Positions 1 to 64,000 of a DNA stretch of 64,000 nt are shown piece by piece. The notes beneath the pieces were generated by a model. The model saw only the letters and a program-made list of their open reading frames with translations. It searched no databases and had not been told where the DNA came from. Where the stretch lies: the NCBI RefSeq assembly GCF_963506605.1, contig NC_083292.1, positions 39,742,001 through 39,806,000 of the forward strand, read 5' to 3'. The translations under genes were made by a program, and so were the position numbers. Source of the stretch: Zootoca vivipara (lineage: Eukaryota). Each line of letters begins with the position of its first letter. Within the stretch, counting starts at the first letter, position 1.

Positions 1-576
1 CATCGCATGCCCCTCCTTCCCTGTCCTCCATCTGGGCATGTTCAGAATCCAAGGACACAATCCACCTTGGCTGAAAAACACCCAGGGAGCTCCTGATTGT
101 TCCTCTGCAAGCCCCGCAGGCATTGACCACACTAGCAAGCAGTTGCTGTTTTTATTATCATGATGAGATGTATTGCTCACCCTACACCACAAGGCCTCGG
201 GGTGGGTGACAACAGTGTACAACGCAGTATAAATTCACTGTTGCATTGAATGTACAAGATGCAGGGAGGTTAAGGATCTGGCCTGCTGGCTATCTCCAGC
301 TTCCCCTCACCCCACCCCACCCCCTCCCAGGGAATCTGTGATTTAGGAACTCCCACAAGATTTGCAACGTTCACGAAAGCGGCAAGCACTCGGCCACACG
401 TGTTGATCTGGTACGTGGCCTGCCAGGTTCTCCCTGTTGTGCCAGGTAGGGAACTTAAAGAGTTTTAATCATCTTCCCAGCATTAGTTTTTTGTGCTCAA
501 GTTAGGGCATTTCGCAGACTGTCCTACTGAAAAACTGTATTTACACACGCACCGTAGATCTGCACCATCAGTTTAC

Positions 577-3500
577 CTTTTCGCCAGTGTGGGTCTGCAG
601 CCTCGGCAGTTTCCCTTCCTGACGTAACTAAGAGCAAAAAAAAACAGAAGAGAGGGTCAAGGATGAGCGAGACAGCTTCCATATTGTCCCACTCAGCCCA
701 GCAGCGCAGGTGGACCGAGGCTACAGGAATACCCATATCCATATTGAGGAGGGGTGTGAAAAAAATTATTCACATTCAGGAGAAAGCAGATAGAGAATCT
801 ATTCTCCCTCGCATATAATACGAGAGCACAGGGCCATGCAATGAAGCTAGATATTGGAAGATTCAGGACAGAACTTTTTCATACAGCACTTTTCATAAAG
901 CACTTTTTCATACAGCAAATAATTAAATGATGCTGCCACAGAAAGTATGTTGATGTCCACTCATCCCTGGAGGTGAAGCCTATCAATGGCTCTGCTCTGC
1001 TGTCACTGCCAGAAACTGCAGGAGATGTGGCTGTTGTGCTTGGGTCCTGCTTGTAGGACACCTGGTTGGCTGCTGTGAGAACAGGATGCTGGACTAGATG
1101 GGCCCCCCTTTGGCCTGATCCAGCAACCAAGGTCTTCCAGTGTTGTCATGGCACTCACCCGGTTTTCCTCCTCAAATATCTTCTTGTTTTCAGGGGAGGC
1201 GTAAACGGCTTTGTTCTGGTTGAGGAGACGGCTGCGGCCAAAAGATTTGGGCACCAGGACGGTGTCGCCTCGACTTCCCACATCTGCAAAAGAGAAACCT
1301 GGAATGTTTCTGCCTGCAAAGCGGGGTAGGAAGTAAAGCGCTCTCCCAGAACATAGGGCAGGAGAGAGAGAGAATGCTCCCTTTACAAAACACACCCCAT
1401 GTACAATTCCTTCCTGGAAATCCCGGCTCAATTTTTTTTAAAAAAACTAAGGCAGGAGAGAAGTTTCCAGCCTGTATCACAACAGTTCCTAACCCGATGT
1501 TCTCCAGATGGTTTCAGACTACCCTCTACTAAAGATACTTGCATATATTTAACTGCACTATCCTAGTATCTATGTTTGGATGAAGATGTGATTTAGTAAA
1601 GTAAAACATGAACAAATAAATATATTGGAGCTATTTTTTGTTTTAATATAAAGCACAAAGTCCACAGAAAGCCATGGACCCCAATGAAGGAAAATCAACT
1701 TAGAAACATGTTTATTGGATGCTTTGCAAGGAATGAGAGGGCAAGTCCTTGCCTCTTGGGAGGGGAGCTACAATCTAGAAATCAGCACAAGGAAGTCAGC
1801 AGGAAGGAGAGGGAGGCAGGAGGAGAACATTTTTATTTTATGTATAAGGTCAAAACTGCAACATAGCCCAGTGGCTGAGTGTGAACCGCAAAGCCCCCAC
1901 CCCCAAATTCCCATGTTCCCTCAGGTGTGAACACCTGAGTCCCTGTGTGCCTGCCCTGTACCAGTCAGGGACACCCAAGAAAGTTGAGTGTTGGAAGATT
2001 CAGACCAAAAAAAGAGAGGGGCAGGCTACTTTTATGCAGTGCATAAAGAATAAACTATGAAACCTGCTGCTACAGGAGGTAGTGATGGCCACCAATTTGG
2101 GTGGCTTTTAAAGAAGGTGGAGCAAATTCGTGGAATATAAGGCTATCCATTGCTCCTAGCCAGCATGGCTGTGAATCCTGGAAACTGCAGCAGGAAAGGG
2201 GGTGCTGTTGTGCTCGGGTCAACCCATCATTTTATTTGTACGCTTTCTAAAGTTGAAACCGTGCTTAAGGCGGCTTGCAGCATGTAAAAAAATGGCAGAT
2301 TCACAAACATAACAAAAGCAGTAATAAACACTAGTTAAAAAAAATCAAAAAGTACACATTGAACAACTGCCACACAAATCGTGAGATCTAAAATAAAGAT
2401 GCAAAAAATTAATGTCCACCACAGCCACACACCCCCCCTCTCTTAAACAACACCCCAGCCCAAGGGTCTGTTCAGCAGTCTCAGGTTTTTGTAGCTGGAG
2501 TCAGTAAGGACTGTGCCATCCCAGGTCAGACGGGAAAAGGCCGGCAAGGCAGAGGGCAGGACTCCCAGGACTCCCAGCCAAGATGGGCCCTGCCTGCAGA
2601 TTTCCCAAAGGCATCTGTTTGGCCACTGCGAGGACAGGATGCTGAGCTAGATGGGCCACTGGCCTGATCCAGCACGCTCTTCTTGTGTTCTTTAAAGGAA
2701 AAAAAGCATGTAGCCCTCCTAAAAAGAAAGTTACGGAGCAACATGGGCAAGTAGCTTCCAAGTGATTTCTGTGAAATGGCCGCAAGTGCGATGAGGCCTC
2801 TGTGTCTATTTTTCCTGGTGATGAGGAATGCTCCCTGCTGAGATAGATAGCAACAACGTCTGCTCTTGTGTGTGTGCGCCCGTGTAAAATCATTATTGTG
2901 TGATTGTCACAATCAGGACTAGCAAGACAACAGCTGACTTCCTAATATGAGGATAAGGTTTTTGGGAGCAGCTGTCTATGTGGAAGCCATTTTGTATTAT
3001 GCCATACCCCCCCCCCAAACAGCCATTTTGTGACTGGCTCCTCCAGCACCCTCTCTCCAACTTCAGCATGTTCCCACTGGTGCAAAAAAGGGCTTGCTAC
3101 CCCTGTGTTAATTCCTTACTCTTTAAAAATGAACCAGGAGCAAAGGCACATGATAATCTGACTTAAGCGTTCACACAAAAGGATGCCTGCCCCAAGCTTA
3201 ATTCGGATTAGCAGGTGCTTCTGCAGAACGGCACCGGGTGCGGGAGTAATAAGGGGAGCAACGTACCGTCCACGGTTTGGGTGAGGATGAGCTCCAGAGG
3301 CTCCTTGGGCTTGTGCTTGGTGTCCTCCAACAAGCGGTAGACCTTATACCGGCGGTGCTTAATCCGAGGCGCCCGGCCCACCTTGCTCAAAGGCACCTTC
3401 CACCAACGCTCCACGATGCACGTTTCCTGAGCAGCGGAGACAGAGAACTTGGGAGAAGCCACCACCACCTCCGCTCTGACACAGCCACTCGGCCTGCCTC

Positions 3501-5796
3501 CTCGCTACTCCCTGTTAGGAAGTCCCATCTCTTAAAACAAATGTTCTAGTCCTCAGGGTTCAAAGACAAGCATAGGAAGCTGCCTTGGACCAAAAGCCAG
3601 TTCCTTTTTTTTTAAAAAAAAAATTATTAGCTATATGCTTATTACATACATACGAAAAGGAATACAATTACATAAATTATAAAAATAAAATCCCAAAAAT
3701 ACAAAAAAAGAACAGACAAAAATCCCAAAAATACAAAGTGGGGAAAATAAAATAAAAAGAATAAGGATATACAAGAAAAAAAGAAAGAAAAGAAAAAAGG
3801 TTGACTTCCTTCAACCACTATACGGGTTCTCTAATCTCATATTTTGGTTGTCTGTAATCATTTTTTACTTTGTGAAGAGGCAATTTGTTTACCTGTGAAC
3901 TTTTTAGCCTAGGCTAAGCCAATCATAATTTTGGGAACCAATTTTCTTCATATAATTTGTAAAGACCTCCAATTCTCTCCTGATTTTTTTCAAAAGCCAG
4001 ATCCTTTGGTCTATCTAGCTCAGGATTGCCTGCACTGACTGGCAGCAGCTCTCCAGGGCTTCAGGCAGGGGACTCTCCCAGAAGTACCTGGAGATGTCAG
4101 GGATTGAACCTGCCACTTTCTGTATGCAAAGCACACGCTCTGTCACTGAGCAATTTTTGGGGGGGGGGAGAGAGAAGGGGCCTATCTCAATGGGACAGGA
4201 TCTGAATTGCATGTGGAAGGTCCCCGGTTCAATCCTCAGCATCTTCAGGTACGTCTGGGAATGTCCCCCTGCCTGGAACCCTGGATAGCCGCTGCCAGCC
4301 AGTGTAGACGCCATGGAGATACACTGACCAAGGTTCAGAGGAAGAATATGGCAGCTTCCCATGTTCCTCTTTGAACCAGCCCTTTACCCAGAACGATGAG
4401 GACTGAAAACTTCCTTTATTTTCAAAGGGCCATAGCTCCATTCTTAAAGGTAGCATGGACATATCTTATATACAGTGCTTTTTTTCTGGGGGTGGGGGAT
4501 GGCACAGGGGTATGCATTCCCCTAAAGATTTTGTGGAACTTTGTACTTTTGTCCATTTACTGTATTTATTTTTCCTGATTTGAACGGTAAAATGGTGGTT
4601 TTCTTGAGTCAAAATGAGAGTACCCCTAAACATTTTCTGTCTCTCTCTGAATTTCCTCACAGTCACCCCACTCCAGAGCAACCCTAGAGCCCCCCATCTG
4701 CATTCTCCCTTCTGCATTTTGTCCCAACTGCATCCCCTTACCGAAAAAAAAGTCTGCTCTTCAAGGCAGCATACACCTAGATTTAAATACTGTACACAGC
4801 AAAACACGACCACGTGCTTATCTTGTGGTCCAAAAGCAACCCCAGAGGACTCCCCCCCCCCCAAAAAAAACACCTTTGCTCTCCCCCATCTCCTTTGTCT
4901 AAACTTACACCCCCTGGGGAATCGGAAGACAGCAGAGACATACCTGCACTGTAAAAATAAAATAAAATAAAACAATTCCTTCCAGTAGCATCTTAGAGAC
5001 CAACTAAGTTTGTCATTGGTATGAGCTTTCATGTGCATGCACACTTCTTTCTGTTTCAGTGTATCTGAAGAAGTGTGCATGCACACGAAAGCTCATACCA
5101 ATGACAACCTTAGTTGGTCTCCAAGGTGCTACTGGAAGGAATTGTTTTATTTTGTTTGGACTACGGCAGACCAAAAAGGCTACCTGCCTGTAACTTGCAC
5201 TGTAAAGACATAAATGCACAGAGTCCATGGAACACCTCTCTGAGCTCCCCCCTAAAAAAAGCAATCCCAGGGCTCCCAATCTGCACTGCCCCCCCCCATC
5301 AACCTATTCATAAAAGCAGCAAACAAAGGCATAGATTTAAGTGTAGATTAAATCAATGCACCCACCCACCCATATGCCCCCTGAGACTCCCCTCCCCCCA
5401 AAGCAACCCCCAGAGACACCCCCAGGTCCACTCCGCCCTGTAATTTCTCTGAAATGACCTCCAAAAGAGTCTCCTCTTAAAGGCTCCCATTTAGATAGAC
5501 ATCAAACACACCCCTGCCCCCTTTCGCCCCCTCAGCAGTCTCCTCAAAGCGACCCCCCCTGCACCCCACCCCCTATATTTCTCCCAAAATCTACCCCTGA
5601 ATTTTAAAATATGTACTAAAATCACTGTCGGATGGGCCCACAAAGCAACCCCCCGGCCCCCCACCTCCCTCTCCCCATGCATTTTACCCCCCTCCTTCCT
5701 CACCAGGGGGGCAGAGAGGCGGAGCCCCCTGCGCACGAGCGGGACCCCCAAGGAGGCCCCTGCCAGGATCAGGCCCCTCGCCGCCGCCGCCAGCAT
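577..5796 (-). CDS. MRPL9: Mitochondrial ribosomal protein L9 (bL9m), coding exons 1-4; gene continues beyond the window start
   Basis: Exons 5796-5704 ([31 protein letters not shown], presequence-like), 3426-3267 ([53 protein letters not shown]), 1283-1159 ([42 protein letters not shown]), 627-577 ([17 protein letters not shown]). All GT-AG with consistent phases 0/1/0; the motifs VERWWKVPL and [10 protein letters not shown] are typical of MRPL9. Confidence 0.95.
4968..5155. mobile_element. Penelope-like element terminal-repeat remnant forming a long inverted repeat, containing a minimal hammerhead ribozyme
   Basis: Arms about 4968-5047 and 5069-5150 are near-perfect reverse complements. 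The right arm has GTAT-CTGAAGA-A-GTGTGCATGCACAC-GAAA-GC-TC-ATAC. Confidence 0.75.
5061..5098 (+). ncRNA. Minimal type I hammerhead ribozyme motif
   Basis: CUGAAGA core 5065-5071, stem II GUGUGC/GCACAC 5073-5086, GAAA 5087-5090, palindromic AGCU in place of stem III, UC cleavage site, stem I GUAU/AUAC. Confidence 0.65.
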
Positions 5797-5960
5797 CGTC
5801 CTTCCACGCACGCGCCTCGCCTCGCTCCGCGCAGGCCCCCGAGAAGCCTCGGCCTCGCCTGGCTCCGCCCGCCGGGGTGGGTCGACCGCGGGGCGGGCAG
5901 CGCGAGAGGGAGGGGCCGGCGGGGACACCCAGCACGCTTTCTTCCCCCAGGGTTTATTTG
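5630..5960 (-). promoter_or_regulatory. CpG island / GC-box promoter of MRPL9, head-to-head with OAZ3
   Basis: CpG-dense stretch around the MRPL9 ATG (5796) with GGGGCGGG and CCGCCC boxes at about 5865-5900. Confidence 0.7.
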
Positions 5961-6142
5961 CTCTTTTCTCTCTTTCCCTTGCCTACCGTGACACGGTAGC
6001 AAAAACCCACCAACCTACCCCCCTCCAAAAAAAATAAAAGCATGTCAAGTGGGGCCACTGAGCATATGCAGAGTGCAAAAATTCTTTTTTGCAGTCCTTT
6101 GCTGCAACCTGCTGAGTAATCTGTTCATATCCACTAGTTATT

Positions 6143-6862
6143 CCTTACGGAAATAAGCACTTAAGGAAAATTTAATGAAGATGATGTATAGGTGGTATTT
6201 GACGCCGTCTAAACTTGCTAAAAAGTATAGAAATCAAAATAAGGAATGTTGGAAATGTAAGGAAAAGGAGGGGAATTTTCTTCCATATTTGGTGGACTTG
6301 TACTAAGGTTAAAGCCTACTGGGATATGATATATAATGAACTGGAAAAGGTTTTTAAAAATAACTTTATTAAAAAACCAGAGGCGGTTTTGTTGGGTATA
6401 ATTGGAGAAGAAATTCCCAAAACAAGATATAAATTTGTTTATGTATGCTACCACAGCTGCAAGGATACTTTTAGCCCAGAAATGGAAGCAGCAGGAATTT
6501 CCAACATTGGAAGAATGGCAGATGAAAATGATGGAATATGCAGAACTGGTGAAGCTGACGGGGAAGATACGAAATCAACGTGACGAGCTGTTTGAAAAGT
6601 GAATTTAGACAATATATGAGAGAACATTGTAAACATTTGAAAACGCTTGCAGGTTTGAGTTAAAATATTTTATAATGCTAATTTTTGGAATCTCTTTACA
6701 ATTATTAAGGTAAAGCATGAAAGAAGGTAAATAGGTTGATATACGGTAGAAATGCTAAGTTGTAAGTGATTATTTATGAAAGCCAAATAATTTTATCGGA
6801 TTTTAACGGATTGTGATTATGGTAAAAATAATGTAAACTCAATAAAAATTATTATTATAGAA
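6143..6862 (+). mobile_element. 5'-truncated L1-type LINE (ORF2 C-terminal Cys/His region plus 3' UTR), frameshifted
   Basis: Peptides [25 protein letters not shown] and FMYATTAARILLAQKWK in shifting frames; AATAAA near 6841. Flanked by a 16-bp direct repeat ATA(T/C)CCACTAGTTATT at 6127-6142 and 6863-6878. Confidence 0.8.
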
Positions 6863-6932
6863 ATACCCACTAGTTATTATTCATATTACTATTGCCACCA
6901 TGATCATCATTAAATTTACTGATGCCCTTGAC

Positions 6933-7315
6933 GCCGGTGCGGTTGGGCTATGTGCCCGCAGGATGGGCAAAGGGGGCAGCAACTGGGGCCCAGCACAGAA
7001 GCCTGGCGAGTAATGGGGTAATGATCTCCCTTGGTTTGAATAGGTTGGACCAGTGGCTCTGGGCTGTAGGCCGGCTCCAAATGTTGGGAAACAAGATCCT
7101 AGTCCTCATGATTGCAGCCGAAAGCTTTGCTGTTGGGCTCTGGGCTCCAGGCAGGCTACCAAGTGATAAGACCACAAGATTCTAGTCCTTAGGATAGCAG
7201 CTAAAACTCTTGCTTGAAACTGAGAGTGGGGTGGGGGGGCAGGATGTTTGGGGGTGTGCGCCGTTTGCTGTGTCCCAAAATCTTGGCTGCGTCCATCCAC
7301 AATGGCCATGCTCTG
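6933..7315 (+). pseudogene. Inverted duplicated fragment of a TDRKH coding exon and the following intron (source about 20846-21450)
   Basis: Colinear with the reverse complement of 20846-21450, e.g. GGTGCGGTTGGGCTA, GCCCAGCACAGAAGCCTGG(C/T)GAGTAATGGGGT, TAGGTTGGACCAGTGGCTCTGGGCTGT, CAGGCAGGCTACCAAGTGATAAGACC. The donor GT has become GC and the exon part has indels. Confidence 0.9.
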
Positions 7316-8129
7316 GAGCAGGAAGACTCACAAAAGTCACAAATTAGCAGGATGCTCTCAAGTGACTCTGAGCGTGCACCGAGTGTGCTTCTCCTTTCCT
7401 TTGTGCAAGACAGCATAAAGGTGATTTTAAAATGTATTTTAAAAGTCCTAAGGACAAAGTGCCTCAGAATAAGCACACTGTGTCTTTCTCTCACCAACAA
7501 CCCCAACAGAACTGAGGCTCTTCAAAAAGGAAGGAAGGGCAACGTGCTTCTGAGCGTGTGCAGAGTTCACCCCTGAAGATAATTCAGTGCTTTTTAAAAA
7601 GACGTGCAGAAGGTCCCAGGCTCGGTCTCCAGCATCTCTTAGACCCCGGCCTGAAACCCTGGAGAGCAGCTGCCAGTCAGTGTGGACAATACTGAGGGCA
7701 GACCCATACCATAGATATAAAGCACACCCATGCATATTTACACTTGACTTCCCCCAAGGAATGCTGGGAACAGTAGTTTGTTAAGGATTCTGCGAGGGAG
7801 GGAAATTACAGCTCCCATGATCCTCCTGGGGAAGGAGGATGTGCTGGATATCTCTGTGTTGGATGTGCTTTAAATGTTAACAGCGGGCATCCAAAGGGGT
7901 GCAGACCCAGAGCCAGGTGTCCTTATGAGGGAGAGGATGCCGTGGTACCCAGGAGTGGGAGGAGCTTCGCCTGGGTGTGGCCAGGAGGGAGCATGGCCTC
8001 ATAATGATGCTTGTGACACAGCCAAGTTGCCATGGGGCAGAATCTCACACAGGTCACAATAGGGGTCCCTTGGGTACTTAAGGCAGGGGCCCTGCCACCT
8101 AGGACCCACTTTGCCTGGGGCAGGAGGCA

Positions 8130-11100
8130 CTGCCCAGCAAAACGCAGCGGAACCGGGCACCCACAACCACCCTTTCTTGGACCAAGAAGGGGGGGATACG
8201 GAACTGCCTTTATCCGCTAGCATTCTCCAGCGCCTCTTTCTGCTCCGTCAGCAAGCACCGCCTTAGATATCGGCGGAAAATGACGCCCAGTGGCAAGAGG
8301 TAAGGGGGGGGCTACCTTGGGCACATTGGTGCCACATAGGTACCTTGGAGGACATGCTCCCCCCCAATATATTGCTAGGCACATATAGCGACCACGGCCA
8401 AGGATCAAGGACTATGGGAGTGGCTGCATGTCCCCCATCCCTGTATTAGGACTGGAAACTTTTGGACCCCCAGATTTTGTTGGGACAGCTGCCTGGAGAT
8501 GAAGAAGCACCATAGTTCAGTGGTGGCACAGCTGCTTGTCATGCAGAAGGCCCCGGGTTCAAGGCCCGGCATCTCCAGGCAGAGCTGTGTCAGAGACATG
8601 TTTTCAGAACGATGAGGACTGGGATCTTGCTTCATTTTTTAAAAGGACACACCTCAGTGGTAGAGCATCTGCCTTGCAAGCAGAAGCTCCCAGGTTCAGT
8701 GCTCCCACCATTTCTAGGTAGGGTTGGAGGAGACCCCTCTCTGAAATCCTATTATGCTGCTGCCAGCCTGTGTAGACAATATTGAGCAAGATGGACCAAT
8801 GGTCTGGCTCCGCTTAAATCCGCTCGTTTCCTATTTCCCTATTAAAGTCAGCCCATTATATTGCAGGTATTAATGTTGCACAGCTTGAAGCAACTGGAAG
8901 CATACAAACTGACTCCTTGTTGCCCAGATCCATAGGTTTGATTTGAGCTTTACTTGCAGGACTTTCTTCAAAACAGAACAAAAACATCAGAGATACATCC
9001 AGATAATTCCATGCACTTACCTTGTGCATGTCTAGCACTGGCTCGGCATCTTAAAAATAACTTGGAACAGGATTGAGATCAAAACTCTTCTCTGTCCCGC
9101 ATTCTAGCCTGAGATTGCATGCTCCTGGAGAGCTTCCTTATTGTATCTTGCTTCCACTCCGACTGGGAACAAAGGACTAAAGACATCTCCCTTTCAAAAT
9201 GAGGATTTGCAACCCAATACCTCCTGTGTGATCTAAAGTTAAACACATTGTCAGAACTAGCAGATAACAGTAACAGTTAATTTCCAACCCACTGAGAAGC
9301 TCAGAGGAAAATCTCCCATGTTAAAGCCTTCAGGCATTCTCCATTTAAATGTGAATTGAGCCATACTTTACACATTATTATTCAGAACTATGGGGCCTAA
9401 TGTCAAGTTTCTAGCCCCTTGTGTTCAAGGCACTTGCCTATTTCAGAACCTGCTTCCCGGGCTTATCCACGCCATCTTCTTTTCTTGTTTCCATTCTGCG
9501 GCACAGCTCAAACCTTACCCAATGTGAGAGCTTGAGTATCCGGCCCCGTTACTGCCCGCAGTGCTCCTGAGTTCGTGGGCGGCTGCCCAGACAGGAGAAG
9601 GAGCCTCGAAGGAGACGAGGCGAGCCTTAAAGAGGTATATAAGGTAGGCTTCTTCTGCCTCAGGCCTTTCTGGCCTTGCATCTGATCAGTATTCATCATT
9701 ACTACTGCTGTCACAATAGACCACCATCTGCTTGCATGATGCTGTACAAAAGTACAGAGGGAGGGTCCCTGCCCCAATGAGCTTACACTCTGAAATTTGA
9801 CAACTGGGCCTTTCCCCCTATTATATATCTACCCCACCTTTTTTCTCCAAAGAGCTGAAGGTAGCATACACAGTTTGCCCCATCAGAGAAATATACTGTG
9901 CTTAAAGTCCTGAAGAGCTGCTGCCAGTCGGTGTAGACAACACTAGGTTTGATGGACTCGTGGTCTGACTCGATACAAGGCAGATTTCTCCAGGGAGAAT
10001 ATATTCATTCCGTCTTTATTGACAAAATTTAGATAAAAATCACAAAAAGGGGTGGGTGGGAACATAAAATATTTGCAATACAGACCTATTGAAGGCATAT
10101 AAACCATATAAAAGACTCAGTAGCCACCATTAAGTAGTTTTAAATTAGACTTTGAAAAAAATCTCAACTAAATAGTCTTAAACCATCTCAGTAGTTTTTT
10201 TTGGGGGGGGGGCAATATCACCCCTCAGCGGATATTGGATTACAGATTCTTTGCAAATAGATACTTTAAGCTTCAAAGGAGTCGCCAGCAGGTCTCTGTG
10301 AAGAGTGTCAATTTCACAAACTGAGTTATTGGGGGGGGGGGAGGTTGTGGACTCTCACCTCTTGTTTTGCTAGTTTCCTTCCTTTGACTGGTTTAAATTC
10401 ATTGCATGGGATTGGCCTATACAGTGGTACCTCGGTTTATGAACACAATTGGTTCTGGAAGCCTGTTCATAAACTGAAGCGTTCATAAACTGAAGCGAAC
10501 TTTCCCATTGAAAGTAATGGAAAGTGGATTAATCCGTTCCAGACGGGTCCGCGAAGTACTCAACCTGAAGCGTACTTAACCCAAAGCATGGGTGTAATTG
10601 GTTCCGGAAGTCTGTTGATAAACTGAAGCGTTCATAAACTGAAGCGAACTTTCCCTTTGAAAGTAATGGAAAGTGAATTAATCTGTTCCAGATGGGTCCA
10701 TGGCGTTCGTAAACTGAAAATTCGTAAACCGAGGTGTTCATAAACCAAGGTTCCACTGTATATGACCCTCTGGGGTCCCTTCCAAACTCTACAATTTTCT
10801 AGCGAAATGTTGCCCTAACTTGTGCAAACCAGCTGACATCTCCCTCTTGCGCAGGGATGGAGGCATTTTAGCAAATCAATCCATCAATCACCGGCACTCA
10901 CCACCTGAAAGTTGGAAAGAAGGGGGATTTTGCTAAGGTGTTTTCTAACCAGTAGTTGCAAACCTTTCATCTAAAAACGCCACAGGCTGGGAATCTCACT
11001 GTTTTCGCCGGCGAGCGCCAACGTCCCGACCAGCCGGTACAGTTGGACTTCCATTTTGCCCACGGCAGCCAGGGGGTCAGCCACTGGCACGGCCTCCTCC

Positions 11101-13230
11101 AGGCACGCACGGTTTTCCTCGACACGCCTCACCTTGCCCTGGACTGCAACAGCCGCGAGAGGTGAGAGCAATTTCCTGCTGCAACTGGGTGTCAGAAACG
11201 GGTGGCTTTGTCACCCAACTAAGTTGCACGCGGAGTAGACCCACTGAATGTCCCTACATTGGCTGTGCCTGTTCTTTTCAAGACGTCTGCTCTGAGCAGG
11301 ACTAACGTTGGAAACAGCCCAGCGTTTTCCAGCAACTTTAGAGACAACCACTCGGCCAGGTTCCAGCTCTTGTGGGGGGAAATATCGGAAAGCGAGGGAG
11401 GCACTAGTTCAAAACCAAAGGAACCCAAACCCAAGGCCCTGAGGATTTATTTATGGGCAGAGATGCTGCTTAGGGCTATCGCCTGCACCTGACCGTGGGA
11501 ACCTAATATTTACATAAGGAGAAAAAAAGTTGACCCCCCCCCAAAAGGCTGGGGTTGAACTTCAGAAACAGCCCAGAGTTCTGGGCATGCTCAGTGATAA
11601 TGGGATGCTAACTTTTGCGTAATGGAAGAACTGGAGGGAGGGAGGAAATGGAATAGAGTATCTTCAACAAGAGCTCCTTGCCCTGCAATTTTTTGCTGCA
11701 GCTAACATCAGTAGATTTCCCTCTACCGAAATGGTCGATTTGAACCACTAGCAAACTTGGTGCTATGCTTTAGGCTCCGTAAAAAATTGTGGGGTGTGTT
11801 CAAAAGGAGTGGGGTCAGATTGGGGCACTTATGTCTGGACCTCTAATTTAAAATGAAAACAACAAAACCCACATTTTTCTGTATGTAGAAATCTAGCATG
11901 TCAGGGAGAAGAGTAGCCTTTTCTGTGACAGTCTGGTTTTCTAGGTCCAGGGAATTCTTTGGATGGATTCAGTCATGGGAGCTCTCACCCACAATTCAGT
12001 GGTACAGGTCAGGTTGAACACCTTACTGAAGACTAGTCCCTTTGCAAGCCCTGCTTGCAAAAGAACAGCACCCTTAATAATAAGCGCTTAATATGGATCC
12101 TGTGGCCGTTTCTGCTCCTAGCCTGACTGCAACGCTGGAATACGTGGAAGAAAACACAGAGGCGGACCAGGTGCTTGTTAACTTCCACAAGTCCCGACGG
12201 GACAGGGGTAAGAAAAAAAAAATAATCCCCTTGCTAACAGAATCTGGGTTTTGAGTCCTGGACTATTCCACATGCCAGAAATCTGGAAATGATATAGAAA
12301 AGGGCAAGGGTGTGTGTGTCCCAATTCCAAATTTGGGCTTTTATTAGGCCAGAAAAACCATCATAAAAAAGCATGCTAGGGCCATAGCATTTTGGTCGAG
12401 CGTCATCCCTAGTTTGGTCACCAGGTAGGTCCAGGAGAGAGCTTTGCCTGAAACTGCAGAGCTGCTGCCGGTCAGTGCAGTGTCCTTATGTTCTGATTCA
12501 AAGCCACATTTTTTCCAGAACCATGAGGACTAGAATCTTTACTTTATTTCAAGGGTGTCCCAGGTTCAATGCCCAACGGCATCTCCAAGTAGGGTCAGAA
12601 TCTACCTGTCCTTAGAGTGTGAGGTGGAAGGCAGAGTGAAAACCAGTTTGCTACTGGACCAGTCTCAAGATTCTCATGCTCATTCAAGCTTGGTGTCCAA
12701 ATATGCTTCACCACGATCCTCTGGCGGGGCGCTTTCAGAGGTTGCTTGCAACCCTCTGAGATTCAGTCAGCTCTGTGGCCCTGCGGAACTTCTTGCCACT
12801 AGAGGTTGGGCAGGAATAATCCCTGTCTTGCTTTAGATGTCTCCTGAGAACTGTTAATCTGACAGGCCTCTGCCGTGTGGTTTTCTTTTTACAGCCAGCA
12901 CCGATGGATGTTTCTACTGCTCTTAATGGAAGCGTGTATATACACTGCATTTTTATGAAAGTGTGGCTTGACAAACATGGAGAAATTGGATAAACCAGAG
13001 GAAAGGCTCTGGAGTGCGGGGAAAGATCATCTTGCCCTTGGTTTCCTAATCATCTTCTTTTTCTCCCCTCGCTCGAAGGAGACTTGCTACGAGCCTTTGG
13101 CTTCTTGGGTTTCAAGCTCATGCAGCCGGATCACCCTTCCCTTCCCCCCTGGGAGGACGTCATCTTCATGGCTTACCCCATGGAACGAGAACTTTACCAA
13201 CCGGAGGAGAATGAGAAGTGGAGGACCTGA
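8130..13230 (+). CDS. OAZ3: Ornithine decarboxylase antizyme 3; ORF1 and ORF2 joined by a programmed +1 ribosomal frameshift
   Basis: Exons 8130-8299, 9507-9643, 10986-11161, 12122-12207, 13079-13230, all GT-AG and in phase. ORF1 ends ...RPRYCPQCS-TGA (9568-9570). The +1 frame reads EFVGGCPDRRRSLEGDEASLKEVYK/AGNLTVFAGERQRPDQPVQLDFHF...HWHGLL...LDCNSRE/SLTATLEYVEENTEADQVLVNFHKSRRDR/GDLLRAFGFLGFKLMQPDHPSLPPWEDVIFMAYPMERE...KWRT*. About 239 aa from CUG 8130 or 189 aa from ATG 8280. Position between MRPL9 and TDRKH matches the mammalian order. Confidence 0.93.
9559..9571 (+). promoter_or_regulatory. OAZ3: Antizyme +1 frameshift site CAG TGC TCC TGA G
   Basis: UCC-UGA is the canonical vertebrate antizyme shift site. 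The +1 frame is open for exactly 25 codons to the donor at 9644 and splices in phase into AGNLTV. Confidence 0.92.
10422..10758. mobile_element. Tc1/mariner (Tigger-like) MITE in OAZ3 intron 2
   Basis: TIRs CAGTGGTACCTCGGTTTATGAAC / GTTCATAAACCAAGGTTCCACTG, TA on both flanks, and an internal direct duplication of about 120 bp. Confidence 0.85.
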
Positions 13231-13372
13231 AACCAGACACACTGGGGAGGCAGGATGGGGCTGTTCTTGGCCAACAGGCTCCCTGAATGAGCAGGTCACC
13301 GATTCCCCCAGGGAGTGGCATTAAACTGGCACCACAGCTCGATCATCTTGTTGGTTTGTTTGTTTACAGGGC

Positions 13373-13378
13373 AATAAA
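13373..13378 (+). terminator. Candidate polyadenylation signal of OAZ3
   Basis: AATAAA about 140 nt after the OAZ3 stop codon. Confidence 0.6.
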
Positions 13379-13453
13379 AGGCAGTTTCCAGGATGCAGGC
13401 ATCCTCCTGGTCCCTGGAGGGGACCTTCTGTGAAAATCCTGAGCTGCCTAGAA

Positions 13454-13589
13454 CAGTGGTCCTCAACCTTGGGCCTCCAGATGTTTTTGGCCTACAACTC
13501 CCATGATCCCTAGCTAGCAGGACCAGTGGTCAGGAATGATGGGAATTGTAGTCTCAAAACATCTGGAGGCCCATGGTTGAGGACCACTG
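13454..13589. mobile_element. hAT-type MITE
   Basis: TIRs CAGTGGTCCTCAACC / GGTTGAGGACCACTG; perfect 8-bp TSD GCCTAGAA. Confidence 0.9.
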
Positions 13590-13998
13590 GCCTAGAACAC
13601 TCTGAACATTTTAATTATTATTCCCACCTAACCAAGGTCACAGGGTGGGTTACATTAAAACACAACTGTTTTTGAGCCATGTACGGTCCTAAAAAATACA
13701 GAGGTTTTTAAGCAGAGGTTGGATACCCACCTGCCAGCCATGCTTCAGGTGCGATTCCAGAATTGCAGGGGGTTGGACTGGATGACCCTTGGGGACCCAC
13801 CCAACTTTGCAATTCTGTGATTCTTCAGAAGCTGTCTAATGAAGGCACAGAGGAAGACCTCTCCCAGCCCTAAGGGCTGAGGAACTACCGAGGCGCCCTA
13901 ACAAACTTTAGGGACACCTTGTCAATTGGGGAAGGCCAAGTTCCTGCTCTCGCTCACCCCCTACGCAATGGTGGAGGGTTGCTTTTGTACTCCCCTTT

Positions 13999-14357
13999 GG
14001 CGCGGGTGGCACTGTGGTCTAAACCACAGAGCCTAGGGCTTGCCGATCAGAAGGTCGGTGGTTCGAAACCCCATGACGGGGTGAGCTCCTGTTGCTCTGT
14101 CCTTGCTCCTGCCAACCTAGCAGTTTGAAAGCACGTCAAAGTGCAAGTAGATAAACAGGTACCACTCTGGAGGGAAGGTAAACTGTGTTTCCATGCGCTG
14201 CTCTGGTGCGCCAGAAGCAGCTTAGTCATGCTGGCCACATGACCCGGAAGCTGTCGGCGGATAAACGCCGGCTCCCTCGGCCAGTAAAGTGAGATGAACG
14301 CCGCAACCCCAGAGTCGTCCGTGACTGGACTTAACAGTCAGGGGTCCCTTTACCTTT
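13999..14357 (+). mobile_element. Sauria SINE
   Basis: GGCGCGGGTGGCACTGTGGTCTAAACCACAGAG head, GGTTCGAAACCC B-box, tail AGGGGTCCCTTTACCTTT; matches the reverse-strand copy at 26062-26415. Confidence 0.85.
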
Positions 14358-15521
14358 TTGGCGCAAGACTATCCCTCTCGCCACCAGGCTCACCTGACCC
14401 TCATACAGATGTGATACCATGACCAGAGGAACAAAGGACACCCATTCCGTCTTAACTGCCCTCCGTCACGTAACGGGGATTTATGAGCGATGGGCAGGGG
14501 GAAGAGGGAGGCCCAAACCACGCTTGCCATCAGCTGACTTGGGAACTAGTCGCTGGTTGGGGCCCTGCATTTTAGGGAGCGAGTAGAAAGATGGAGGGCC
14601 TCAGCTGTGATTGGGCCCTCTCTTCCCCGACCTCCCAGCCAAGAATCGTAAAAGCCTTGCTGGATGAGGGCAAAGGGGCCAGCATCCTGACAGGAGCAAA
14701 ATGCCCCTTAAGAGCCCAGATAGACTGCCTCTGGACCTGGAGGCTCCACATGGACATCAGAAGAGCCCTGTGGCTGGATCAGGCCAAAGGGCGCCCATCT
14801 AGTCCAGCATCCTTGTTCTCAACTAGATGCCCCAATACGGCGCCCCCAAGAAGGATCTGAGCAGTGGAGCAACTCTCCCTGCTTGCCATTCAGAAACCTC
14901 CAACCGGGGAGGCAGAATGCTGTCCTGTCCTCCATCCATTTGTTTAAACCTGTTTTAAAGCCATCCATACGCCCTGCTCGTGAGGCAACCCCATGGTCTA
15001 CCTATGGGCCATGCTCAGCACTGGTTCGTCCTGACAAGAACTGGAGAAGAATCCAAAAACGAGCCTTTATTTAAAGAGGAAAACAAGAATCAATGTAATA
15101 AAGTATGTAACGCACATCGAGTTCAAACACCGCATCTCATTTGTGGAGGGACGAGGCGGACACAGCACCAAAGGCGCTTCAAACTTTTACGTACGATGCC
15201 CAGTCTTGTCTGCCCCCCCCACCTCCCCAGACACAGACATGAGAACTCCCACCGTGTCCAAAACTAGGATGCTTTTTAAAAATAATGAAACCACCCCCCC
15301 TATTGGGAGCAGGAGGCAATGTGGTCATTTTGGACAACATAATGTGCTTGCTTCTGAGAAAAGGCAAACATTTCTTAAGAACAAAAGAATGAATGGGGCT
15401 CAACCTAAGGTTTTTTAAGACTTGTGTCATAGTAGGGCTAGATGCTGCTGGCTCCCCTTCTCTCACCACCCCTAGCCAAAATGGCCAGAGGCAGGTTGCC
15501 ACTCCTAACCACCCTCTAGAT

Positions 15522-15650
15522 CAGGCATGGGGAACCTCTGTGCCTCTAGATGTTGCCGGACTACAATTCCCATCCCTCCATGCCAGTGGCCATGGATGAT
15601 GGGTGTTGTAGTCCGGCAACATCTGGAGGCACAAAGGTTCCCCTGCCCTG
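15522..15650. mobile_element. Degenerate hAT-type MITE
   Basis: CAGGCATGGGGAACC...GGTTCCCCTGCCCTG with internal palindrome (AGATGTTGCCGGACTACAA / TTGTAGTCCGGCAACATCT); TSD-like CTCTAGAT/CTCTAAAC. Confidence 0.7.
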
Positions 15651-18241
15651 CTCTAAACTAGACTCAGCCTCCGTCCCTGACCCCTTTCCATATCTGAAAC
15701 GTCAAGCTGCCCATCGCCACTGCCACTTACAACCACCTCAACGGCTCACCCTTGTGAGAGGACGGCTGTCATTCAGCCTGTCATCTTAACGATGGTTTGT
15801 CTCCGTTGAGCTTGGCCTAATCGATTGGATACGGCTGGGGGAACAGGTGTGCCCTTTGGGGACAATCCCCTCCATTTCAAATGCACCAACAAGACTAGGA
15901 TAGAGAACTCCTCTGCCCCCTGCCCACAGCTCCGCAATGCCTGATAAGGAGGCATTGAATTTGGACTGGGTGTGGTGGGAGCATTCGCACCATTCCCCCC
16001 GGGCAAGCTGAAAACTGGTACGGCCCTAGAAACATGTGACCCACAGAGACCGGATTAACGAAGGTCACTGCAGTTGGTTCCCTACCCACCCTGTGACAGA
16101 GGAAAGAGGCGCAGTTAGCGAAGCCAACAGAACATAGAATAAGGATTGCAACGTTCCTCTGCCGAGGCCAACTGACTTGCACCTTCGGCAGCAGAAAAAA
16201 AGACGATGACTCTAGTAGCTGTGCTCATCTCCCAGCTACTAGTAGCAGCAGAGGATCAAGCGGACAGTCTCAACCCACAGCTGGGCGTCTGGGCGTCGGC
16301 AAGATCCCCAACAGAATGCTTGACCCAGCACCGCAATGGCGCTAACAAAACTTTGCAAATAAACAACAGCGGCACATGAGGATCATTCTCGGAAATCCCC
16401 TTGGGAAAGCCATGACCACGTGGAACAGAACACAGCTCTGGGCCTGCTGAAGTCTGACAATTTTGCAAGCTTTGAGAAGGAGAAAGAGTCGCTCTTAATG
16501 GCTACAGCCAACAGGCATCCCCTACCCTCGGACGTGGCGACATGCCGAAAGTGTCAACTTCCCCCAGTTGGCCAAGAAGTTGGGATGTTCCCGAGTCACT
16601 GAGCAAAGCTGGAGGAACAGGTGATTCCCTTTGCTGCTGCTCGCTCCATTCCAGGCAGAAAATCTGGAAGCAAAAGTGGGGAGGAGAGATCAAATTCCTT
16701 GTGATTTACAAACAGCTGGCACCCATTCCTTCTAATATCCAAATCGGCTGCCTCGTGCCAAGCGTATTCCCAGCACAGGAGCTGCCCATTTCTCCCCAAA
16801 TGGTTTCTGGATGTTTTGGAGACTTGCCAGGTACATAGAAATGTTAAAGTGTGCAAATTTATAGCCCCTCAAAAGTGAGCAGGCAAGAACTTGAGAAGAG
16901 CCTGCTGGATCAGGCCAATTGACTCGGCACCGAGGTTCTTGCTCACTCACGATCCTTCCTCTCTCAGGAAGGGCCCCCCAGAGACTCAGCACCCCTAGGA
17001 ACTCACCAGCTTCACAGCGGGGCTCCCCACCTGCGCAACTCAAGGGGTCAGTGAGCCACTGTCCAGCGGGAGGAGGTCACCGCCCTCCGAGACCGAGGCA
17101 ACTTCTGCAAAGGGGTTGGGAAAAAGTGAGTGTTAGGACAAGGTTTGCTGGGGGATTTCCCGCTACCATTAAGAGTGACAGTGTGCCACAGGGAGTGTAG
17201 ATGTGCTCAGAAAGCACCCCAGGAGTGCAAGCCCCTTCGAGCGAGTGCATTAAATCCCACAGGAAGCACAGGAAGAAACCTGGGATTTGAGCCTGACAAC
17301 CACTGACTTGGAGGCCCATGCTGTTAAGCCTTATTGTGCTCGGTGCTACCAGAGGGTGGGAGATCTTTCAACGAAGCAGCCCCCCAAAGTCTGGGTGGGT
17401 GCTGCTGCAATGGGCAACAAATAGGGCGGGCAACCACGGTTGTCATTTTTAGCTGATCACTGATAAAACAGGCAGCTTTTCCAAGATGCTGAGGACAAGG
17501 CAATAGCTCAGCAAGTCATGAAAGAAAGCTACAGCCTACAGAAAGGTCCCTTTCATGGAGTACGGTAGATCCAGGAAAACCCGGAGGTCGTGTGTCAACT
17601 TTGTCTTGATGGCTACAGTTAGTCTTCATGGATCCATCAACTTAAATGAAAGTTGATTAATCTACCCATAAAAAGTAGCGGCTTTCCAACATTTAGGAAA
17701 GCTGTTCCACACGGATTCATCCGCAATGGGAAATCTTGACCTCAGAACTGGAGGGGACCTGCTCTGGGACAAAATTCAGGCCTCTCGTGGTTCTGCTGCT
17801 GTGTGTGGTAGCTACTCTCTGCTTGCACCCAACTCTCTCACAGCAACGCAGGAAGCTGCCTTAAACCGAGTCAGGCCCCTGGGTCCATCTAGCTTAGTAC
17901 TGTCTACACTGACTGGCAGTGGGACCTGGAGATGCCGTCGGGGATTGAACCCGGGGCCCTCTGCGTACAAAGCTACAGGCATTTCTCTGAAAACAAAGCA
18001 AAATGCCCCCCCAAACCTAAGGTCCCAGTCCTCATGGTTCTGAATAAAAGGGCTGACACTGAAAGTCTGGTGGGGCCACCACAGTCTCCTATCTAGGGAT
18101 GTTTCCCCTCCACCCCCGAGCTCTCCAGAACACAGCCGCCGTCCCAAAGCAGAGGTGATCAAGGCAACCGAAGGCAGCGTGCCCAGTGGCAACCAGCTCA
18201 AACGCAGTGCTCCCCCTTCGACACCTCCACAGAGCGCTGTT

Positions 18242-21200
18242 TCAAGCGGAGAGGACCATACCTTCCCTCCCACTGCCTTCAGAAACAGGGCTGCAGGATG
18301 TGCCACTAGACTCGTCGTCAAGAGAGGGGGACCCTTTGCAGAAGAAGACCGAGGAATCGGAAGTGTCCCCGGACGAGGAGAGGTAGTAGAAGTAGCCCCG
18401 GGGAGAGTAGGTGCTGCTGTCCGCCTGGCTGAGGGACAGGTCTTCCTCACCGAGGGAGCCTTCGCTCGAGAGCCAGGGGGACGAGGCCCTCTCTCCGGAT
18501 TGGCCAGGACCGCTGGGGGTGGATGCCTGTTCCGCTTTGGCCGCCCACTGCTCAACGTCCAGCAGGGGGGTCAACTCCATCGCCGCCTCTGCCTGAGCGG
18601 GCGTTTCGGGAGGCGGGTTCGAATCAGAGCACCCACTACCGCCCCCTGTTTCACAGTGAGGTGTGGAGGGGAAACCCTCCGAGGAGGTGGCAAAGGGGAG
18701 GGAGAGCTGCAGGGACTCCAGCGAGGGTGGGGGACCTTCCACGGTGGATGCCAAGCAATGGGGGGGCTCCGTCTCATCCCGAGGTTGTTCAACAGGCTCA
18801 TCTGATGCAAGTCAAAGGGCTGAGTTCATTTCACAAAAAAAGACATACACTGCCTGGTTGCAAAAAACCTCAGTGCGGTTTACAAAGAAAAGATTACTGG
18901 TATGAAACAATACTTTAAGAATTCCGAAAAGCTTTTTTAAAAAAAGACTTAAAGACAGATTAAAACTTGCATCAACTTCCCAGTACGCTTATTATTAATA
19001 TTAATAAAATAAGTATTTTTAAACAATATAAAAAAACAACAAAATACATAGTAAAAACAAGCTAAACACACATGTTTTTAAGCAGGTGTCAAGAAGAGTA
19101 CAGCGAAGGCGCTTCGCTTCACAATCGGCAGGGAGTTCCGAAGTGCAGCTGCTGCCACGCTAAAATGTTGAGTTCTTACAAGGACGGAATGGGTGGTAGA
19201 TGCCCATTCTGCCAGGGCACCTGTGGAGTAAGGCTACCTCGTGAGTAAACTGGTCCCAAGTTGTAAAGGGCTTTATTCACTAGTAGTAACTCCTTGAACC
19301 TGTCAGTGTTAAACACGCACCAGAAGCAGCTGTCCTTTGCAAAGGGCTGCTAGGAATCAAAGCTGGAGACAGGATACTTTCTAAGGTAATCAGCAAAAGG
19401 CTGTCTCTTGCTTTAATTCCCTAGGTAAAATAACATGACCAAACCCACTCCAGTTACACTGTCTCATGAGTTATTCAAGGAACAGGAAAAAAGGGTTGTA
19501 TTCAATGCAGCACTAATAAAATTGTTCCAGAACGTTCTCCCCCGCTCCTAAACGCCCCCAAGTTCCCCCCAAACCGCTGGAGCAGATTTGGGGGCAACAA
19601 GAGACACACATTTTTTGGGGGGGGGGAGGGGAAGGGGAGTCACACTGACCCCTGTGTGAGCGCAATTATTTAGCTGAATTCTGAGCAAAATATAAATGAC
19701 TCTCCCCATAGCGCAGAAGGTTTGATAGGAAAGCTACCGTAAAAAGAGGTTCATCCTAAATGCAGCCATGGGAAAAAAAATGGTGGTGCGATTTATTTAT
19801 ATATAATGGAAGTGTGGCTTAATGGTTAGTGGGTTAGGCCAGGACTCAAATCCCCACTAGGGATAGAAAGCTGGCTGGGTGTCACAGTCTCTCAGACAAA
19901 CCTACCTCAGAGGGTTGTTGTGGAAATAAAAAGGGTGTGTTTGGGGGGGCGGTAGAGGAAGAACGTTGAATGTCATCTTGAGAAACTTGGATATAAATGT
20001 CAGTAGCGAATACACCGGTTGCCGATTTGCTACCAGCCCAGCTTCAAGGTGCTATTTTCAGTCAACAGAGAACTTAAAATGAAGCCCCCACTCTACGTTT
20101 GTTAAGAATCCATCATGGGAACTCCCTGCCTATTGAGGCTCCTTTGCTGTGCTCTTTTCCGCACCTGCTGAAAACGTTTGTGTTTGGAAACTGAGGAGGC
20201 TCGGGTGCGAAAGCAGGGACTGGCAGAGCTGTGAAAAGCCCCTGTACTTGGAAAGCCTCTACGGGCCTCACAGACCAAGCGCCCAGAAGACAGCTTTAGG
20301 CGGCTTCAGGAGTCCTCGTGTTCCTGTTTTGGGAAGTGACCAGGGCACACCGGTGCACAAACCCATGTAGTGGGACAGAGGAGCTTACCCGAAAGGCTGA
20401 GGCAAGACAAAGTGAGGGGCATCTCGTCAGGGGTCTTCTGCGTGTCTGAGAGAAGGCTCTCCAGGGACACCCCTGTCGTGTCTCCCTAGGGGTTGAAACA
20501 AGGGCTGTCAAGGCACATGCAGAATGAGAGAACCTTTGGCCCTGGCAGCTTCTTCCTCTCTCTCCCCCCGAAATATGGCTTACAGAGTTTGGTGCTTCTT
20601 CCAGATTTATAAAGCCATATAGAGCTGTAGAGTTGGAAGGTACCCAGACTGTCATCTAGCCCAACCCCCTGCAATGCCAAAACGTCTTGTAAAAGCAGCC
20701 TGCTGGATGAGGCTCATGAGTCTGGCATCCTGTTCTCACAGTGGCCAATGAGACACCTCTTTGCGAACAGAACTGGAGCACAAGAACCCTCTGCCCCCTC
20801 CACCAACCGCTATTCAGAAGCGTTTCTTGCCTCTGAACGTGGAGGCAGAGCACGGCCATCGTGGATGGACGCAGCCAAGACTTTGGGATGCAGCAAACAA
20901 CATGCTCCCAGCATCCTGCCCCCCCCCACCCACTCCCCGTTTCAAGCAAGAGTTTCAGCTGCTATCCTAAGGACTAGAACAGGGGTCGGCAACCTAAGGC
21001 CCTTGGGCCACAAGTGGCCCATGAGCCACCCCCTCAGCAAATCCCTGCGTGCTGCCCTAAACCGGCGGTGCGGAGACTCACTCGCTTGCGCACGGAATCC
21101 ACCCCACTGAGGGATCTCTGCTGGAGTGAACTGGCCAAGGCGAGATAAACCTTGCCGACCCCTGGACTACAATCTTGAGGTCTTATCACTTGGTAGCCTG

Positions 21201-24200
21201 CCTGGAGCCCAACAGCAAAGCTTTCGGCTGCTATCATGAGGACTAGGTTCTTGTTTCCCGGCATTTGGAGCCGGCCCACAGCCCAGAGCCACTGGTCCAA
21301 CCTATTCAATGCAAGGGAGGGCAGATGAACCGACCCCATTACTCACCAGGCTTCTGTGCTGGGCACCTTTGTCCAACGGATCGGGCCCATCTCCAGCCCC
21401 GCCGTCTCCATCCTGTGGGCACTGCACCGCGTAGCCCAACCGCACCAGCTCCGCGCCGACGTCGATGTCCTGAAATCGGAAGGAGAAAGGAGGGCTCGTG
21501 GTTGGTGTGAAGGACCTAGTTCCCCAACCCTGAACAAATTCTATCCTCCTTGCCCATTAAATAGGATGCTAGCGAACCTGGGTGGTACCTTCACATTGGG
21601 CCGATATTTTTAGTTGTTGCTGCAAGATCTTAACGCTCAAACCACAGAACGGCGCCACACAAACCGTGCCCTACCTGCCCGCTGGTGGCGTTGTACAATC
21701 TGACGTGAGGCCAGGTGCTGCTCCCAGCAGGCAGGTAGCTGGAGATCTTTGCCAGCACCGGCTTCCACTTGGCGCAGTGTGTGAGGCGGTCAAACTCGTC
21801 CAATGCGGCTTCGGACCAAGACACTCCTGTTCAAGACACGGAAGCAAAAAGACATTAAGGTCAAGCAGCCCAATCTGAAGAACGTCTCCCCTGGGAGGTA
21901 AATCCCTGCCAGATTAAAACTGTGTGCCCCCAAACCAAGTGGTGCGTGGAGGGGGCAACATGAGAATGAGACATTATTGGTGGTGGATCCTCGCACCCCA
22001 GGAATGCTCTCCTCGGGGAGATGTTCCTGGCACCATCCTTGCCAGTCTGTGGCCTTCTAACTCAGACCTTTGGCAATCAAGTTTCCTTCTCCCGTGCTGC
22101 TCAACTTTTAGTGTTTTTATTGATTTTAAAAACTGTAGAGCCAGAGGCCTTTACAATGAACGGCAGAGGGCAAGAGCAAGGCTTTCTTCTGAAATCACAC
22201 AGCATAGCCTATGAAATTTTACAGCATTAAAAATTCGCAGCATAGAGTTTTAAAATTAGAAAGCATCAACAGAACGGTTAAAAGCATCAATGGAGCTGGA
22301 ATGGAGCTTCTTAGCTGCCAGAGCAAATTTGACTACCAGGCGTGTAATTTGTAGATTTTTATCAGCTAAAAGTTCGACTGTCATTTCCTAGGGGGAGCGA
22401 CACCTTTTAGTAGGGTGTGGTGGACTTGTCTTTATCAACAGCATGTCGCTAGATGAGCGCTTCATTCATTTTTACTGTTTTAAACCACTTTCATGTGGTT
22501 GTATTTCATCTTGCCAAATGGCTTTGAGAAGGTCTCTTTCGCATAAAGCGGCCCATAAATGCCACAATAATTAATAGTAACAAACAGGGCTTGCTCCAAA
22601 GCGACCGCCCCCAGAACTATGTCCTGATTCCACGGCCTACTCTGCAGGGCTACTTGGTTAAGAACGTAAGAGAATCTGAGCTGGATCAGGCCCACCGAAT
22701 CCAGCACCCTGTTCTTACAGCAGCCAAACAGATGCCTCTTCTGGGAATCCCGCAAGCAGCAACTCTCCCCACTTGCGATTCCCAGCATCTGGTTTTCAGA
22801 AGCGATTCGCCTCAGAGTGGAGGGAGAATATTGCGGTTGTGGCTAGTAGGCTTTGGTGGCCTTTATCCTCTGTGGATGTGTCTGAGCCTACGAAGAATCA
22901 AGCTGGTGGTCCCTGAGCGTGCAACTCACCCGCTGGAGCGATGCCGGCGAGGCCGCACTCTATTGCTTGGAAGGGGAGGCTGAGGAAGTCACTCCTAGGA
23001 GAAAAGATGGGGAATAGGCCTTAACAACCATGGCCTTAAACAGGGGCTTACGCTTACTTCCAGGGAACAACAACCCTCCCAGACTTAAAACTACAGACAC
23101 CTCGACGTATGATTTCAAAAGACAGCCAACAGCAGCGGGGAAAGAGCTTAACCTTCAGAAGGGGACCAGTTTCTCTTGCTTTGGGGGTGCCAAGGGAGGG
23201 GGGGAGGCTAAACACACAGCCTGCCATAGGACTCGCCGCCGCCACAAAGGCAGCGGTCGAAACTCCCATTGCTCTAGGCGCATTTTGCGACAGGGAATTC
23301 CATTAGCGCAAGCAGTTTCTGAGCTCCGGGTGCAATACTGCAGCTAAGATTTCAGATTAAAATTTCCACTGCTGGCCCTAGGGGAGGAGAAATTCCTCCC
23401 TGCTCGATTCCCAAGAGATTGCTGCAGCATCAGGCAAGCGGATAGATTTAGCTGCAGTTCCTCCTAAAAAGAAGCGAGCCGAGACATTCTGTTGTGGCGC
23501 CCATAACCATATAGCACCTAGTTTTCATATCTCAGTTTCTAACACTGCACAAAAGGCCCTGCTTTTTGTCAATGCCAATCTGGCTTTCGACACACAAGAC
23601 AGACCGGTCGCCTCGCAGCAGCCATTCCATCAGGCTACCTGGAATTGTTTCCCTTTAAGAACCGGGGTCTGAGCTTGCCTCCTTCCTCTTCCCTCCCCTT
23701 CCGTTTCTCCTCCTTTTCAGACTACAGATGTCTGACCGCAGATGCATCCACACCAGACATTTAAAGCGCTCTCCGGACCGTCCTGGTTCCTCCCACGAAG
23801 GATTCCAGGAACTGCGGTTTGCAAAGGGTGCCCAGTGTTGTTAGAGAGACCCCGACACAGAATAACACCTTTAACAAGCTACAGTCCCCGGGGGCCATAG
23901 GGGCAAAGGCACAATTCTTAAAAGTGGTGCAAGGGTGTGTTAAATGCACGGGGCAGGTGTCTCTTGCTGTCGGGTTTTCACAACCCGCTCCGGGGAGCCT
24001 AAACAGCAGGATAATAATGCTTTACACCAGGCTTCCTCAACCTCGGTCCTCCAGATGTTTTGAGATTACAATTCCCATCATCCCTGACCACCGGCCCTGC
24101 TAGCTAGGGAGTTGTAGACCAAAAACATCTGGAGGGCCGAGGTCGAGGAAGCCTGCTTTACACAGAAATGAATGCACTTCTTTTTAAAAAATCCTCGACA

Positions 24201-27200
24201 TATAATATCCAACAGGTCAGTTGATTAAATCCTCTTTTTTTAAAGGAGCACCCAAACACCCAGGCTAGAGGTGACAGCCTCTTTCCTCCGCGTGGGGCCC
24301 TCACCGTAACGGCTGCAGCTTCTCCAAAGGAGCCTCTCCGTTGTCACCAAAGTCCACGTAGTAGAGGTCCATGTTTCCATTGCCCAAAGTGCCAAGGACT
24401 CTGGCTCTGTACCAGGCGCGGTCTTCGGGGTAGGGGGCGGCTACGATGTCCCCCACGTTCACCTTCAGGGGTTCCGGCTGGGGAGCCTGAGGAACAGAGG
24501 CACTGGGAGGGGACCCTCGCACACCCACACTCTAGCACTGCAAAAGTACCCAGAGTGCAGAGCGGGTGGGCAAGGGAACAAAGGGGCTGCCCTCCTCCCC
24601 CCCACGCCAGGGGCCTCCCCCACCGCACAAAGCCTCACCGAAAGGCTGCTGCCGTAATACTGCGTCATTTCGTGGGTCAGCTTGTCTAGTTGGAAGGTGC
24701 GCGAGCCGATAATCTGGATCCAGAAGTGGTTGGGGGTCTCGGAGGCCGAGACGTAGACCTCCAGGTGCTCGTTGGTGTGGAAGCTGAAGTCTGGGCTGGG
24801 GACTGAGGACCCAGGAGGCGGAAAGTGAGGAGCAGAGGCCGGCCCTCTCCCTAAACCCTCCCAGATGGAGGGCCGGATCGGTCAGGGTCTGACTTGTAGC
24901 TTCCCTCCCCCCATCTCTTCCTCCCTAGGCAACCCCACAACGATGGCGCCTCCTTGGGAGCCCCAGCCCTAGATAAGATTGCAGCTGTGGGAAATCTATT
25001 TCAACCTATCCTACCAAAAAAGGCACTAGTCCTCATGATTACAGAGAACCTCCTGGAAGAGGGTGAGCACACGGCAGAGAGTCAACTACTTTATTTGTCA
25101 AAGTTAAGTCGCTTCTACAGCTCTAGATATCTACGTGCACCAATCTAATGACTAGTCCAGGCATAGGCAAACTCGGCTCTCCAGATGCTATGAGACTACA
25201 ATTCCCATCATCCCTGACCACAGGTCCTGCTAGCTAGGGATGATGGGAGTTGTAGTCCCAAAACATCTGGAGGGCCGAGTTTGCCTATGCCTGGACTAGG
25301 CAGTTATAAAAGTAAAATTATTATTATTATTAATTATTATTATTATTATTAATCCTCATCATCATTATTCCCTGGTGGGAAGTCTATACATGAAACAATG
25401 TAACTGTTTGTTTTTTTAAAAATTAATTTGGCTTTTCAGAATAAAATTTTAGTCACATATCGAACATACAACATAAAAACAAGATTCCAAGGAATCTCTG
25501 GAACTTCACTCCTCCCCTTCGTGGGTCCTATTGTTAATCATTTCCTCCTGCATCTTTTATAATACAGTTGTGCCTTGGAAGTCGTTCAAATGCCTTGCAA
25601 CTTGAACGTTTTGGCTTCCAAACGCCGCAAACCCAGAAGTGAATGTTCCGGTTTGCGAATGTTCTTTTGGAAGCCAAACGTCTGACGCAGCTTCCACAGC
25701 TTCTGATTGGCTGCAGGAGCTTCCTGCAGCCAATTGGAAGCCACGCTTTGGTTTCCAAACATTTTGGAAGTTGGACAGACTTCTGGAACGGATTCCGTTC
25801 GACTTCCGAGGTACAACTGTACAGTGGAACCTTGGGTTGTGAACGTGATCTGTGCGGGAGGCACGTTTGCAACCCGCAGTGTTCGCAACCCAAGGTGTGA
25901 CTAATCCAAATCTTGTCTCTCCATTGTATCCAAAATTCACCATTAAATTAAAAGTGATATTCCAAACCTACTAACAATTTCAACTGTTTACAACGGTCTT
26001 TGAGGTCAAGCTATAAATTTCCCTCATTCCTTATTAAAATCTTCCAGATTTTCGATTCTTTAGGTAAAGATAAAGGGACCCCCGACCATTAGGTCCAGTC
26101 GTGACCGACTCTGGGGTTGCGGCGCTCATCTCGCGTTATGGGCCGAGGGAACCGGCGTACAGCTTCCAGGTCATGTGGCCAGCATGACAAAGCCGCTTCT
26201 GGCAAACCAGAGCAGCACATGGAAATGCCATTTACCTTCTTGCTTGGAGCGGTTCCTATTTATCTACTTGCACTTTCACATGCTTTCGAACTGCTAGGTT
26301 GGCAGGAGCTGGGACTGAGCAACGGGAGCTCACCCCGTCGCAGGGATTCGAACCGCCGACCTTCTGATCAGCAAGCCCTAGGCTCTGTGGTTTAACCCAC
26401 AGCGCCACCTGCGTCCGATTCTTTAATTTGAAGCTAATTTGTAAAAAAATTGGAAATGCAATAAAAATTATACTGTGTGTAGGGGTGTGGGGAAAGATTC
26501 TAGTCCTCACAACTGAATGAACTCAGCGCCACCAGGTATGGGGCTGGCCACCATCTTAAGCCAGCTTCTAAAGCGTCAAGCAAGAGATCAGACAAGCTGA
26601 CAGAGAAGCCGACCAACAGTTGATAATTAAATGGAACCTCCAGCTCGAGGCCGCCTATCTCTGAAAGAGCTTGCTGGACAACAGCGCAGGAGGGGAAGGG
26701 TTTTTTTTTTTTTTTTTTAAAAAGATATAAAGACTGCCTCGTTATGCTTACCTTCGAAAGCATAGCTCAGACAAGAGGTTTCCGATAAGGACTCGGAGGA
26801 TGAGCCATCTTCGCTCCTCGGCTCATCGGGGGGATATTCTGGGATCTTCCCAGTGGCTCCTTCGTGGTGTGGGGTCCCCAGCGGCTGATGGAAAGCTTCT
26901 TCGGTGCAAGGGGGACCCCGCCTCCGGTCGCCGCTGCCGCCAGCGTCCTCCTTCCTCGTGCCCAGAGGCTGCTTCCGCTGGGACCGGGCCATAGCCGCGT
27001 GCGAGAGCTTCTTGTGGAAGGCCTCGTCCTCCAAAACCTTTTCCGCGATCAGTTTCTGCAGGAGATTTGGAATATGAGTAGCAAAGGAGGCTGGTGGACT
27101 GGGTAGGGGTTCCCTTTGTCTAAGCAGGCTGTGGTCGGAACTGGCTCCTCCCAATATAGTTCAGGTTGCAGCCTGGCTGGCAAAGGAATTGCCCCCCTGC

Positions 27201-30200
27201 ACTCCTGGCTTGAACCGCACTTGCTCCTTCCCCAGGTCTTGCCCACCTGGAAGGATGGCCCCCAGGGAGGGGTACTTTTTAACAGGGTGGATTTGATTTA
27301 AATCAGGGGCAGACACCACATATTTACCTCCTCTAGAACCCCAAAATTGTAGTTTAACCCTCACGTAACTACAACTCCCAGCAACTACAACTCTTTGGAA
27401 GGGGTTTGGGGCGCCCTGCTTAGAAAGGAGGTTATGCCTGCAGCTTCCGAGGGTATAAGGCAGGCCTCCTCGGGGACAGGTTCCCAGTACATGGCGATAT
27501 TTAATTGGGGCCGCCCACCACGACCTCACAGAACGACGCCAGCAGCTGGGGAGCAGGGCAGGGGGCTCACCTTAGCTGCTAGCACCTCCTTGCGGGTCCC
27601 AGAGAGCGTGATCTGGCGGTTGAGCGAAAAACTCCCTTCACGGTCGCAATCGATCTTGGCCCCCGTGCTCTGGTGGATGGCTCGCACCGTCTCCCCGCCC
27701 CTGCCTGGGGGACGAGAAAAGGTTAGCAGAAACCGCAAGGAACGTGTCCTGTCCCTCCACTGTCCCCTGAGGGCACCTCCATTGCAGCACTGGGAGAGAT
27801 TGGAAGAGGAAGGCTCCCTCCATCAGCTTCGCTAGGGGCCCATTTGGTCATTTGAGCAGCCGTTTAGAAATCGGTGCCTGAGTGTTGGCTGTTGTTTTCC
27901 TCTACCCTCCCAGTTCCTCTTCCCTTGTGTGCTTTTCTTTGTGTGTGTCTTTTTTAAAAAAAAGATCACAAGCTTGGAGCTAGGGATTGTCTTCTTTTGA
28001 CCGTATATAAACCACTCCTGGAGCCTTTATGCCTGAAGAAGAGGGCACCAAGTTCTCAAAATAAATAATAACGAACTATATAGGCCCAAAGAGGCTAATC
28101 TACAGGTTGCAAAATATTTGCCCTGTTAACTTTCTGCTCATTTCCTCCTCGGGTGATGAATCTGCAAACCCCAACATGGGGGGCAAAGGCAGAGTCCAGC
28201 AAAGTGCCAAGTGGCTGATCAGAGTTTGCAGAGCCTGGGGCTTTGCAGACACTGCTGGCCTGTGCAGATGATAAAATTTAAAAGTAATATTGAAATATCT
28301 AAAGGGCTATCATGTGGAGCAAGCTTGTTTCCTGCAGGACCCGAAGCAATGGATTCAAGTGACAAGAAAGGAGATTCTGTCCAAAGATCAGGGAGAACAT
28401 TCTGGCAGCAAGAGCCATTCAATAGGGGAAGAGATGGCTTTGGAAGGTGGGGGACTCTCCTCTAGGGGAGGTTGCTAAACAGAGTCGGGTGGCCACCTGT
28501 CGGGGATACCTCAGCCGTGCTTCCTGCTTTGCAGGGGGTTGGACTAGATGGCCCCTGGGGTCCCTTTCCAACTCTACAATTCTATGTTTCTATGAAATAA
28601 TATAGATGGTCCTCGCCCTCATTTTACCCTCAACACAGCAAGGCACATTAGGATGAGGCATTGTGACTGGATCAGTTGTCACCCAGTGAGCTTCATGGCT
28701 AAGCGGGGACTTGAACCCTTGTCTCCCAGGTCCGAGTCCAAGACTCTAACCACTAGGCCACACCAACTCCCAACAGTAATGGCACCTGAAGTTCCCTTGC
28801 TGTTGGTTTATAAGCCCAGGGCAGGCGCCAAGCGTGCAGGATTCCCGCCATCCAATCAAGACAAAGCACAATAAAGTTTTGGGGCATTCAGAGGACGCAG
28901 AACAGGGATTACCAATGATGCGCCCCACGGCACGCTGGGGCACAAGGATCTTTTCCGTCACGGCCAAGTTCTCCTCCAGGATCTGGTGGATGGCGGCTTT
29001 GGCCTTGCACACCTGGACGGCGGAGCCCCAGATGCGGATCAGGCGCTCCTCGCCAGAATCTTCCACGTCGACATCAATGCGGGCCTGGGTGTCCTTCCGC
29101 AGCTGCAGAGAGGGAGGACAGGGGCTCTTCAGCCTCGGCAATCTCCAAAACAGCGACGGCTAGGCCGAGTCAGACTGCGCCCGGTTCCCAGCAGCCTCTA
29201 TGGTGGGGGCCTCATCCAATTTTATACACAACGGCAGAGGCCCCATTCATACCAGCGTGATGATTAAACGGTCACCGCTTCCCTCAAAGGATTCTGGGAG
29301 CTGTTGGTTGTTCAGAGTGATATGAGTTGTTAGGGGACACCCTCCCCCCATAGCTACAATTCCCAAAAGACGGACGGGTTGTTAAAGCACTCTGGGAATT
29401 GCAGCTCTGTGAAGGTTTATCCTCAGCACCCTCAAACTACAGCTCCCAGAATTCTTTGGGTAACTAATTCTAGCCTGGTCCCTCTATCCTCTTACCTGCT
29501 AATTTCTGCAAGGTGATGCAGAAACGAAGGCTGCATTCACACCAAACATTTACAGCACCACGATACCAATTTAAGCAGTCATGGCTTCCCTCAAAAGAAT
29601 CCTGGGGGCCGCAGTTAGTTAAGCAAGCCGTTAGGAGACCCCCCCGCTGCTCCCCTCATATAGCTACCCTTTCCTGCCACTACAGATCCCCTCTTTGTGG
29701 GGAACTCTGGGGAATCATAACCCTGCAAAGGCCTTAACCAGGGGTCGGCAAGGCTTACCAGGCATAGGCTGGATCACTCCAACGGAAATCCTGTGGGCCA
29801 GACAGGCGGAGTGCGACACCGGAAATCGCGTCTCTGCATGTACGTGGCGCCGGAAATCGCTTCTGCAGATGCCCAGATGCTGAAAATTGCACCTGTGCAG
29901 AAGCGATTTCTGTTGTCTGGGCATGTGCAGAAGCGATTTCCGGGGCCGTGGAAGAGAATCCCCACTCTGCGCTGTGCCAGTTTAGTGCAGTGCGCGGGAA
30001 CTTGCCAAGCGGGTGGCTTGGTTCATGGGCGGCTCGTGGGCCAGTTAAACGACCTCCGTGGGCCACTTCCGGCCCATGGGCCACAGGTTGGGGACCCCTG
30101 GCCTTCACCCAGAGATGTGGGGGTCAGGCCTGAGGTGCCGTTTTCTCCCTCCCCATTGAAGTGTTGGGCGGAGGGCAGCGGTGAATTCACACAGCTCCAG

Positions 30201-31777
30201 GAATCAGCAAACCTACCTGCTTGACGTTGGCTCCGTGGCGCCCGATGAGCAGCTTCACGGCATCCTTCGGGATCTTCATCTCCACCTGGAGCTCCTCCTC
30301 GCCCACAAACGTCAGCCGCTCCTCTGGAAGCCCCAGCCAGAGAGAAAGACACACGCACTGAGCGATTAGGACCCAAAACTCCCCCCTCCTTTTCAGGCAG
30401 CTGTCTCTCCTTGGCAGCCATGAGCCCATCACCCCAGGGAAGAGATGGTGGCAGGCCTCCCTGCCCGCTCGTGAGCTTGGGGATCTGCCCATCTAATAGC
30501 CACAAAGGCTCTGTGCCACTTCCGCTGCGGGAGGCAGGGTGCCACTGAATGCCCGTTGCCAGGAACAGCAAGCGGGGAGATGTAGCTGCTGTGGTGGGGG
30601 GTCCTACTTGTGGGTTTCCCTTGGGGGCATCTGGCTGGCCGGCGTGAGAACAGGCTGCGGGGCTAGAAGGGCCCCCTTTGGCCTGATCTTAAGATCTTAT
30701 AGAATTAGAGGAATTCTCTATCAATGGCTGCTGGCCATGACTGCTATACTCTGTTCTCCACACCACAGTGGGGTGGGGTGCTGCTCTTGCTTTTGAGAGC
30801 CTGCTTATGGGTTGGACCCTGTGATGTGGGCTAGATGGGCCTGATCCAGCTTCAGGGCTCCTGTAATGTTCTTGACCAACAATGCTACCCCCGCGGAGCA
30901 GGCTAGGAAATAAGGATGGGGAACGGTGAACCCAGCCTATTTTTATTAGTACTGTTAATAATTCACACGCCGGCTGCGCTTTCCCTCTGCTGTTGCAAGT
31001 CTAGACTCCTTCATGATGGAGTCTCCTTGAAACAGCACGGTGCTTTTCCAAAAGGGAAAACAAACTCTTCCACATTGCAAAGGGTTGGACTAGATGAGTC
31101 TTTGGGTTCCTTCCAGCTCCCCAATTCTGTATGAACCCGTCTATAGAGACCCAGCACTTTCCTTGCCGGGGTGAGGCAGATCAGTAAGTTGCAAGAGCAG
31201 AGAGCAAGCACCAAAGCAGTCCTCGCTCTCGCCGGGATTTCAAAAGGGGCCCTTGAATTCCTGGTTCCGACCCAACACGTGCCATGTGGGGAGTCATGAG
31301 GCTCCACCGGACATAGCTGGACTCAACTTCCAAGCAAGAACAGGCTGGAAGCACTTAAAAACTCTGTTTGCTACCCACCGGGTTTCACCAGCGACCCCGC
31401 CCTCCGCCTGAGCCCAAGGGCGGAAAGATGTCAATATGGGATGTGTGTACAAAATGACAGCAAGTGTCAAGCAAATGCTCGAGGGCAGGAGCAGCTATTG
31501 GAAGCTTTCCCAGAATGAGCAGCACACACAGACAGGAAAGGAGTACAGCAGGCAGACGCAATCGATTGTTCAAAGCCCAGTTCCACCCACGCAGCAGATG
31601 CCGGTCGCACAGCTGCGCTTCCCACCTCCTTCCGACCCAGGGCGCACACCCACCTTGGCTCTCCCGGTAACGGCGGTACAGGATGTACAGAATAGCCCCG
31701 CTGGCGGGGACACCGAGCGCCAGGGCCACCTTCTGCAGCGTTGTCAGACTGCTCCAGGAGCCCTTCTCAGCTGCCAT
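18242..31777 (-). CDS. TDRKH: Tudor and KH domain-containing protein (TDRD2), piRNA biogenesis factor, about 733 aa
   Basis: Coding exons 31777-31654, 30323-30217, 29102-28913, 27704-27571, 27055-26752, 24802-24639, 24486-24305, 22994-22930, 21826-21675, 21469-21347, 20485-20389, 18801-18242. All GT-AG and phase-consistent (2202 nt). N-terminal TM anchor (LQKVALALGVPASGAILYILY), two KH GxxG loops (IGRHGAN, IGRGGET), Tudor core (WYRARV...YYVDFGDN), LTLSCLSLS. The last exon is the least certain. Confidence 0.95.
20980..21164. mobile_element. hAT-type MITE in a TDRKH intron
   Basis: TIRs CAGGGGTCGGCAA / TTGCCGACCCCTG; TSD GACTAGAA/GACTACAA; the empty site is present in the duplicate near 7180. 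Confidence 0.9.
24028..24155. mobile_element. hAT-type MITE
   Basis: TIRs CAGGCTTCCTCAACCTCGG / CCGAGGTCGAGGAAGCCTG; perfect TSD CTTTACAC. Confidence 0.9.
25158..25293. mobile_element. hAT-type MITE
   Basis: TIRs CAGGCATAGGCAAACTCGG / CCGAGTTTGCCTATGCCTG; TSD GACTAGTC/GACTAGGC. Confidence 0.88.
25565..25903. mobile_element. Two abutting Tc1/mariner-type MITEs (25565-25819 and 25822-about 25903) sharing a TA, inside an AT-rich LINE remnant
   Basis: CAGTTGTGCCTTGGAAGTCG / CGACTTCCGAGGTACAACTG, then TA, then CAGTGGAACCTTGGGTTG ... CAACCCAAGG. Confidence 0.75.
26062..26415 (-). mobile_element. Sauria SINE
   Basis: Reverse complement of the 13999-14357 family (AGGTAAAGATAAAGGGACCCC ... GTTTAACCCACAGCGCCACCTGCGTCC). 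Confidence 0.85.
28290..28593 (+). mobile_element. CR1-type LINE 3' fragment
   Basis: KYLKGYH remnant and 3' end GGGTTGGACTAGATG...CCAACTCTACAATTCTATG, shared with 53880-54390. Confidence 0.7.
29739..30100. mobile_element. hAT-type non-autonomous element, longer relative of 20980-21164
   Basis: TIRs CAGGGGTCGGCAA / TTGGGGACCCCTG; TSD GCCTTAAC/GCCTTCAC; internal short inverted repeats (GGAAATCGCTTCTGC / GCAGAAGCGATTTC). Confidence 0.85.
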
Positions 31778-33769
31778 GGCCCCTGCTGGAGGCACCCTAA
31801 ACGGGAAGGGGAAAAATTTCCTCAGCTGCATCTCCCCACGGGAGAGGCCGACCAAGTACATTGCCCCGCAGGGAAGCAGCAGCAGCAGACGGGATCTGCC
31901 GGACAGGGACCGCAGCTCCACAGTGGAAGCAACTCGGAGGACGCTTGAGAAATGACTTTGCTTCTCAAGGGTTTGGACAGCTGCCTGGAGCCGACTGCAG
32001 CCAACCTTGCTGTCCCAGGCGGAGGTTTCCCCTCCCCACCCCACCTTGGGAGAAGGTGCCAGGTTTTGTGTTTCAAAGAGGACGGACGAGCCAAGCCAGG
32101 GTGTGTGTAAATCAATGTGGTTTCAGAAATGCACTTTCAGGGCTGAGTCCCACCATCCACTTCTGGCAGAACAGACCAAGAATCCATTTAAACCAGGCGT
32201 GGGGAACTCAATGCGGCCCTCTAGAACCCTGCATCTGGCCCTCAAATTTTTCCAAGCCACACCCTTCTATGGCCTTGTTTTCTACCCAAGGTTTTCTGCT
32301 TTTTGCCTGGCTGGAAAGTTTTCTTGAACTCTTGAGCACGCCTCTGGATGAAGGGTAGGGGCATCTTGAGTGGGTGCAGAAACCAGAAGCCAGTTACATC
32401 TGTTCTTGTACCCAGTTCTGCCCACCACTGGCATGCGGCCCTTGGAAGGTTTCCGAAGGGGGAATGTGGCCCTCTGGGTAAAACACAGGTTTTTCCCGCC
32501 CACAACAGCACCATGTTCCCATGAAGCTTCACACACACACACACACACACGGGTTGAGGATTGTCTTCCTTCCTTCCTATGTCCCCAGCATCTAACACTC
32601 AGAGGTATACTGCCTCAGTATCTGGAGGTTCCACTCCTAACTAGAATAAAGACCAAAAGAGCCCTGCAGGGTTGGAATGAAGGACTGCATTGTCTCCCAC
32701 AATGGCCAGGCCACATAACCCTGGGAACTGCAAAAGCAATGCTTGAAGCACTGCCCTATTTTAGTCCCTCATTGCAGCAAGTGGAATTCACATACCGAGC
32801 ACTCCGAATGTGGACATTCTGCCTCACTTTCATGACCAATGTCTTATTATTTCCCCTCCTCAGTGAATTGGTTTGATGACCTTTTAAGAACATCCAAGTC
32901 TGTGGCACTCGCCATACCTGGTGGCAGCGAGTTCCACAGCTCAGGACACACCCTGCACAGCAGCCCGTTTTCTTCTGTATGCCCCAAACCTTCTGCCCAC
33001 CAGTGTCCCTGAGTCTCTACCAACACCCTGAAATGTTCTAGCAATGCAAGGAAGGTTTTTGGTGTTTTTTGCCATGCAAGCCCCTGCATCACAGATGGGG
33101 GCCTTTGGGACTCCAGATGCTACTGAAACAGTCCCCATCAGTTGCAGATGAGAGTTGCAACCCCGCAACATCTGGTCGCAGCTGCCTCACCATTGCTCTG
33201 AACTTCTGTGCAAATAGCGGCCATTAACCCAAATGCCTGTTGTTGCTTTTTTATTTAAACTACCCCAGAGCTGAGGGACCGAAAACATCGCAAAAGCCAT
33301 GGCCCAACGTTTGAAATGTTTGTTGAAACCGCAAGATACATAACATACATCTCTATCCTTTTGAAATCTGCTCTTTGCTCAGCAACACACAACTTTCTCC
33401 CCAACCCCACAGAGCCCTTCTCAGCCACACCCTGTGAGGGCTTTGGCATCCCCCCCCCCTCAATGTAGCTATTGGGGGGGCTTCTTGGAAATGGGTGTTC
33501 TGTTGGAGCAGAAAACTGCAGGTTCAAGTAATTATTAAAATGTAGGGCTTTTAAGAAGAAAATTGGTACGACCTTTTCCTAGATTGGAAAGTATTTGCGT
33601 CCCACTTTATTAAAAATGTGATACGTTGCTTGCATCCAGAAACATTTAAAAAATTTATAGCACCTATTAATTACACTCAGCCTAGAGAGAGTCATCTCCA
33701 AGCAATGGACAGCAAGACTTTCTATAAAGTCTATGGAATAGGCTCCCTTCTGCGAACCAGTTGGTATCT

Positions 33770-34790
33770 GCTATAAAACATTTAACTTGGCAATAAAATT
33801 AATTAAAATTATAGAGAACATGCACACAGAATCTTAGCCTCCCCACATGTAGGGATATTGACACTATACAAAGCACCTGAGTTTTAGCTAGGACTGCTGG
33901 GAACCTTAGCTTGTTAAGAGCGGGTTACTATCTGAAGAGAAAACTACAGCTCCCTGGATTATTTGGAAGAAGTCGTGTGCTTTAAATATATGGTGTGTTC
34001 CTCTGCTATTCTTAGTGTGATAGGCAATGAAGGAAATACTCAGAGTAGACACACTGAAAGTACATGTAAACAAGGCCTTGGTTCTCTCAGATTCCCTCAG
34101 TTTAAAATTTATCAACCTGGTAATAAAATGAATTAAAAATACAGCACCCACACAGAATCCTGGCCTACAAGTTTTTATCTGAGAAAAGCCTATAAACCTG
34201 ATAAAAAAGAATGAAAAAGTAAATAAAAGCCCACAAAGAGAACCCTGTCATTCTTATTTCTCTCAGTTAAGACATATAAACCTGACAATAAAAAAGACTA
34301 TAAATACTCCCATACAGAATCCTGCTCTCTGGTTTTAATCTGAGATAGTAATCTAAACCTGGTAATAAAATGGATAACATTAATGAAATTCGAGCAGAAC
34401 CCTGGTTCGTCCTCATTTCTCCCAGTTGATCTAGTAAGCAAGTAAATAGAGAATAATATATATATGGAGAACCTTGCCCTTTCAGATTTCTCCAAGCAAA
34501 ACCTATTGGCTTGCTATATAAAAAAAATCACATCTGTACAGAATTCTAATCTCCCGTTGCTATCTCAGTGGGTTTTTAAGGCAATAAAATATACAGTATA
34601 AAGCCCACACAGAATCCTGTGCTCGGAGACCATCATATAACCCTGGTAAGAGAAATGAATGAAAATGTAAATTAAAAGCTAGGCATGTAAAGAATGCAAT
34701 TCAAGTCTTGCCCTCCCCGTTGTCTTTAGTTAAAATACATTAATCCTGCCAGTGAAATGAGCATAAACAGAAGCCCTGGCCTCCCCCTTC
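33770..34790. repeat. Degenerate AT-rich tandem array, unit about 80 bp
   Basis: Recurring AAACCTG(G)TAATAAAA...CACACAGAA(T/C)CCTG motif near 33785, 34114, 34194, 34278, 34354, 34580, 34638 and 34742. Confidence 0.65.
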
Positions 34791-35650
34791 CTCCCAACGA
34801 CGACAACCCCCCCAGAGACCTTCCAGAGCACCTCCCGGGAGCTCTCCGCTCTCCTCCGCGCCGGAATACAAATGAGAATGACGACGCCCAGCGCAGGCTG
34901 CTCCTCCCTCCCGTATACGTAGCAGCTGCTTAGCCGCGCCCCTTGTACCTCATTGGCCAAGGGGAGCGGCCACAGCAGAAGGGAGGAGGAACAGTTGTCA
35001 TTGGGCGAGATACTGTACTGGGAGGGAGAGGCGGGACGGACGAAAAATTCCAATTCGACACCACCCTCAGAGAGGGAGGGGGAAAGAGAGGAGTCTATTC
35101 TAATTGGACGCTACTAGCAGTATGCGGATGAGAGGAGATTTTCATTGGGCACCAGGGGCCGGAGGGCGTGTCGACTCGTCAGAATGCCTCTTTTCCCACC
35201 GCTGCGAGGAAGCCCCGCACACAAGCTTACCAACGAGTCGTCGACCAATAGGCAGAGCGGTGCTGAGTTTCTGAGGCAACTGGAGGCGGGGTCGTAGTTA
35301 CTATGAGGGCGGAGGGAGAAAGATGGCCAATGCCAATTAGGAAGAAGCAAAGCGCCCGAGGCGTAGGGGTGTGAGCGAGGGTGGGGATAGGTGCCTGAGG
35401 AGGGGGAATATAAAAGACGACCAATAGGCAAGAAAGAAGTCCAGACGACAGCCAATCCCGCGGGTAGGGGAGGAAAGGGGCGGGAAGATAGCCTTAACCG
35501 TTATCCTCTCGCGCAGGTGTAACTGTTTAGCATCACTGGTGGCTCAGAAGTGGTCCCATGATGCGCTGCGCCCATAGGAGGCTGCCGTTGCTGGCTTCCC
35601 ATAATGCACTGCAGGGGAAAAATTGGGCCTTCGGAGTTGCTATGGTTACA
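34790..35650 (-). promoter_or_regulatory. CpG-island promoter, probably of TDRKH
   Basis: CpG-rich; about nine CCAAT/ATTGG boxes in 34950-35460; GC boxes; AACCGTTA 35496-35503; TTCCCATAATGCAC about 35596-35609; GTTGCTATGGTTAC 35636-35649. It is the nearest CpG island upstream of the TDRKH ATG exon, which has its own splice acceptor at 31783-31784. Confidence 0.75.
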
Positions 35651-37728
35651 CACAAAGCAAATTAAATGAAATGAAATAAAATAAAAAATTGTGTGAGAGA
35701 GTGAGCAGGAAATGAGCTCATCAGTATTAGGATTGTGCTAGTCGCCCAACACATAAATTTCCCCATGCAATTAAAGTTCCCATTCATTTCAATAGGTCTA
35801 TTCTGAGTATATAGTGTGGCTGGATGGCCAGCGCAGAATAAAAAGAAAGAGTTAAAACCACAGCAACCGTTCATTCAGTTTATTTACTCATCATATCTAT
35901 AGCCCAAGGTGGTGTTTGTGGTTCTCTCACCCTTGCAACGACCCTGTGAGGCACCCCATGTCATGCCCAGTGAACTTCATTGGCTGAAGCGGATTCGAAC
36001 CTCGGGTCTTTCCTGATGCTCTAACCACTGCACCACCCTGGCTCTTGGGAACATAGGAACATTTGTTTGTTTTGTTCAAAAAACTGTTTTCAAACTTTGC
36101 ACTTTATTGACAATCTGAAACATTTTATTTTTTCTGCAAACCGCTTAAGAGGTTCTATTTACAATCAAGCGGCAGATACATTTTGCTAAATAAAATAAAT
36201 AGCATCCCTGGCGTCTGTCCTAACACCATCGTCCACGCCGCTCTGGGGAGCCCCAAAACAGGACTCTCCTTGCCCATCTCCCCCAGCAACTGGCATTCAG
36301 AGGCATGGCGCCTCTCAACCTAAAATATGAACCCCACCATACAAATTGTGCAGAAATTGCTGAATCACTTTTTAAAAGCCAATTTCTCCAGTAACTTGTG
36401 GGCAGAGCAGAGGCATAGCGTGGAGGGTCCGTGGGGTTTGTCGCCCTGGTTGCAATTTTGTAAAGGGGCTCACCCATTCACCTGCCCTGGCATCGCGGGC
36501 ATACGCTCCGTCGCTGGGGCAGAGGCGCAATTATCTTAGAAGCTTCCTGGCTCCTCTCTTTCAATTCCCAAGTTGGGGGAAAGAGCATGCCGTGATCAAC
36601 ACCACTCAAATGCAGGCTTCGTCCCTCTTGTCTTGTGTTTGGTTCATAGTTCATTATGCACTATGAAACCCAAAAACCCTTCTCCACTTTCAGCTGGTCA
36701 TCAACCTACAGTTCCTTCATAACTGGATCCTTCCTCTCGCTCCTATACAGAACCTTCCCGCTGATTTATATATATATATATAAAATGCACTAACTGCATG
36801 CACTGTTAGGATTGTAAACATTATATAGGCTGGGCCTTGCACATTGACAAACTGGAAAAAGAAGCTAGGAATCATTGGTGTGAGGGTACAATGGCAAAAA
36901 GCGTTCAACTTTGATCTTTTTGAGATAATCCGCTTCCGGGTGAATTCAAACACACAGGCAGTTGAGTTCTGGCAGATGTTGACAGCTGTTTTGGCATCCA
37001 GCTTATGAAGTAAGGCAGAAGTTTGGCCAACATTTGCTTCAAAATGGCAGTCTAGGCCCAGAAGCTGCTTCGCTACATATAAATCCCAATTCTTAAGAGT
37101 TGGGCAGGCACCCAAATCAATCCCATGCCTTCTAGCAGTAAAGATTTCACAGACTGTGTAGCTCATGCAACAAGACAAAGCCTTGGGTTATTATGTCCAG
37201 AAAGACTCTAGAACAGAAATGTAACAATAAAGTGTGGAGTGCATTTCTTTTCATTACCAGAAAATGGTTTGCTTAAAAAAAGGAAATAAACTCTGGGTAA
37301 ACTCTACCCAAGTTGGGAAGGGCCACTGGGAAACAAAATGGTTTGCGGGGTCGGATTGAGCCAGAGTTTAGTCCAGGATGGCTCAAGAAACATTATTTCA
37401 TTGGTAATCATACTGGAATGGACAAAGCAAACAATCAATGACAAGTCTTGCCTTCCTTGATTCTCCTCTGACTCTCAGCATTTCCTGGTGAAAGGCTATT
37501 CTGGAATTGGGCGCCGGGGAATTAATTCTTTCTTTCTTTCTTTCTTTTTTGGCGGGACTTTTGGAGAAAGCTGATGGATGGTGGGTTCATTTTTGCTGAA
37601 TTGGGTGTGATTTGCCCAATGCTCAAGCCTGGGCAGGTGGGTCAGGATAATTTGGCGCCCCTTGTTTTGTTTTCAAAGACAGACAGACAATTAGTTGGCA
37701 GTGTGTGAAAAGAGATCTGCAGCCTGGT

Positions 37729-40700
37729 CTATAGCAAGAGAATTGTTATGGTGAGGAACAAGATGCCCATAGCCATGACAGCCACGGAGACCTCTGGGAT
37801 CCGGCCGCTGTTGAGGGTGACTTTGAAGGCCGTGATTTCCTCTTGGTAACCTTCTTCTCTGGAGGTGCACTTAAAGACCCCCTGGTCCATCGGGGTGCTC
37901 TCCCCGAAGCGGAGAGTGCAGGACTGCTCGTCCATGGAGCATGGGTATGTCTTGTCATCTTTGACCCAGGTGTAGATGGCGTGGTGAGACCGCAGAGGGC
38001 AAGGCAGGTAGATGTAGCCAGTGCGATCTACACTCACTTTCTTGAGAGCCTCCTGGGCTAGCTTTTCTTCAAAGGTCAACATTTAAAGAGAGAGAAAGAG
38101 AAAAAACAGAGGAGAAACAATGTTTAGGTTTGTTTGCAGGTTCAGCTACGGCTCCTCCTCCAGAAGGCCCTCAGAAAGTTGCTCTGAAAGGAAGGCAGCC
38201 TTCAGTTGGATAAAGGTTCCCAACCCCTGTTCTAGAGAATTGGCACCCATGTTGAACTTCACTTACCATCAAGACATTTAACAGAAACCAAGCCTCGCCT
38301 CACTTAAGGCCAGTGGGACTGCATTGAAACAGCAGTTTATTCCATTTCCCCATTATATTTGAGCTTTCAAGTGATGTAAAAGCCACTTAATGGAAACCTA
38401 ATGGAATATAGCACGTGCTCAGCCTTCATTTCCTTGTTTTCCAATTCCAGAAAAAGCTCATTTTGCAGCCCACTGCACCCAGAAGATCGCAGGAGTAAAG
38501 TGACCAAATGTAGAGCAGTATGCTAGCACTCAGTTCTTTCCTGAGGTTTCCATGGAGGAACAAAAGCACACATGTGCAGAAAGGCTGCAAGAGTAGTGGT
38601 GTTGTTCATTGTATCACATCACGCCCACTGGTGTGAATGCAATTTAGCATGACATGCTGATACATTGGTAAAAAAAGCCACGGTTCCATAACACAACAGG
38701 TGCTGTGTAGAATCACAGAACTGTAGCATTGAATGAGACCCAACGGGTCATTTAGTCCAACACCTTGCATTGAATGCACTGCGAAAGGAACATTAGAAAA
38801 CAGGACGCAAGCACTAGCATTATAATCAGGAAAACTAATACAGTATTCTCCCCCTCTGAATACAGCCTAGGTCTAGTCCTGCTCTTTTGGCATCAGCAGC
38901 AGAGAATAAATCTTTGGTAGCTAATTGTTTCAGTCCTTGGGCCAATCAAACCTGTATTGGAATTACCTGAGGGTTCAGGGAGAAGAGGGTTGTTAGAAGC
39001 CTCAAGTAAAAAGAAACCCAGGCTTTTCATTTCCCCATCATCTGTGACCCTTTAAAGACAACCCAACCCAGCCGTTTTGCATCCACAGGCCTAAAAGGTT
39101 TCTATGCTGCTTCGTCTTACCTTCAGTGTTTTCACACATGGAAGCGGTGCTCGATGAATCTAGGTTCTGAAGCAAGCTGTTGAAGGAAACATACGGTGTA
39201 AGACGAGCCCAGCTGGAACACACCAATGGGTTGGACTAGATGATCCTCAGAGTCCCTTCCAGGGACTCAGCTACGTTAGTCAAAAACCAACGCTTTGAAT
39301 GCATGATAAACATGCAACACCATGAAGGCGACAGCTCCACCCTTGTGTTTGAGGGTTTATTTAGTTCCAGGCATCAGGTACTCAGAGGTACAAATGGACC
39401 AGGAGTTAGAATGGATAAATATGTCAATTTTGTTTTCGTATCTCCCTTTTCTACACTGAAGTTCTCCACATTTCCATATCATCTTGTGTTTTTCTTAAAA
39501 CAAGTCCTCATGAAAATTTAGCAGGGTTTCAGTGGAAATTCTTCCTAATGGACACGTTTTTGGGTACAATTTTGCCAAACACCCTTGCAAACACCCCCCC
39601 CCCACTAGTCTGGAGGAGCCATCCGTTTCAATAGATCAACTTTGAGTATCATTTAATTGGATACAACGTCACAGGAAAATGCAGCAATTAGACTGAAGCA
39701 ACATGTGGACTATGGGGAGGAGGTGCTTTGGAAAGTCGATTTATCGGGATGAGCCACCCCAAAATTCCTTCCCCTTTTGATTCTGGGCCAGACCTGCCAG
39801 TGGAGTTACTGTCTTGGGAGACGGCGGAGCAGGTCTTCTGTTCCCCGTCCCACCCACAATATGGGTCACGAGCCAGTATACACTTCCAGCAGTTTTCCTT
39901 GTACTGGTCGCAGTCCGCCAGCAGCAGGCGCACCACCTCGAACTCGGTGCTGGCGTACAGGTGGCCCTGCCGGAGAGAAGATGGATTAGAGCCAAGGGCC
40001 GGAGAAAGGAAGGAAAAAGAGCTGCCTGCGGGGGACCCCACCCATTGCAAGGAAGAGAGGATCGTAAGATGCTCCCCTAGTTTGGGAAACTAAGATGGAT
40101 CACTGAAAAAGGGATTTTTTAAATTTTCTTTTCTTTTCTTTTTTAAAAAGCAACCCTGCCAGGCTGTTTGTTTAGTTTTGGGGAGTAAGACGGGGAGAAA
40201 ACATTCTTGCACTTGCCCAACAGTGCCGTTTGTCTGCCCTCTTACCGAATCGCCGTCCAGGATCATAGAAGAGACAGGGGCTTCCTTCTTGAAGGGACTC
40301 AGCTCGGCAACAATCACCGTCTGGTCTTTGCTTCTCAGCACCTTGTGGATCTTCCCTTTTGCTGCGGCACCGAGAGAAGGAGAGGAGGAATTCGTGTTCA
40401 TAGGAAGCTGCCTTATACCGAGTAAGACCATTGCTCCATCTACCTCAGTCCTGTCTACACTGACCAGCAATGTGGCCCTCTGGGTTTTCCAGCCAGGAAT
40501 TTCTCCCAGATGCCAGGGATTGAATTTGGGTTTCCTCCTCCTCCTCCTCAGAATCAGACCACATTCACTCTGTGCATTTAAAGTACTGCAATACTGTACC
40601 AACTTAACCAGTTGTGGCTGGCCGCCCCAAAGAATCCCGGGAGCTGTAGTTTGTTAAGGATGCTGAGAGTTGTTAAGAGACCTGTATTCTCCTTGTAGAG

Positions 40701-43700
40701 CTACTATTGCTAGTCATTCACCAATCAATACCTCTTTCCAGGGAACTCTGGGAATTGTTGCTCCATGAGGGGAACATTTTTTTTTGGGGGGGGGGGGTCC
40801 TAACAACTCTCAGCACCCTTAAGAAACCACAGCTTGAATAACTCAGAGAAGCTATGAGCTATGCCATGCAGGGCCACCCAAGATGGACAGGTCATAGTGG
40901 AGAGTTTTGACTAAACGTGATCCACCTGGAGAAGGAACTGGCAAGCCACTCCAGTATCCCTGCCAAGAAAACTCCATGGACAAAGACAACAGGCATATAA
41001 AAGTTATGACGCTGGAAGATGAGCCCCTCAGGTCGGAAGGCGTCCAACATGCTACTGAGGAAGAGCGGAGGACAAGTACAAGTAGATTCAGAGCTGATGA
41101 AGCGGCTGGGCCAAAGCCGAAAGGACGCTCAGTTGCGGATATGCCTGGAAGCGAAAGGAAAGTCTGATGCTGTAAAGAAAAATATTGCATAGGAACCTGG
41201 AATGTAAGAACCATGAGTGGAGGTAAGCTGGATGTGGTCAAAAATGAGATGACAAGAATAAATATCGACATCCTGGGCATCAGTGAACTAAAATGGAAGG
41301 GAATGGGCGAATTCAGTTCGGATGACTATCATATCTACTACTGTGGGCAAGAATCCTGTAGCAGAAATGGAGTGGCCCTCATAGTCAACAAAAGAGTGGC
41401 AAAAGCTGTAATGGGATGCAATCTCAAAAATGACAGAATGATCTCGATACGAATCCAAGGCAGACCTTTTAACATCACAGTAATCCAAGTTTATGCACCA
41501 ACTACCGGTGCTGAAGAAAATGAAATTGACCAATTCTATGAAGACCTACAACACCTTCTAGAAATGACACCAAAGAAGGATGTTCTTCTCATTACAGGGG
41601 ACTGGAATGCTAAAGTAGGGAATCAAGAGATAAAAGGAACAACTGGCAAGTTTGGCCTTGGAGTTCAAAATGAAGCAGGGCAAAGGCTAATAGAGTTCTG
41701 TCAAGAGAACAAGCTGGTCATCACAAACACTCTCTTCCAACAACACAAGAGACGACTCTACACATGGATATCACCAAATGGACAGCATCGAAATCAGATT
41801 GATTATATTCTCTGCAGCCAAAGATGGAGAAGCTCTATACAGTCAGCAAAAACAAGACCTGGAGCTGACTGTAACTCAGATCATCAGCTTCTTATAGCAA
41901 AATTCCAGCTTAAACTGAAGAAAGTAGGAAAAACCACTGGGCCAGTAAGATACAATCTGAATCAAATCCCTTATGAATACACAGTGGAAGTGAGGAACAG
42001 GTTTAAGGATTTAGATTTGGTGGACAGAGTGCCTGAAGAACTATGGATGGAGGCTCGTAACATTATACAGGAGGCAGCAATGAAAACCATCCCAAGGAAA
42101 AGGAAATGCAAGAAAGCAAAATGGCTGTCCAACGAGGCCTTACAAATAGCGGAGGAGAGGAGGCAAGCAAAATGCAAGGGAGATAGGGAAAGATACAGGA
42201 AACTGAATGCAGATTTCCAAAAAACAGCAAGGAGAGACAAGAGGGTCTTCTTAAATGAGCAATGCAAAGAAATAGAGGAAAACAATAGAATGGGGAAAAC
42301 CAGAGATCTGTTCAAGAAAATTGGAGATATGAAAGGAACATTTCGTACAAAGATTACCATAATCAAGGACAAAAGTGGTAAGGACCTAACAGAAGCAGAA
42401 GACATCAAGAAGAGGTGGCAAGAATACACAGAGGAATTATACCAGAAAGATATGGAGGTCTCGTACACCTCAGGTAGTGTGGTTGCTGGCCTTGAGCCAG
42501 ACATCTTGGAGAGTGAAGTCAAATGGGCCTTAGAAAGCATTGCTAATAACAAGGCCAGTGGAAGTGATGATATTCCAGCTGAACTGTTTAAAATTTTAAA
42601 AGATGATGCTGTTAAGGTGCTACACCCAATATGCCAGCAAGTTTGGAAAACTCAGCAATGGCCAGAGGATTGGAGAAGATCAGTCTACATCCCGATTCCA
42701 AAGAAGGGCAGTGCCAAAGAATGCTCCAACTACCGCACAATTGCGCTCATTTCACACGCTAGCAAGGTTATGCTTAAAATTCTACAAGGCAGGCTTAGGC
42801 AGTATGTGGACCGAGAACTCCCAGAAGTGCAAGCTGGATTTCGAAGGGGCAGAGGAACCAGAGACCAAATAGCAAACATGCGCTGGATTATGGAGAAAGC
42901 TAGAGAGTTCCAGAAAAACGTCTACTTCTGCTTCATTGACTATGCAAAAGCCTTTGACTGTGTCGACCACAGCAAACTATGGCAAGTTCTTAAAGAAATG
43001 GGAGTGCCTGATCACCTCATCTGTCTCCTGAGAAATCTCTATGTGGGACAAGAAGCTACAGTTAGAACTGGATATGGAACAACTGATTGGTTCAAAATTG
43101 GGAAAGGAGTACGACAAGGTTGTATATTGTCTCCCTGCTTATTTAACTTATATGCAGAATTCATCATGCGAAAGGCTGGACTAGATGAATCCCAAGCCGG
43201 AATTAAGATTGCTGGAAGAAATATCAACAACCTCAGATATGCAGATGACACAACCTTGATGGCAGAAAGCGAGGAGGAATTAAAGAACCTTTTAATGAGG
43301 GTGAAAGAGGAGAGCGCAAAATATGGTCTGAAGCTCAACATCAAAAAAACCAAGATCATGGCCACTGGTCCAATCACCTCCTGGCAAATAGAAGGGGAAG
43401 AAATGGAGGCAGTGAGAGATTTTACTTTCTTGGGCTCCTTGATCACTGCAGATGGTGACAGCAGTCACGAAATTAAAAGACGCCTGCTTCTTGGGAGAAA
43501 AGCAATGACAAACCTAGACAGCATCTTAAAAAGCAGAGACATCACCTTGCCGACAAAGGTCCGTATAGTTAAAGCTATGGTTTTCCCAGTAGTGATGTAT
43601 GGAAGTGAGAGTTGGACCATAAAGAAGGCTGATCGCCGAAGAATTGATGCTTTTGAATTATGGTGCTGGAGGAGACTCTTGAGAGTCCCATGGACTGCAA

Positions 43701-46700
43701 GAAGATCAAACCTATCCATTCTTAAGGAAATCAGACCTGAGTGCTCCCTGGAAGGACAGATCGTGAAGCTGAGGCTCCAATACTTTGGCCACCTCATGAG
43801 AAGAGAAGAATCCTTGGAAAAGACCCTGATGTTGGGAAAGATTGAGGGCACAAGGAGAAGGGGACGACAGAGGACAAGATGGTTGGACAGTGTTCTCGAA
43901 GCTACGAACATGAGTCTGACCAAACTGCGGGAGGCAGTGCGAGACAGGAGTGCCTGGCGTGCTATGGTCCATGGGGTCACGAAGAGTCGGACACGACTAA
44001 ACGACTAAACAACAACATATCTTTTTATTCTAAGCATGTGAGCATGCCCTCTTTTAAAAAGTATTTTTTTATATATTCATCATAACTTTCCCATTCGCTT
44101 CTTAATTTTTGTTTCGGTTGATTTCTCAAGGCTACTGTCAGCTTGGCCATTAATAAATACTCACTAAGCTTGTTTATCCACTCTTCTTTTGTTGGTATTT
44201 TGGATGTCTTCCAATATGTAGCTATTAGAACCCTGGTTGCTGTGCACGCATACAAGAAGACTGTCTTATTCTTTTGGGGGATCTCTTCACTTAATAAACC
44301 TAATAGGTAGATCTCTGGTTTTTTCTTTATCGATTTTTTCATCATTTTCTTTAATTCTTCATGAATCATTAACCAAAACTTTTTTATTTCTTGACACATC
44401 CACCACATATGTATAAATGTGCCAGGTTCCCCATTGCATCTCCAGCATAAATTATTTTTTAATTTATATACTTTGGCCATCTTTACAGGTGTTAAATACC
44501 ACCTAAAATACATTTTGATAAAAATTTTCTTTTATATTATAAGAAGCCGTAAATCTTATATCCTGCTTCCACAATTTCTCCCATTGATCAATTTGTATTG
44601 TCTGACCGAGATCCTGGGACCATTTAATCATAGATTCTGTCGTCTCTTCTTGAAATAAATCCCACCCCAGTAGTAGACTATATGTTCTAGATAGCAGATT
44701 GCTTTTATTTTGAATGATTTCTCTTTCAAATAGTGAATCTTCTTTTGCAAAACCTATCTTTTTATCTGCCCTAAATATATTGACCAACTGTATATATTGC
44801 CAATTACTGATACCATAGCATTTTAATTCTTCATATGGCTTTAATTTATACCCCTCATGGTGCTCTTCTATTAATTGTTTATATACAGGCCATTTTATCT
44901 CAGTAGTTAATTTTTTACGAGCATAAGCCTCTATGGGAGAGATCCACAACGGCGTTTTCAATTCAATATACCTTTAATATTTGACCCATACCTTGTATAA
45001 TGCCCCTCTTAGTATATGGTTGGTGAATTCTTTATTTGTTTTAGCTTTTCCATAATTCAAGTATGCGTGCCAACCATAGCTAGAGTTAAAGCTCTCAAGA
45101 TCCAAAATTTTTATATTTTCTAATTTCATCCAATCCCGCATCCATATTAAGCTGCTTAAAATTGTTATAAGAATTCTAAGGTCTGAAATATAAAGTAAAT
45201 GTCCATAAATGTCCAAAAAATGGCATTATCAGGTATCCTGGCAGACAGAGAGAAGCAACACCAGAAGGAAGAAAAAACAAATAGGCTTCTCCACTGTGTT
45301 CAGCCTCCTTTCTTCGGCCTTACCCCGCCCCCTCTGGCCAGGCGTCCTTTGTCCTACCTGGCTGGGTGACGGGTCATAGGCCAACTCACACAGGTGGGTG
45401 GCACAGGCCAGGTAAGCCCCGTGCGGCAAGTTATCCCTTTTTTTAAGGGATTTTCCCTTATGCTGAATAGGCTTCCTCGCGAGAAAAGGGAAAACTTGGC
45501 AGCTATGCCGTGCGGTGTCGCAAATCCTGCCCACCTGAGGGGAGGGGTGAGGGCGGATACTCTCAAATTTCTGCTGGAGACTGCCTCCTTCTGCAATGTA
45601 TATATGATGTTTTGGGGGGTGGATTTTTGCACATCATTGTTCAGGGTTCTCTTCCCTCCTGCGTGTGGTGAGTGGGGACCCTGTTGCAACAGTTTATTTC
45701 CTTTAATAAAGATCAGGCTTACTAGCCACTTTGCTTCTCAATATACTCTGGTTGGCGTGTTATTTTTCTCCTACCGATAGGGAACCCACTTAAGGACTAT
45801 ACGGGTTCTGGAATACCCCATAAGGGAAAGGGAGCAGATTTTTCTTATAGCACAATGATCCCCACGGACAAGCAGTTCCACAACAAAGCAAGAGTGTGGT
45901 AGTCTCCCCTCCGTGGCCGCCAGCCACGGCAAGCTCACCTGTTCCCAGGAAGAGGACATCGCGGGAGATGCCGGCAGCATCCTGCACGCTATCCACCACT
46001 ACCTGAGTGTACGTGTCATTGTTCTGGAGGATGTAGAGGGCATGCTCTTCATCCGGGTAGATGACCGAGTCTATTTCGGGGTGGTCCTTAATGAAGGTCA
46101 GGGTAGCTTTGGGCAACGGAGGATGTCCATCTGGTGGCACACACTGAGCAGGAGGAGAGAAAGGTAGACGGGGATAAGTCAGTGCGTGTGTACGAGAAAT
46201 GAATATATATATAAAGATTCCTGCTTTTTTAAAAAATCCAGAGGCCCAGGAGTGACCTTACCATGCCGGGTCTGGGCAGGGGGATGGGGCCGGTGACCCC
46301 CTTGAACTTCGAAGTCTTGAAAATGGTGCTGATCCGGTTCATCGAGTATGAACAGACAGCAGATGAACCCCTAAGGGGGGGGGAACCAAAAACACTGGTG
46401 TGATGTCAGTATTACAGCCGACTGACCATTCCAGGAAGCCCAAAATAACAAATGCAAAATCACAGCCTCAGCTTTTCTCCTCAGTGAAAGTCTTATGGCA
46501 TTAAAAGGAATCTGGAATTTATTTATTTTAGGAAAAAGTAACACATGAATTGAAGGCCTCTAAAGGACAGGAAGATTCAGGCCATTTTTACTCAGTTGTG
46601 GTGGTATTTTATTCCATATAGCTTAATTTCAGATTTACAGGTGTACCCCCCATGCTGGCTAGAGAAATATGGGTGTCATTATTTTAGATTGGGTGTTATC

Positions 46701-49700
46701 ATTCAATATGTTTAGGTTTTGCATGCCCTTGCCTTTAGTTAGATGTATTATTGAATTTTTATTACCTGTCTTCCTGGTTCTATAATAATTTGAAAAGTAT
46801 TGTGTGTTTTTTTTAAAAAAGAAGAACAAAGGGTGCAAGTTAGGAACAATTGTAGCAGGTCTAAGAGTTATTACGACAACATGTAAATATTGCCACCTCT
46901 TCACTCTTCAAGATACTTGAAAGGGCTTCTAAGAATTGATCAGGAAGTTGTCACATAATAAGAGGATAAATCATGTGTTCTTTAGCCCCCCTCATAAAAT
47001 CTGCATGGAAGCCTGTTTCAAGCTCTGTATCATTGGCTCCCCCTTGGTCTGATAAACTCATCCCCAGTGCTCTTTACTCTATAAAAAGCATTTTTCAGAA
47101 CAGCAGTTTGCACGACCCACTAAGGAAGATAACACAAGGACATTTGAAACAGTAAGAGTTAAATGCACATTTATTCAAAACCGAGTCAAAACTATTTCGT
47201 TTAATCAATTCAACAAAATCGATGAACTTGATCTGGTCATGCCAGAGGTTTCCAAAGCCTGATAGTCACTTGCACCCCCTAGCTGCCCCCTTGCCCTTCC
47301 CATGGCAAATCTACCCCCACACAGGGGGCGCTACCACCCATTTTGGGAACCACTGCTCTAAATGATGGAAAGGAGAGTACCTCTCTAGGGCTGTCTTAAG
47401 CATATAGAGCACGAGGTGCAAAAATCTCCCAGGTTGCCCAGTCCCACCCACAGGCAGGCTCTTCCCCGGACTCAACTCTTGGGCAACGGACTCATGGCAT
47501 GGTGCCCCTGAGAGCCCGGTGCCCGGGTGCCCTGCACCCCTAGCGCATATGGGTAAGATGGCCCTGTACCTCTCCACGAAGGGAACTTCGCCAAATCTGT
47601 TGCAGAGGATCTCAGAGGGTAGAAACCTTATAGCACGCTCAATGCGACTTAGGTAGGCTCGCCTTGATATTGGAGCTGGGTGGAATCCTGCCCTGCCCAA
47701 CTCACCATTCACTGGAGAAGACGCCGTACAGTACCGTCTCGCCCTTACCGCCCTCCTTCCTGGAGACGAAGGCGTCCTGGAGGCGGTGGAAGCGCATGGG
47801 CTCGGTGGGGTGTCCACACACCAGCCTCGCCTTGAGGAAGGTACTCCAGGAATCTGCCATGACAGGCCTGCCGCCTTGGTCCACCTGGAAGGGCAGAAGA
47901 CCTGGTGTCATGGATGGGCTGGATCCATGCAGAGGAGAGGAGGGAGGGAGGCACCAGCTGGAGAAGAAGACTCAGATCTCTGGGAGCGGTGGTGGGACGA
48001 CAATGGGTGGTCACAGGGAGCAGACTGGGAGGAGGTGGACGAGTAACAGGGTTTGGTGAGCAGGAGGAGGCTGTGGCAGAGAGAAACCCAGACTCCGAGG
48101 CAGAAGCGGAGGCTGGAGAGGAGTGGGGCCAGGAGACAGAGAGGAGCCCAGCTGGTGAAGAAGCGAGGAGAAGACATTCCAAGTGTCTCTATTTTCCAGG
48201 GACAGTCCGGGATTTACAGAATCCTGGTTTCTGATTTGATCCCGGAATGTCCCTTTTTCCTTAGGGCGTTCCTATTTTCATCAGAGAAATGTTGGAGGGT
48301 ATGGAATAGAATGTCCCTATTTTCATCTGAGAAATGCTGGAGGATATGCCAAGGACTCTCCCACTCCTGCTGTGAACAGGTCTCCCAGAAGAGGGATGAA
48401 GAGGGTGGAGCAGAGACAGACAAGGCAAGGAAGTCTCAGATTGCTTGGGAAGGACCCAGGGGGAGGAACAGTCTTATGCCATTGTGGGAAGGCAGGGACC
48501 TTTAGTCCTCGCAACTGCCTCATAGGGGCAAGACTACAATTCCCCCCAGCCCCTGCCCATGGGCCATGTAACTGGTCCGCGCCCCATCCCTCCAGGTGGA
48601 AACTTCTTCCCAGTCGTCGCTGCCTCGCTCTAACCTTGCAGACACGCCCGAGCCCAGCTTTGTAAGGCTCCTCGTCCAGCCCGGCCGACTGGTTGACCTC
48701 ATTGTAGAAGAAGAAGATTTCGTCTTTGCTCTGGTCCTTCTCTTCCAGCAGGGCGGCGCCAACAAACTCTGCTCCTGCTGGGGCGGGAGAGAATTGAAAT
48801 GGTACAACTGGTATTTAGCACCTGTGCTTGGAAAAACACACACAAGAGGAGTCCTTCTCAAAGGATAGACTGGATCTACATATGGAGGCCCCATTATTGC
48901 AGCCAACAGCTGATGGGAAGCCATGTATTGTGGGGGATTATTCCTGTTGACCATGGATCTAACCAGATTCCAAAAGCCCTCTGCAAGCTCTCCGTTCATA
49001 AGCAAGAGCAATCACTACAGCAGTACCTTGGTTTGCAAACAGTCTGGTTTGCATACGTTTTGGATTACAAACACGTCAAACCCGGAAGTGCATGTCATGG
49101 TTTGCAAACTTTTTTGGGATTACAACCCAATTTTTTTGGATTACAAGCAATTTTTTGGGGGGGGAGGCCCCATTGGCAAAAGTGCGCCTTAGGTTACAAG
49201 CTCTTTTGGTTTACAAACGGACCTCCGGAACGGATTATGGTTGTAAACCAAGGTACCACTGTACTTCCCCTAAGAGCCAGTGGGACAGGAAGGAACAGAC
49301 AAGCAAAAAGGGGGTGTTGGGAAGAGAGACAGAGAGATGGGAAAAGGGTGGTACCATGTTTGTCCTTGGGCCTGTGGACCAGGACAGGTTACTTGCAAAC
49401 GAATGTGGCTCTCAAAATGGCGGGGGAAGAAGCATTTCAGAGGAGAGCTGCAAAGATATTACCGGTATCTTTATGAGCAACCATGGCCGATGGCTAATAT
49501 TGCCTTTCCCCCATTGATGGGGCGGTTGATGGGTGCCATTTTGTGGCCCTGCCCATTTTCTGCCCTCTTAAGGAGGGCAGCCGTTTTGTGCTATGCCAAG
49601 CCTCCACGGCAACCATTTTGTCTTTTGCACAGACATTCGCAGCATTTCCTCAGAATTACCAAAGGTCAGAGACCCCAGTGGGGTTTACAATTATCCAGCC

Positions 49701-52258
49701 CCAGCCTTCATTACTTGCAGACGATGTTCTATTTATTTTTATGTATTTCTTTCACAGGGTTTCCATACCGCCTAATGACCTCTGAGCTGTTTTTCATAAA
49801 AATGCCAATAAAAGCAAATGTTAAAAAACAAGCCATTTGACACACATGGCTTCTCCCTTGCAGAAGAGTTGTGAGAACTGTAGTTTGCCCTTCACAGAGC
49901 AATGCTTCCCACCATCCTTAACATACTGGCCGGTGAGCACTCCAGTTGGAGAACAGCCTTTACCAAAGGTGTCATGGGCTTGGAAGAAACTCCATCTCAG
50001 GACGCAAGGGAGAAATGTGCTAAGAGGAAGGCACGCTTGGCAAATCCACACCGTGATCAACTCCCACCTGGAAACCAATGTCCCCATTGTGGAAGGACGT
50101 GTGGATCCAGAATTGGCCTCCACAGTCACTTACGGACCCATTGTTAAAATCGTTTTTATGGAAGACAATCTTACTCGGCTACGAGGGATCGCCGAAGAAG
50201 AAGGAGGAGGAGGAGGAGGAGGAGGAGGAGGAGGAGAACATACTACAGCTCCCAGAACACTTTGGGGGAAGTCACATGCTTTAAACGCATGGTTTGTAAG
50301 CTGCCCCTGGTTGATCCAAAATTAACCAAAATGTAAGTAAAAACCAGGAGTTTTGAGACATATACAAAGGGATGGAAGGGAGATAGAGAGAGTTTCTTAC
50401 GGGGCAGCCAGCTGTTTTCCGTCTTCAGCCCCTTTTTCTTCCCATAACTTCTCTGGATGCTGCTTTTCGCGCCAGACAATGCAGAATAAAGGGTGTCTTC
50501 TGAAATTGGAACATGCCGGGGAAGAAAAAAATGTGAGTCGCCCATTGCAAACTTCGAAATTATGAGAGCCGAAACATGCACTGCCTTCTTCCTGACTCCT
50601 GATGCTTGTGATCACACTTATAAACTTACATATTTCTTCCACCATGAGGACTAGAATTTTATATCAGTGCAATTGACTCCATAAAGAATTAGTGGGACGG
50701 ACAGGAGCCCTTTGTACAGTGCCGGATTTACGTATAAGCTAAACAAGCTGTAGCTTAGGGCCCCACTCTCTTGGGGCCCCCCAAAAAATTTAAAGGAAAA
50801 AAACACCTGGATGTACATTTCCAAACTATAAGATAAAAAGCAAATAAAATAAAACCTGCATACAGCAACCGTGTTTTGTGTTGTGTAGGCTCCTATGATG
50901 TAAGTCATGGGCCACGCCTGCTTGCCTGTTCCCTCAAATATCACTGGTTTGCTCCTTTCTATATATAGGGTGCCTACATTCTGCATGGACTGGTTGCAGG
51001 GCAACATGTGCAAATGGCTTGAGGTACCTATTAGGTCCATCAATTACCTTATAGCATATATTCAACACAAAAAACAGCGACAATTTGTTGTTGGCAAAGG
51101 ACAGCTGGACATAGAAAGGGCCCCATTACCTCCAGTAGCTTAGGGCCTCATCAAACCTAAATCCGGCCCTGCCTTTCTGAACCCAGGACCACCCAAGACA
51201 TTTTGCCGCTTGAGGCAAAGCAGAAAATTCGAAACCCAAAATCTGAGCAGAACAAAACCAGCCAGGGAGATCCCTCTGCCCCTTTCCTTACTCCATACCT
51301 ACAGTGATGACCACGGCGTTTTGGGATGGTGATGCCGGAGAGATGTTTTCTCCTGAGGCGGTGATATTCCGGCCTTGCTTGTCCGTTTGGAAGGTCGTGG
51401 TGTTCACCTTGGAGTAAAGAGACAAAAAAGAAAAATGAATGCATTTTGATATATCAACTGAACTTGTGGTCTCTCGATTCTCATGTGACTTCCTGCCACA
51501 TTTTTTAAAAATTCTTTTTACAGATAATTTCACTGCTTTATTCTTTTGTAAACTGCTCTGAGGGTAGGTTTTCCCACCCCCAATCAAACAATATATAATT
51601 TTAATGAAATGAAAATAGGTAAAACACCTGCAGATTCCATCCACCACTCTGATATTTCTCAAGCTCACCAGAAACCAGCACTTGGGAGAAGCCGCGTTGG
51701 TTCCGCAGACCATCATTTTGTTGTCCAGCTTCTCGATCACTTGGATGAAATTATCGCAGTCCTCCTATGCGGAAAGGTGATGGAGAGGGGAGAGGAAAAA
51801 CACAGAAGCATATTTGTTTATTTTAAAATTCATGACCCACACTTCCATGGCATCCTTCAAGATGGTTTCAATAAAACCGATCCATTGATAGTTGTAAAAC
51901 ATAAAACATCAAGAAAGCAGCAACGTATATTTGTTAGAGCAGGGGACAGCTCTACTCTGTCAAAAGGTGATCTGTGCTCCTCTGTGAATTTAAAAATTGC
52001 CGCTGTTTCTCTTGGAGGGAAGTTGTAGGGAAATACCTTTGTTCCTCAAGCCCCCCCCCCTGCCATTGATAACCTCATGCAGCTGGAAAACATGACTTTG
52101 CATTTTGCACACACACACACTTGAAATATTTACATTTAACATTTTCAGTGCAATAAATGCATTTAAAAACAAAACAAAAAACCCACTCATTTAATGCATA
52201 ACAGTTCAAACTTACTACTAGGAAATAGGGAAGGGGGATACAGAAAACAGAGAAATAA

Positions 52259-52300
<42 letters not shown>

Positions 52301-55300
52301 CAAATAATATAGTACTGTACTACGGAGCATGAGTTGATTAACCATGCCCTCCTTGTCACTAGGGGGTGCCAACTATTTAATTTAATGCAACCTTTCTAGC
52401 CCTAAGGGTTGGGTGGGTTATATCGTAAAATGCATATGCGCACACCCATCCCAAAACAGGCGCCCAGAGTGGCTGTGGAGGTCCTGATCCCAGGAGATTT
52501 ACACAATGGTCTGTGCTTGCTGTTGACTTAACGTCTGTGAAGGGTCCTCAACAAAGCTGGAGGCCGGGAGTTCTGCCAGGGTGGCACCTAAAAGATGCAT
52601 TGCGCAGACTGAGACCTGGGTCAGCGGTAGCTTGATAGGGCCAGCTGGGATCCTATTGGCTCCTTGTGTCATCATGTGATCCCTGCTGGCGCTGCAGTAC
52701 CCCCTCCAGCCACTGATGGCGCTGCAGCACAAGTGGGGCAGGAAGTTGAGACCCCCCCATAGTCCAGCCTCACTTAGGAAACATTTTGTAGACCACTGAT
52801 CCAGGTCCACACAACTCCCTCCTTCCTCCTTACCCATGCTGCTCTGGGCTTGCTTTTACAGTCCTTTTCCGCTTTCTCATCAGCCTTCAGGGGGACCTGG
52901 AGCAAGGAGAGAGACCCTGGTGAGGAAACTGGGGGGCGCCAACCCTATGCCCCCACAAAAATTGGAAGGCTATTTCGCCCCGTGCTGGTCCCGAGATGCA
53001 GCTCAAGAGAAAGAGGACAGCAGGATAGGAACCCAGCAATTTGCCTTCTACTGAGTCGGAAGTTTTGTTTACAAAGACTGGGAGCATCTCTCCAGGGTTT
53101 CGGAAAAGGGAGATTCCCAACCCTGCCTGGGGAAGCCAGGGATTGAACCTGCGACGTTCTGCAACCAAAGCAAGTGCTCTACAGCTGAGCTACATCCCTT
53201 CCCTGGTTGTTCGTTCCAGCACAACGGACACCTCCTAGGGAGAAACTTGCTCCAGCAATGGTCAAAAGTAACCTAAGCCCAAACCTAAGGCCAATGGCCC
53301 ATCTAGTCCAGCATCCTGTTCTCACAGTGGCCAGCCAGCTGCCCCAAGGGAAACCCAGAAGCAGGATTTGAGCCCAAGAGTAACTGTTCCCTAGCTGTGG
53401 CAGCTGGGATTCAGAAGCATCGCTGCGTCCAGCTGTGGAGACAGAGCACAGCGGTCAGGCCTAGTAGCCACCAATGGGCCTCTCCTCCACGGATTTGTGT
53501 AACCCTCTTTTAAAACCATTCAGATTGCTGGCAATCCGTTCCTCCTGTGGAAGCGAGTCCCACAGATTAACTGTGCAACGTCAAGCTCTGTACCTCTTTC
53601 GGAGTGACTTCAGAGTCCGTAAACGTCAAGAGCAACAGCCTCCCCCGGCCTCCGACGAGGACCTGGTTGGAGCCGGGCTCGTGGAACATGGCTGCCGGTC
53701 TCTCACGTTCACCGAAATTGAACCTCTGAGCATCTGAAAGGAGAGGGGATCATATTGGTCATTGTCACCCGCCCACCAACCTCCATATCTAAAATATTTA
53801 ACAGAATAGCATGAACTAGACCAGCAAATCAACTAGACCAGCAAATCAACATAGAATTCATTCACCATCCTATTCTCAGCTACGTCAACAGTAGACTAGC
53901 ATTTGGATCAAGGGATATCATAGTACTGCTCTGTTCTGCCTTGGTTAGACCCCACCTGGAACACTGTGTCCAGTTCTGGGCACCACAGTTTAAGGAGGAT
54001 ATTGACAAGGTGGAACCTGTACAGAGGAGAGCCTGGAAACCAAGCCTTATGAGGAGTGGTTGAAGGAGCCCAGATAAGAGAAGACTGACAGGAGATATGA
54101 TAGCCATCTTCAAATATCTCAAAAGCTGTCTCATGGAGGTTGGAGCCAGTTTGTTTCCTCCTGTTCCAGATTTTAGGACCTAAACCAACAGCTTAAAGTT
54201 ACAAGAAAGGAGATTCCAACTAAAAATCTGTCAATAAGAACTGTTTGACAGTGGAACGAACTCCCTCAGAAGGTGGTGGACTCTCCTTGCATGGTGGTTT
54301 TTAAGTAGAGGTTGGATGGCCATCTGTCATGGATGCTTTAGTTGAGATTCCCGCATTAGAGGGGTCCCTTCCAATTCTACAATTCTATGATCACCATCGA
54401 CTTTAAAATCGCCTTCTAAACCACCGCCCCAAGGTGATTTGCGCAAATGGTAACTAAAAACAACCAATACATTTGCAACAGGGCTAAAACCCTAACAAGA
54501 CCCATTTGTCCAGCTAGGAAAGTCCGTTGGAACCAAATTGCCTTCAGATGTTTCCAGAAAGTGCAGATCTAGTGGGCCGCTGTCCTGCCTCGACAGGAAT
54601 GCTATTCCGCAGATCAGGGGCAGCTACAATGAAGGCCCTGCTCAGAGTTACTACTGAGCAGGCTTCTGAGATCTTTGCGACTTGCAGGAGAGACTCTCCC
54701 ACGAACCTCAGCGATCTGCTGGGCGTGCAAGGGATACAGTGGTCTTTTGAAATGTTAACATCCTGTCCCCACCAGCATGGGGGTTTGGAGCCTGAATGAA
54801 TCTGGTCTCCTTGGAGGAAGGAGGCGCGCATGTAGAGGAGCTGTTTGGTTGCACAGAGCGAAGATTTGCATTTGTTGCTCCGCCCCCTCTGTGCTGCCAC
54901 TCGGCACATGGACCCCCAGACAGGCTGCCCGGAAGGGAATGCGGCCCTCAGACTGGAAAAAAGATTCTGCTTTCTCTCTTCAGAGAGAGAAAACGGGAAC
55001 TGGCTTCCACTTAAGCGCACGTACAATGGAACGAGCTCCATTCTGCTGCCTCATCTGTCCAGGGAGCTCCTCTTCCAGGGCAGCGATATTAATGTGGGTT
55101 AATGCATAATACATAGGCTTAAAAAGTAAAATCAGGCGGAGAAAGGGCAGAGGAGAACACTGAACAGTGGGTGGCGCCACAGAAACCAAGAGCGGCAGTG
55201 GGCTCTTTACAAAAATATACAATTAAAAATAAACCCATCCTGTTTCAATTACACCCCATGAGCAGGGCTGGAGAAGGGGACCTAGAGGGCCACCCTTGGC

Positions 55301-58300
55301 CCTGAGCCTGAGATTCCCCAACACGGATTGATCTCACTGTATATCCATCCATCTATGGAGACTTGTTCCCCTTGGGACAGGTTGGGCAGAAGGCAAGGAG
55401 CCCGGCAGTAGGTGGCGCCAGAGAGCCAATGGCAGGCAGGAACCCACTAATTCCAGTTTTGCATCTCTTCTCCTCCTCCTAAAAAGTGTAAAGCTGGGGG
55501 AGAGGAGGAGGAAGCCCCCTGATGGTTCCCCCCCTCTATGACTGGTTGTGAGCAGGCCGGCCAGTGGGGAGTGGCCTGAGGGCAGAGTGAGGCCGGTGGG
55601 GTGCTACGCCATTCACCCGGATGGACCAGCCTCTCCACTGACATACCCAGAACATCCATACCCAGAACATCCCTAGCAAACTGCCCTGCTCAACGGGTTC
55701 CCAAAGTGAGTGGTAGCGCCCCCTGGAGGGTGGTGAATTTACCTAGGGGGTGCTAAGAGGCGGGGGGGCACTGGGGGTGTAAATGACCACCGGACTCTGA
55801 AAAGCTGGCATCACCAGAACACGTTCATTGAATTAATTAATCAGAACAGTTTTGATTACATTTGCAATTAATCGTTACTGTTTCGAATGTGATTGTGTTA
55901 TTGCCGTGCAAACAGCTATTCTGAATAGTGCTTTTTTTAAATAAGGGAAGGGACACTAGGGGTGGGTTTATGGAAAAAAGGTTTGGGGACCACCGATTCC
56001 TGCAATGCCGTGGGCTGGACTAGATCCCTATGGATCCCTTCCAGCTCTGCGATTCTATAATCCTGTGCTTCAGACCTCCCTAGCCCCTTTGCCCTGTGCT
56101 AACATTGCAGCGGGGTTTGAGGAGCGGGGCGAGCATTTAAGGGGAAATTCCTCCAAGGTCACTCTTGGCTGGAAACTGTCCGTCATCCACAAATGGAGGC
56201 ACTGAACGGGGAAGCCGGAATGAACGGGCATTCAAAGGGCAGGAAACCAAAGTATCCCACTTGGTCCCTGAGAGACACGCACACACTCTCTCTCTCCTTG
56301 CAGAAATGCTGGTCCAACCCACAGCCTGCCTGTCCCCTCTGGGGGGCTTTTCTAACAAATGTAGGAGCGTGCAATTTGGGTCTGCGAGGGCGAGCCCTGC
56401 GGGTGGTAAACGCGTATCGGAGGATGAATCTGGGGCGTTGTTTTGCGTTCCCTGCTTCCCCTCCTCTCGGAGCTCGCATCTGTTTTTATCCGCACTGCAG
56501 AGTGCCAAGTCTAGCCTGACCCAGTCTATAAAATCTCCTCCTCCTCCTCTGTTTCTCTGCAAAAGAAACCTCCTGTTTTTGGAAGAGAGCGGCTGCCTTG
56601 CTGGCACCGAGCCAGGCCCTGCAATCTCAGGTGTGGCACCACTGCCTCTGGTGCCAAGGGGGGGGGGGAGAGATGCCCAGGTCTCAGGTATGCCTGAAAG
56701 CAGCACATTCTGGTCTGGGAAACCTTGGAGTGTGCAGGGATCTCCTAGGGAGGTGCAGAGTGCATCTCCTACCTTCTTCAAAGCATTGATCTAGAAAAAC
56801 CTGATGTGCAGAGATTCTCTGAGGACGTGCAGAGTGTATCTTTCTGCAGTAAAGGGAACCTGCCTGCCCTCCTTAAAGGCCATTTATTCCTACTTACTAG
56901 ACATTGCTCAGATCCCAGGGGGCAGGACCGGGGGGGGGGGAGAAGGGTCTAGACCCCAGTAGTGCCAGTTCCTAGATGGCTATGGAATTTGGAGGCATGA
57001 TTTGGCAAAAGCCAGGAAAGCTGGGGGAGAGGGGCAGCATAGGGGTTTTTAATGGCTGTTAGCAATGAAGACCCCCACAGAGCCTCCAGATGTAGAGGCA
57101 GTCTAACTGTAGCAATGCGGCAGGAGAAGGCTGTTGCCATTGTGGCCTAATGGAGGGCTTCACAGGAGCGTCTGATCGGGGAACTGGTCTAGGTCAGGCC
57201 CCCTCAGATGGACCCCCCCAGAGGGTTCTTCCTGCTAGCCGTGGTCATTTAGAATGGAACCCCCATTACAAAGGCAGTCTACCCCTCTTCATTAGGGGAC
57301 AGGGAGAGCCTCACCGTGCAGTATAAAGGAAGAGAGCTGAATTTCAGACCTCATGTGTGGGTTTCCCTTGGTCTGACAAATCAGGACTGTCCTTATGTCC
57401 CCAACCCCCCCCCCCCAAAAGACCCTGTGTGGTGCAGTCGCTAGAGGGTCAGACTAGGACCTGGGAGAGTCCAGGGTTCAAATCCCCGCTCGTCCACGAA
57501 GCCCACTGGCAGTGACCTTGGGGGCCAGTCGCTGCCTCTCAGCCTAACCTACCTCGCAGGGCTGTTGTGGGGATTAAATGAGGAGGAGAACCACGTGCGC
57601 CGCTTTGAGCTCCGTAGAGAAAAAGGTGGAACATAAATGCAATAACAAGAAATAAATAAAAGCCAAAGCATTCGACCACTGTTCGTGCATTCGAGGCCTT
57701 AGCCCCAGAGTAAAACAACAACAACAACAACAACAACAACACACACACACACACAACCCAACCTAGCCTGAGTGAAAACGAGAAAGAGCCCTTTTGGGCA
57801 GGCCCAACGTCCAGCCTCCTGTTCTTACAGCAGCCAAATGCCCCTGGTTACGAAGAAGTCCAGATAGAACTATAGGCTTTTCCTCCATGAATTTGCCTCG
57901 TCCCTCTATTAAAGGCCCCCAGGGTTGGGTGGCTGCCACTGGCCCATTTGCTAAGCCAATTCATTCGCTGCCGAAATGGCCTATTTAGTGGCACGAGGCC
58001 CTCAGGAAGCTTGCCTTATGCCCTTGGTCTATCTAGCTCAGCATTGTCCACACTGACTGGTAGCGCCTCTCCAGGGTTTCAGACGGAGGATATCTCCCAG
58101 GAATTGAACCCGGGGCCGTCTGCAAGTGAAGCAGATCGCTCTAGCCGCTGACCTGGGCTGCTTCATTCCCCTAAAAAAGCAACCAAGGTCCTAGTCCTCA
58201 TGCTTGTTTAAAGAGGAACTCAGAAAGCTGTCTTATGCAAGCCAGTATTGCCTGCACTGACTGGCAGCAGCTCTTTGGGTTTTCAGAGGGAGAGGGGCAG

Positions 58301-61106
58301 AGATGGGGCCAAGCAGATGTTCTGCCCCAGAGCTGCTGGTCTCCCAACATCAAGATGGAAACCTCTCCAAATCATACATCTGTGAATCACAAGGGTGAGA
58401 TAAGCCAAGAGGTCTTTCCCCATCCACCCCAGATGTCTATGGGTCCAGGAAAAATTGTGGGGGTCTTGGATTAGGGGTGGAGGAAACCCACCTCCTACCA
58501 GATCAGACTATTTGTCTGTCTGGAGCAGGTTTGTCCGCTCTGAGTGACAGCATCTTTCCAGGATCTGAGGCAGGGGGAAAACAAAACCCACTTTCATCTG
58601 CTAACCTGATTTTTTTTTAAAAAACTGGAGATCCCGGGGATTGAACCTGCAGATGCTCTACCCCTGAACTACGGTTTCCCCAGCAAGTTCTCCTGAATCA
58701 TTCAACGGAACTGGAAGTCGGTCTCACGATGACACAGCCCTCTCCTTTCTCTGAAATGAAAGAGACTCCTGCCTCTGAAGTTTAAATGATTTTCATTGTG
58801 AACATGGATGTTTTCATAACTATAAAATGCACAGTACATTAGGAAGGTATATGTATCTTGAAAAGCAACAATGACATTTCATAAACAAACAATTAGGCTT
58901 CGGACGTTCCCTATATTTAGAGCCCAGTGCTGGCAACTGTAGTTTAAGGGTGCAGGGAATTGCAGTTTGGTGAGCGATCAACTACAGTTCCCAGGATTCT
59001 CGAGTGGTGGGAAGTCATGTGATTTAAATTTAGGGTGTGGAGGTAGACTTAGTCCCTGCTGTACGCAATGGTGATGCTTAATCCTAGGATCACTCGGAGA
59101 AGCTTGCAAACAAGTTTGGTCCCCAATTGTTTGTCCTGCAGCATCCCTGATTGCCTATCACCACCAATTTACAGAGTTCAAAGCACTCATCACTATCACT
59201 ACGATGCCTGGTGTTCAGACTCCTTTAGACTTTTGCCACTGAGCTCATGGCTCAGCACAGGATCAGAGGAAGCGGCCTTACACCAGACAGAGCTTTACTT
59301 CATCTAACTCAGAAGTGCCTACACTGACTGGCAGCAGCTCTCCAGGGTTTCAGGTTGGGGTGGGGGTGGGATCTTTCCAAGCCCTACCGAGAGATGCCAC
59401 GGCTTGAACCTGGGACCTTCTGTAAGCCAGGCAGATGCCCTGCCACTGAGCGATCTGCCTTCCCTGCTCCGGACTAGTAAGGACCACACCTGAAAACTGG
59501 AAAAGTGATTTAAGGAAGGCGTTCATTCCAAATCTTTCAACCAACCCTAGATCTGTTTTTTAAAAACCAAAAACCTGTCTTCGTCTTATGTAATATTCCT
59601 AGCCTGTTAGGCCTCCCTCTCTGTGCTGCTTTGGAAACCCAGGATTCTAGCTGCTCAGATAGACTGTGCCTGCTCAAGAAGCTCTGGTGCAAATCGATTA
59701 AAAAAACCCCACCCTTCACTGCTGTCTAGTGACACACGCACATCGCCCGCATTTCATCTCTGCTCTGGCAGCAGGATGATCTGCCTGGATGTCAGATCTG
59801 CCCCCCTCCCCAGACAGCTGCATCACACGGCAAGCAAGATTTGGCTCCAGCAAGAAAGATGGGCACCGCTGGGTCTGGCAAAACAAAACGTCTTGACCCA
59901 GGGAGTGGGCAGATGGCATTATAATTGCCTTGGAAGGAGTGCGCTTGGAATGCACTTTGCTGTGCCAGGCTGTAGCCACCAAAAGGAGGTCAACAACAAC
60001 AACAACAACAACAACAACTGCCTTTGCTGCCCCATCCTGTGACCTGACTGCTTTCCTTGGAAGTTGCAGTCTGGCTTCGTCCAAAACAGACTTTTGTCTG
60101 GAGTGATCTGGCAACGGGGCAGGGGGGTATTGAAGTTCTGAGTTGGCTCATTGGCAGAACACCTGCCTTCCTTGCAGGCAGAAGGCCCCGGGTTCAATCC
60201 CCAGAGGCAGGGCTGGGAAAGACTTCTGGTCTGGAACCCGGGAGAGCAGCTGCCAGTCAGTGTTGGCAATGCTGAGCTCGAGAGACCAAAGAGCCTGACT
60301 CGGTAAAAGGCAGCTTCTCATGTGTTGCCTTTGGCGCTAGGCATCCTCAGAGCGGACCCAATGAAACCAATCCTTTCAATGGGTCTACTCTGAGTAGATT
60401 GGGCTGCCCATCCTGCCCACAAGTGAAATCCTTCACTATCAAGAGATGAAAACAAGTGACTGAGCCAGACCCGCTCCTCCCTGATCCTCTCCAAAATGTG
60501 CTTAATGATAAACAGGTTTCCGTGGCAACTGCCTCCTCCTCCTCCTCCAACATGCCTCTGTGCAAAAGGAATGCATAACAGCTTAGGTTATATAGATCTG
60601 TTTTTCTACCGAGTATCTCAAAGACAGGTTGGGGGGACGGGACCCACTAATGGACCCTGACCATGAAAGGATCAGCAGACCCCCAATTTTCAGGCTGGTG
60701 GGGTGAGACCCTCCAGCCTCCCCAACAAATGCAGAGCGGCCACCTAGGATGTCCTAAACTCCTCTCTGCAAATCTGCAAATAGTTTCTCGTGCAGAAAGC
60801 TGAACAGAAGCAATTCTAACCTGTTCCTATTTCCAATCTCCCGCAACTACCATGCATTCAATAAATTTAAAAGCTATCATATATACACCCCCCCCTTTTT
60901 TGAGGGGAGGGAGTGTTTCTGGTTAGGTCATCTAAGATGAATGCAAAATCGGCTTTTTTTTAAAAAAAAGAAATTACAAGCACTATTATAATAAAAAACA
61001 GTCCTTTCACAACCAGCTCACCTTGCAGATTGAGCTTCAGCCTGGGCACCTTTTGGGAGGAGGCGAGGCAGAGGATGGAGAGCAGGTAAAAACGGAGGCC
61101 TCTCAT
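37729..61106 (-). CDS. Class-7 (semaphorin-7A-like) semaphorin: signal peptide, Sema, PSI, Ig-like domain, GPI-type tail; about 635 aa
   Basis: 14 exons: 61106-61022, 53733-53594, 52896-52834, 51764-51669, 51407-51299, 50499-50401, 48774-48635, 47884-47706, 46370-46262, 46143-45939, 40361-40246, 39966-39794, 39176-39121, 38066-37729. All GT-AG, phase-consistent, 1908 nt with no internal stop. Motifs: FHEPGS..V.VGGRG, DCDNFI, VCGTNA.SPKCW, DQGG...WSTFLKARLVC, SAVCSYS, PRPGMC, CILARDPYCGWD, YLPCPLRSHHAIYTW. Ends in a hydrophobic tail with no cytoplasmic part. Confidence 0.9.
40833..44016 (+). mobile_element. RTE-BovB LINE, near full length, antisense within semaphorin intron 10
   Basis: 931-aa ORF with APE endonuclease (GISELKW, QVYAPT, GDWNA, QIDY, SDH) and RT (KAFD, GVRQG, YADD); ends VTKSRTRLND followed by a (CAA)n tail. 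Confidence 0.96.
41213..44008 (+). CDS. BovB endonuclease/reverse transcriptase ORF (N-terminal part cut off by an in-frame TGA at 41165-41167)
   Basis: ORF-track protein of 931 aa with intact APE and RT motifs; same frame as upstream ORF 40907-41167. Confidence 0.85.
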   Translation: MSGGKLDVVKNEMTRINIDILGISELKWKGMGEFSSDDYHIYYCGQESCSRNGVALIVNKRVAKAVMGCNLKNDRMISIRIQGRPFNITVIQVYAPTTGAEENEIDQFYEDLQHLLEMTPKKDVLLITGDWNAKVGNQEIKGTTGKFGLGVQNEAGQRLIEFCQENKLVITNTLFQQHKRRLYTWISPNGQHRNQIDYILCSQRWRSSIQSAKTRPGADCNSDHQLLIAKFQLKLKKVGKTTGPVRYNLNQIPYEYTVEVRNRFKDLDLVDRVPEELWMEARNIIQEAAMKTIPRKRKCKKAKWLSNEALQIAEERRQAKCKGDRERYRKLNADFQKTARRDKRVFLNEQCKEIEENNRMGKTRDLFKKIGDMKGTFRTKITIIKDKSGKDLTEAEDIKKRWQEYTEELYQKDMEVSYTSGSVVAGLEPDILESEVKWALESIANNKASGSDDIPAELFKILKDDAVKVLHPICQQVWKTQQWPEDWRRSVYIPIPKKGSAKECSNYRTIALISHASKVMLKILQGRLRQYVDRELPEVQAGFRRGRGTRDQIANMRWIMEKAREFQKNVYFCFIDYAKAFDCVDHSKLWQVLKEMGVPDHLICLLRNLYVGQEATVRTGYGTTDWFKIGKGVRQGCILSPCLFNLYAEFIMRKAGLDESQAGIKIAGRNINNLRYADDTTLMAESEEELKNLLMRVKEESAKYGLKLNIKKTKIMATGPITSWQIEGEEMEAVRDFTFLGSLITADGDSSHEIKRRLLLGRKAMTNLDSILKSRDITLPTKVRIVKAMVFPVVMYGSESWTIKKADRRRIDAFELWCWRRLLRVPWTARRSNLSILKEIRPECSLEGQIVKLRLQYFGHLMRREESLEKTLMLGKIEGTRRRGRQRTRWLDSVLEATNMSLTKLREAVRDRSAWRAMVHGVTKSRTRLND
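44017..45220 (-). mobile_element. L1-type LINE ORF2 C-terminal fragment with frameshifts
   Basis: ORFs 44974-45216, 44503-44961 and 44025-44513 (MYFRWYLTPVK...CWRC...FIHMWWMC); same domain as 6143-6862. Confidence 0.85.
49018..49261. mobile_element. Tc1/mariner-type MITE
   Basis: TA-CAGCAGTACCTTGGTTTGCAA ... TTGTAAACCAAGGTACCACTG-TA. Confidence 0.8.
49925..50237 (+). mobile_element. 3' end of an RTE-clade LINE with a C-terminal C2H2 finger and (GAA)/(GAG)n tail
   Basis: CPHCGRTCGSRIGLHSHLRTHC*, a short UTR, then a purine triplet tail at 50194-50237. Confidence 0.7.
50717..51171. mobile_element. Non-autonomous DNA transposon (hAT-like); partial second copy at about 62038-62147
   Basis: TIRs CAGTGCCGGATTTA / TAAATCCGGCCCTG; TSD-like CCTTTGTA/CCTTTCTG. 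Confidence 0.75.
52261..52299. repeat. (GT)n microsatellite
   Basis: About 19 perfect GT units. Confidence 0.95.
53885..54390 (+). mobile_element. CR1-type LINE 3' fragment
   Basis: Degenerate ALVRPHLEHCVQFWAPQF, GDMIAIFKYLK and 3' end TTCCAATTCTACAATTCTATGA. Confidence 0.8.
57713..57754. repeat. Compound (AAC)n(AC)n microsatellite
   Basis: Seen directly. Confidence 0.9.
60142..60320 (+). mobile_element. tRNA-derived squamate SINE; representative of many degenerate copies (e.g. about 4005-4150, 4160-4360, 8650-8820, 40405-40530, 59270-59460)
   Basis: A/B-box-like head (GGCTCA...GGCAGA...GGTTCAATCCCC) and shared body GCTGCCAGTCAGTGT...CTGAGCT...GGCAGCTT. Confidence 0.6.
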
Positions 61107-62648
61107 CTTTTTTGGGGGGGGGGTGTCTGTGTGGGGAGGGAGAGAGAAAGTCTGCTTCCCAAGGATGGATGTCTGCAGCAAGGAAAACTCCACAGGCGCT
61201 GTTTTCTCTCCGGCTTCTGTCAATAGCCGAGTGCTCTCCTCCCAGCTCTCGCTATCCTAATTTATAGCCCCTTCAAAATAAATAAATAACTAAATCCCCA
61301 CCAACCCGGCAGAGGAGAGGCAAACGTCAGCATAGCTTCCTCGAGGAGAGGAAAAAAAAACCATGACCAACCATCACTGCCTGCCCCCCCCCCACTGCCC
61401 TGCCCCTTGTTTTAAGTCGCAGGCGAAAGGGAACTGCACAGCAAAGAGATTTGCAAGGTGGCGGGTGGGGAAAGGAAAATGGGGAGAAATCCAATTTGGT
61501 CGCTCAGCGAATGTCCCTGCGGGGAAGTGGCCAGCCTTGAAAGGGCTGGGATGCTTTCAGAGCCGGCTCTGTCATTGGGTGATGCGCAGAGGTGGCCCTT
61601 AGCACCTGGCTTGCGATGGACACATTGTGAGGTTTCGGCTTCTCACTGGGAGACCCACCGCCAACATCTTGGGGTCCATCTTATACCTCATCTGTGTGGA
61701 TTTTTGCAAAGGGGTTCCGCCCAATGGAATGTGACTTTGTGCATGTAGTTTGCCCAATATCACGTTTGCTAGATGAGGCCATGTAGTTCAGCATCCTGAT
61801 AGCCCTCTCCTCCTCCACAAATGTGTCCATCACTCTTTTAAAGCCATCCCAGTTGTTTACTGTTGCTGCCTCCAGTGGCAGGGAGTTCCAGAGTTTAACT
61901 AAGTGCTGTGTGGAGAAGAGATTTCTTTTCTCTGTCCTGAATCTTCCAAACATTTGGCTCTTTCAGGAGAGGCCAGCTTCATCGGGTCCCCTCTCCCCAC
62001 AGCTGTCACCAGGGTGCAGCCCTACCCCCCCCCCGGCTGTGCCAGATTTACGTATAAGCTAAACAAGCTCTAGCTTAGGATCCCACTCTCTGGGGCCCCC
62101 AAAACTTTTTAAAGGAAAAACAACAACTGGATGTACATTTCCAAACATGGGTGTAGACAGGGGGGGGCAGGAGGGGGCAGCTGCCCCCCCCTAGAAGCAA
62201 AAAATTATTGTATTTTACAGACCATAACCAATACTTTGCCCCTCCAAAAACTGAAGTGGAAAGGGCTTTGCTTTAGCAAGAGCAGCTCTCCACTTGCTGG
62301 GGGCGGGAACACAGCTGTAACAAAAACACATCAAATAAATAAAGCAAAGTGGCTACCAGTACTTAAGCAGTTAAGACAATGGAGCAGAATATCCCTTCAG
62401 GCAAGGTCCACCCTATTCACCCTATTGTTATTCAGTGGGAGTTGTTAATGGGCATTCAGGGATCGCATTAACAGTTCTATTGGCGATTTAATGAGGGTGC
62501 AGAGGATTCAATTTGACTAAGGTGGCCCTGCAAGGCTAAAAGGAAGTGAATAAGAAGGGGGGGCTGTAGCTTTGATAGACACAGTGATGTTTATAAAAAG
62601 CATTGGTGTTCCAGTCTGCCCCTCCTCCTGCATCTGTATACTGTAAAT

Positions 62649-62984
62649 CAGGGGTGGCCACCTCCCAAGAGACTCTGATCTACTCACAGAGTTAAAAACT
62701 GGGAGTGATCTACCCCCTTTTGGGGGGTTCAGGTCAAAGCTGTTGAGTTTTTTTAAGGAAGGGAAGCCCTGTTTTGGGGGGTTTAGGTCAAACTTGTTGA
62801 GCTTCTTTTAGGAGGGAGGGAGGCCCATTTTTGTTTAGGGCTTCAGGTCATAGTTCAGCTTTTTTTAGGGAGGAGGAAAAATTTGGGTGAGCTTTTTTTA
62901 GGGGTGCCAGTGATCTAGCAGTGATCTACCACAGACATCCAGTGATCTACTGGTAGATCACAATCTACCTGTTGGATGTGCCTG
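62649..62984. mobile_element. hAT-like non-autonomous element
   Basis: CAGGGGTGGCCA...TGGATGTGCCTG with perfect 8-bp TSD CTGTAAAT; internal repeats of GATCTAC and AGGTCAAA...GAG(T/C)TTTTT. Confidence 0.75.
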
Positions 62985-63044
62985 CTGTAAATCAAGCAGA
63001 GAGAAAGCTGCTTACAAGGCTCCTGTACAGGTGTACCGGTATCT

Positions 63045-64000
63045 TCCTCTTGCTGCAGAGTTCTAGCATCACAGCGTCACCCAGAGGCACCCACAAATGT
63101 GAGTTATCCCTCTCTCTATTTCTTCCTTCCTTTCCTCCCTCTTCCATCCTCAATAAAATACTTGGGGGGGGGGGCAGATAAGCCCCACATAGAAAGCCCA
63201 TCAACATGGGGGGGAGGACTCTTTAAAATACAGTATTTACCAGTAATTTCTTTTGGGGGGGGAGGCACCTAGGCCTCTAGGAGTTGGCTGCTATGCCTAG
63301 GACAATTCAAGAAAGCAGAATCATGCATATGCTATGGTAATATATCAATAGAATCATGGAATTGTAGTCGGAAGGGACCACAAGGGTCATCTAGTCCAAC
63401 CCCCTGCAATGCAGGAATTTTTCCCCAATGTGGGGCTTGAACCCACAACATGGTTGAAATATTATGCTGATATGCAGCAACGCCTCGGAGCCATCGAGAC
63501 TGCGGCCCTGTCTTGCCTCGCCCTCGCCTGCCCTGCCACCCCCTCTCCCCTGCCCGACCCTCCCATCCTCTTGCTGCAGAGTTCCAGCTTCACAGCATCA
63601 CCCAGAGGCACCCACAAATATGAGGTATCCCTCTCTCTATTATTCCTTCCTTCCCTCCCTCTTCCATCCTTAATAAAATACTGGGGGGGGCAGATAAGCC
63701 CCACATAGAAAGCCCATCAACATGGGGGGGATGACTCTTTCACATACGGTATTTACTAGTAATTGGGGGGGGGGAGGCACCTAGGCCTCTAGGAGTTGGC
63801 TGCTATGCCTAGGAGTAGGACAATTCAAGAAAGCAGAATGATGCATATGCTATGGCAATATATCAATAGAATCATAGAATTGTAGTCGGAAGGGACCACA
63901 AGGGTCATCTAGTCCAACCCCCTGCAATGCAGGAATTTTTTCCTAAGGTGGGGCTTGAACCCACAACATGGTTGAAATATTATGCTGATATGCAGCAACG
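63045..64000. repeat. Tandem duplication, period about 520 bp, running to the window end
   Basis: 63045-63482 is repeated with high identity at 63566-64000 (TCCTCTTGCTGCAGAG ... GCTGATATGCAGCAACG). Confidence 0.9.

Follow-up and report, generated by a model that had tools for sequence, protein, structure and literature searches.

The OAZ3 locus of the lizard Zootoca vivipara raises the question of whether its first reading frame (ORF1) is translated from a CUG codon, as in mammals, and how far the peptide thus encoded has been retained. In mammalian OAZ3, as described in PMC5009743 and PMC1874602, a CUG in frame with ORF1 accounts for a substantial share of initiation, p12 is the product when ribosomes terminate at the ORF1 stop, and frameshifting is low; PMC5009743 also reports that p12 binds MYPT3 in rodents, and PMC3105428 gives the context of the mammalian codon as AAA-CUG-C. 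The window analysed here, a stretch of 64,000 nucleotides, contains a CTG at 8130, and the reading preferred here, with a probability of about 0.68, is that this codon is homologous by position to the non-AUG start of mammals and that ORF1 likely begins at it; the ORF1 product would be a basic peptide of 77 residues. Ribosomes that pass the CUG would likely initiate at AUG 8280 by leaky scanning, which fits with the lack of any ATG within 8035-8279 (19 of 455 matched stretches are likewise ATG-free). From either start, a small share would likely shift +1 at UCC UGA and produce a full antizyme of 239 residues (27.4 kDa, from the CUG) or 189 residues (21.7 kDa, from the AUG), and expression would be expected in spermatids by analogy with mammals.

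The window holds the lacertid OAZ3 locus, and 8100-8299 is its exon 1 region. This identification rests on a search with exon 3 (five of eight candidates found, all named OAZ3 with PF02100, the ODC_AZ domain, in ORF2), on the divergent neighbour MRPL9, which is the neighbour of mammalian OAZ3 as well, and on exons 2-5, which agree, by eye, with the named Z. vivipara model P0094. Codons, frames and borders are read directly from the DNA and define five coding exons, the first spanning 8130-8299 (the others are in Table 1); ORF1 ends at a UCC UGA stop and ORF2 follows in the +1 frame, which is the arrangement of OAZ3. Exons 4 and 5 give weak ODC_AZ matches under the curated cut-off, and in run X1, from a related species, exons 3, 4, and 5 are joined within one contig. 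No second copy of exon 1 was found in the genome. A search for RNA runs matching 7900-9700 listed none. In three raw RNA runs labelled as this species (tissue unknown, about 6/100 of each run read), depth is zero over exons 1, 2, 4, and 5 and almost zero in the bin with the end of exon 3, which at this sampling speaks neither for nor against transcription. Multi-copy repeats at 7620-7790, 8520-8780, 10420-10760, and 13460-13580 show very high depth in RNA runs.

Table 1. Features of the OAZ3 locus in the window.
Feature	Position	Strand	Basis or remark
Exon of the divergent neighbour MRPL9	3250..3399	-	found in window
Upstream AUG exon of automatic RefSeq model P0094	6900..7009	+	spliced to 8252, CUG skipped
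Strong-context ATG 5' of the CUG, within GTTGCCATGG, not in frame with ORF1	8032..8220	+	62-codon ORF overlapping the CUG
In-frame TAG, closes the frame 10 codons 5' of the CUG	8100..8102	+	sequence
CTG, predicted non-AUG start of ORF1	8130..8132	+	matched by the first residue in human, rat, painted-turtle records
N-terminal extension, 50 codons, homologous to the mammalian 48-codon one	8130..8279	+	alignments; Tyr-rich core lost
Downstream in-frame AUG	8280..8282	+	start of most squamate models
Exon 1 donor GT	8300	+	read from sequence
Exon 2, ORF1 end and ORF2 start	9507..9643	+	AG/GT borders, homology
TCC TGA, antizyme +1 frameshift site	9565..9570	+	sequence; ORF2 in +1 frame
Exon 3 (ORF2)	10986..11161	+	homology; X1 contig joining exons 3-5
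Exon 4 (part of ODC_AZ domain)	12122..12207	+	homology; X1 contig
Exon 5, coding part up to stop	13079..13230	+	homology; X1 contig

The earlier note had placed the TAG, the CTG within GAGGCA-CTG-C, and the first following ATG correctly, and its assignment of the gene to OAZ3 is borne out by the exon 3 matches and the MRPL9 neighbour. Likewise, the basic ORF1 peptide that it had proposed has the expected composition, with 8.7 kDa, a pI of 10.7, and 15 K+R vs 1 D+E. The CTG lies in frame at the homologous position, in a GCA-CTG-C context with a purine (G) at -3, A at -1, and C at +4, and ORF1 measures 77 codons from it, vs 27 codons from AUG 8280. The likeness to mammalian OAZ3 as described in PMC1874602 and PMC5009743 comprises the in-frame CUG followed by Pro, the purine at -3, the C at +4, the downstream AUG, a distance of 25 codons from the RN-x-L-Y-P motif to that AUG, the UCC UGA +1 site, and the five coding exons. 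Conversely, the lizard extension has 50 rather than 48 codons with 38-42% identity and has lost the Tyr-rich middle, its -3 base is G instead of A, a strong upstream AUG stands at 8032, and the lizard start is a predicted one. The mouse testis OAZ3 band of 22 kDa reported in PMC2763286 has the size of the AUG form and counts against the CUG reading; this suggests that both recoding steps by a single ribosome may be uncommon.

The open frame alone is no evidence of coding, because 5451 of 22323 GC-matched stretches of the window (24%) are stop-free over 50 codons by chance, and the argument is carried instead by frame-specific homology. Against the N-termini of human, rat, opossum, and painted turtle, the frame-0 peptide scores 66, 77, 48, and 74, respectively, and for these four and the gecko frame 0 beats all 2000 shuffles in each case, whereas frames +1 and +2 give p values of 0.03-0.9 for the four N-termini. 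Moreover, among the 73 N-termini scored of 91 homologues (the remaining 18 rows, without an anchor, were left unscored), 24 attain in frame 0 the smallest p that 200 shuffles allow (0.005), and none does in +1 or +2. The 50 residues are 35-42% identical to mammalian, turtle, alligator, and gecko extensions, and in a comparison of 21 sequences the identity to the window reaches 90% or more in nine columns. In four frameshift-aware codon-level alignments (human, turtle, gecko, Podarcis), the human one begins at 8130 and has no shift, and every shift in the other three falls within 8081-8123, with none in 8130-8279, so that the CUG-to-AUG frame is both open and homologous; the similarity to the mammalian extension thus begins at this CUG, as had been claimed. 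Run X1 keeps the CTG and has neither an indel nor a new stop in 8130-8256, with a one-base insertion 10 nt 5' of the CTG; its contig covers 7740-8256 and ends at 8256 with no loose end, and the run has intronic contigs as well. The CTG is unchanged in three DNA runs labelled as Z. vivipara, though one of them may be the source of the window. Since shifts and indels sit only 5' of 8130 and frame-0 homology begins there, coding constraint, to judge from sequence comparison, starts at about the CUG.

The same extension could be a decaying squamate relic, kept open in lacertids by inertia, with translation almost only from AUG 8280, an unlikely reading but the one that survives best among the alternatives. 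Under this reading, the chance level of open frames noted above would suffice to explain the stop-free stretch, and the extension is indeed evolving faster than the antizyme core: between lacertids it is 78-85% identical, vs 95-96% for the ORF2 core, while mammals and turtles conserve the two about equally. The high peptide conservation that might have been looked for, Tyr-rich core included, is absent: with the identities given above, lacertids retain 1-2 Tyr (3 sequences) vs 8-12 in turtles, alligators, and mammals (17 sequences), the gecko having 4. Most substitutions in X1 are non-synonymous (6 of 8 in the extension, where 73% of sites are non-synonymous), yet they do not discriminate, because the share in X1 exon 3 is similar (5 of 7 among the substitutions listed). 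What inertia accounts for poorly is that 150 nt have remained unshifted against human, turtle, and gecko while the neighbouring 100 nt shift repeatedly, and that the nine columns have stayed near-invariant. Even if the CUG is used as preferred here, the function of the lacertid peptide may be weakened or changed, since its basic N-terminal motif and basic end are kept but the Tyr-rich middle is gone.

The relic reading draws further on other squamates, and here the claim that initiation and peptide are conserved across amniotes, made in the earlier note, proved too wide: the gecko model keeps the frame with Pro at the Leu (start) position, the boa has a degraded extension, Anolis is given the downstream AUG in its curated record and so lacks the extension there, the curated alligator records use an upstream AUG, and no bird name occurs among the 91 matches; in lacertids themselves the level of identity and the lost Tyr-rich core limit it too. 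This cross-amniote comparison rests on predicted proteins rather than on DNA, including the gecko Pro and the boa. Specifically, the boa model is homologous (69.9 vs a null maximum of 48.5), and its in-frame score is 47 vs 123-133 for turtle and gecko. Its protein scores slightly prefer frame 0 (46 vs 41), while the codon-level path has 8118-8237 in frame +1; a frameshift in the boa extension is not supported, because the gain from shifts (22.9) is inside the null (maximum 29.9, 25 shuffles), and degradation is what stands. For the Ahaetulla model an apparent match in frame +1 (p 0.035) was dropped, since it was not significant on retest and the stretch concerned looks like the upstream exon found in other snake models. 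In the P. lilfordi model, 5 residues are missing inside the extension, a gap which may conceal a break. The 91 matches come from 7997 scored candidates; salamander and caecilian models are present among them, and none of the three amphibian models scored matches the extension. Searches with an ORF1 profile recovered no squamate ORF1-only protein, either among 35 candidates (one match) or among 1.84 billion representatives (8 matches, three of them resembling repeat-rich chance matches).

It is possible, if doubtful, that p12 was an ancestral sperm protein of amniotes that has been eroded stepwise in squamates while the antizyme domain was conserved, with the lacertid upstream AUG switching between an in-frame start and a repressing upstream ORF. 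The steps would be the loss of the Tyr-rich core in lacertids, the change of the start codon in the gecko, and the degradation of the frame in snakes. If true, squamates would offer a natural experiment in which what OAZ3 does through p12 can be told apart from what it does as an antizyme. The question at stake is whether p12 or the frameshifted antizyme serves the sperm head-tail joint, and lineages that keep ORF2 with the extension lost or reshaped would offer a comparative test of the two roles.

The CUG mechanism is largely known, having been published for mammals and, among reptiles, already annotated in turtles. Frameshifted OAZ3 proteins have curated RefSeq records in Chrysemys (NP_001277417.1), Chelonia (NP_001277668.1), Pelodiscus (NP_001277504.1), Alligator (NP_001277473.1/NP_001277489.1), and Anolis (NP_001278927.1). 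In the Chrysemys and Chelonia records the first residue is M at a position that other turtle models give as L, and within Pelodiscus M stands in P0099 vs L in P0037; M vs L at one position implies that the curated turtle records carry an annotated non-AUG start, the codon being deduced from proteins and not from DNA. A RefSeq antizyme curation paper reportedly may already describe the reptile starts, and a literature search of partial coverage found nothing on initiation in lizard OAZ3. The Anolis record uses the downstream AUG, unlike the turtle records, and none of the lacertid records examined starts at the CUG: P0094 splices past it, and the others start in intron 1 or at an upstream AUG. 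The lizard extension, unannotated in the lacertid records examined, likely extends the known mechanism to lacertids, with a much changed extra peptide. This corrects the annotation of Z. vivipara and three related lacertids, whose automatic models skip the CUG or start elsewhere, and it adds a squamate to the evidence that traces the CUG extension back to the ancestor shared by mammals and reptiles.

The upstream AUG at 8032, missed by the first reading of the locus, lies 98 nt 5' of the CUG, and its ORF stops at TAG 8218. A second alternative, less probable than the relic, supposes that the mRNA includes this strong AUG, which would open a 110-codon ORF1 in other lacertids and, through the loss of one base, would have become a repressing out-of-frame upstream ORF over the CUG in the window. 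In two Podarcis models and run X1 the ATG is indeed in frame with ORF1 without stops, the frame being brought about in X1 by one extra base behind 8120, and the curated alligator records provide a precedent for upstream AUG usage. However, the upstream AUGs reached by turtle, alligator, gecko, and lacertid models are not the same and lie in various frames, and similarity at the protein level begins near the CUG. PMC1526716 describes a rare human -239 A>G variant that makes an upstream AUG, placed in the 5' UTR, two bases after a putative Inr. By our arithmetic from that text, the variant AUG lies about 97 nt 5' of the human CUG, nearly the distance found in the lizard, which lends the alternative some support; the Inr two bases 5' points the other way, as the AUG would likely be too near the cap, to judge from position only. 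If the positions, compared here by distance, are homologous, ATG 8032 would be at the transcription start and poorly used; it may thus be located at or before that start.

Within 8010-8062, TGTGACA and GGTCACA resemble CRE half sites, and GGTCACA aligns with the upstream AUG region of the turtle. A reading of GTTGCCATGG as an RFX X-box was abandoned, since 19 of 100 shuffles match as well. In PMC4498915, mouse Oaz3 is marked as a CREM target and not as an RFX2 target.

Lastly, it is very improbable that the true mRNAs begin in an upstream exon, at 6900-7009 or close to the MRPL9 promoter, and leave the CUG out: the P0094 join to 8252 has GT/AG borders, two snake models start with sequence resembling 5784-5897, and mammalian isoform-2 records have a different N-terminus, but the P. 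raffonei model translates this upstream region in a different frame and joins exon 1 at a different point, the homology of 8130-8251 would be unexplained if it were intronic, and the P0094 exon is probably a prediction artefact. The GC-rich 5784-5897 segment at the MRPL9 promoter matches the two snake N-termini with E values of 1e-7 and 8e-6, which suggests an alternative first exon from a promoter shared with MRPL9.

Around the two recoding sites, a hairpin 3' of the CUG is not significant (z -1.6; 13 of 200 shuffles). Antizyme 1 (structures 4zgz, 5bwa, 4zgy, 1zo0) resembles the lizard gene in its ORF2 domain and in having UCC UGA as the site of the +1 shift, and differs in having two AUG starts and both 5' and 3' stimulators, whereas an Rfam search matched no antizyme element in the lizard. 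The 79 nt from the shift site (9565-9643), one of four segments tested, form a more stable fold than 199 of 200 shuffles do (z -3.0), although antizyme 3 of mammals reportedly has no 3' stimulators. The Gln codon preceding the shift site ends in AG (9560-9561), with a C-rich tract 5' of it, and a splice from exon 1 to 9562 would skip 55 nt and join ORF1 and ORF2 in frame without frameshifting over 221 codons. Automatic models from snakes, an agamid, and mammals (P0013, P0021, P0045, P0055) adopt this 9562-type reading, and they are probably predictor artefacts.

What the first reader, a model, noticed from the sequence alone, without database searches (positions are those of the whole stretch)
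8130..13230. Hidden complete OAZ3 in a lizard, with an intact +1 frameshift site
Seen: five phase-consistent exons, ORF1 ending CAG TGC TCC TGA G, and a +1 ORF2 with the antizyme domain. The ORF track shows only one exon in the right frame. Known: antizymes are made by polyamine-stimulated +1 frameshifting at UCC-UGA, and OAZ3 is the spermatid-specific paralog characterised mostly in mammals. Inference: OAZ3, its recoding site and its position between MRPL9 and TDRKH predate the mammal-reptile split. Automated annotation is likely to truncate it or call it a pseudogene.
Basis: partly seen in the sequence, partly recalled or inferred. Interest (0 to 1): 0.78.

Follow-up and report, generated by a model that had tools for sequence, protein, structure and literature searches.

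The report
Lizard OAZ3 gene, already annotated
This is a real, complete antizyme 3 gene of a lacertid lizard that needs a +1 ribosomal frameshift to be read, but public databases already list it with the same exons, so it is an ordinary confirmation.

Summary
Five exons with GT..AG borders and consistent phases lie at 8280-8299, 9507-9643, 10986-11161, 12122-12207 and 13079-13230. ORF1 ends CAG TGC TCC TGA G at 9559-9571, and the antizyme domain continues in the +1 frame.

The gene is not hidden. Every exon peptide is an exact substring, in order, of XP_034953524.1, [quoted passage not shown]. That public model uses the same junctions and the same shift.

OAZ3 is also named in at least 14 other lizards, in snakes, tuatara, turtles, salamanders and caecilians. 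One of these is a RefSeq NP_ record for Anolis carolinensis.

MRPL9 lies upstream and TDRKH downstream, both on the minus strand, in the order of a goat gene list.

Three RNA runs of unknown tissue gave essentially no reads on the exons, so splicing, expression and frameshifting remain inferred.

Two side points. The in-frame stretch upstream of the ATG resembles the CUG-started extension of mammalian OAZ3. The first exon of the public model lies partly in a repeat.

Verdict: correct reading, already known, low interest.

The parts
8130..8279 (+). Candidate N-terminal extension of ORF1. It is in frame with the ATG at 8280. It has no in-frame ATG, GTG or TTG after the in-frame stop at 8100-8102, and in-frame CTG codons lie at 8115 and 8130.
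   Evidence: One search gives the translation. One search aligns LSWTKKGGIRNCLYP...RLRYRRKM with the extension of mammal, turtle and gecko OAZ3. Whether it is translated is inferred.
8280..8299 (+). Exon 1, coding part from the ATG (MTPSGK plus 2 bases). Donor GT at 8300.
9507..9643 (+). Exon 2. It holds the end of ORF1 in frame 0 and the start of ORF2 in frame +1.
9562..9571 (+). +1 frameshift site TGC TCC TGA G. The stop of ORF1 is at 9568-9570.
   Evidence: In P0066 residue S73 is followed by E74 from the +1 frame.
10986..11161 (+). Exon 3 (AGNLTVF...DCNSRE).
   Evidence: One search gives E = 1.8e-24..
12122..12207 (+). Exon 4, the middle of the ODC_AZ domain.
   Evidence: One search gives ODC_AZ E = 0.016 for the exon alone..
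13079..13230 (+). Exon 5, the end of the ODC_AZ domain. Stop TGA at 13228-13230.
   Evidence: One search gives ODC_AZ E = 0.0024 for the exon alone..
13373..13378 (+). AATAAA, a likely polyadenylation signal 143 bases after the stop.
   Evidence: Read. No read support.
6900..7009 (+). Upstream exon used by the public model XP_034953524.1 (MIIIKFTDALDAG...). It is spliced to 8252, so it skips the conserved extension. Its 3' part lies in a dispersed repeat, which makes it doubtful.
1003..5796 (-). MRPL9, the neighbour upstream. It points away from OAZ3.
   Evidence: bL9m_N E = 1.2e-17 at 3208-3468 and Ribosomal_L9_N E = 1.6e-07 at 1003-1431. The first exon near 5796 is judged by eye and has no Pfam hit.
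24301..31780 (-). TDRKH exons, the neighbour downstream.
   Evidence: Tudor E = 1.6e-12 at 24301-24528, KH_1 at 28746-29141 and at 30187-30492. The N-terminal exon is judged by eye.

Best explanation
The stretch is the OAZ3 (ornithine decarboxylase antizyme 3) gene of a lacertid lizard, almost certainly Zootoca vivipara. It has five coding exons.

Proposed mechanism: ribosomes start in a short ORF1, either at the ATG at 8280 or further 5' at a CUG, probably the one at 8130. They reach UCC UGA at 9565-9570. A fraction of them slip +1 and go on in ORF2, which encodes the ODC-binding antizyme domain. The rest stop and release the short ORF1 peptide.

Shown here: the gene structure, the frame change, the family, orthology by best hits and by gene order, and identity with a public annotation.

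Inferred from work on mammalian OAZ3 (reviews PMC1874602 and PMC5009743): that frameshifting happens, that polyamines stimulate it, and that expression is in post-meiotic male germ cells.
For: - Exon-by-exon translation and splice sites.
The single residues between them equal the split codons.
- Exon 3 alone finds 19 proteins at E <= 0.001. Of the 10 looked up, 8 are named OAZ3 and 2 carry no name.
- A profile of 16 OAZ3 proteins returns 100 listed hits, and every named one that is not 'hypothetical' or 'unnamed' is OAZ3.
- P0066 scores 196 bits (53% identity) against Tupaia OAZ3 NP_001277561.1, but only 80 bits against human-type antizyme 1 chains of the PDB.
- Pfam ODC_AZ scores 52 bits, above the cut-off of 24.2.
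- Gene order is MRPL9 / OAZ3 / TDRKH, as in the goat list ...RIIAD1, MRPL9, OAZ3, TDRKH, LINGO4....
- A tree of 41 OAZ3 proteins follows the species tree, with lacertids at 100/100 support.
- No Rfam family matches at the shift site, and there is no robust local fold. This fits the published view that OAZ3 lacks the stimulators of antizymes 1 and 2 (PMC1874602 and PMC5009743, passages read).
Against: - There is no transcript evidence. RNA runs X6-X8 gave zero depth in every bin that holds an exon, apart from 0.21 in one bin of X8. Their tissue is unknown, only about 6 in 100 of each run was read, and no expressed gene at this locus served as a control.
- No OAZ1 or OAZ2 sequences could be brought in, so the tree has no paralog outgroup.
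- Frameshifting itself is untested.
- The public record carries the label LOW QUALITY PROTEIN. That shows the pipeline treated the shift as a possible sequence error, not as recoding.
Confidence: 0.92

Rival explanations
1. The stop is bypassed by splicing, not by frameshifting. A 67-base mini-intron from GT at 9524 to AG at 9589-9590 would join ...ACC CAA T to AC AGG AGA... and put ORF2 in frame without the TGA.
For: The GT and the AG are there, and removing 67 bases shifts the frame by +1. The public Podarcis lilfordi model P0036 reads ...KSSTLTQH/RRRSLEG..., which is exactly this bypass.
Against: - It would delete ESLSIRPRYCPQCSEFVGGCPD. The core of this, RPR.C.QCSE, is kept from mammals to lizards in the alignment.
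- The acceptor follows a G-rich stretch with no pyrimidine tract.
- 67 bases is very short for a vertebrate intron (own knowledge).
- The RefSeq NP_ Anolis record and the Gnomon models keep the region.
- No read shows the joint, though no read covers the exon at all.
Confidence: 0.03
2. It is a decaying or silent gene copy. The open frames persist but nothing is made.
For: Zero RNA depth on the exons in X6-X8 and X9. The public label is LOW QUALITY PROTEIN.
Against: - All splice sites, both frames and the shift site are intact.
- Exons 3-5 are 88-100% identical to Lacerta agilis (P0029) and Podarcis lilfordi (P0036), and still 53% identical overall to a mammal.
- The tree follows the species tree without a long branch for this row: 0.067 against a median of 0.13.
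- OAZ3 is germ-cell specific in mammals (PMC1874602), so silence in runs of unknown tissue is expected.
Confidence: 0.04
3. It is an OAZ1 or OAZ2 paralog and not OAZ3.
For: None beyond the shared ODC_AZ domain. The Atlas lists an antizyme 1 cluster at 0.95, just behind antizyme 3 at 0.96.
Against: - All named best hits are OAZ3.
- The score is only 80 bits to antizyme 1 chains against 196 bits to mammalian OAZ3.
- The gene order is that of OAZ3.
- The OAZ3-type N-terminal extension is present.
- No Rfam match lies near the shift site.
Confidence: 0.01

Closest known systems
XP_034953524.1, LOW QUALITY PROTEIN: ornithine decarboxylase antizyme 3 [Zootoca vivipara] (P0066)
   Same: Identical from KHRLRYRRKMTPSGK to the C-terminal KWRT. 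It uses the same four junctions and the same +1 shift after ...PQCS.
   Different: Its first 36 residues come from an upstream exon at 6900-7009 that lies partly in a dispersed repeat. That exon is spliced to 8252 and skips the conserved extension. I think this N-terminus is doubtful.
NP_001278927.1, ornithine decarboxylase antizyme 3 [Anolis carolinensis] (P0072)
   Same: A lizard OAZ3 read as an ORF1-ORF2 fusion from an ATG (MTPFDKSS...RPRYCLQCSEFEGGCPDRRR...). It is 68% identical to P0066 in alignment A2.
   Different: It comes from another family of lizards (iguanian). Its C-terminal tail is longer.
Mammalian OAZ3 / antizyme 3 (for example Tupaia NP_001277561.1, P0020)
   Same: 53% identity over 187 residues. 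It has the shift context ...C.QCS then E..., the N-terminal extension upstream of the ATG, and neighbours MRPL9 and TDRKH. No stimulatory RNA structure is apparent (PMC1874602).
   Different: The upstream 'pseudo-frameshift site' GN-UCC-UGC described for mammals (PMC1874602) is not in exon 2 here (read). The residues 8 to 5 codons before the site are P R Y C here, against P R S C in human and P C S C in mouse (Table 2 of PMC5009743).
Antizyme 1 (PDB 4zgz_B, 5bwa_B, 4zgy_B, 1zo0_A)
   Same: Same ODC_AZ fold family, with E = 1.2e-21 over residues 131-229. Same UCC-UGA +1 shift principle.
   Different: Much lower similarity. Antizyme 1 has 5' modules and a 3' pseudoknot (PMC1874602), and neither was found here.

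Membership tests
Ornithine decarboxylase antizyme (Pfam PF02100 ODC_AZ) | ODC_AZ domain above the curated cut-off | tested here: met
   The exons alone stay under the cut-off of 24.2 bits (15.6 and 18.2 bits). The identical public protein P0066 scores 52 bits, E = 7.8e-14. PDB antizyme 1 chains match at E = 1.2e-21.
Ornithine decarboxylase antizyme (Pfam PF02100 ODC_AZ) | Two overlapping ORFs, with ORF1 ending UCC UGA and ORF2 in the +1 frame | tested here: met
   The frame change of the homologous peptide is located at 9567/9569.
Ornithine decarboxylase antizyme (Pfam PF02100 ODC_AZ) | +1 frameshifting really occurs and responds to polyamines | not testable with these tools
   This needs a reporter assay or Ribo-seq. 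It is inferred from mammalian antizymes (PMC1874602, PMC5009743).
OAZ3 / antizyme 3 subfamily | Closest relatives are OAZ3, not OAZ1/2 | tested here: met
   The limit is that no OAZ1/2 sequences were in hand for a joint tree. The tree holds OAZ3 only.
OAZ3 / antizyme 3 subfamily | Position between MRPL9 and TDRKH | tested here: met
   (Pfam on neighbouring exons). The mammalian order comes from a goat gene list in PMC9902602.
OAZ3 / antizyme 3 subfamily | Conserved in-frame extension 5' of the ATG without an AUG (CUG start in mammals) | tested here: inconclusive
   The extension is conserved at the protein level, is open from 8103, and has no ATG, GTG or TTG and two CTG codons. Initiation there is not shown.
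OAZ3 / antizyme 3 subfamily | No antizyme 1/2-type 5' modules or 3' pseudoknot | tested here: met
   No Rfam match up to E = 10 near 9500-9650. That Rfam holds a model of the antizyme frameshift element is recalled, not seen in the output. Fold z-scores are -0.81 for the hairpin just 3' of UGA, 0.01 for 9530-9600, -1.96 for 9571-9643 and -3.0 for 9565-9643.
OAZ3 / antizyme 3 subfamily | Expression restricted to post-meiotic male germ cells | not testable with these tools
   RNA runs X6-X8 of unknown tissue show no reads on the exons. No testis run was identified.

The most novel reading that the evidence does not exclude
The lizard OAZ3 mRNA carries two non-standard decoding events, as proposed for mammals: initiation at a CUG (8130, perhaps 8115) that adds about 50 conserved residues, and the +1 frameshift at 9565-9570. 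On this reading the public RefSeq N-terminus, an upstream exon partly derived from a repeat, is wrong, and the ORF1 peptide with its extension has been kept since before the mammal-reptile split. A further open point is that no bird, crocodilian, frog or fish row appeared among the 100 best OAZ3 profile hits. That would fit loss of OAZ3 in those lines.
Probability: 0.45. Interest if true: 0.3.

Novelty: already known. Interest (0 to 1): 0.1.

Why it matters
It matters little as a discovery. The gene, its exons and the shift are in RefSeq for this species, and lizard OAZ3 is on record as a RefSeq NP_ entry for Anolis.

It has some practical value:
- It shows that a programmed frameshift is still labelled LOW QUALITY PROTEIN in 15 of the 25 squamate rows (my count).
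- It shows that other pipelines truncate the gene or splice round the site.
- It suggests that the annotated N-terminus in this species is probably wrong.

The reviews I could read still call OAZ3 'the third mammalian antizyme' (PMC1874602 of 2007, PMC5009743 of 2016). A short note on its tetrapod-wide range and its apparent absence from birds might therefore still be useful.

Tried and rejected
- RNA support. Runs X6-X8 (raw RNA reads) and X9 (contigs) were laid on 8130-13330. Nothing fell on the exons, and only the dispersed repeat in intron 2 (10420-10760) was covered. This gives no evidence either way on junctions.
- A 3' stimulatory structure. The 79 bases from the shift site fold with z = -3.0 (1 of 200 shuffles as good), which looked promising. 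But the hairpin just after UGA alone has z = -0.81 (42 of 200), 9571-9643 has z = -1.96 (7 of 200), and 9530-9600 has z = 0.01 (85 of 200). I dropped it as not robust. Covariation could not be tested because no DNA of other lizards was obtainable.
- A 5' structure. 9507-9570 has z = -0.35, so nothing there.
- Rfam gave five weak matches in the introns, among them tRNA-like hits at 8495-8684 that probably come from a tRNA-derived SINE, and none at the shift site.
- The motif TGCTCCTGA is not rarer than chance in the window.
- A tree with OAZ1/OAZ2 was not possible. The profile search lists at most 100 rows and all were OAZ3. I did not type the antizyme 1 letters printed into a search, because they are human-type PDB chains and not stored proteins.
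- Paper searches for lizard or reptile OAZ3 found no paper that describes it. PMC12539209 mentions OAZ3 only for mice. PMC12901780 was seen only as a search listing.
- The paper on RefSeq curation of antizyme genes (Rajput and others, 2015) is recalled only. It is not held and I saw none of its text.
- Supplements, for example Figures S1 and S2 of PMC1874602, are closed. They may list reptile antizymes or the alignment of the extension.
Full report
**What is there.**
- An ATG at 8280 opens MTPSGK, followed by a donor GT at 8300.
- Exon 2 (9507-9643) continues frame 0 as SNLTQCESLSIRPRYCPQCS and stops at TGA 9568-9570, just after TCC.
- From 9569 the +1 frame reads EFVGGCPDRRRSLEGDEASLKEVYK.
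- Exons 3 (10986-11161), 4 (12122-12207) and 5 (13079-13230) follow with GT..AG introns. Their phases fit: the split codons read S, S and G.
- An AATAAA lies 143 bases after the stop.

**Is it more than chance?** Yes.
- Exon 3 alone (58 residues) found 19 proteins at E <= 0.001 among 1.84 billion representatives, the best at 1.8e-24.
- Exons 4 and 5 alone gave weak ODC_AZ matches under Pfam's cut-off. Exon 3 and the ORF2 part of exon 2 gave none.
- The nine-base shift motif is by itself no rarer than chance: 1 found, 1.05 expected.
- The meaningful fact is that the OAZ3-like peptide changes frame exactly there.

**What it is.**
- Of the ten hits that I looked up, eight are named ornithine decarboxylase antizyme 3: three snakes, a turtle, platypus, a caecilian and two mammals.
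- A search with the snake protein P0004 gave 46 hits. These include OAZ3 of 14 lizard taxa, tuatara and turtles.
- The two closest to the window's exons are lacertid: Lacerta agilis and Podarcis lilfordi.
- Listing the Lacerta cluster brought up XP_034953524.1, 'LOW QUALITY PROTEIN: ornithine decarboxylase antizyme 3 [Zootoca vivipara]' (P0066).
- All six exon peptides of the window model, plus two peptides from the public model's own 5' end, are exact substrings of P0066. They lie in order, separated by single residues that equal the split codons. S73 from frame 0 is followed directly by E74 from frame +1.
- So the window is almost certainly Zootoca vivipara. The gene is not hidden.

**Is it OAZ3 and not OAZ1/2?**
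- A profile of 16 OAZ3 proteins returned 100 listed rows, all OAZ3 or unnamed fragments.
- P0066 scores 196 bits (53% identity) with Tupaia OAZ3, against 80 bits with antizyme 1 chains of the PDB.
- Pfam ODC_AZ is met on P0066 at 52 bits.
- The protein atlas puts an 'antizyme 3' cluster first, narrowly.
- Upstream on the minus strand lie MRPL9 exons (bL9m_N 1.2e-17, Ribosomal_L9_N 1.6e-07). Downstream on the minus strand lie TDRKH exons (Tudor 1.6e-12, two KH_1).
- A goat gene list gives the order ...MRPL9, OAZ3, TDRKH, LINGO4... (PMC9902602, passage read).
- A tree of 41 OAZ3 proteins follows the species tree: lacertids 100/100, geckos at the base of the squamates, tuatara next to squamates, and turtles, mammals and amphibians apart.
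- I left out of that tree all fragments, the primate rows and most mammals.
- The tree has no OAZ1/2 outgroup, because none could be fetched.

**How it most likely works.** By analogy with mammalian OAZ3, ribosomes translate ORF1. At UCC UGA a fraction shifts +1 and makes the full antizyme, while the rest terminate.
- The reviews I read in passages say three things about OAZ3: frameshifting is required, no stimulatory signals are apparent, and efficiency is low in cultured cells (PMC1874602; PMC5009743).
- My tests agree with 'no apparent signals'. There is no Rfam match near the site. The fold z-scores are -0.81, 0.01 and -0.35 for the immediate contexts, against -3.0 for one 79-base window and -1.96 for 9571-9643.
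- The mammalian 'pseudo-frameshift site' UCC-UGC is not present in exon 2.
- Everything about actual shifting, polyamine response and germ-cell expression is inferred.

**Results against, or missing.**
- The three raw RNA runs with this species label gave zero depth in every bin that holds an exon, apart from 0.21 in one bin of X8. X9 gave none.
- Their tissue is unknown, and about 6 in 100 of each run was read. With the single read-laying run spent, I could not lay an expressed gene as a control.
I therefore could not compare DNA of other lizards, so no dN/dS and no covariation test was possible.

**A rival worth naming.** GT at 9524 and AG at 9589-9590 bound a 67-base piece whose removal would put ORF2 in frame without the TGA. 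The Podarcis lilfordi model does exactly that. The piece encodes the most conserved part of ORF1 and the start of ORF2, and its acceptor has no pyrimidine tract. I give this reading 3%.

**The 5' end.**
- Frame 0 is open from 8103 back from the ATG. It has no ATG, GTG or TTG, and it has CTG codons at 8115 and 8130.
- Its translation, LPSKTQRNRAPTTTLSWTKKGGIRNCLYP...RLRYRRKM, aligns with the extension of mammalian, turtle and gecko OAZ3: LSYIKRGKTRNCLYP...ITLREKM.
- The 2007 review proposes a conserved CUG start for that extension in mammals. The 2016 review says that much initiation on antizyme 3 mRNA is at such an in-frame CUG.
My alignment supports conservation of the peptide but not its translation.
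- The public model instead starts in an exon at 6900-7009 spliced to 8252, which skips the conserved part.
- The 3' part of that exon lies in a repeat that recurs at 21367-20846 on the other strand.
- In Podarcis muralis an upstream ATG is in frame. In this window the matching ATG at 8032 is out of frame.

**Novelty.** Already known.
- Beyond this species' own record, the tools returned a RefSeq NP_ record for Anolis carolinensis OAZ3 (NP_001278927.1). That NP_ records are reviewed by curators is my own knowledge.
- They also returned named OAZ3 in salamanders and caecilians, so the gene predates amniotes.
- In the held paper library I found no description of reptile OAZ3.
- A 2015 paper on RefSeq curation of antizymes is recalled but could not be read.
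- Supplements are closed and may bear on this.

**Verdict.** The gene is ordinary and already annotated. Interest 0.1.

Noticed in passing
window 8103-8279: The stretch in frame with the OAZ3 ATG is open, has no ATG, GTG or TTG, and has CTG codons at 8115 and 8130. It encodes a peptide like the CUG-started extension of mammalian, turtle and gecko OAZ3. The snakes in the alignment do not show it.
   Followed up: partly
window 6900-7009 and 6985-7315 versus 21367-20846: The first coding exon of the public Zootoca OAZ3 model overlaps a dispersed repeat that is about 86% identical to a copy on the other strand inside the TDRKH region. The annotated N-terminus may be an artefact.
   Followed up: partly
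one search hit list (no window coordinates): Among the 100 best hits of an OAZ3 profile there are mammals, squamates, tuatara, turtles, salamanders and caecilians, but no bird, crocodilian, frog or fish. OAZ3 may have been lost in archosaurs and anurans.
   Followed up: no
window 10420-10760 (intron 2 of OAZ3): A dispersed repeat with an internal duplication, highly represented in the RNA runs (depth up to about 900 in X6). The reads are 95-99% alike and run on into many different flanks, so they come from other copies.
   Followed up: no
window 8495-8684 (intron 1): Weak tRNA-like and tmRNA-like Rfam matches under the gathering scores. This is probably a tRNA-derived SINE.
   Followed up: no
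window 6175-6636 (+), 44025-44961 (-) and 41213-44008 (+): Retroelement remains. Short ORFs at 6175-6636 resemble those at 44025-44961 (...YRWYLTP.K.AK...CW.C...). A 931-residue ORF at 41213-44008 looks like an endonuclease plus reverse transcriptase of a LINE. This is judged by eye only.
   Followed up: no
window 13228-13330: The stop of OAZ3 is TGA in this window. The Lacerta and Podarcis models read on for 27-32 more residues that match the window's 3' UTR in other frames. The C-terminus therefore differs among lacertids, or their models contain further corrections.
   Followed up: no

What the first reader, a model, noticed from the sequence alone, without database searches (positions are those of the whole stretch)
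37729..61106. Intact SEMA7A-like gene at a non-SEMA7A locus: candidate second class-7 semaphorin lost in mammals
Seen: a clean 14-exon, about 635-aa reading frame with signal peptide, Sema, PSI, Ig-like domain and a GPI-type tail (…TLNSGRIPEVSVAVMAMGILFLTITILLL*), directly upstream of TDRKH. Known: SEMA7A is the only GPI-anchored semaphorin in mammals and lies on human 15q, whereas MRPL9-OAZ3-TDRKH-LINGO4-RORC lies on 1q21 with no semaphorin between TDRKH and LINGO4. The two regions share paralog pairs (OAZ2/OAZ3, LINGO1/LINGO4, RORA/RORC). Inference: this divergent protein is an old paralog, possibly a whole-genome-duplication copy of SEMA7A kept in reptiles, and so a largely uncharacterised guidance/immune ligand.
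Basis: partly seen in the sequence, partly recalled or inferred. Interest (0 to 1): 0.85.

Follow-up and report, generated by a model that had tools for sequence, protein, structure and literature searches.

The report
Second class-7 semaphorin gene in lizard
This lizard gene is a real, spliced and well-conserved sister of SEMA7A that sharks, bony fishes (zebrafish included), amphibians, turtles, crocodilians and lizards have kept but that is missing from annotated mammal and bird proteins, so textbooks that list a single class-7 (lipid-anchored) semaphorin are incomplete.

Summary
On the minus strand, 14 GT-AG exons (61106 to 37729) encode exactly two RefSeq proteins of Zootoca vivipara, "semaphorin-7A" isoforms X2 (635 aa) and X1 (636 aa). 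Their architecture is signal peptide, Sema, PSI, Ig and a GPI-type tail. TDRKH, OAZ3 and MRPL9 lie downstream.

Contigs from two public runs of the same species join exons 10 to 14 at exactly these boundaries, so the gene is spliced and expressed.

The same species also has a canonical SEMA7A on another chromosome-scale contig. In a maximum-likelihood tree, class 7 is monophyletic (100/98) and holds a canonical SEMA7A clade (100/99) and a separate clade containing the window gene (100/100). That second clade runs from sharks to reptiles, and no bird or mammal appears in it. It evolves about 1.5 times slower than SEMA7A.

Nearly all its members keep the GPI-type tail. The mammalian RGD motif is absent (KVD here).

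Origin by whole-genome duplication fits the tree but was not shown.

The gene model is already in databases, under the same name as its paralog. I found no paper that recognises it. Zebrafish carries it as an "uncharacterized protein".

The parts
61022..61106 (-). Exon 1: start codon at 61106 and the signal peptide (MRGLRFYLLSILCLASS...)
   Evidence: Exact match to P0359 residues 1-28, with a GT donor. In the AlphaFold2 model the N-terminal helix 2-17 has low confidence, as expected for a signal peptide.
53594..53733 (-). Exon 2 (Sema domain, blade 1)
   Evidence: Exact match to P0359, AG/GT sites.
52834..52896 (-). Exon 3
   Evidence: Exact match to P0359, AG/GT sites.
51669..51764 (-). Exon 4 (conserved CGTNA...C.W motif)
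   Evidence: Exact match to P0359. It holds invariant C116, C125 and W126 of alignment A1.
51299..51407 (-). Exon 5 (three N-glycosylation sequons)
   Evidence: Exact match to P0359. Sequons at N130, N142 and N149.
50401..50499 (-). Exon 6
   Evidence: Exact match to P0359.
48635..48777 (-). Exon 7, with two acceptors 3 nt apart (48777 for isoform X1, 48774 for X2). Its end together with the start of exon 8 encodes KVD at the place of the human RGD.
   Evidence: Both chains match RefSeq isoforms P0365 and P0359 exactly.
47706..47884 (-). Exon 8 (conserved W.TFLKARL.C core of the Sema domain)
   Evidence: Splice sites read directly in the sequence. This exon was the query that retrieved the family.
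46262..46370 (-). Exon 9
   Evidence: Exact match to P0359.
45939..46143 (-). Exon 10 (Sema domain, blades 5-6)
   Evidence: Pfam Sema E 4e-14. Exact match to P0359. RNA contigs run on from exon 11 into the last letters of this exon (loose end at 40364).
40246..40361 (-). Exon 11 (end of the Sema domain)
   Evidence: Exact match. Joint 39965|40245 in contigs of runs X1 and X2.
39794..39966 (-). Exon 12 (PSI domain)
   Evidence: Pfam PSI E 2e-8. Joints 39176|39794 and 39965|40245.
39121..39176 (-). Exon 13 (linker between PSI and Ig)
   Evidence: Exact match. Joints on both sides in X1 and X2.
37729..38066 (-). Exon 14: Ig-like domain, predicted GPI attachment region (LN-S-G, about residues 608-611), hydrophobic tail and TAG stop.
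   Evidence: Weak Pfam Ig matches. The model shows Ig strands at 531-609 and a helix at 615-634. Contigs read through the stop into the 3' UTR.
36080..37728 (-). Probable 3' untranslated region. It is continuous with exon 14 down to 37398. Further contigs reach 36080 but are not joined to it.
   Evidence: Contig pieces of X1 and X2 (table 8).

Best explanation
This is the Zootoca vivipara copy of a second class-7 semaphorin gene, an ancient paralog of SEMA7A.

Shown here: the gene is intact, spliced and transcribed. Its product has a signal peptide, a seven-blade Sema propeller, a PSI domain and one Ig-like domain. It belongs to a clade that is sister to, and distinct from, the canonical SEMA7A clade. 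That clade arose before cartilaginous and bony vertebrates split. It is kept in sharks and rays, ray-finned fishes (including zebrafish), coelacanth, caecilians, salamanders, turtles, crocodilians and squamates. It is absent from annotated bird and mammal proteomes. It evolves about 1.5 times more slowly than SEMA7A, which indicates strong purifying selection.

Inferred: the C-terminal signal (small residues N-S-G, a short spacer, then an 18-20 residue hydrophobic end with no cytoplasmic residues) is cleaved and replaced by a GPI anchor, as in SEMA7A. The protein then sits as a homodimer on the outer leaflet and signals in trans to a plexin. Plexin-C1 is the obvious candidate. Signalling would not go through the RGD/KGD integrin motif, which it lacks.

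Also inferred: the duplicate dates from the early vertebrate genome duplications. This copy would lie in the 1q21-type block (MRPL9-OAZ3-TDRKH) and SEMA7A in the 15q-type block.
For: - Gene model: the 14 exons reproduce P0359 and P0365 exactly.
- Domains: Sema E 3e-42 and PSI E 7e-7 on the full protein. The AlphaFold2 model has pLDDT 86 and pTM 0.86. The best solved folds are SEMA7A 3NVQ (TM 0.79/0.85) and SEMA4D. By sequence, 3NVQ scores 308 bits, SEMA4D 222 and SEMA3A 185.
- Transcription: contigs of two runs from two studies of the same species join 38066|39121, 39176|39794 and 39965|40245, which are introns 13, 12 and 11. They continue into exon 10.
- Paralogy: the careful IQ-TREE tree of 45 proteins gives class 7 100/98, the window clade 100/100 and the bony-vertebrate SEMA7A clade 100/99. 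The 75-row tree has the same layout.
- Both genes occur in Zootoca, Pogona, Anolis, Varanus, Notechis, Paroedura, Alligator, Chelonia, Microcaecilia, Ambystoma, Latimeria, Acipenser and Astyanax.
- No bird or mammal is among the 120 best relatives of the Pogona ortholog. These go down to 492 bits, whereas alligator and turtle score about 840-850.
- Zebrafish protein P0430 lies inside the clade.
- Rate: path lengths between the same species pairs are 1.5-1.7 times longer in SEMA7A.
- Tail: 151 of 154 near-full-length clade members end in an uncharged hydrophobic run (median 24 residues) preceded by a small-x-small triplet.
- The window protein has KVD where human has RGD.
- Neighbours TDRKH and MRPL9 are confirmed by Pfam.
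Against: - The GPI anchor is predicted from simple sequence rules only. No dedicated predictor or biochemical test was available.
- Receptor binding was not tested. The plexin-contact residues of SEMA7A could not be retrieved because the paper is not held.
- Raw RNA-seq runs X19 and X20 of the species showed almost no reads over the gene in the 6% sampled. Expression is therefore low or tissue-restricted, and the tissue is unknown.
- The run type of X1 and X2 is a guess ('RNA?'), although intron-less GT-AG joints are hard to explain otherwise.
- Absence in birds and mammals rests on annotated proteins, not on genome searches.
- The position of a cartilaginous-fish pair (Mustelus P0075, Narcine P0113) relative to the two clades is unresolved. 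The number of ancestral class-7 genes is therefore not settled.
- Synteny outside this window was not examined.
Confidence: 0.82

Rival explanations
1. The paralog is ancient but arose by a small-scale (segmental or tandem) duplication followed by relocation, not by the early vertebrate whole-genome duplications.
For: The tree only dates the split to before the shark / bony-vertebrate divergence. The extra cartilaginous-fish lineage is unresolved.
Against: The gene sits beside MRPL9-OAZ3-TDRKH. By general knowledge this is the human 1q21 block, whose members pair with genes on 15q (OAZ2/OAZ3, LINGO1/LINGO4, RORA/RORC, and also SEMA4A/4B and SEMA6C/6D). SEMA7A is on 15q24. In Rhinatrema, SEMA7A and SEMA4B share one contig.
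Confidence: 0.25
2. The protein is not GPI-anchored. It would be a type-I membrane protein whose C-terminal helix stays in the bilayer without a cytoplasmic tail, or it would be released as a soluble form.
For: Only rule-of-thumb sequence features were checked. The AlphaFold2 model draws residues 615-634 as a helix. Some canonical-clade proteins of coelacanth and sturgeon carry a true transmembrane helix plus a basic tail.
Against: The tail ends at the last hydrophobic residue with no stop-transfer charges. It is preceded at the usual distance by N-S-G / N-G-G / N-A-G. This arrangement is kept in 151 of 154 clade members. Human SEMA7A, with the same arrangement, is a known GPI protein (general knowledge).
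Confidence: 0.15
3. The gene is simply the SEMA7A ortholog moved to a new locus, or a recent reptile-specific copy of it.
For: NCBI names the product 'semaphorin-7A' in Zootoca.
Against: The same species has another 'semaphorin-7A' (P0302) that is 45% identical to human SEMA7A. The window protein is only 31% identical to both. The two fall in different clades with full support, and the window clade includes sharks and fishes.
Confidence: 0.01
4. It is a class-4 semaphorin that lost its cytoplasmic tail.
For: Exon 10 alone scores better to SEMA4D (E 3e-6) and SEMA3A than to human SEMA7A (E 0.19). The SEMA4D fold matches the model nearly as well as SEMA7A does.
Against: The full-length protein scores 308 bits to SEMA7A against 222 to SEMA4D. 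The tree separates class 7, including this clade, from four class-4 proteins at 100/98. The exon-10 result is explained by the fast evolution of mammalian SEMA7A.
Confidence: 0.02

Closest known systems
SEMA7A (semaphorin 7A, CD108, JMH blood group antigen), the canonical class-7 semaphorin
   Same: Same domain order: signal peptide, Sema, PSI, one Ig-like domain and a hydrophobic GPI-type C-terminus, with no cytoplasmic part. All 17 cysteine columns conserved in SEMA7A are also conserved in this clade. SEMA7A is the best solved-structure match by sequence and by fold. The two are sister clades within class 7. By general knowledge human SEMA7A also has 14 exons, like this gene.
   Different: Only about 31% identical to both lizard and human SEMA7A. 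It lies at a different locus, next to TDRKH. It has KVD instead of RGD/KGD at the integrin motif, and one extra conserved cysteine. It evolves about 1.5 times more slowly. It is absent from annotated bird and mammal proteins.
Class-4 semaphorins (SEMA4D/CD100, SEMA4B)
   Same: Sema-PSI-Ig ectodomain. TM-score 0.80 to SEMA4D 1OLZ. Second-best sequence match in the PDB.
   Different: Class 4 proteins have a transmembrane helix and a cytoplasmic tail and form the outgroup in the tree. This protein ends at the hydrophobic tail.
Viral semaphorins (vaccinia A39R, ectromelia EVM139)
   Same: Sema domain related to class 7. PDB matches of 90-92 bits.
   Different: The viral proteins are closer to mammalian SEMA7A (130-136 bits) than to this clade. 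They lack the PSI, Ig and anchor parts.
Zebrafish si:ch211-113g11.6, listed by NCBI as 'uncharacterized protein' (P0430)
   Same: Member of the same clade as the window gene, with the same length (632 aa) and the same tail type.
   Different: About 40% identical to the lizard protein. No publication on it was found.

Membership tests
Semaphorin superfamily | N-terminal Sema domain (seven-blade propeller) followed by a PSI domain | tested here: met
   Pfam Sema E 3e-42 and PSI E 7e-7 on P0359, and on single exons. The predicted fold matches solved semaphorins at TM 0.65-0.85.
Class 7 semaphorins | Groups with SEMA7A to the exclusion of other classes in a phylogeny | tested here: met
   Class-7 node supported at 100/98 and at 99 SH-aLRT. 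The outgroups were class-4 and invertebrate semaphorins only; classes 3, 5 and 6 were not in the tree.
Class 7 semaphorins | One Ig-like domain after the PSI domain | tested here: met
   Ig_2 and Ig_3 matches lie below the Pfam cut-off. The model has a beta sandwich at 531-609. The alignment to 3NVQ extends to residue 602.
Class 7 semaphorins | GPI anchor: C-terminal signal with no transmembrane-plus-cytoplasmic part | tested here: inconclusive
   The sequence features fit: N-S-G, a spacer, 18-20 hydrophobic residues and then the stop. They are kept in 151 of 154 relatives. No GPI predictor or experiment was available.
Class 7 semaphorins | Binds Plexin-C1 | not testable with these tools
The paper listing the contact residues is not held.
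SEMA7A orthologs | Falls inside the SEMA7A ortholog clade and is the only such gene in the species | tested here: not met
   It falls in a separate clade with 100/100 support. Zootoca has the true ortholog P0302 elsewhere.
SEMA7A orthologs | RGD (mammals) or KGD (most other tetrapods examined) integrin motif in the Sema domain | tested here: not met
   KVD in the window protein and in most clade members.
Paralog pair from the vertebrate whole-genome duplications (ohnologs) | Duplication node older than the split of cartilaginous and bony vertebrates | tested here: met
   The window clade contains sharks, rays and bony vertebrates and excludes the SEMA7A clade.
Paralog pair from the vertebrate whole-genome duplications (ohnologs) | The two copies lie in paralogous chromosome blocks in several lineages | tested here: inconclusive

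The most novel reading that the evidence does not exclude
The slowly evolving paralog, not SEMA7A, may keep the ancestral class-7 function. It may have its own receptor preference: a plexin interaction without the integrin route. Its separate losses in mammals and in birds would then go with a hand-over of that function to a fast-evolving SEMA7A. Zebrafish sema7a phenotypes would be partly masked by this unnamed gene.
Probability: 0.2. Interest if true: 0.7.

Novelty: new member of a known kind. Interest (0 to 1): 0.55.

Why it matters
Reviews list class 7 as holding one semaphorin (PMC10084454). A recent zebrafish study states that Sema7A is the only GPI-linked semaphorin and that the fish has a single sema7a gene (PMC11318972).

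The data here show a second class-7 gene, older than jawed vertebrates' radiation and under tighter constraint than SEMA7A. It is present in zebrafish, axolotl, Anolis and other laboratory species, and is hidden by inconsistent names ('semaphorin-7A', '-like', 'uncharacterized protein', si:ch211-113g11.6).

This matters in three ways. It affects how sema7a knock-outs in non-mammalian models are read. It affects orthology tables that may mix the two genes. And it fills the empty 1q21-type slot of class 7 beside the known SEMA4A/4B and SEMA6C/6D pairs. It is a gene-family addition, not a new kind of molecule.

Tried and rejected
No synteny in other species, no neighbourhood of the canonical gene and no ortholog coding DNA for dN/dS could be obtained.
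- The search of earlier findings gave nothing on LINGO4, TDRKH or other semaphorins in this genome.
- The Sema7A-PlexinC1 structure paper (PMC2936782) is not held. Contact residues were therefore not compared.
- Raw RNA-seq runs X19 and X20 gave only a handful of reads on exon 14 and no joints. They neither support nor refute expression in those unknown tissues.
- The strong read pile at 39228-39261 is a repeat with loose ends on both sides, not an exon.
- Exon 10 alone pointed to class 4 or 3. This lead was rejected by the full-length searches and trees.
- The bird protein P0079 (Malurus), hit by exon 8, is class-4-like and not a bird copy of this gene.
- The medaka ROR paper (PMC5553892) holds no synteny data of use.
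Searches used single exons by reference. For full-length work I used the database protein P0359, whose identity to the exons was verified exon by exon.
- Complex prediction was not used. No plexin sequence was available, and dimerisation was not in question.
Full report
**What is in the sequence**

The window has no masked stretches. Between 37729 and 61106 the minus strand carries open segments that Pfam recognises as Sema, PSI and Ig-like.

I searched single exons only, by reference. Exon 8 (47884-47706, splice sites read) was scored against 1.8 billion representative proteins. It found a 635-aa lizard protein at 74% identity, followed by class-7 and class-4 semaphorins. That hit is Pogona vitticeps "semaphorin-7A-like". 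Laid on the window with tblastn, it marks 14 exon blocks.

Among its relatives, the lacertid cluster holds two Zootoca vivipara RefSeq proteins. I walked the window exon by exon, requiring AG/GT sites and carrying at most the two letters of a split codon. The 14 exons encode P0359 (XP_034954982.1, 635 aa) without a single difference. With an acceptor 3 nt upstream at exon 7 they encode P0365 (XP_034954981.1, 636 aa).

I never built a joined spliced model. For every full-length analysis I used the database protein P0359, which the exons reproduce.

**Surroundings**

Downstream on the same strand are KH-domain exons (27529-30492) and Tudor exons (24304-24881), which identify TDRKH. A mitochondrial ribosomal protein bL9m exon (3211-3504) identifies MRPL9.

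Intron 10 holds an intact 931-aa LINE open reading frame with endonuclease and reverse transcriptase domains, on the opposite strand. The window ends 2.9 kb upstream of exon 1, so LINGO4 and RORC could not be seen.

**Is it expressed?**

Eighteen public runs hold part of the 3' stretch. I laid four runs on 35600-40500.

- Contigs of two runs of the same species, from two studies, skip 38067-39120, 39177-39793 and 39966-40244/5. These are exactly introns 13, 12 and 11, with GT..AG ends on the minus strand.
- The contigs then continue with letters that spell the end of exon 10. They also read through the stop codon into at least 330 nt of 3' UTR.
- The run type of these two is only guessed to be RNA. 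However, intron-less GT-AG joints at the annotated borders are what a spliced mRNA gives.
- Two deep RNA-seq runs from 2026, sampled at 6%, showed only a few reads on exon 14. Expression there is low, and the tissue is not known to me.

**What family, and which member?**

- Sequence: the full protein has Sema (E 3e-42) and PSI domains. Against solved structures it scores 308 bits to human SEMA7A, 222 to SEMA4D and 185 to SEMA3A.
- Fold: the AlphaFold2 model is confident (pLDDT 86, pTM 0.86). It superposes best on SEMA7A (3NVQ) and SEMA4D.
- Relatives of the window protein: a search with the Pogona ortholog lists squamates, turtles, alligators, caecilians, axolotl, coelacanth, sharks, rays, sturgeon, bowfin and many teleosts. 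They are mostly named "semaphorin-7A-like" or "semaphorin-7A". No bird or mammal is among the 120 best.
- Relatives of the canonical gene: a search with a caecilian "semaphorin-7A" lists the canonical SEMA7A of mammals, birds, turtles, crocodilians, amphibians and fishes. It also lists canonical SEMA7A of the very squamates that have the first gene, including Zootoca (P0302) and Pogona.
- Separate loci: in each lacertid the two genes lie on different chromosome-scale contigs, about 42 Mb and about 78 Mb.
- Identity: P0302 scores 602 bits to human SEMA7A. The two Zootoca proteins are 31% identical to each other.

**Trees**

A 75-protein tree and a 45-protein careful tree with bootstraps agree.

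- Class 7 is separated from class-4 and invertebrate semaphorins (100/98).
- The bony-vertebrate SEMA7A clade has 100/99 support.
- The clade with the window gene has 100/100 support, and inside it the branching follows the species tree from sharks to lizards.
- A pair of cartilaginous-fish proteins (Mustelus, Narcine) belongs to class 7, but its place relative to the two clades is unresolved.
- The zebrafish protein P0430, which NCBI calls "uncharacterized protein", lies inside the window clade. UniProt names several fish members after the zebrafish gene si:ch211-113g11.6.
- Between the same pairs of species, path lengths are 1.5-1.7 times longer in SEMA7A than in the window clade. The unnamed paralog is therefore the more constrained of the two. 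This also explains why exon 10 alone looked more like SEMA4D than like human SEMA7A.

**How it probably works**

Shown: a secretory-pathway protein with the Sema-PSI-Ig ectodomain of class 7. All 17 cysteine columns conserved in SEMA7A are conserved in this clade too, plus one extra, and there are six N-glycosylation sequons.

Inferred: a GPI anchor.

- The protein ends ...KVTL-N-S-G-RIPEVS-VAVMAMGILFLTITILLL. That is a small-residue triplet, a short polar spacer and a hydrophobic end without any cytoplasmic residue.
- Of 154 near-full-length clade members, 151 share this layout.
- Human SEMA7A, a known GPI protein, has the same layout.

Inferred by family: the protein is a homodimeric ligand for a plexin, with Plexin-C1 the first candidate.

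At the position of the mammalian RGD motif, non-mammalian SEMA7A mostly has KGD, whereas the window clade has KVD. An integrin route through that motif is not expected.

Orthopoxvirus semaphorins are nearer to mammalian SEMA7A (130-136 bits) than to this protein (90-92 bits). They do not derive from this clade.

**Origin**

The split predates the divergence of cartilaginous and bony vertebrates, which fits the early vertebrate genome duplications. The window shows the gene next to MRPL9-OAZ3-TDRKH.

By general knowledge that block is human 1q21. Its genes pair with 15q genes (OAZ2/OAZ3, LINGO1/LINGO4, RORA/RORC, SEMA4A/4B, SEMA6C/6D), and SEMA7A lies at 15q24.

Two same-contig pairs in the tables bear on this. 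In Rhinatrema, SEMA7A shares a contig with SEMA4B, which fits. In Cetorhinus, the window-clade gene shares a contig with a SEMA4B-like gene whose orthology is unresolved.

The whole-genome-duplication origin therefore stays an inference, at roughly two to one against a small-scale duplication.

**Novelty**

The gene model exists in RefSeq, UniProt and Ensembl-derived names, so the sequence itself is not new. What I could not find in the literature is any recognition of it.

- "sema7b" occurs once, in an unrelated review that I did not read.
- "ch211-113g11.6" occurs in no paper.
- The "-like" name appears only in passing in expression lists.
- The semaphorin evolution paper does not treat class 7 beyond one sentence.
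- A 2022 review lists "Class 7: 1 Semaphorin".
- A 2024 zebrafish paper states there is a single sema7a gene and a single GPI-linked semaphorin.

I rate it a new member of a known kind. It is of moderate interest: it corrects a textbook count and matters for work in fish, amphibian and reptile models.

Noticed in passing
window 41213-44008 (+): Intact 931-aa LINE open reading frame (endonuclease plus reverse transcriptase, Pfam E 1e-40). It lies antisense in intron 10 of the semaphorin gene and may be a recently active element.
   Followed up: partly
window 48774-48777 (-): Tandem acceptor (CAGCAG) at exon 7. The two sites give RefSeq isoforms X1 (636 aa) and X2 (635 aa), which differ over two to three residues at the exon 6/7 junction (..WLPPGAEF.. 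versus ..WLPRAEF..).
   Followed up: yes
window 39228-39261: A 34-nt stretch in intron 12 draws many RNA reads and contigs that run on into unrelated sequence on both sides. It is a dispersed repeat transcribed elsewhere, not part of this gene.
   Followed up: partly
window 44025-45216 (-) and 6203-6580 (+): Open reading frames that look by eye like C-terminal pieces of L1-type ORF2 (CWRC...H...W.C motif). Pfam gave no match for the first two pieces.
   Followed up: partly
proteins P0422 (Latimeria) and P0335 (Acipenser), canonical SEMA7A clade: These canonical-clade proteins end in a transmembrane helix followed by a basic cytoplasmic tail, not a GPI-type end. The anchoring mode of SEMA7A itself may therefore vary among fishes or isoforms.
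   Followed up: no
proteins P0075 (Mustelus) and P0113 (Narcine): A class-7 lineage of cartilaginous fishes whose position relative to SEMA7A and the window clade is unresolved. It could be the shark SEMA7A or a third old paralog.
   Followed up: partly
database names: Naming is inconsistent. Both Zootoca genes are 'semaphorin-7A'. In sharks the window-clade gene is usually 'semaphorin-7A' and the other lineage '-like'. In many teleosts both are 'semaphorin-7A'. The zebrafish protein is 'uncharacterized'. UniProt often says 'Semaphorin-1A'. Orthology-based transfers can mix the two genes.
   Followed up: partly
contig sizes: Rhinatrema SEMA7A and SEMA4B are on the same 83,996,221-bp contig. 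The Cetorhinus window-clade gene and a SEMA4B-like gene are on the same 7,994,003-bp contig. This hints at linked class-4/class-7 pairs in both paralogous blocks.
   Followed up: no
window 21300-31800 (-) and 3211-3504 (-): TDRKH exons (three KH-domain matches at 27529-30492, Tudor exons at 24304-24881, N-terminal membrane segment near 31700) and an MRPL9 exon. The order MRPL9, OAZ3, TDRKH is as in human 1q21.
   Followed up: partly
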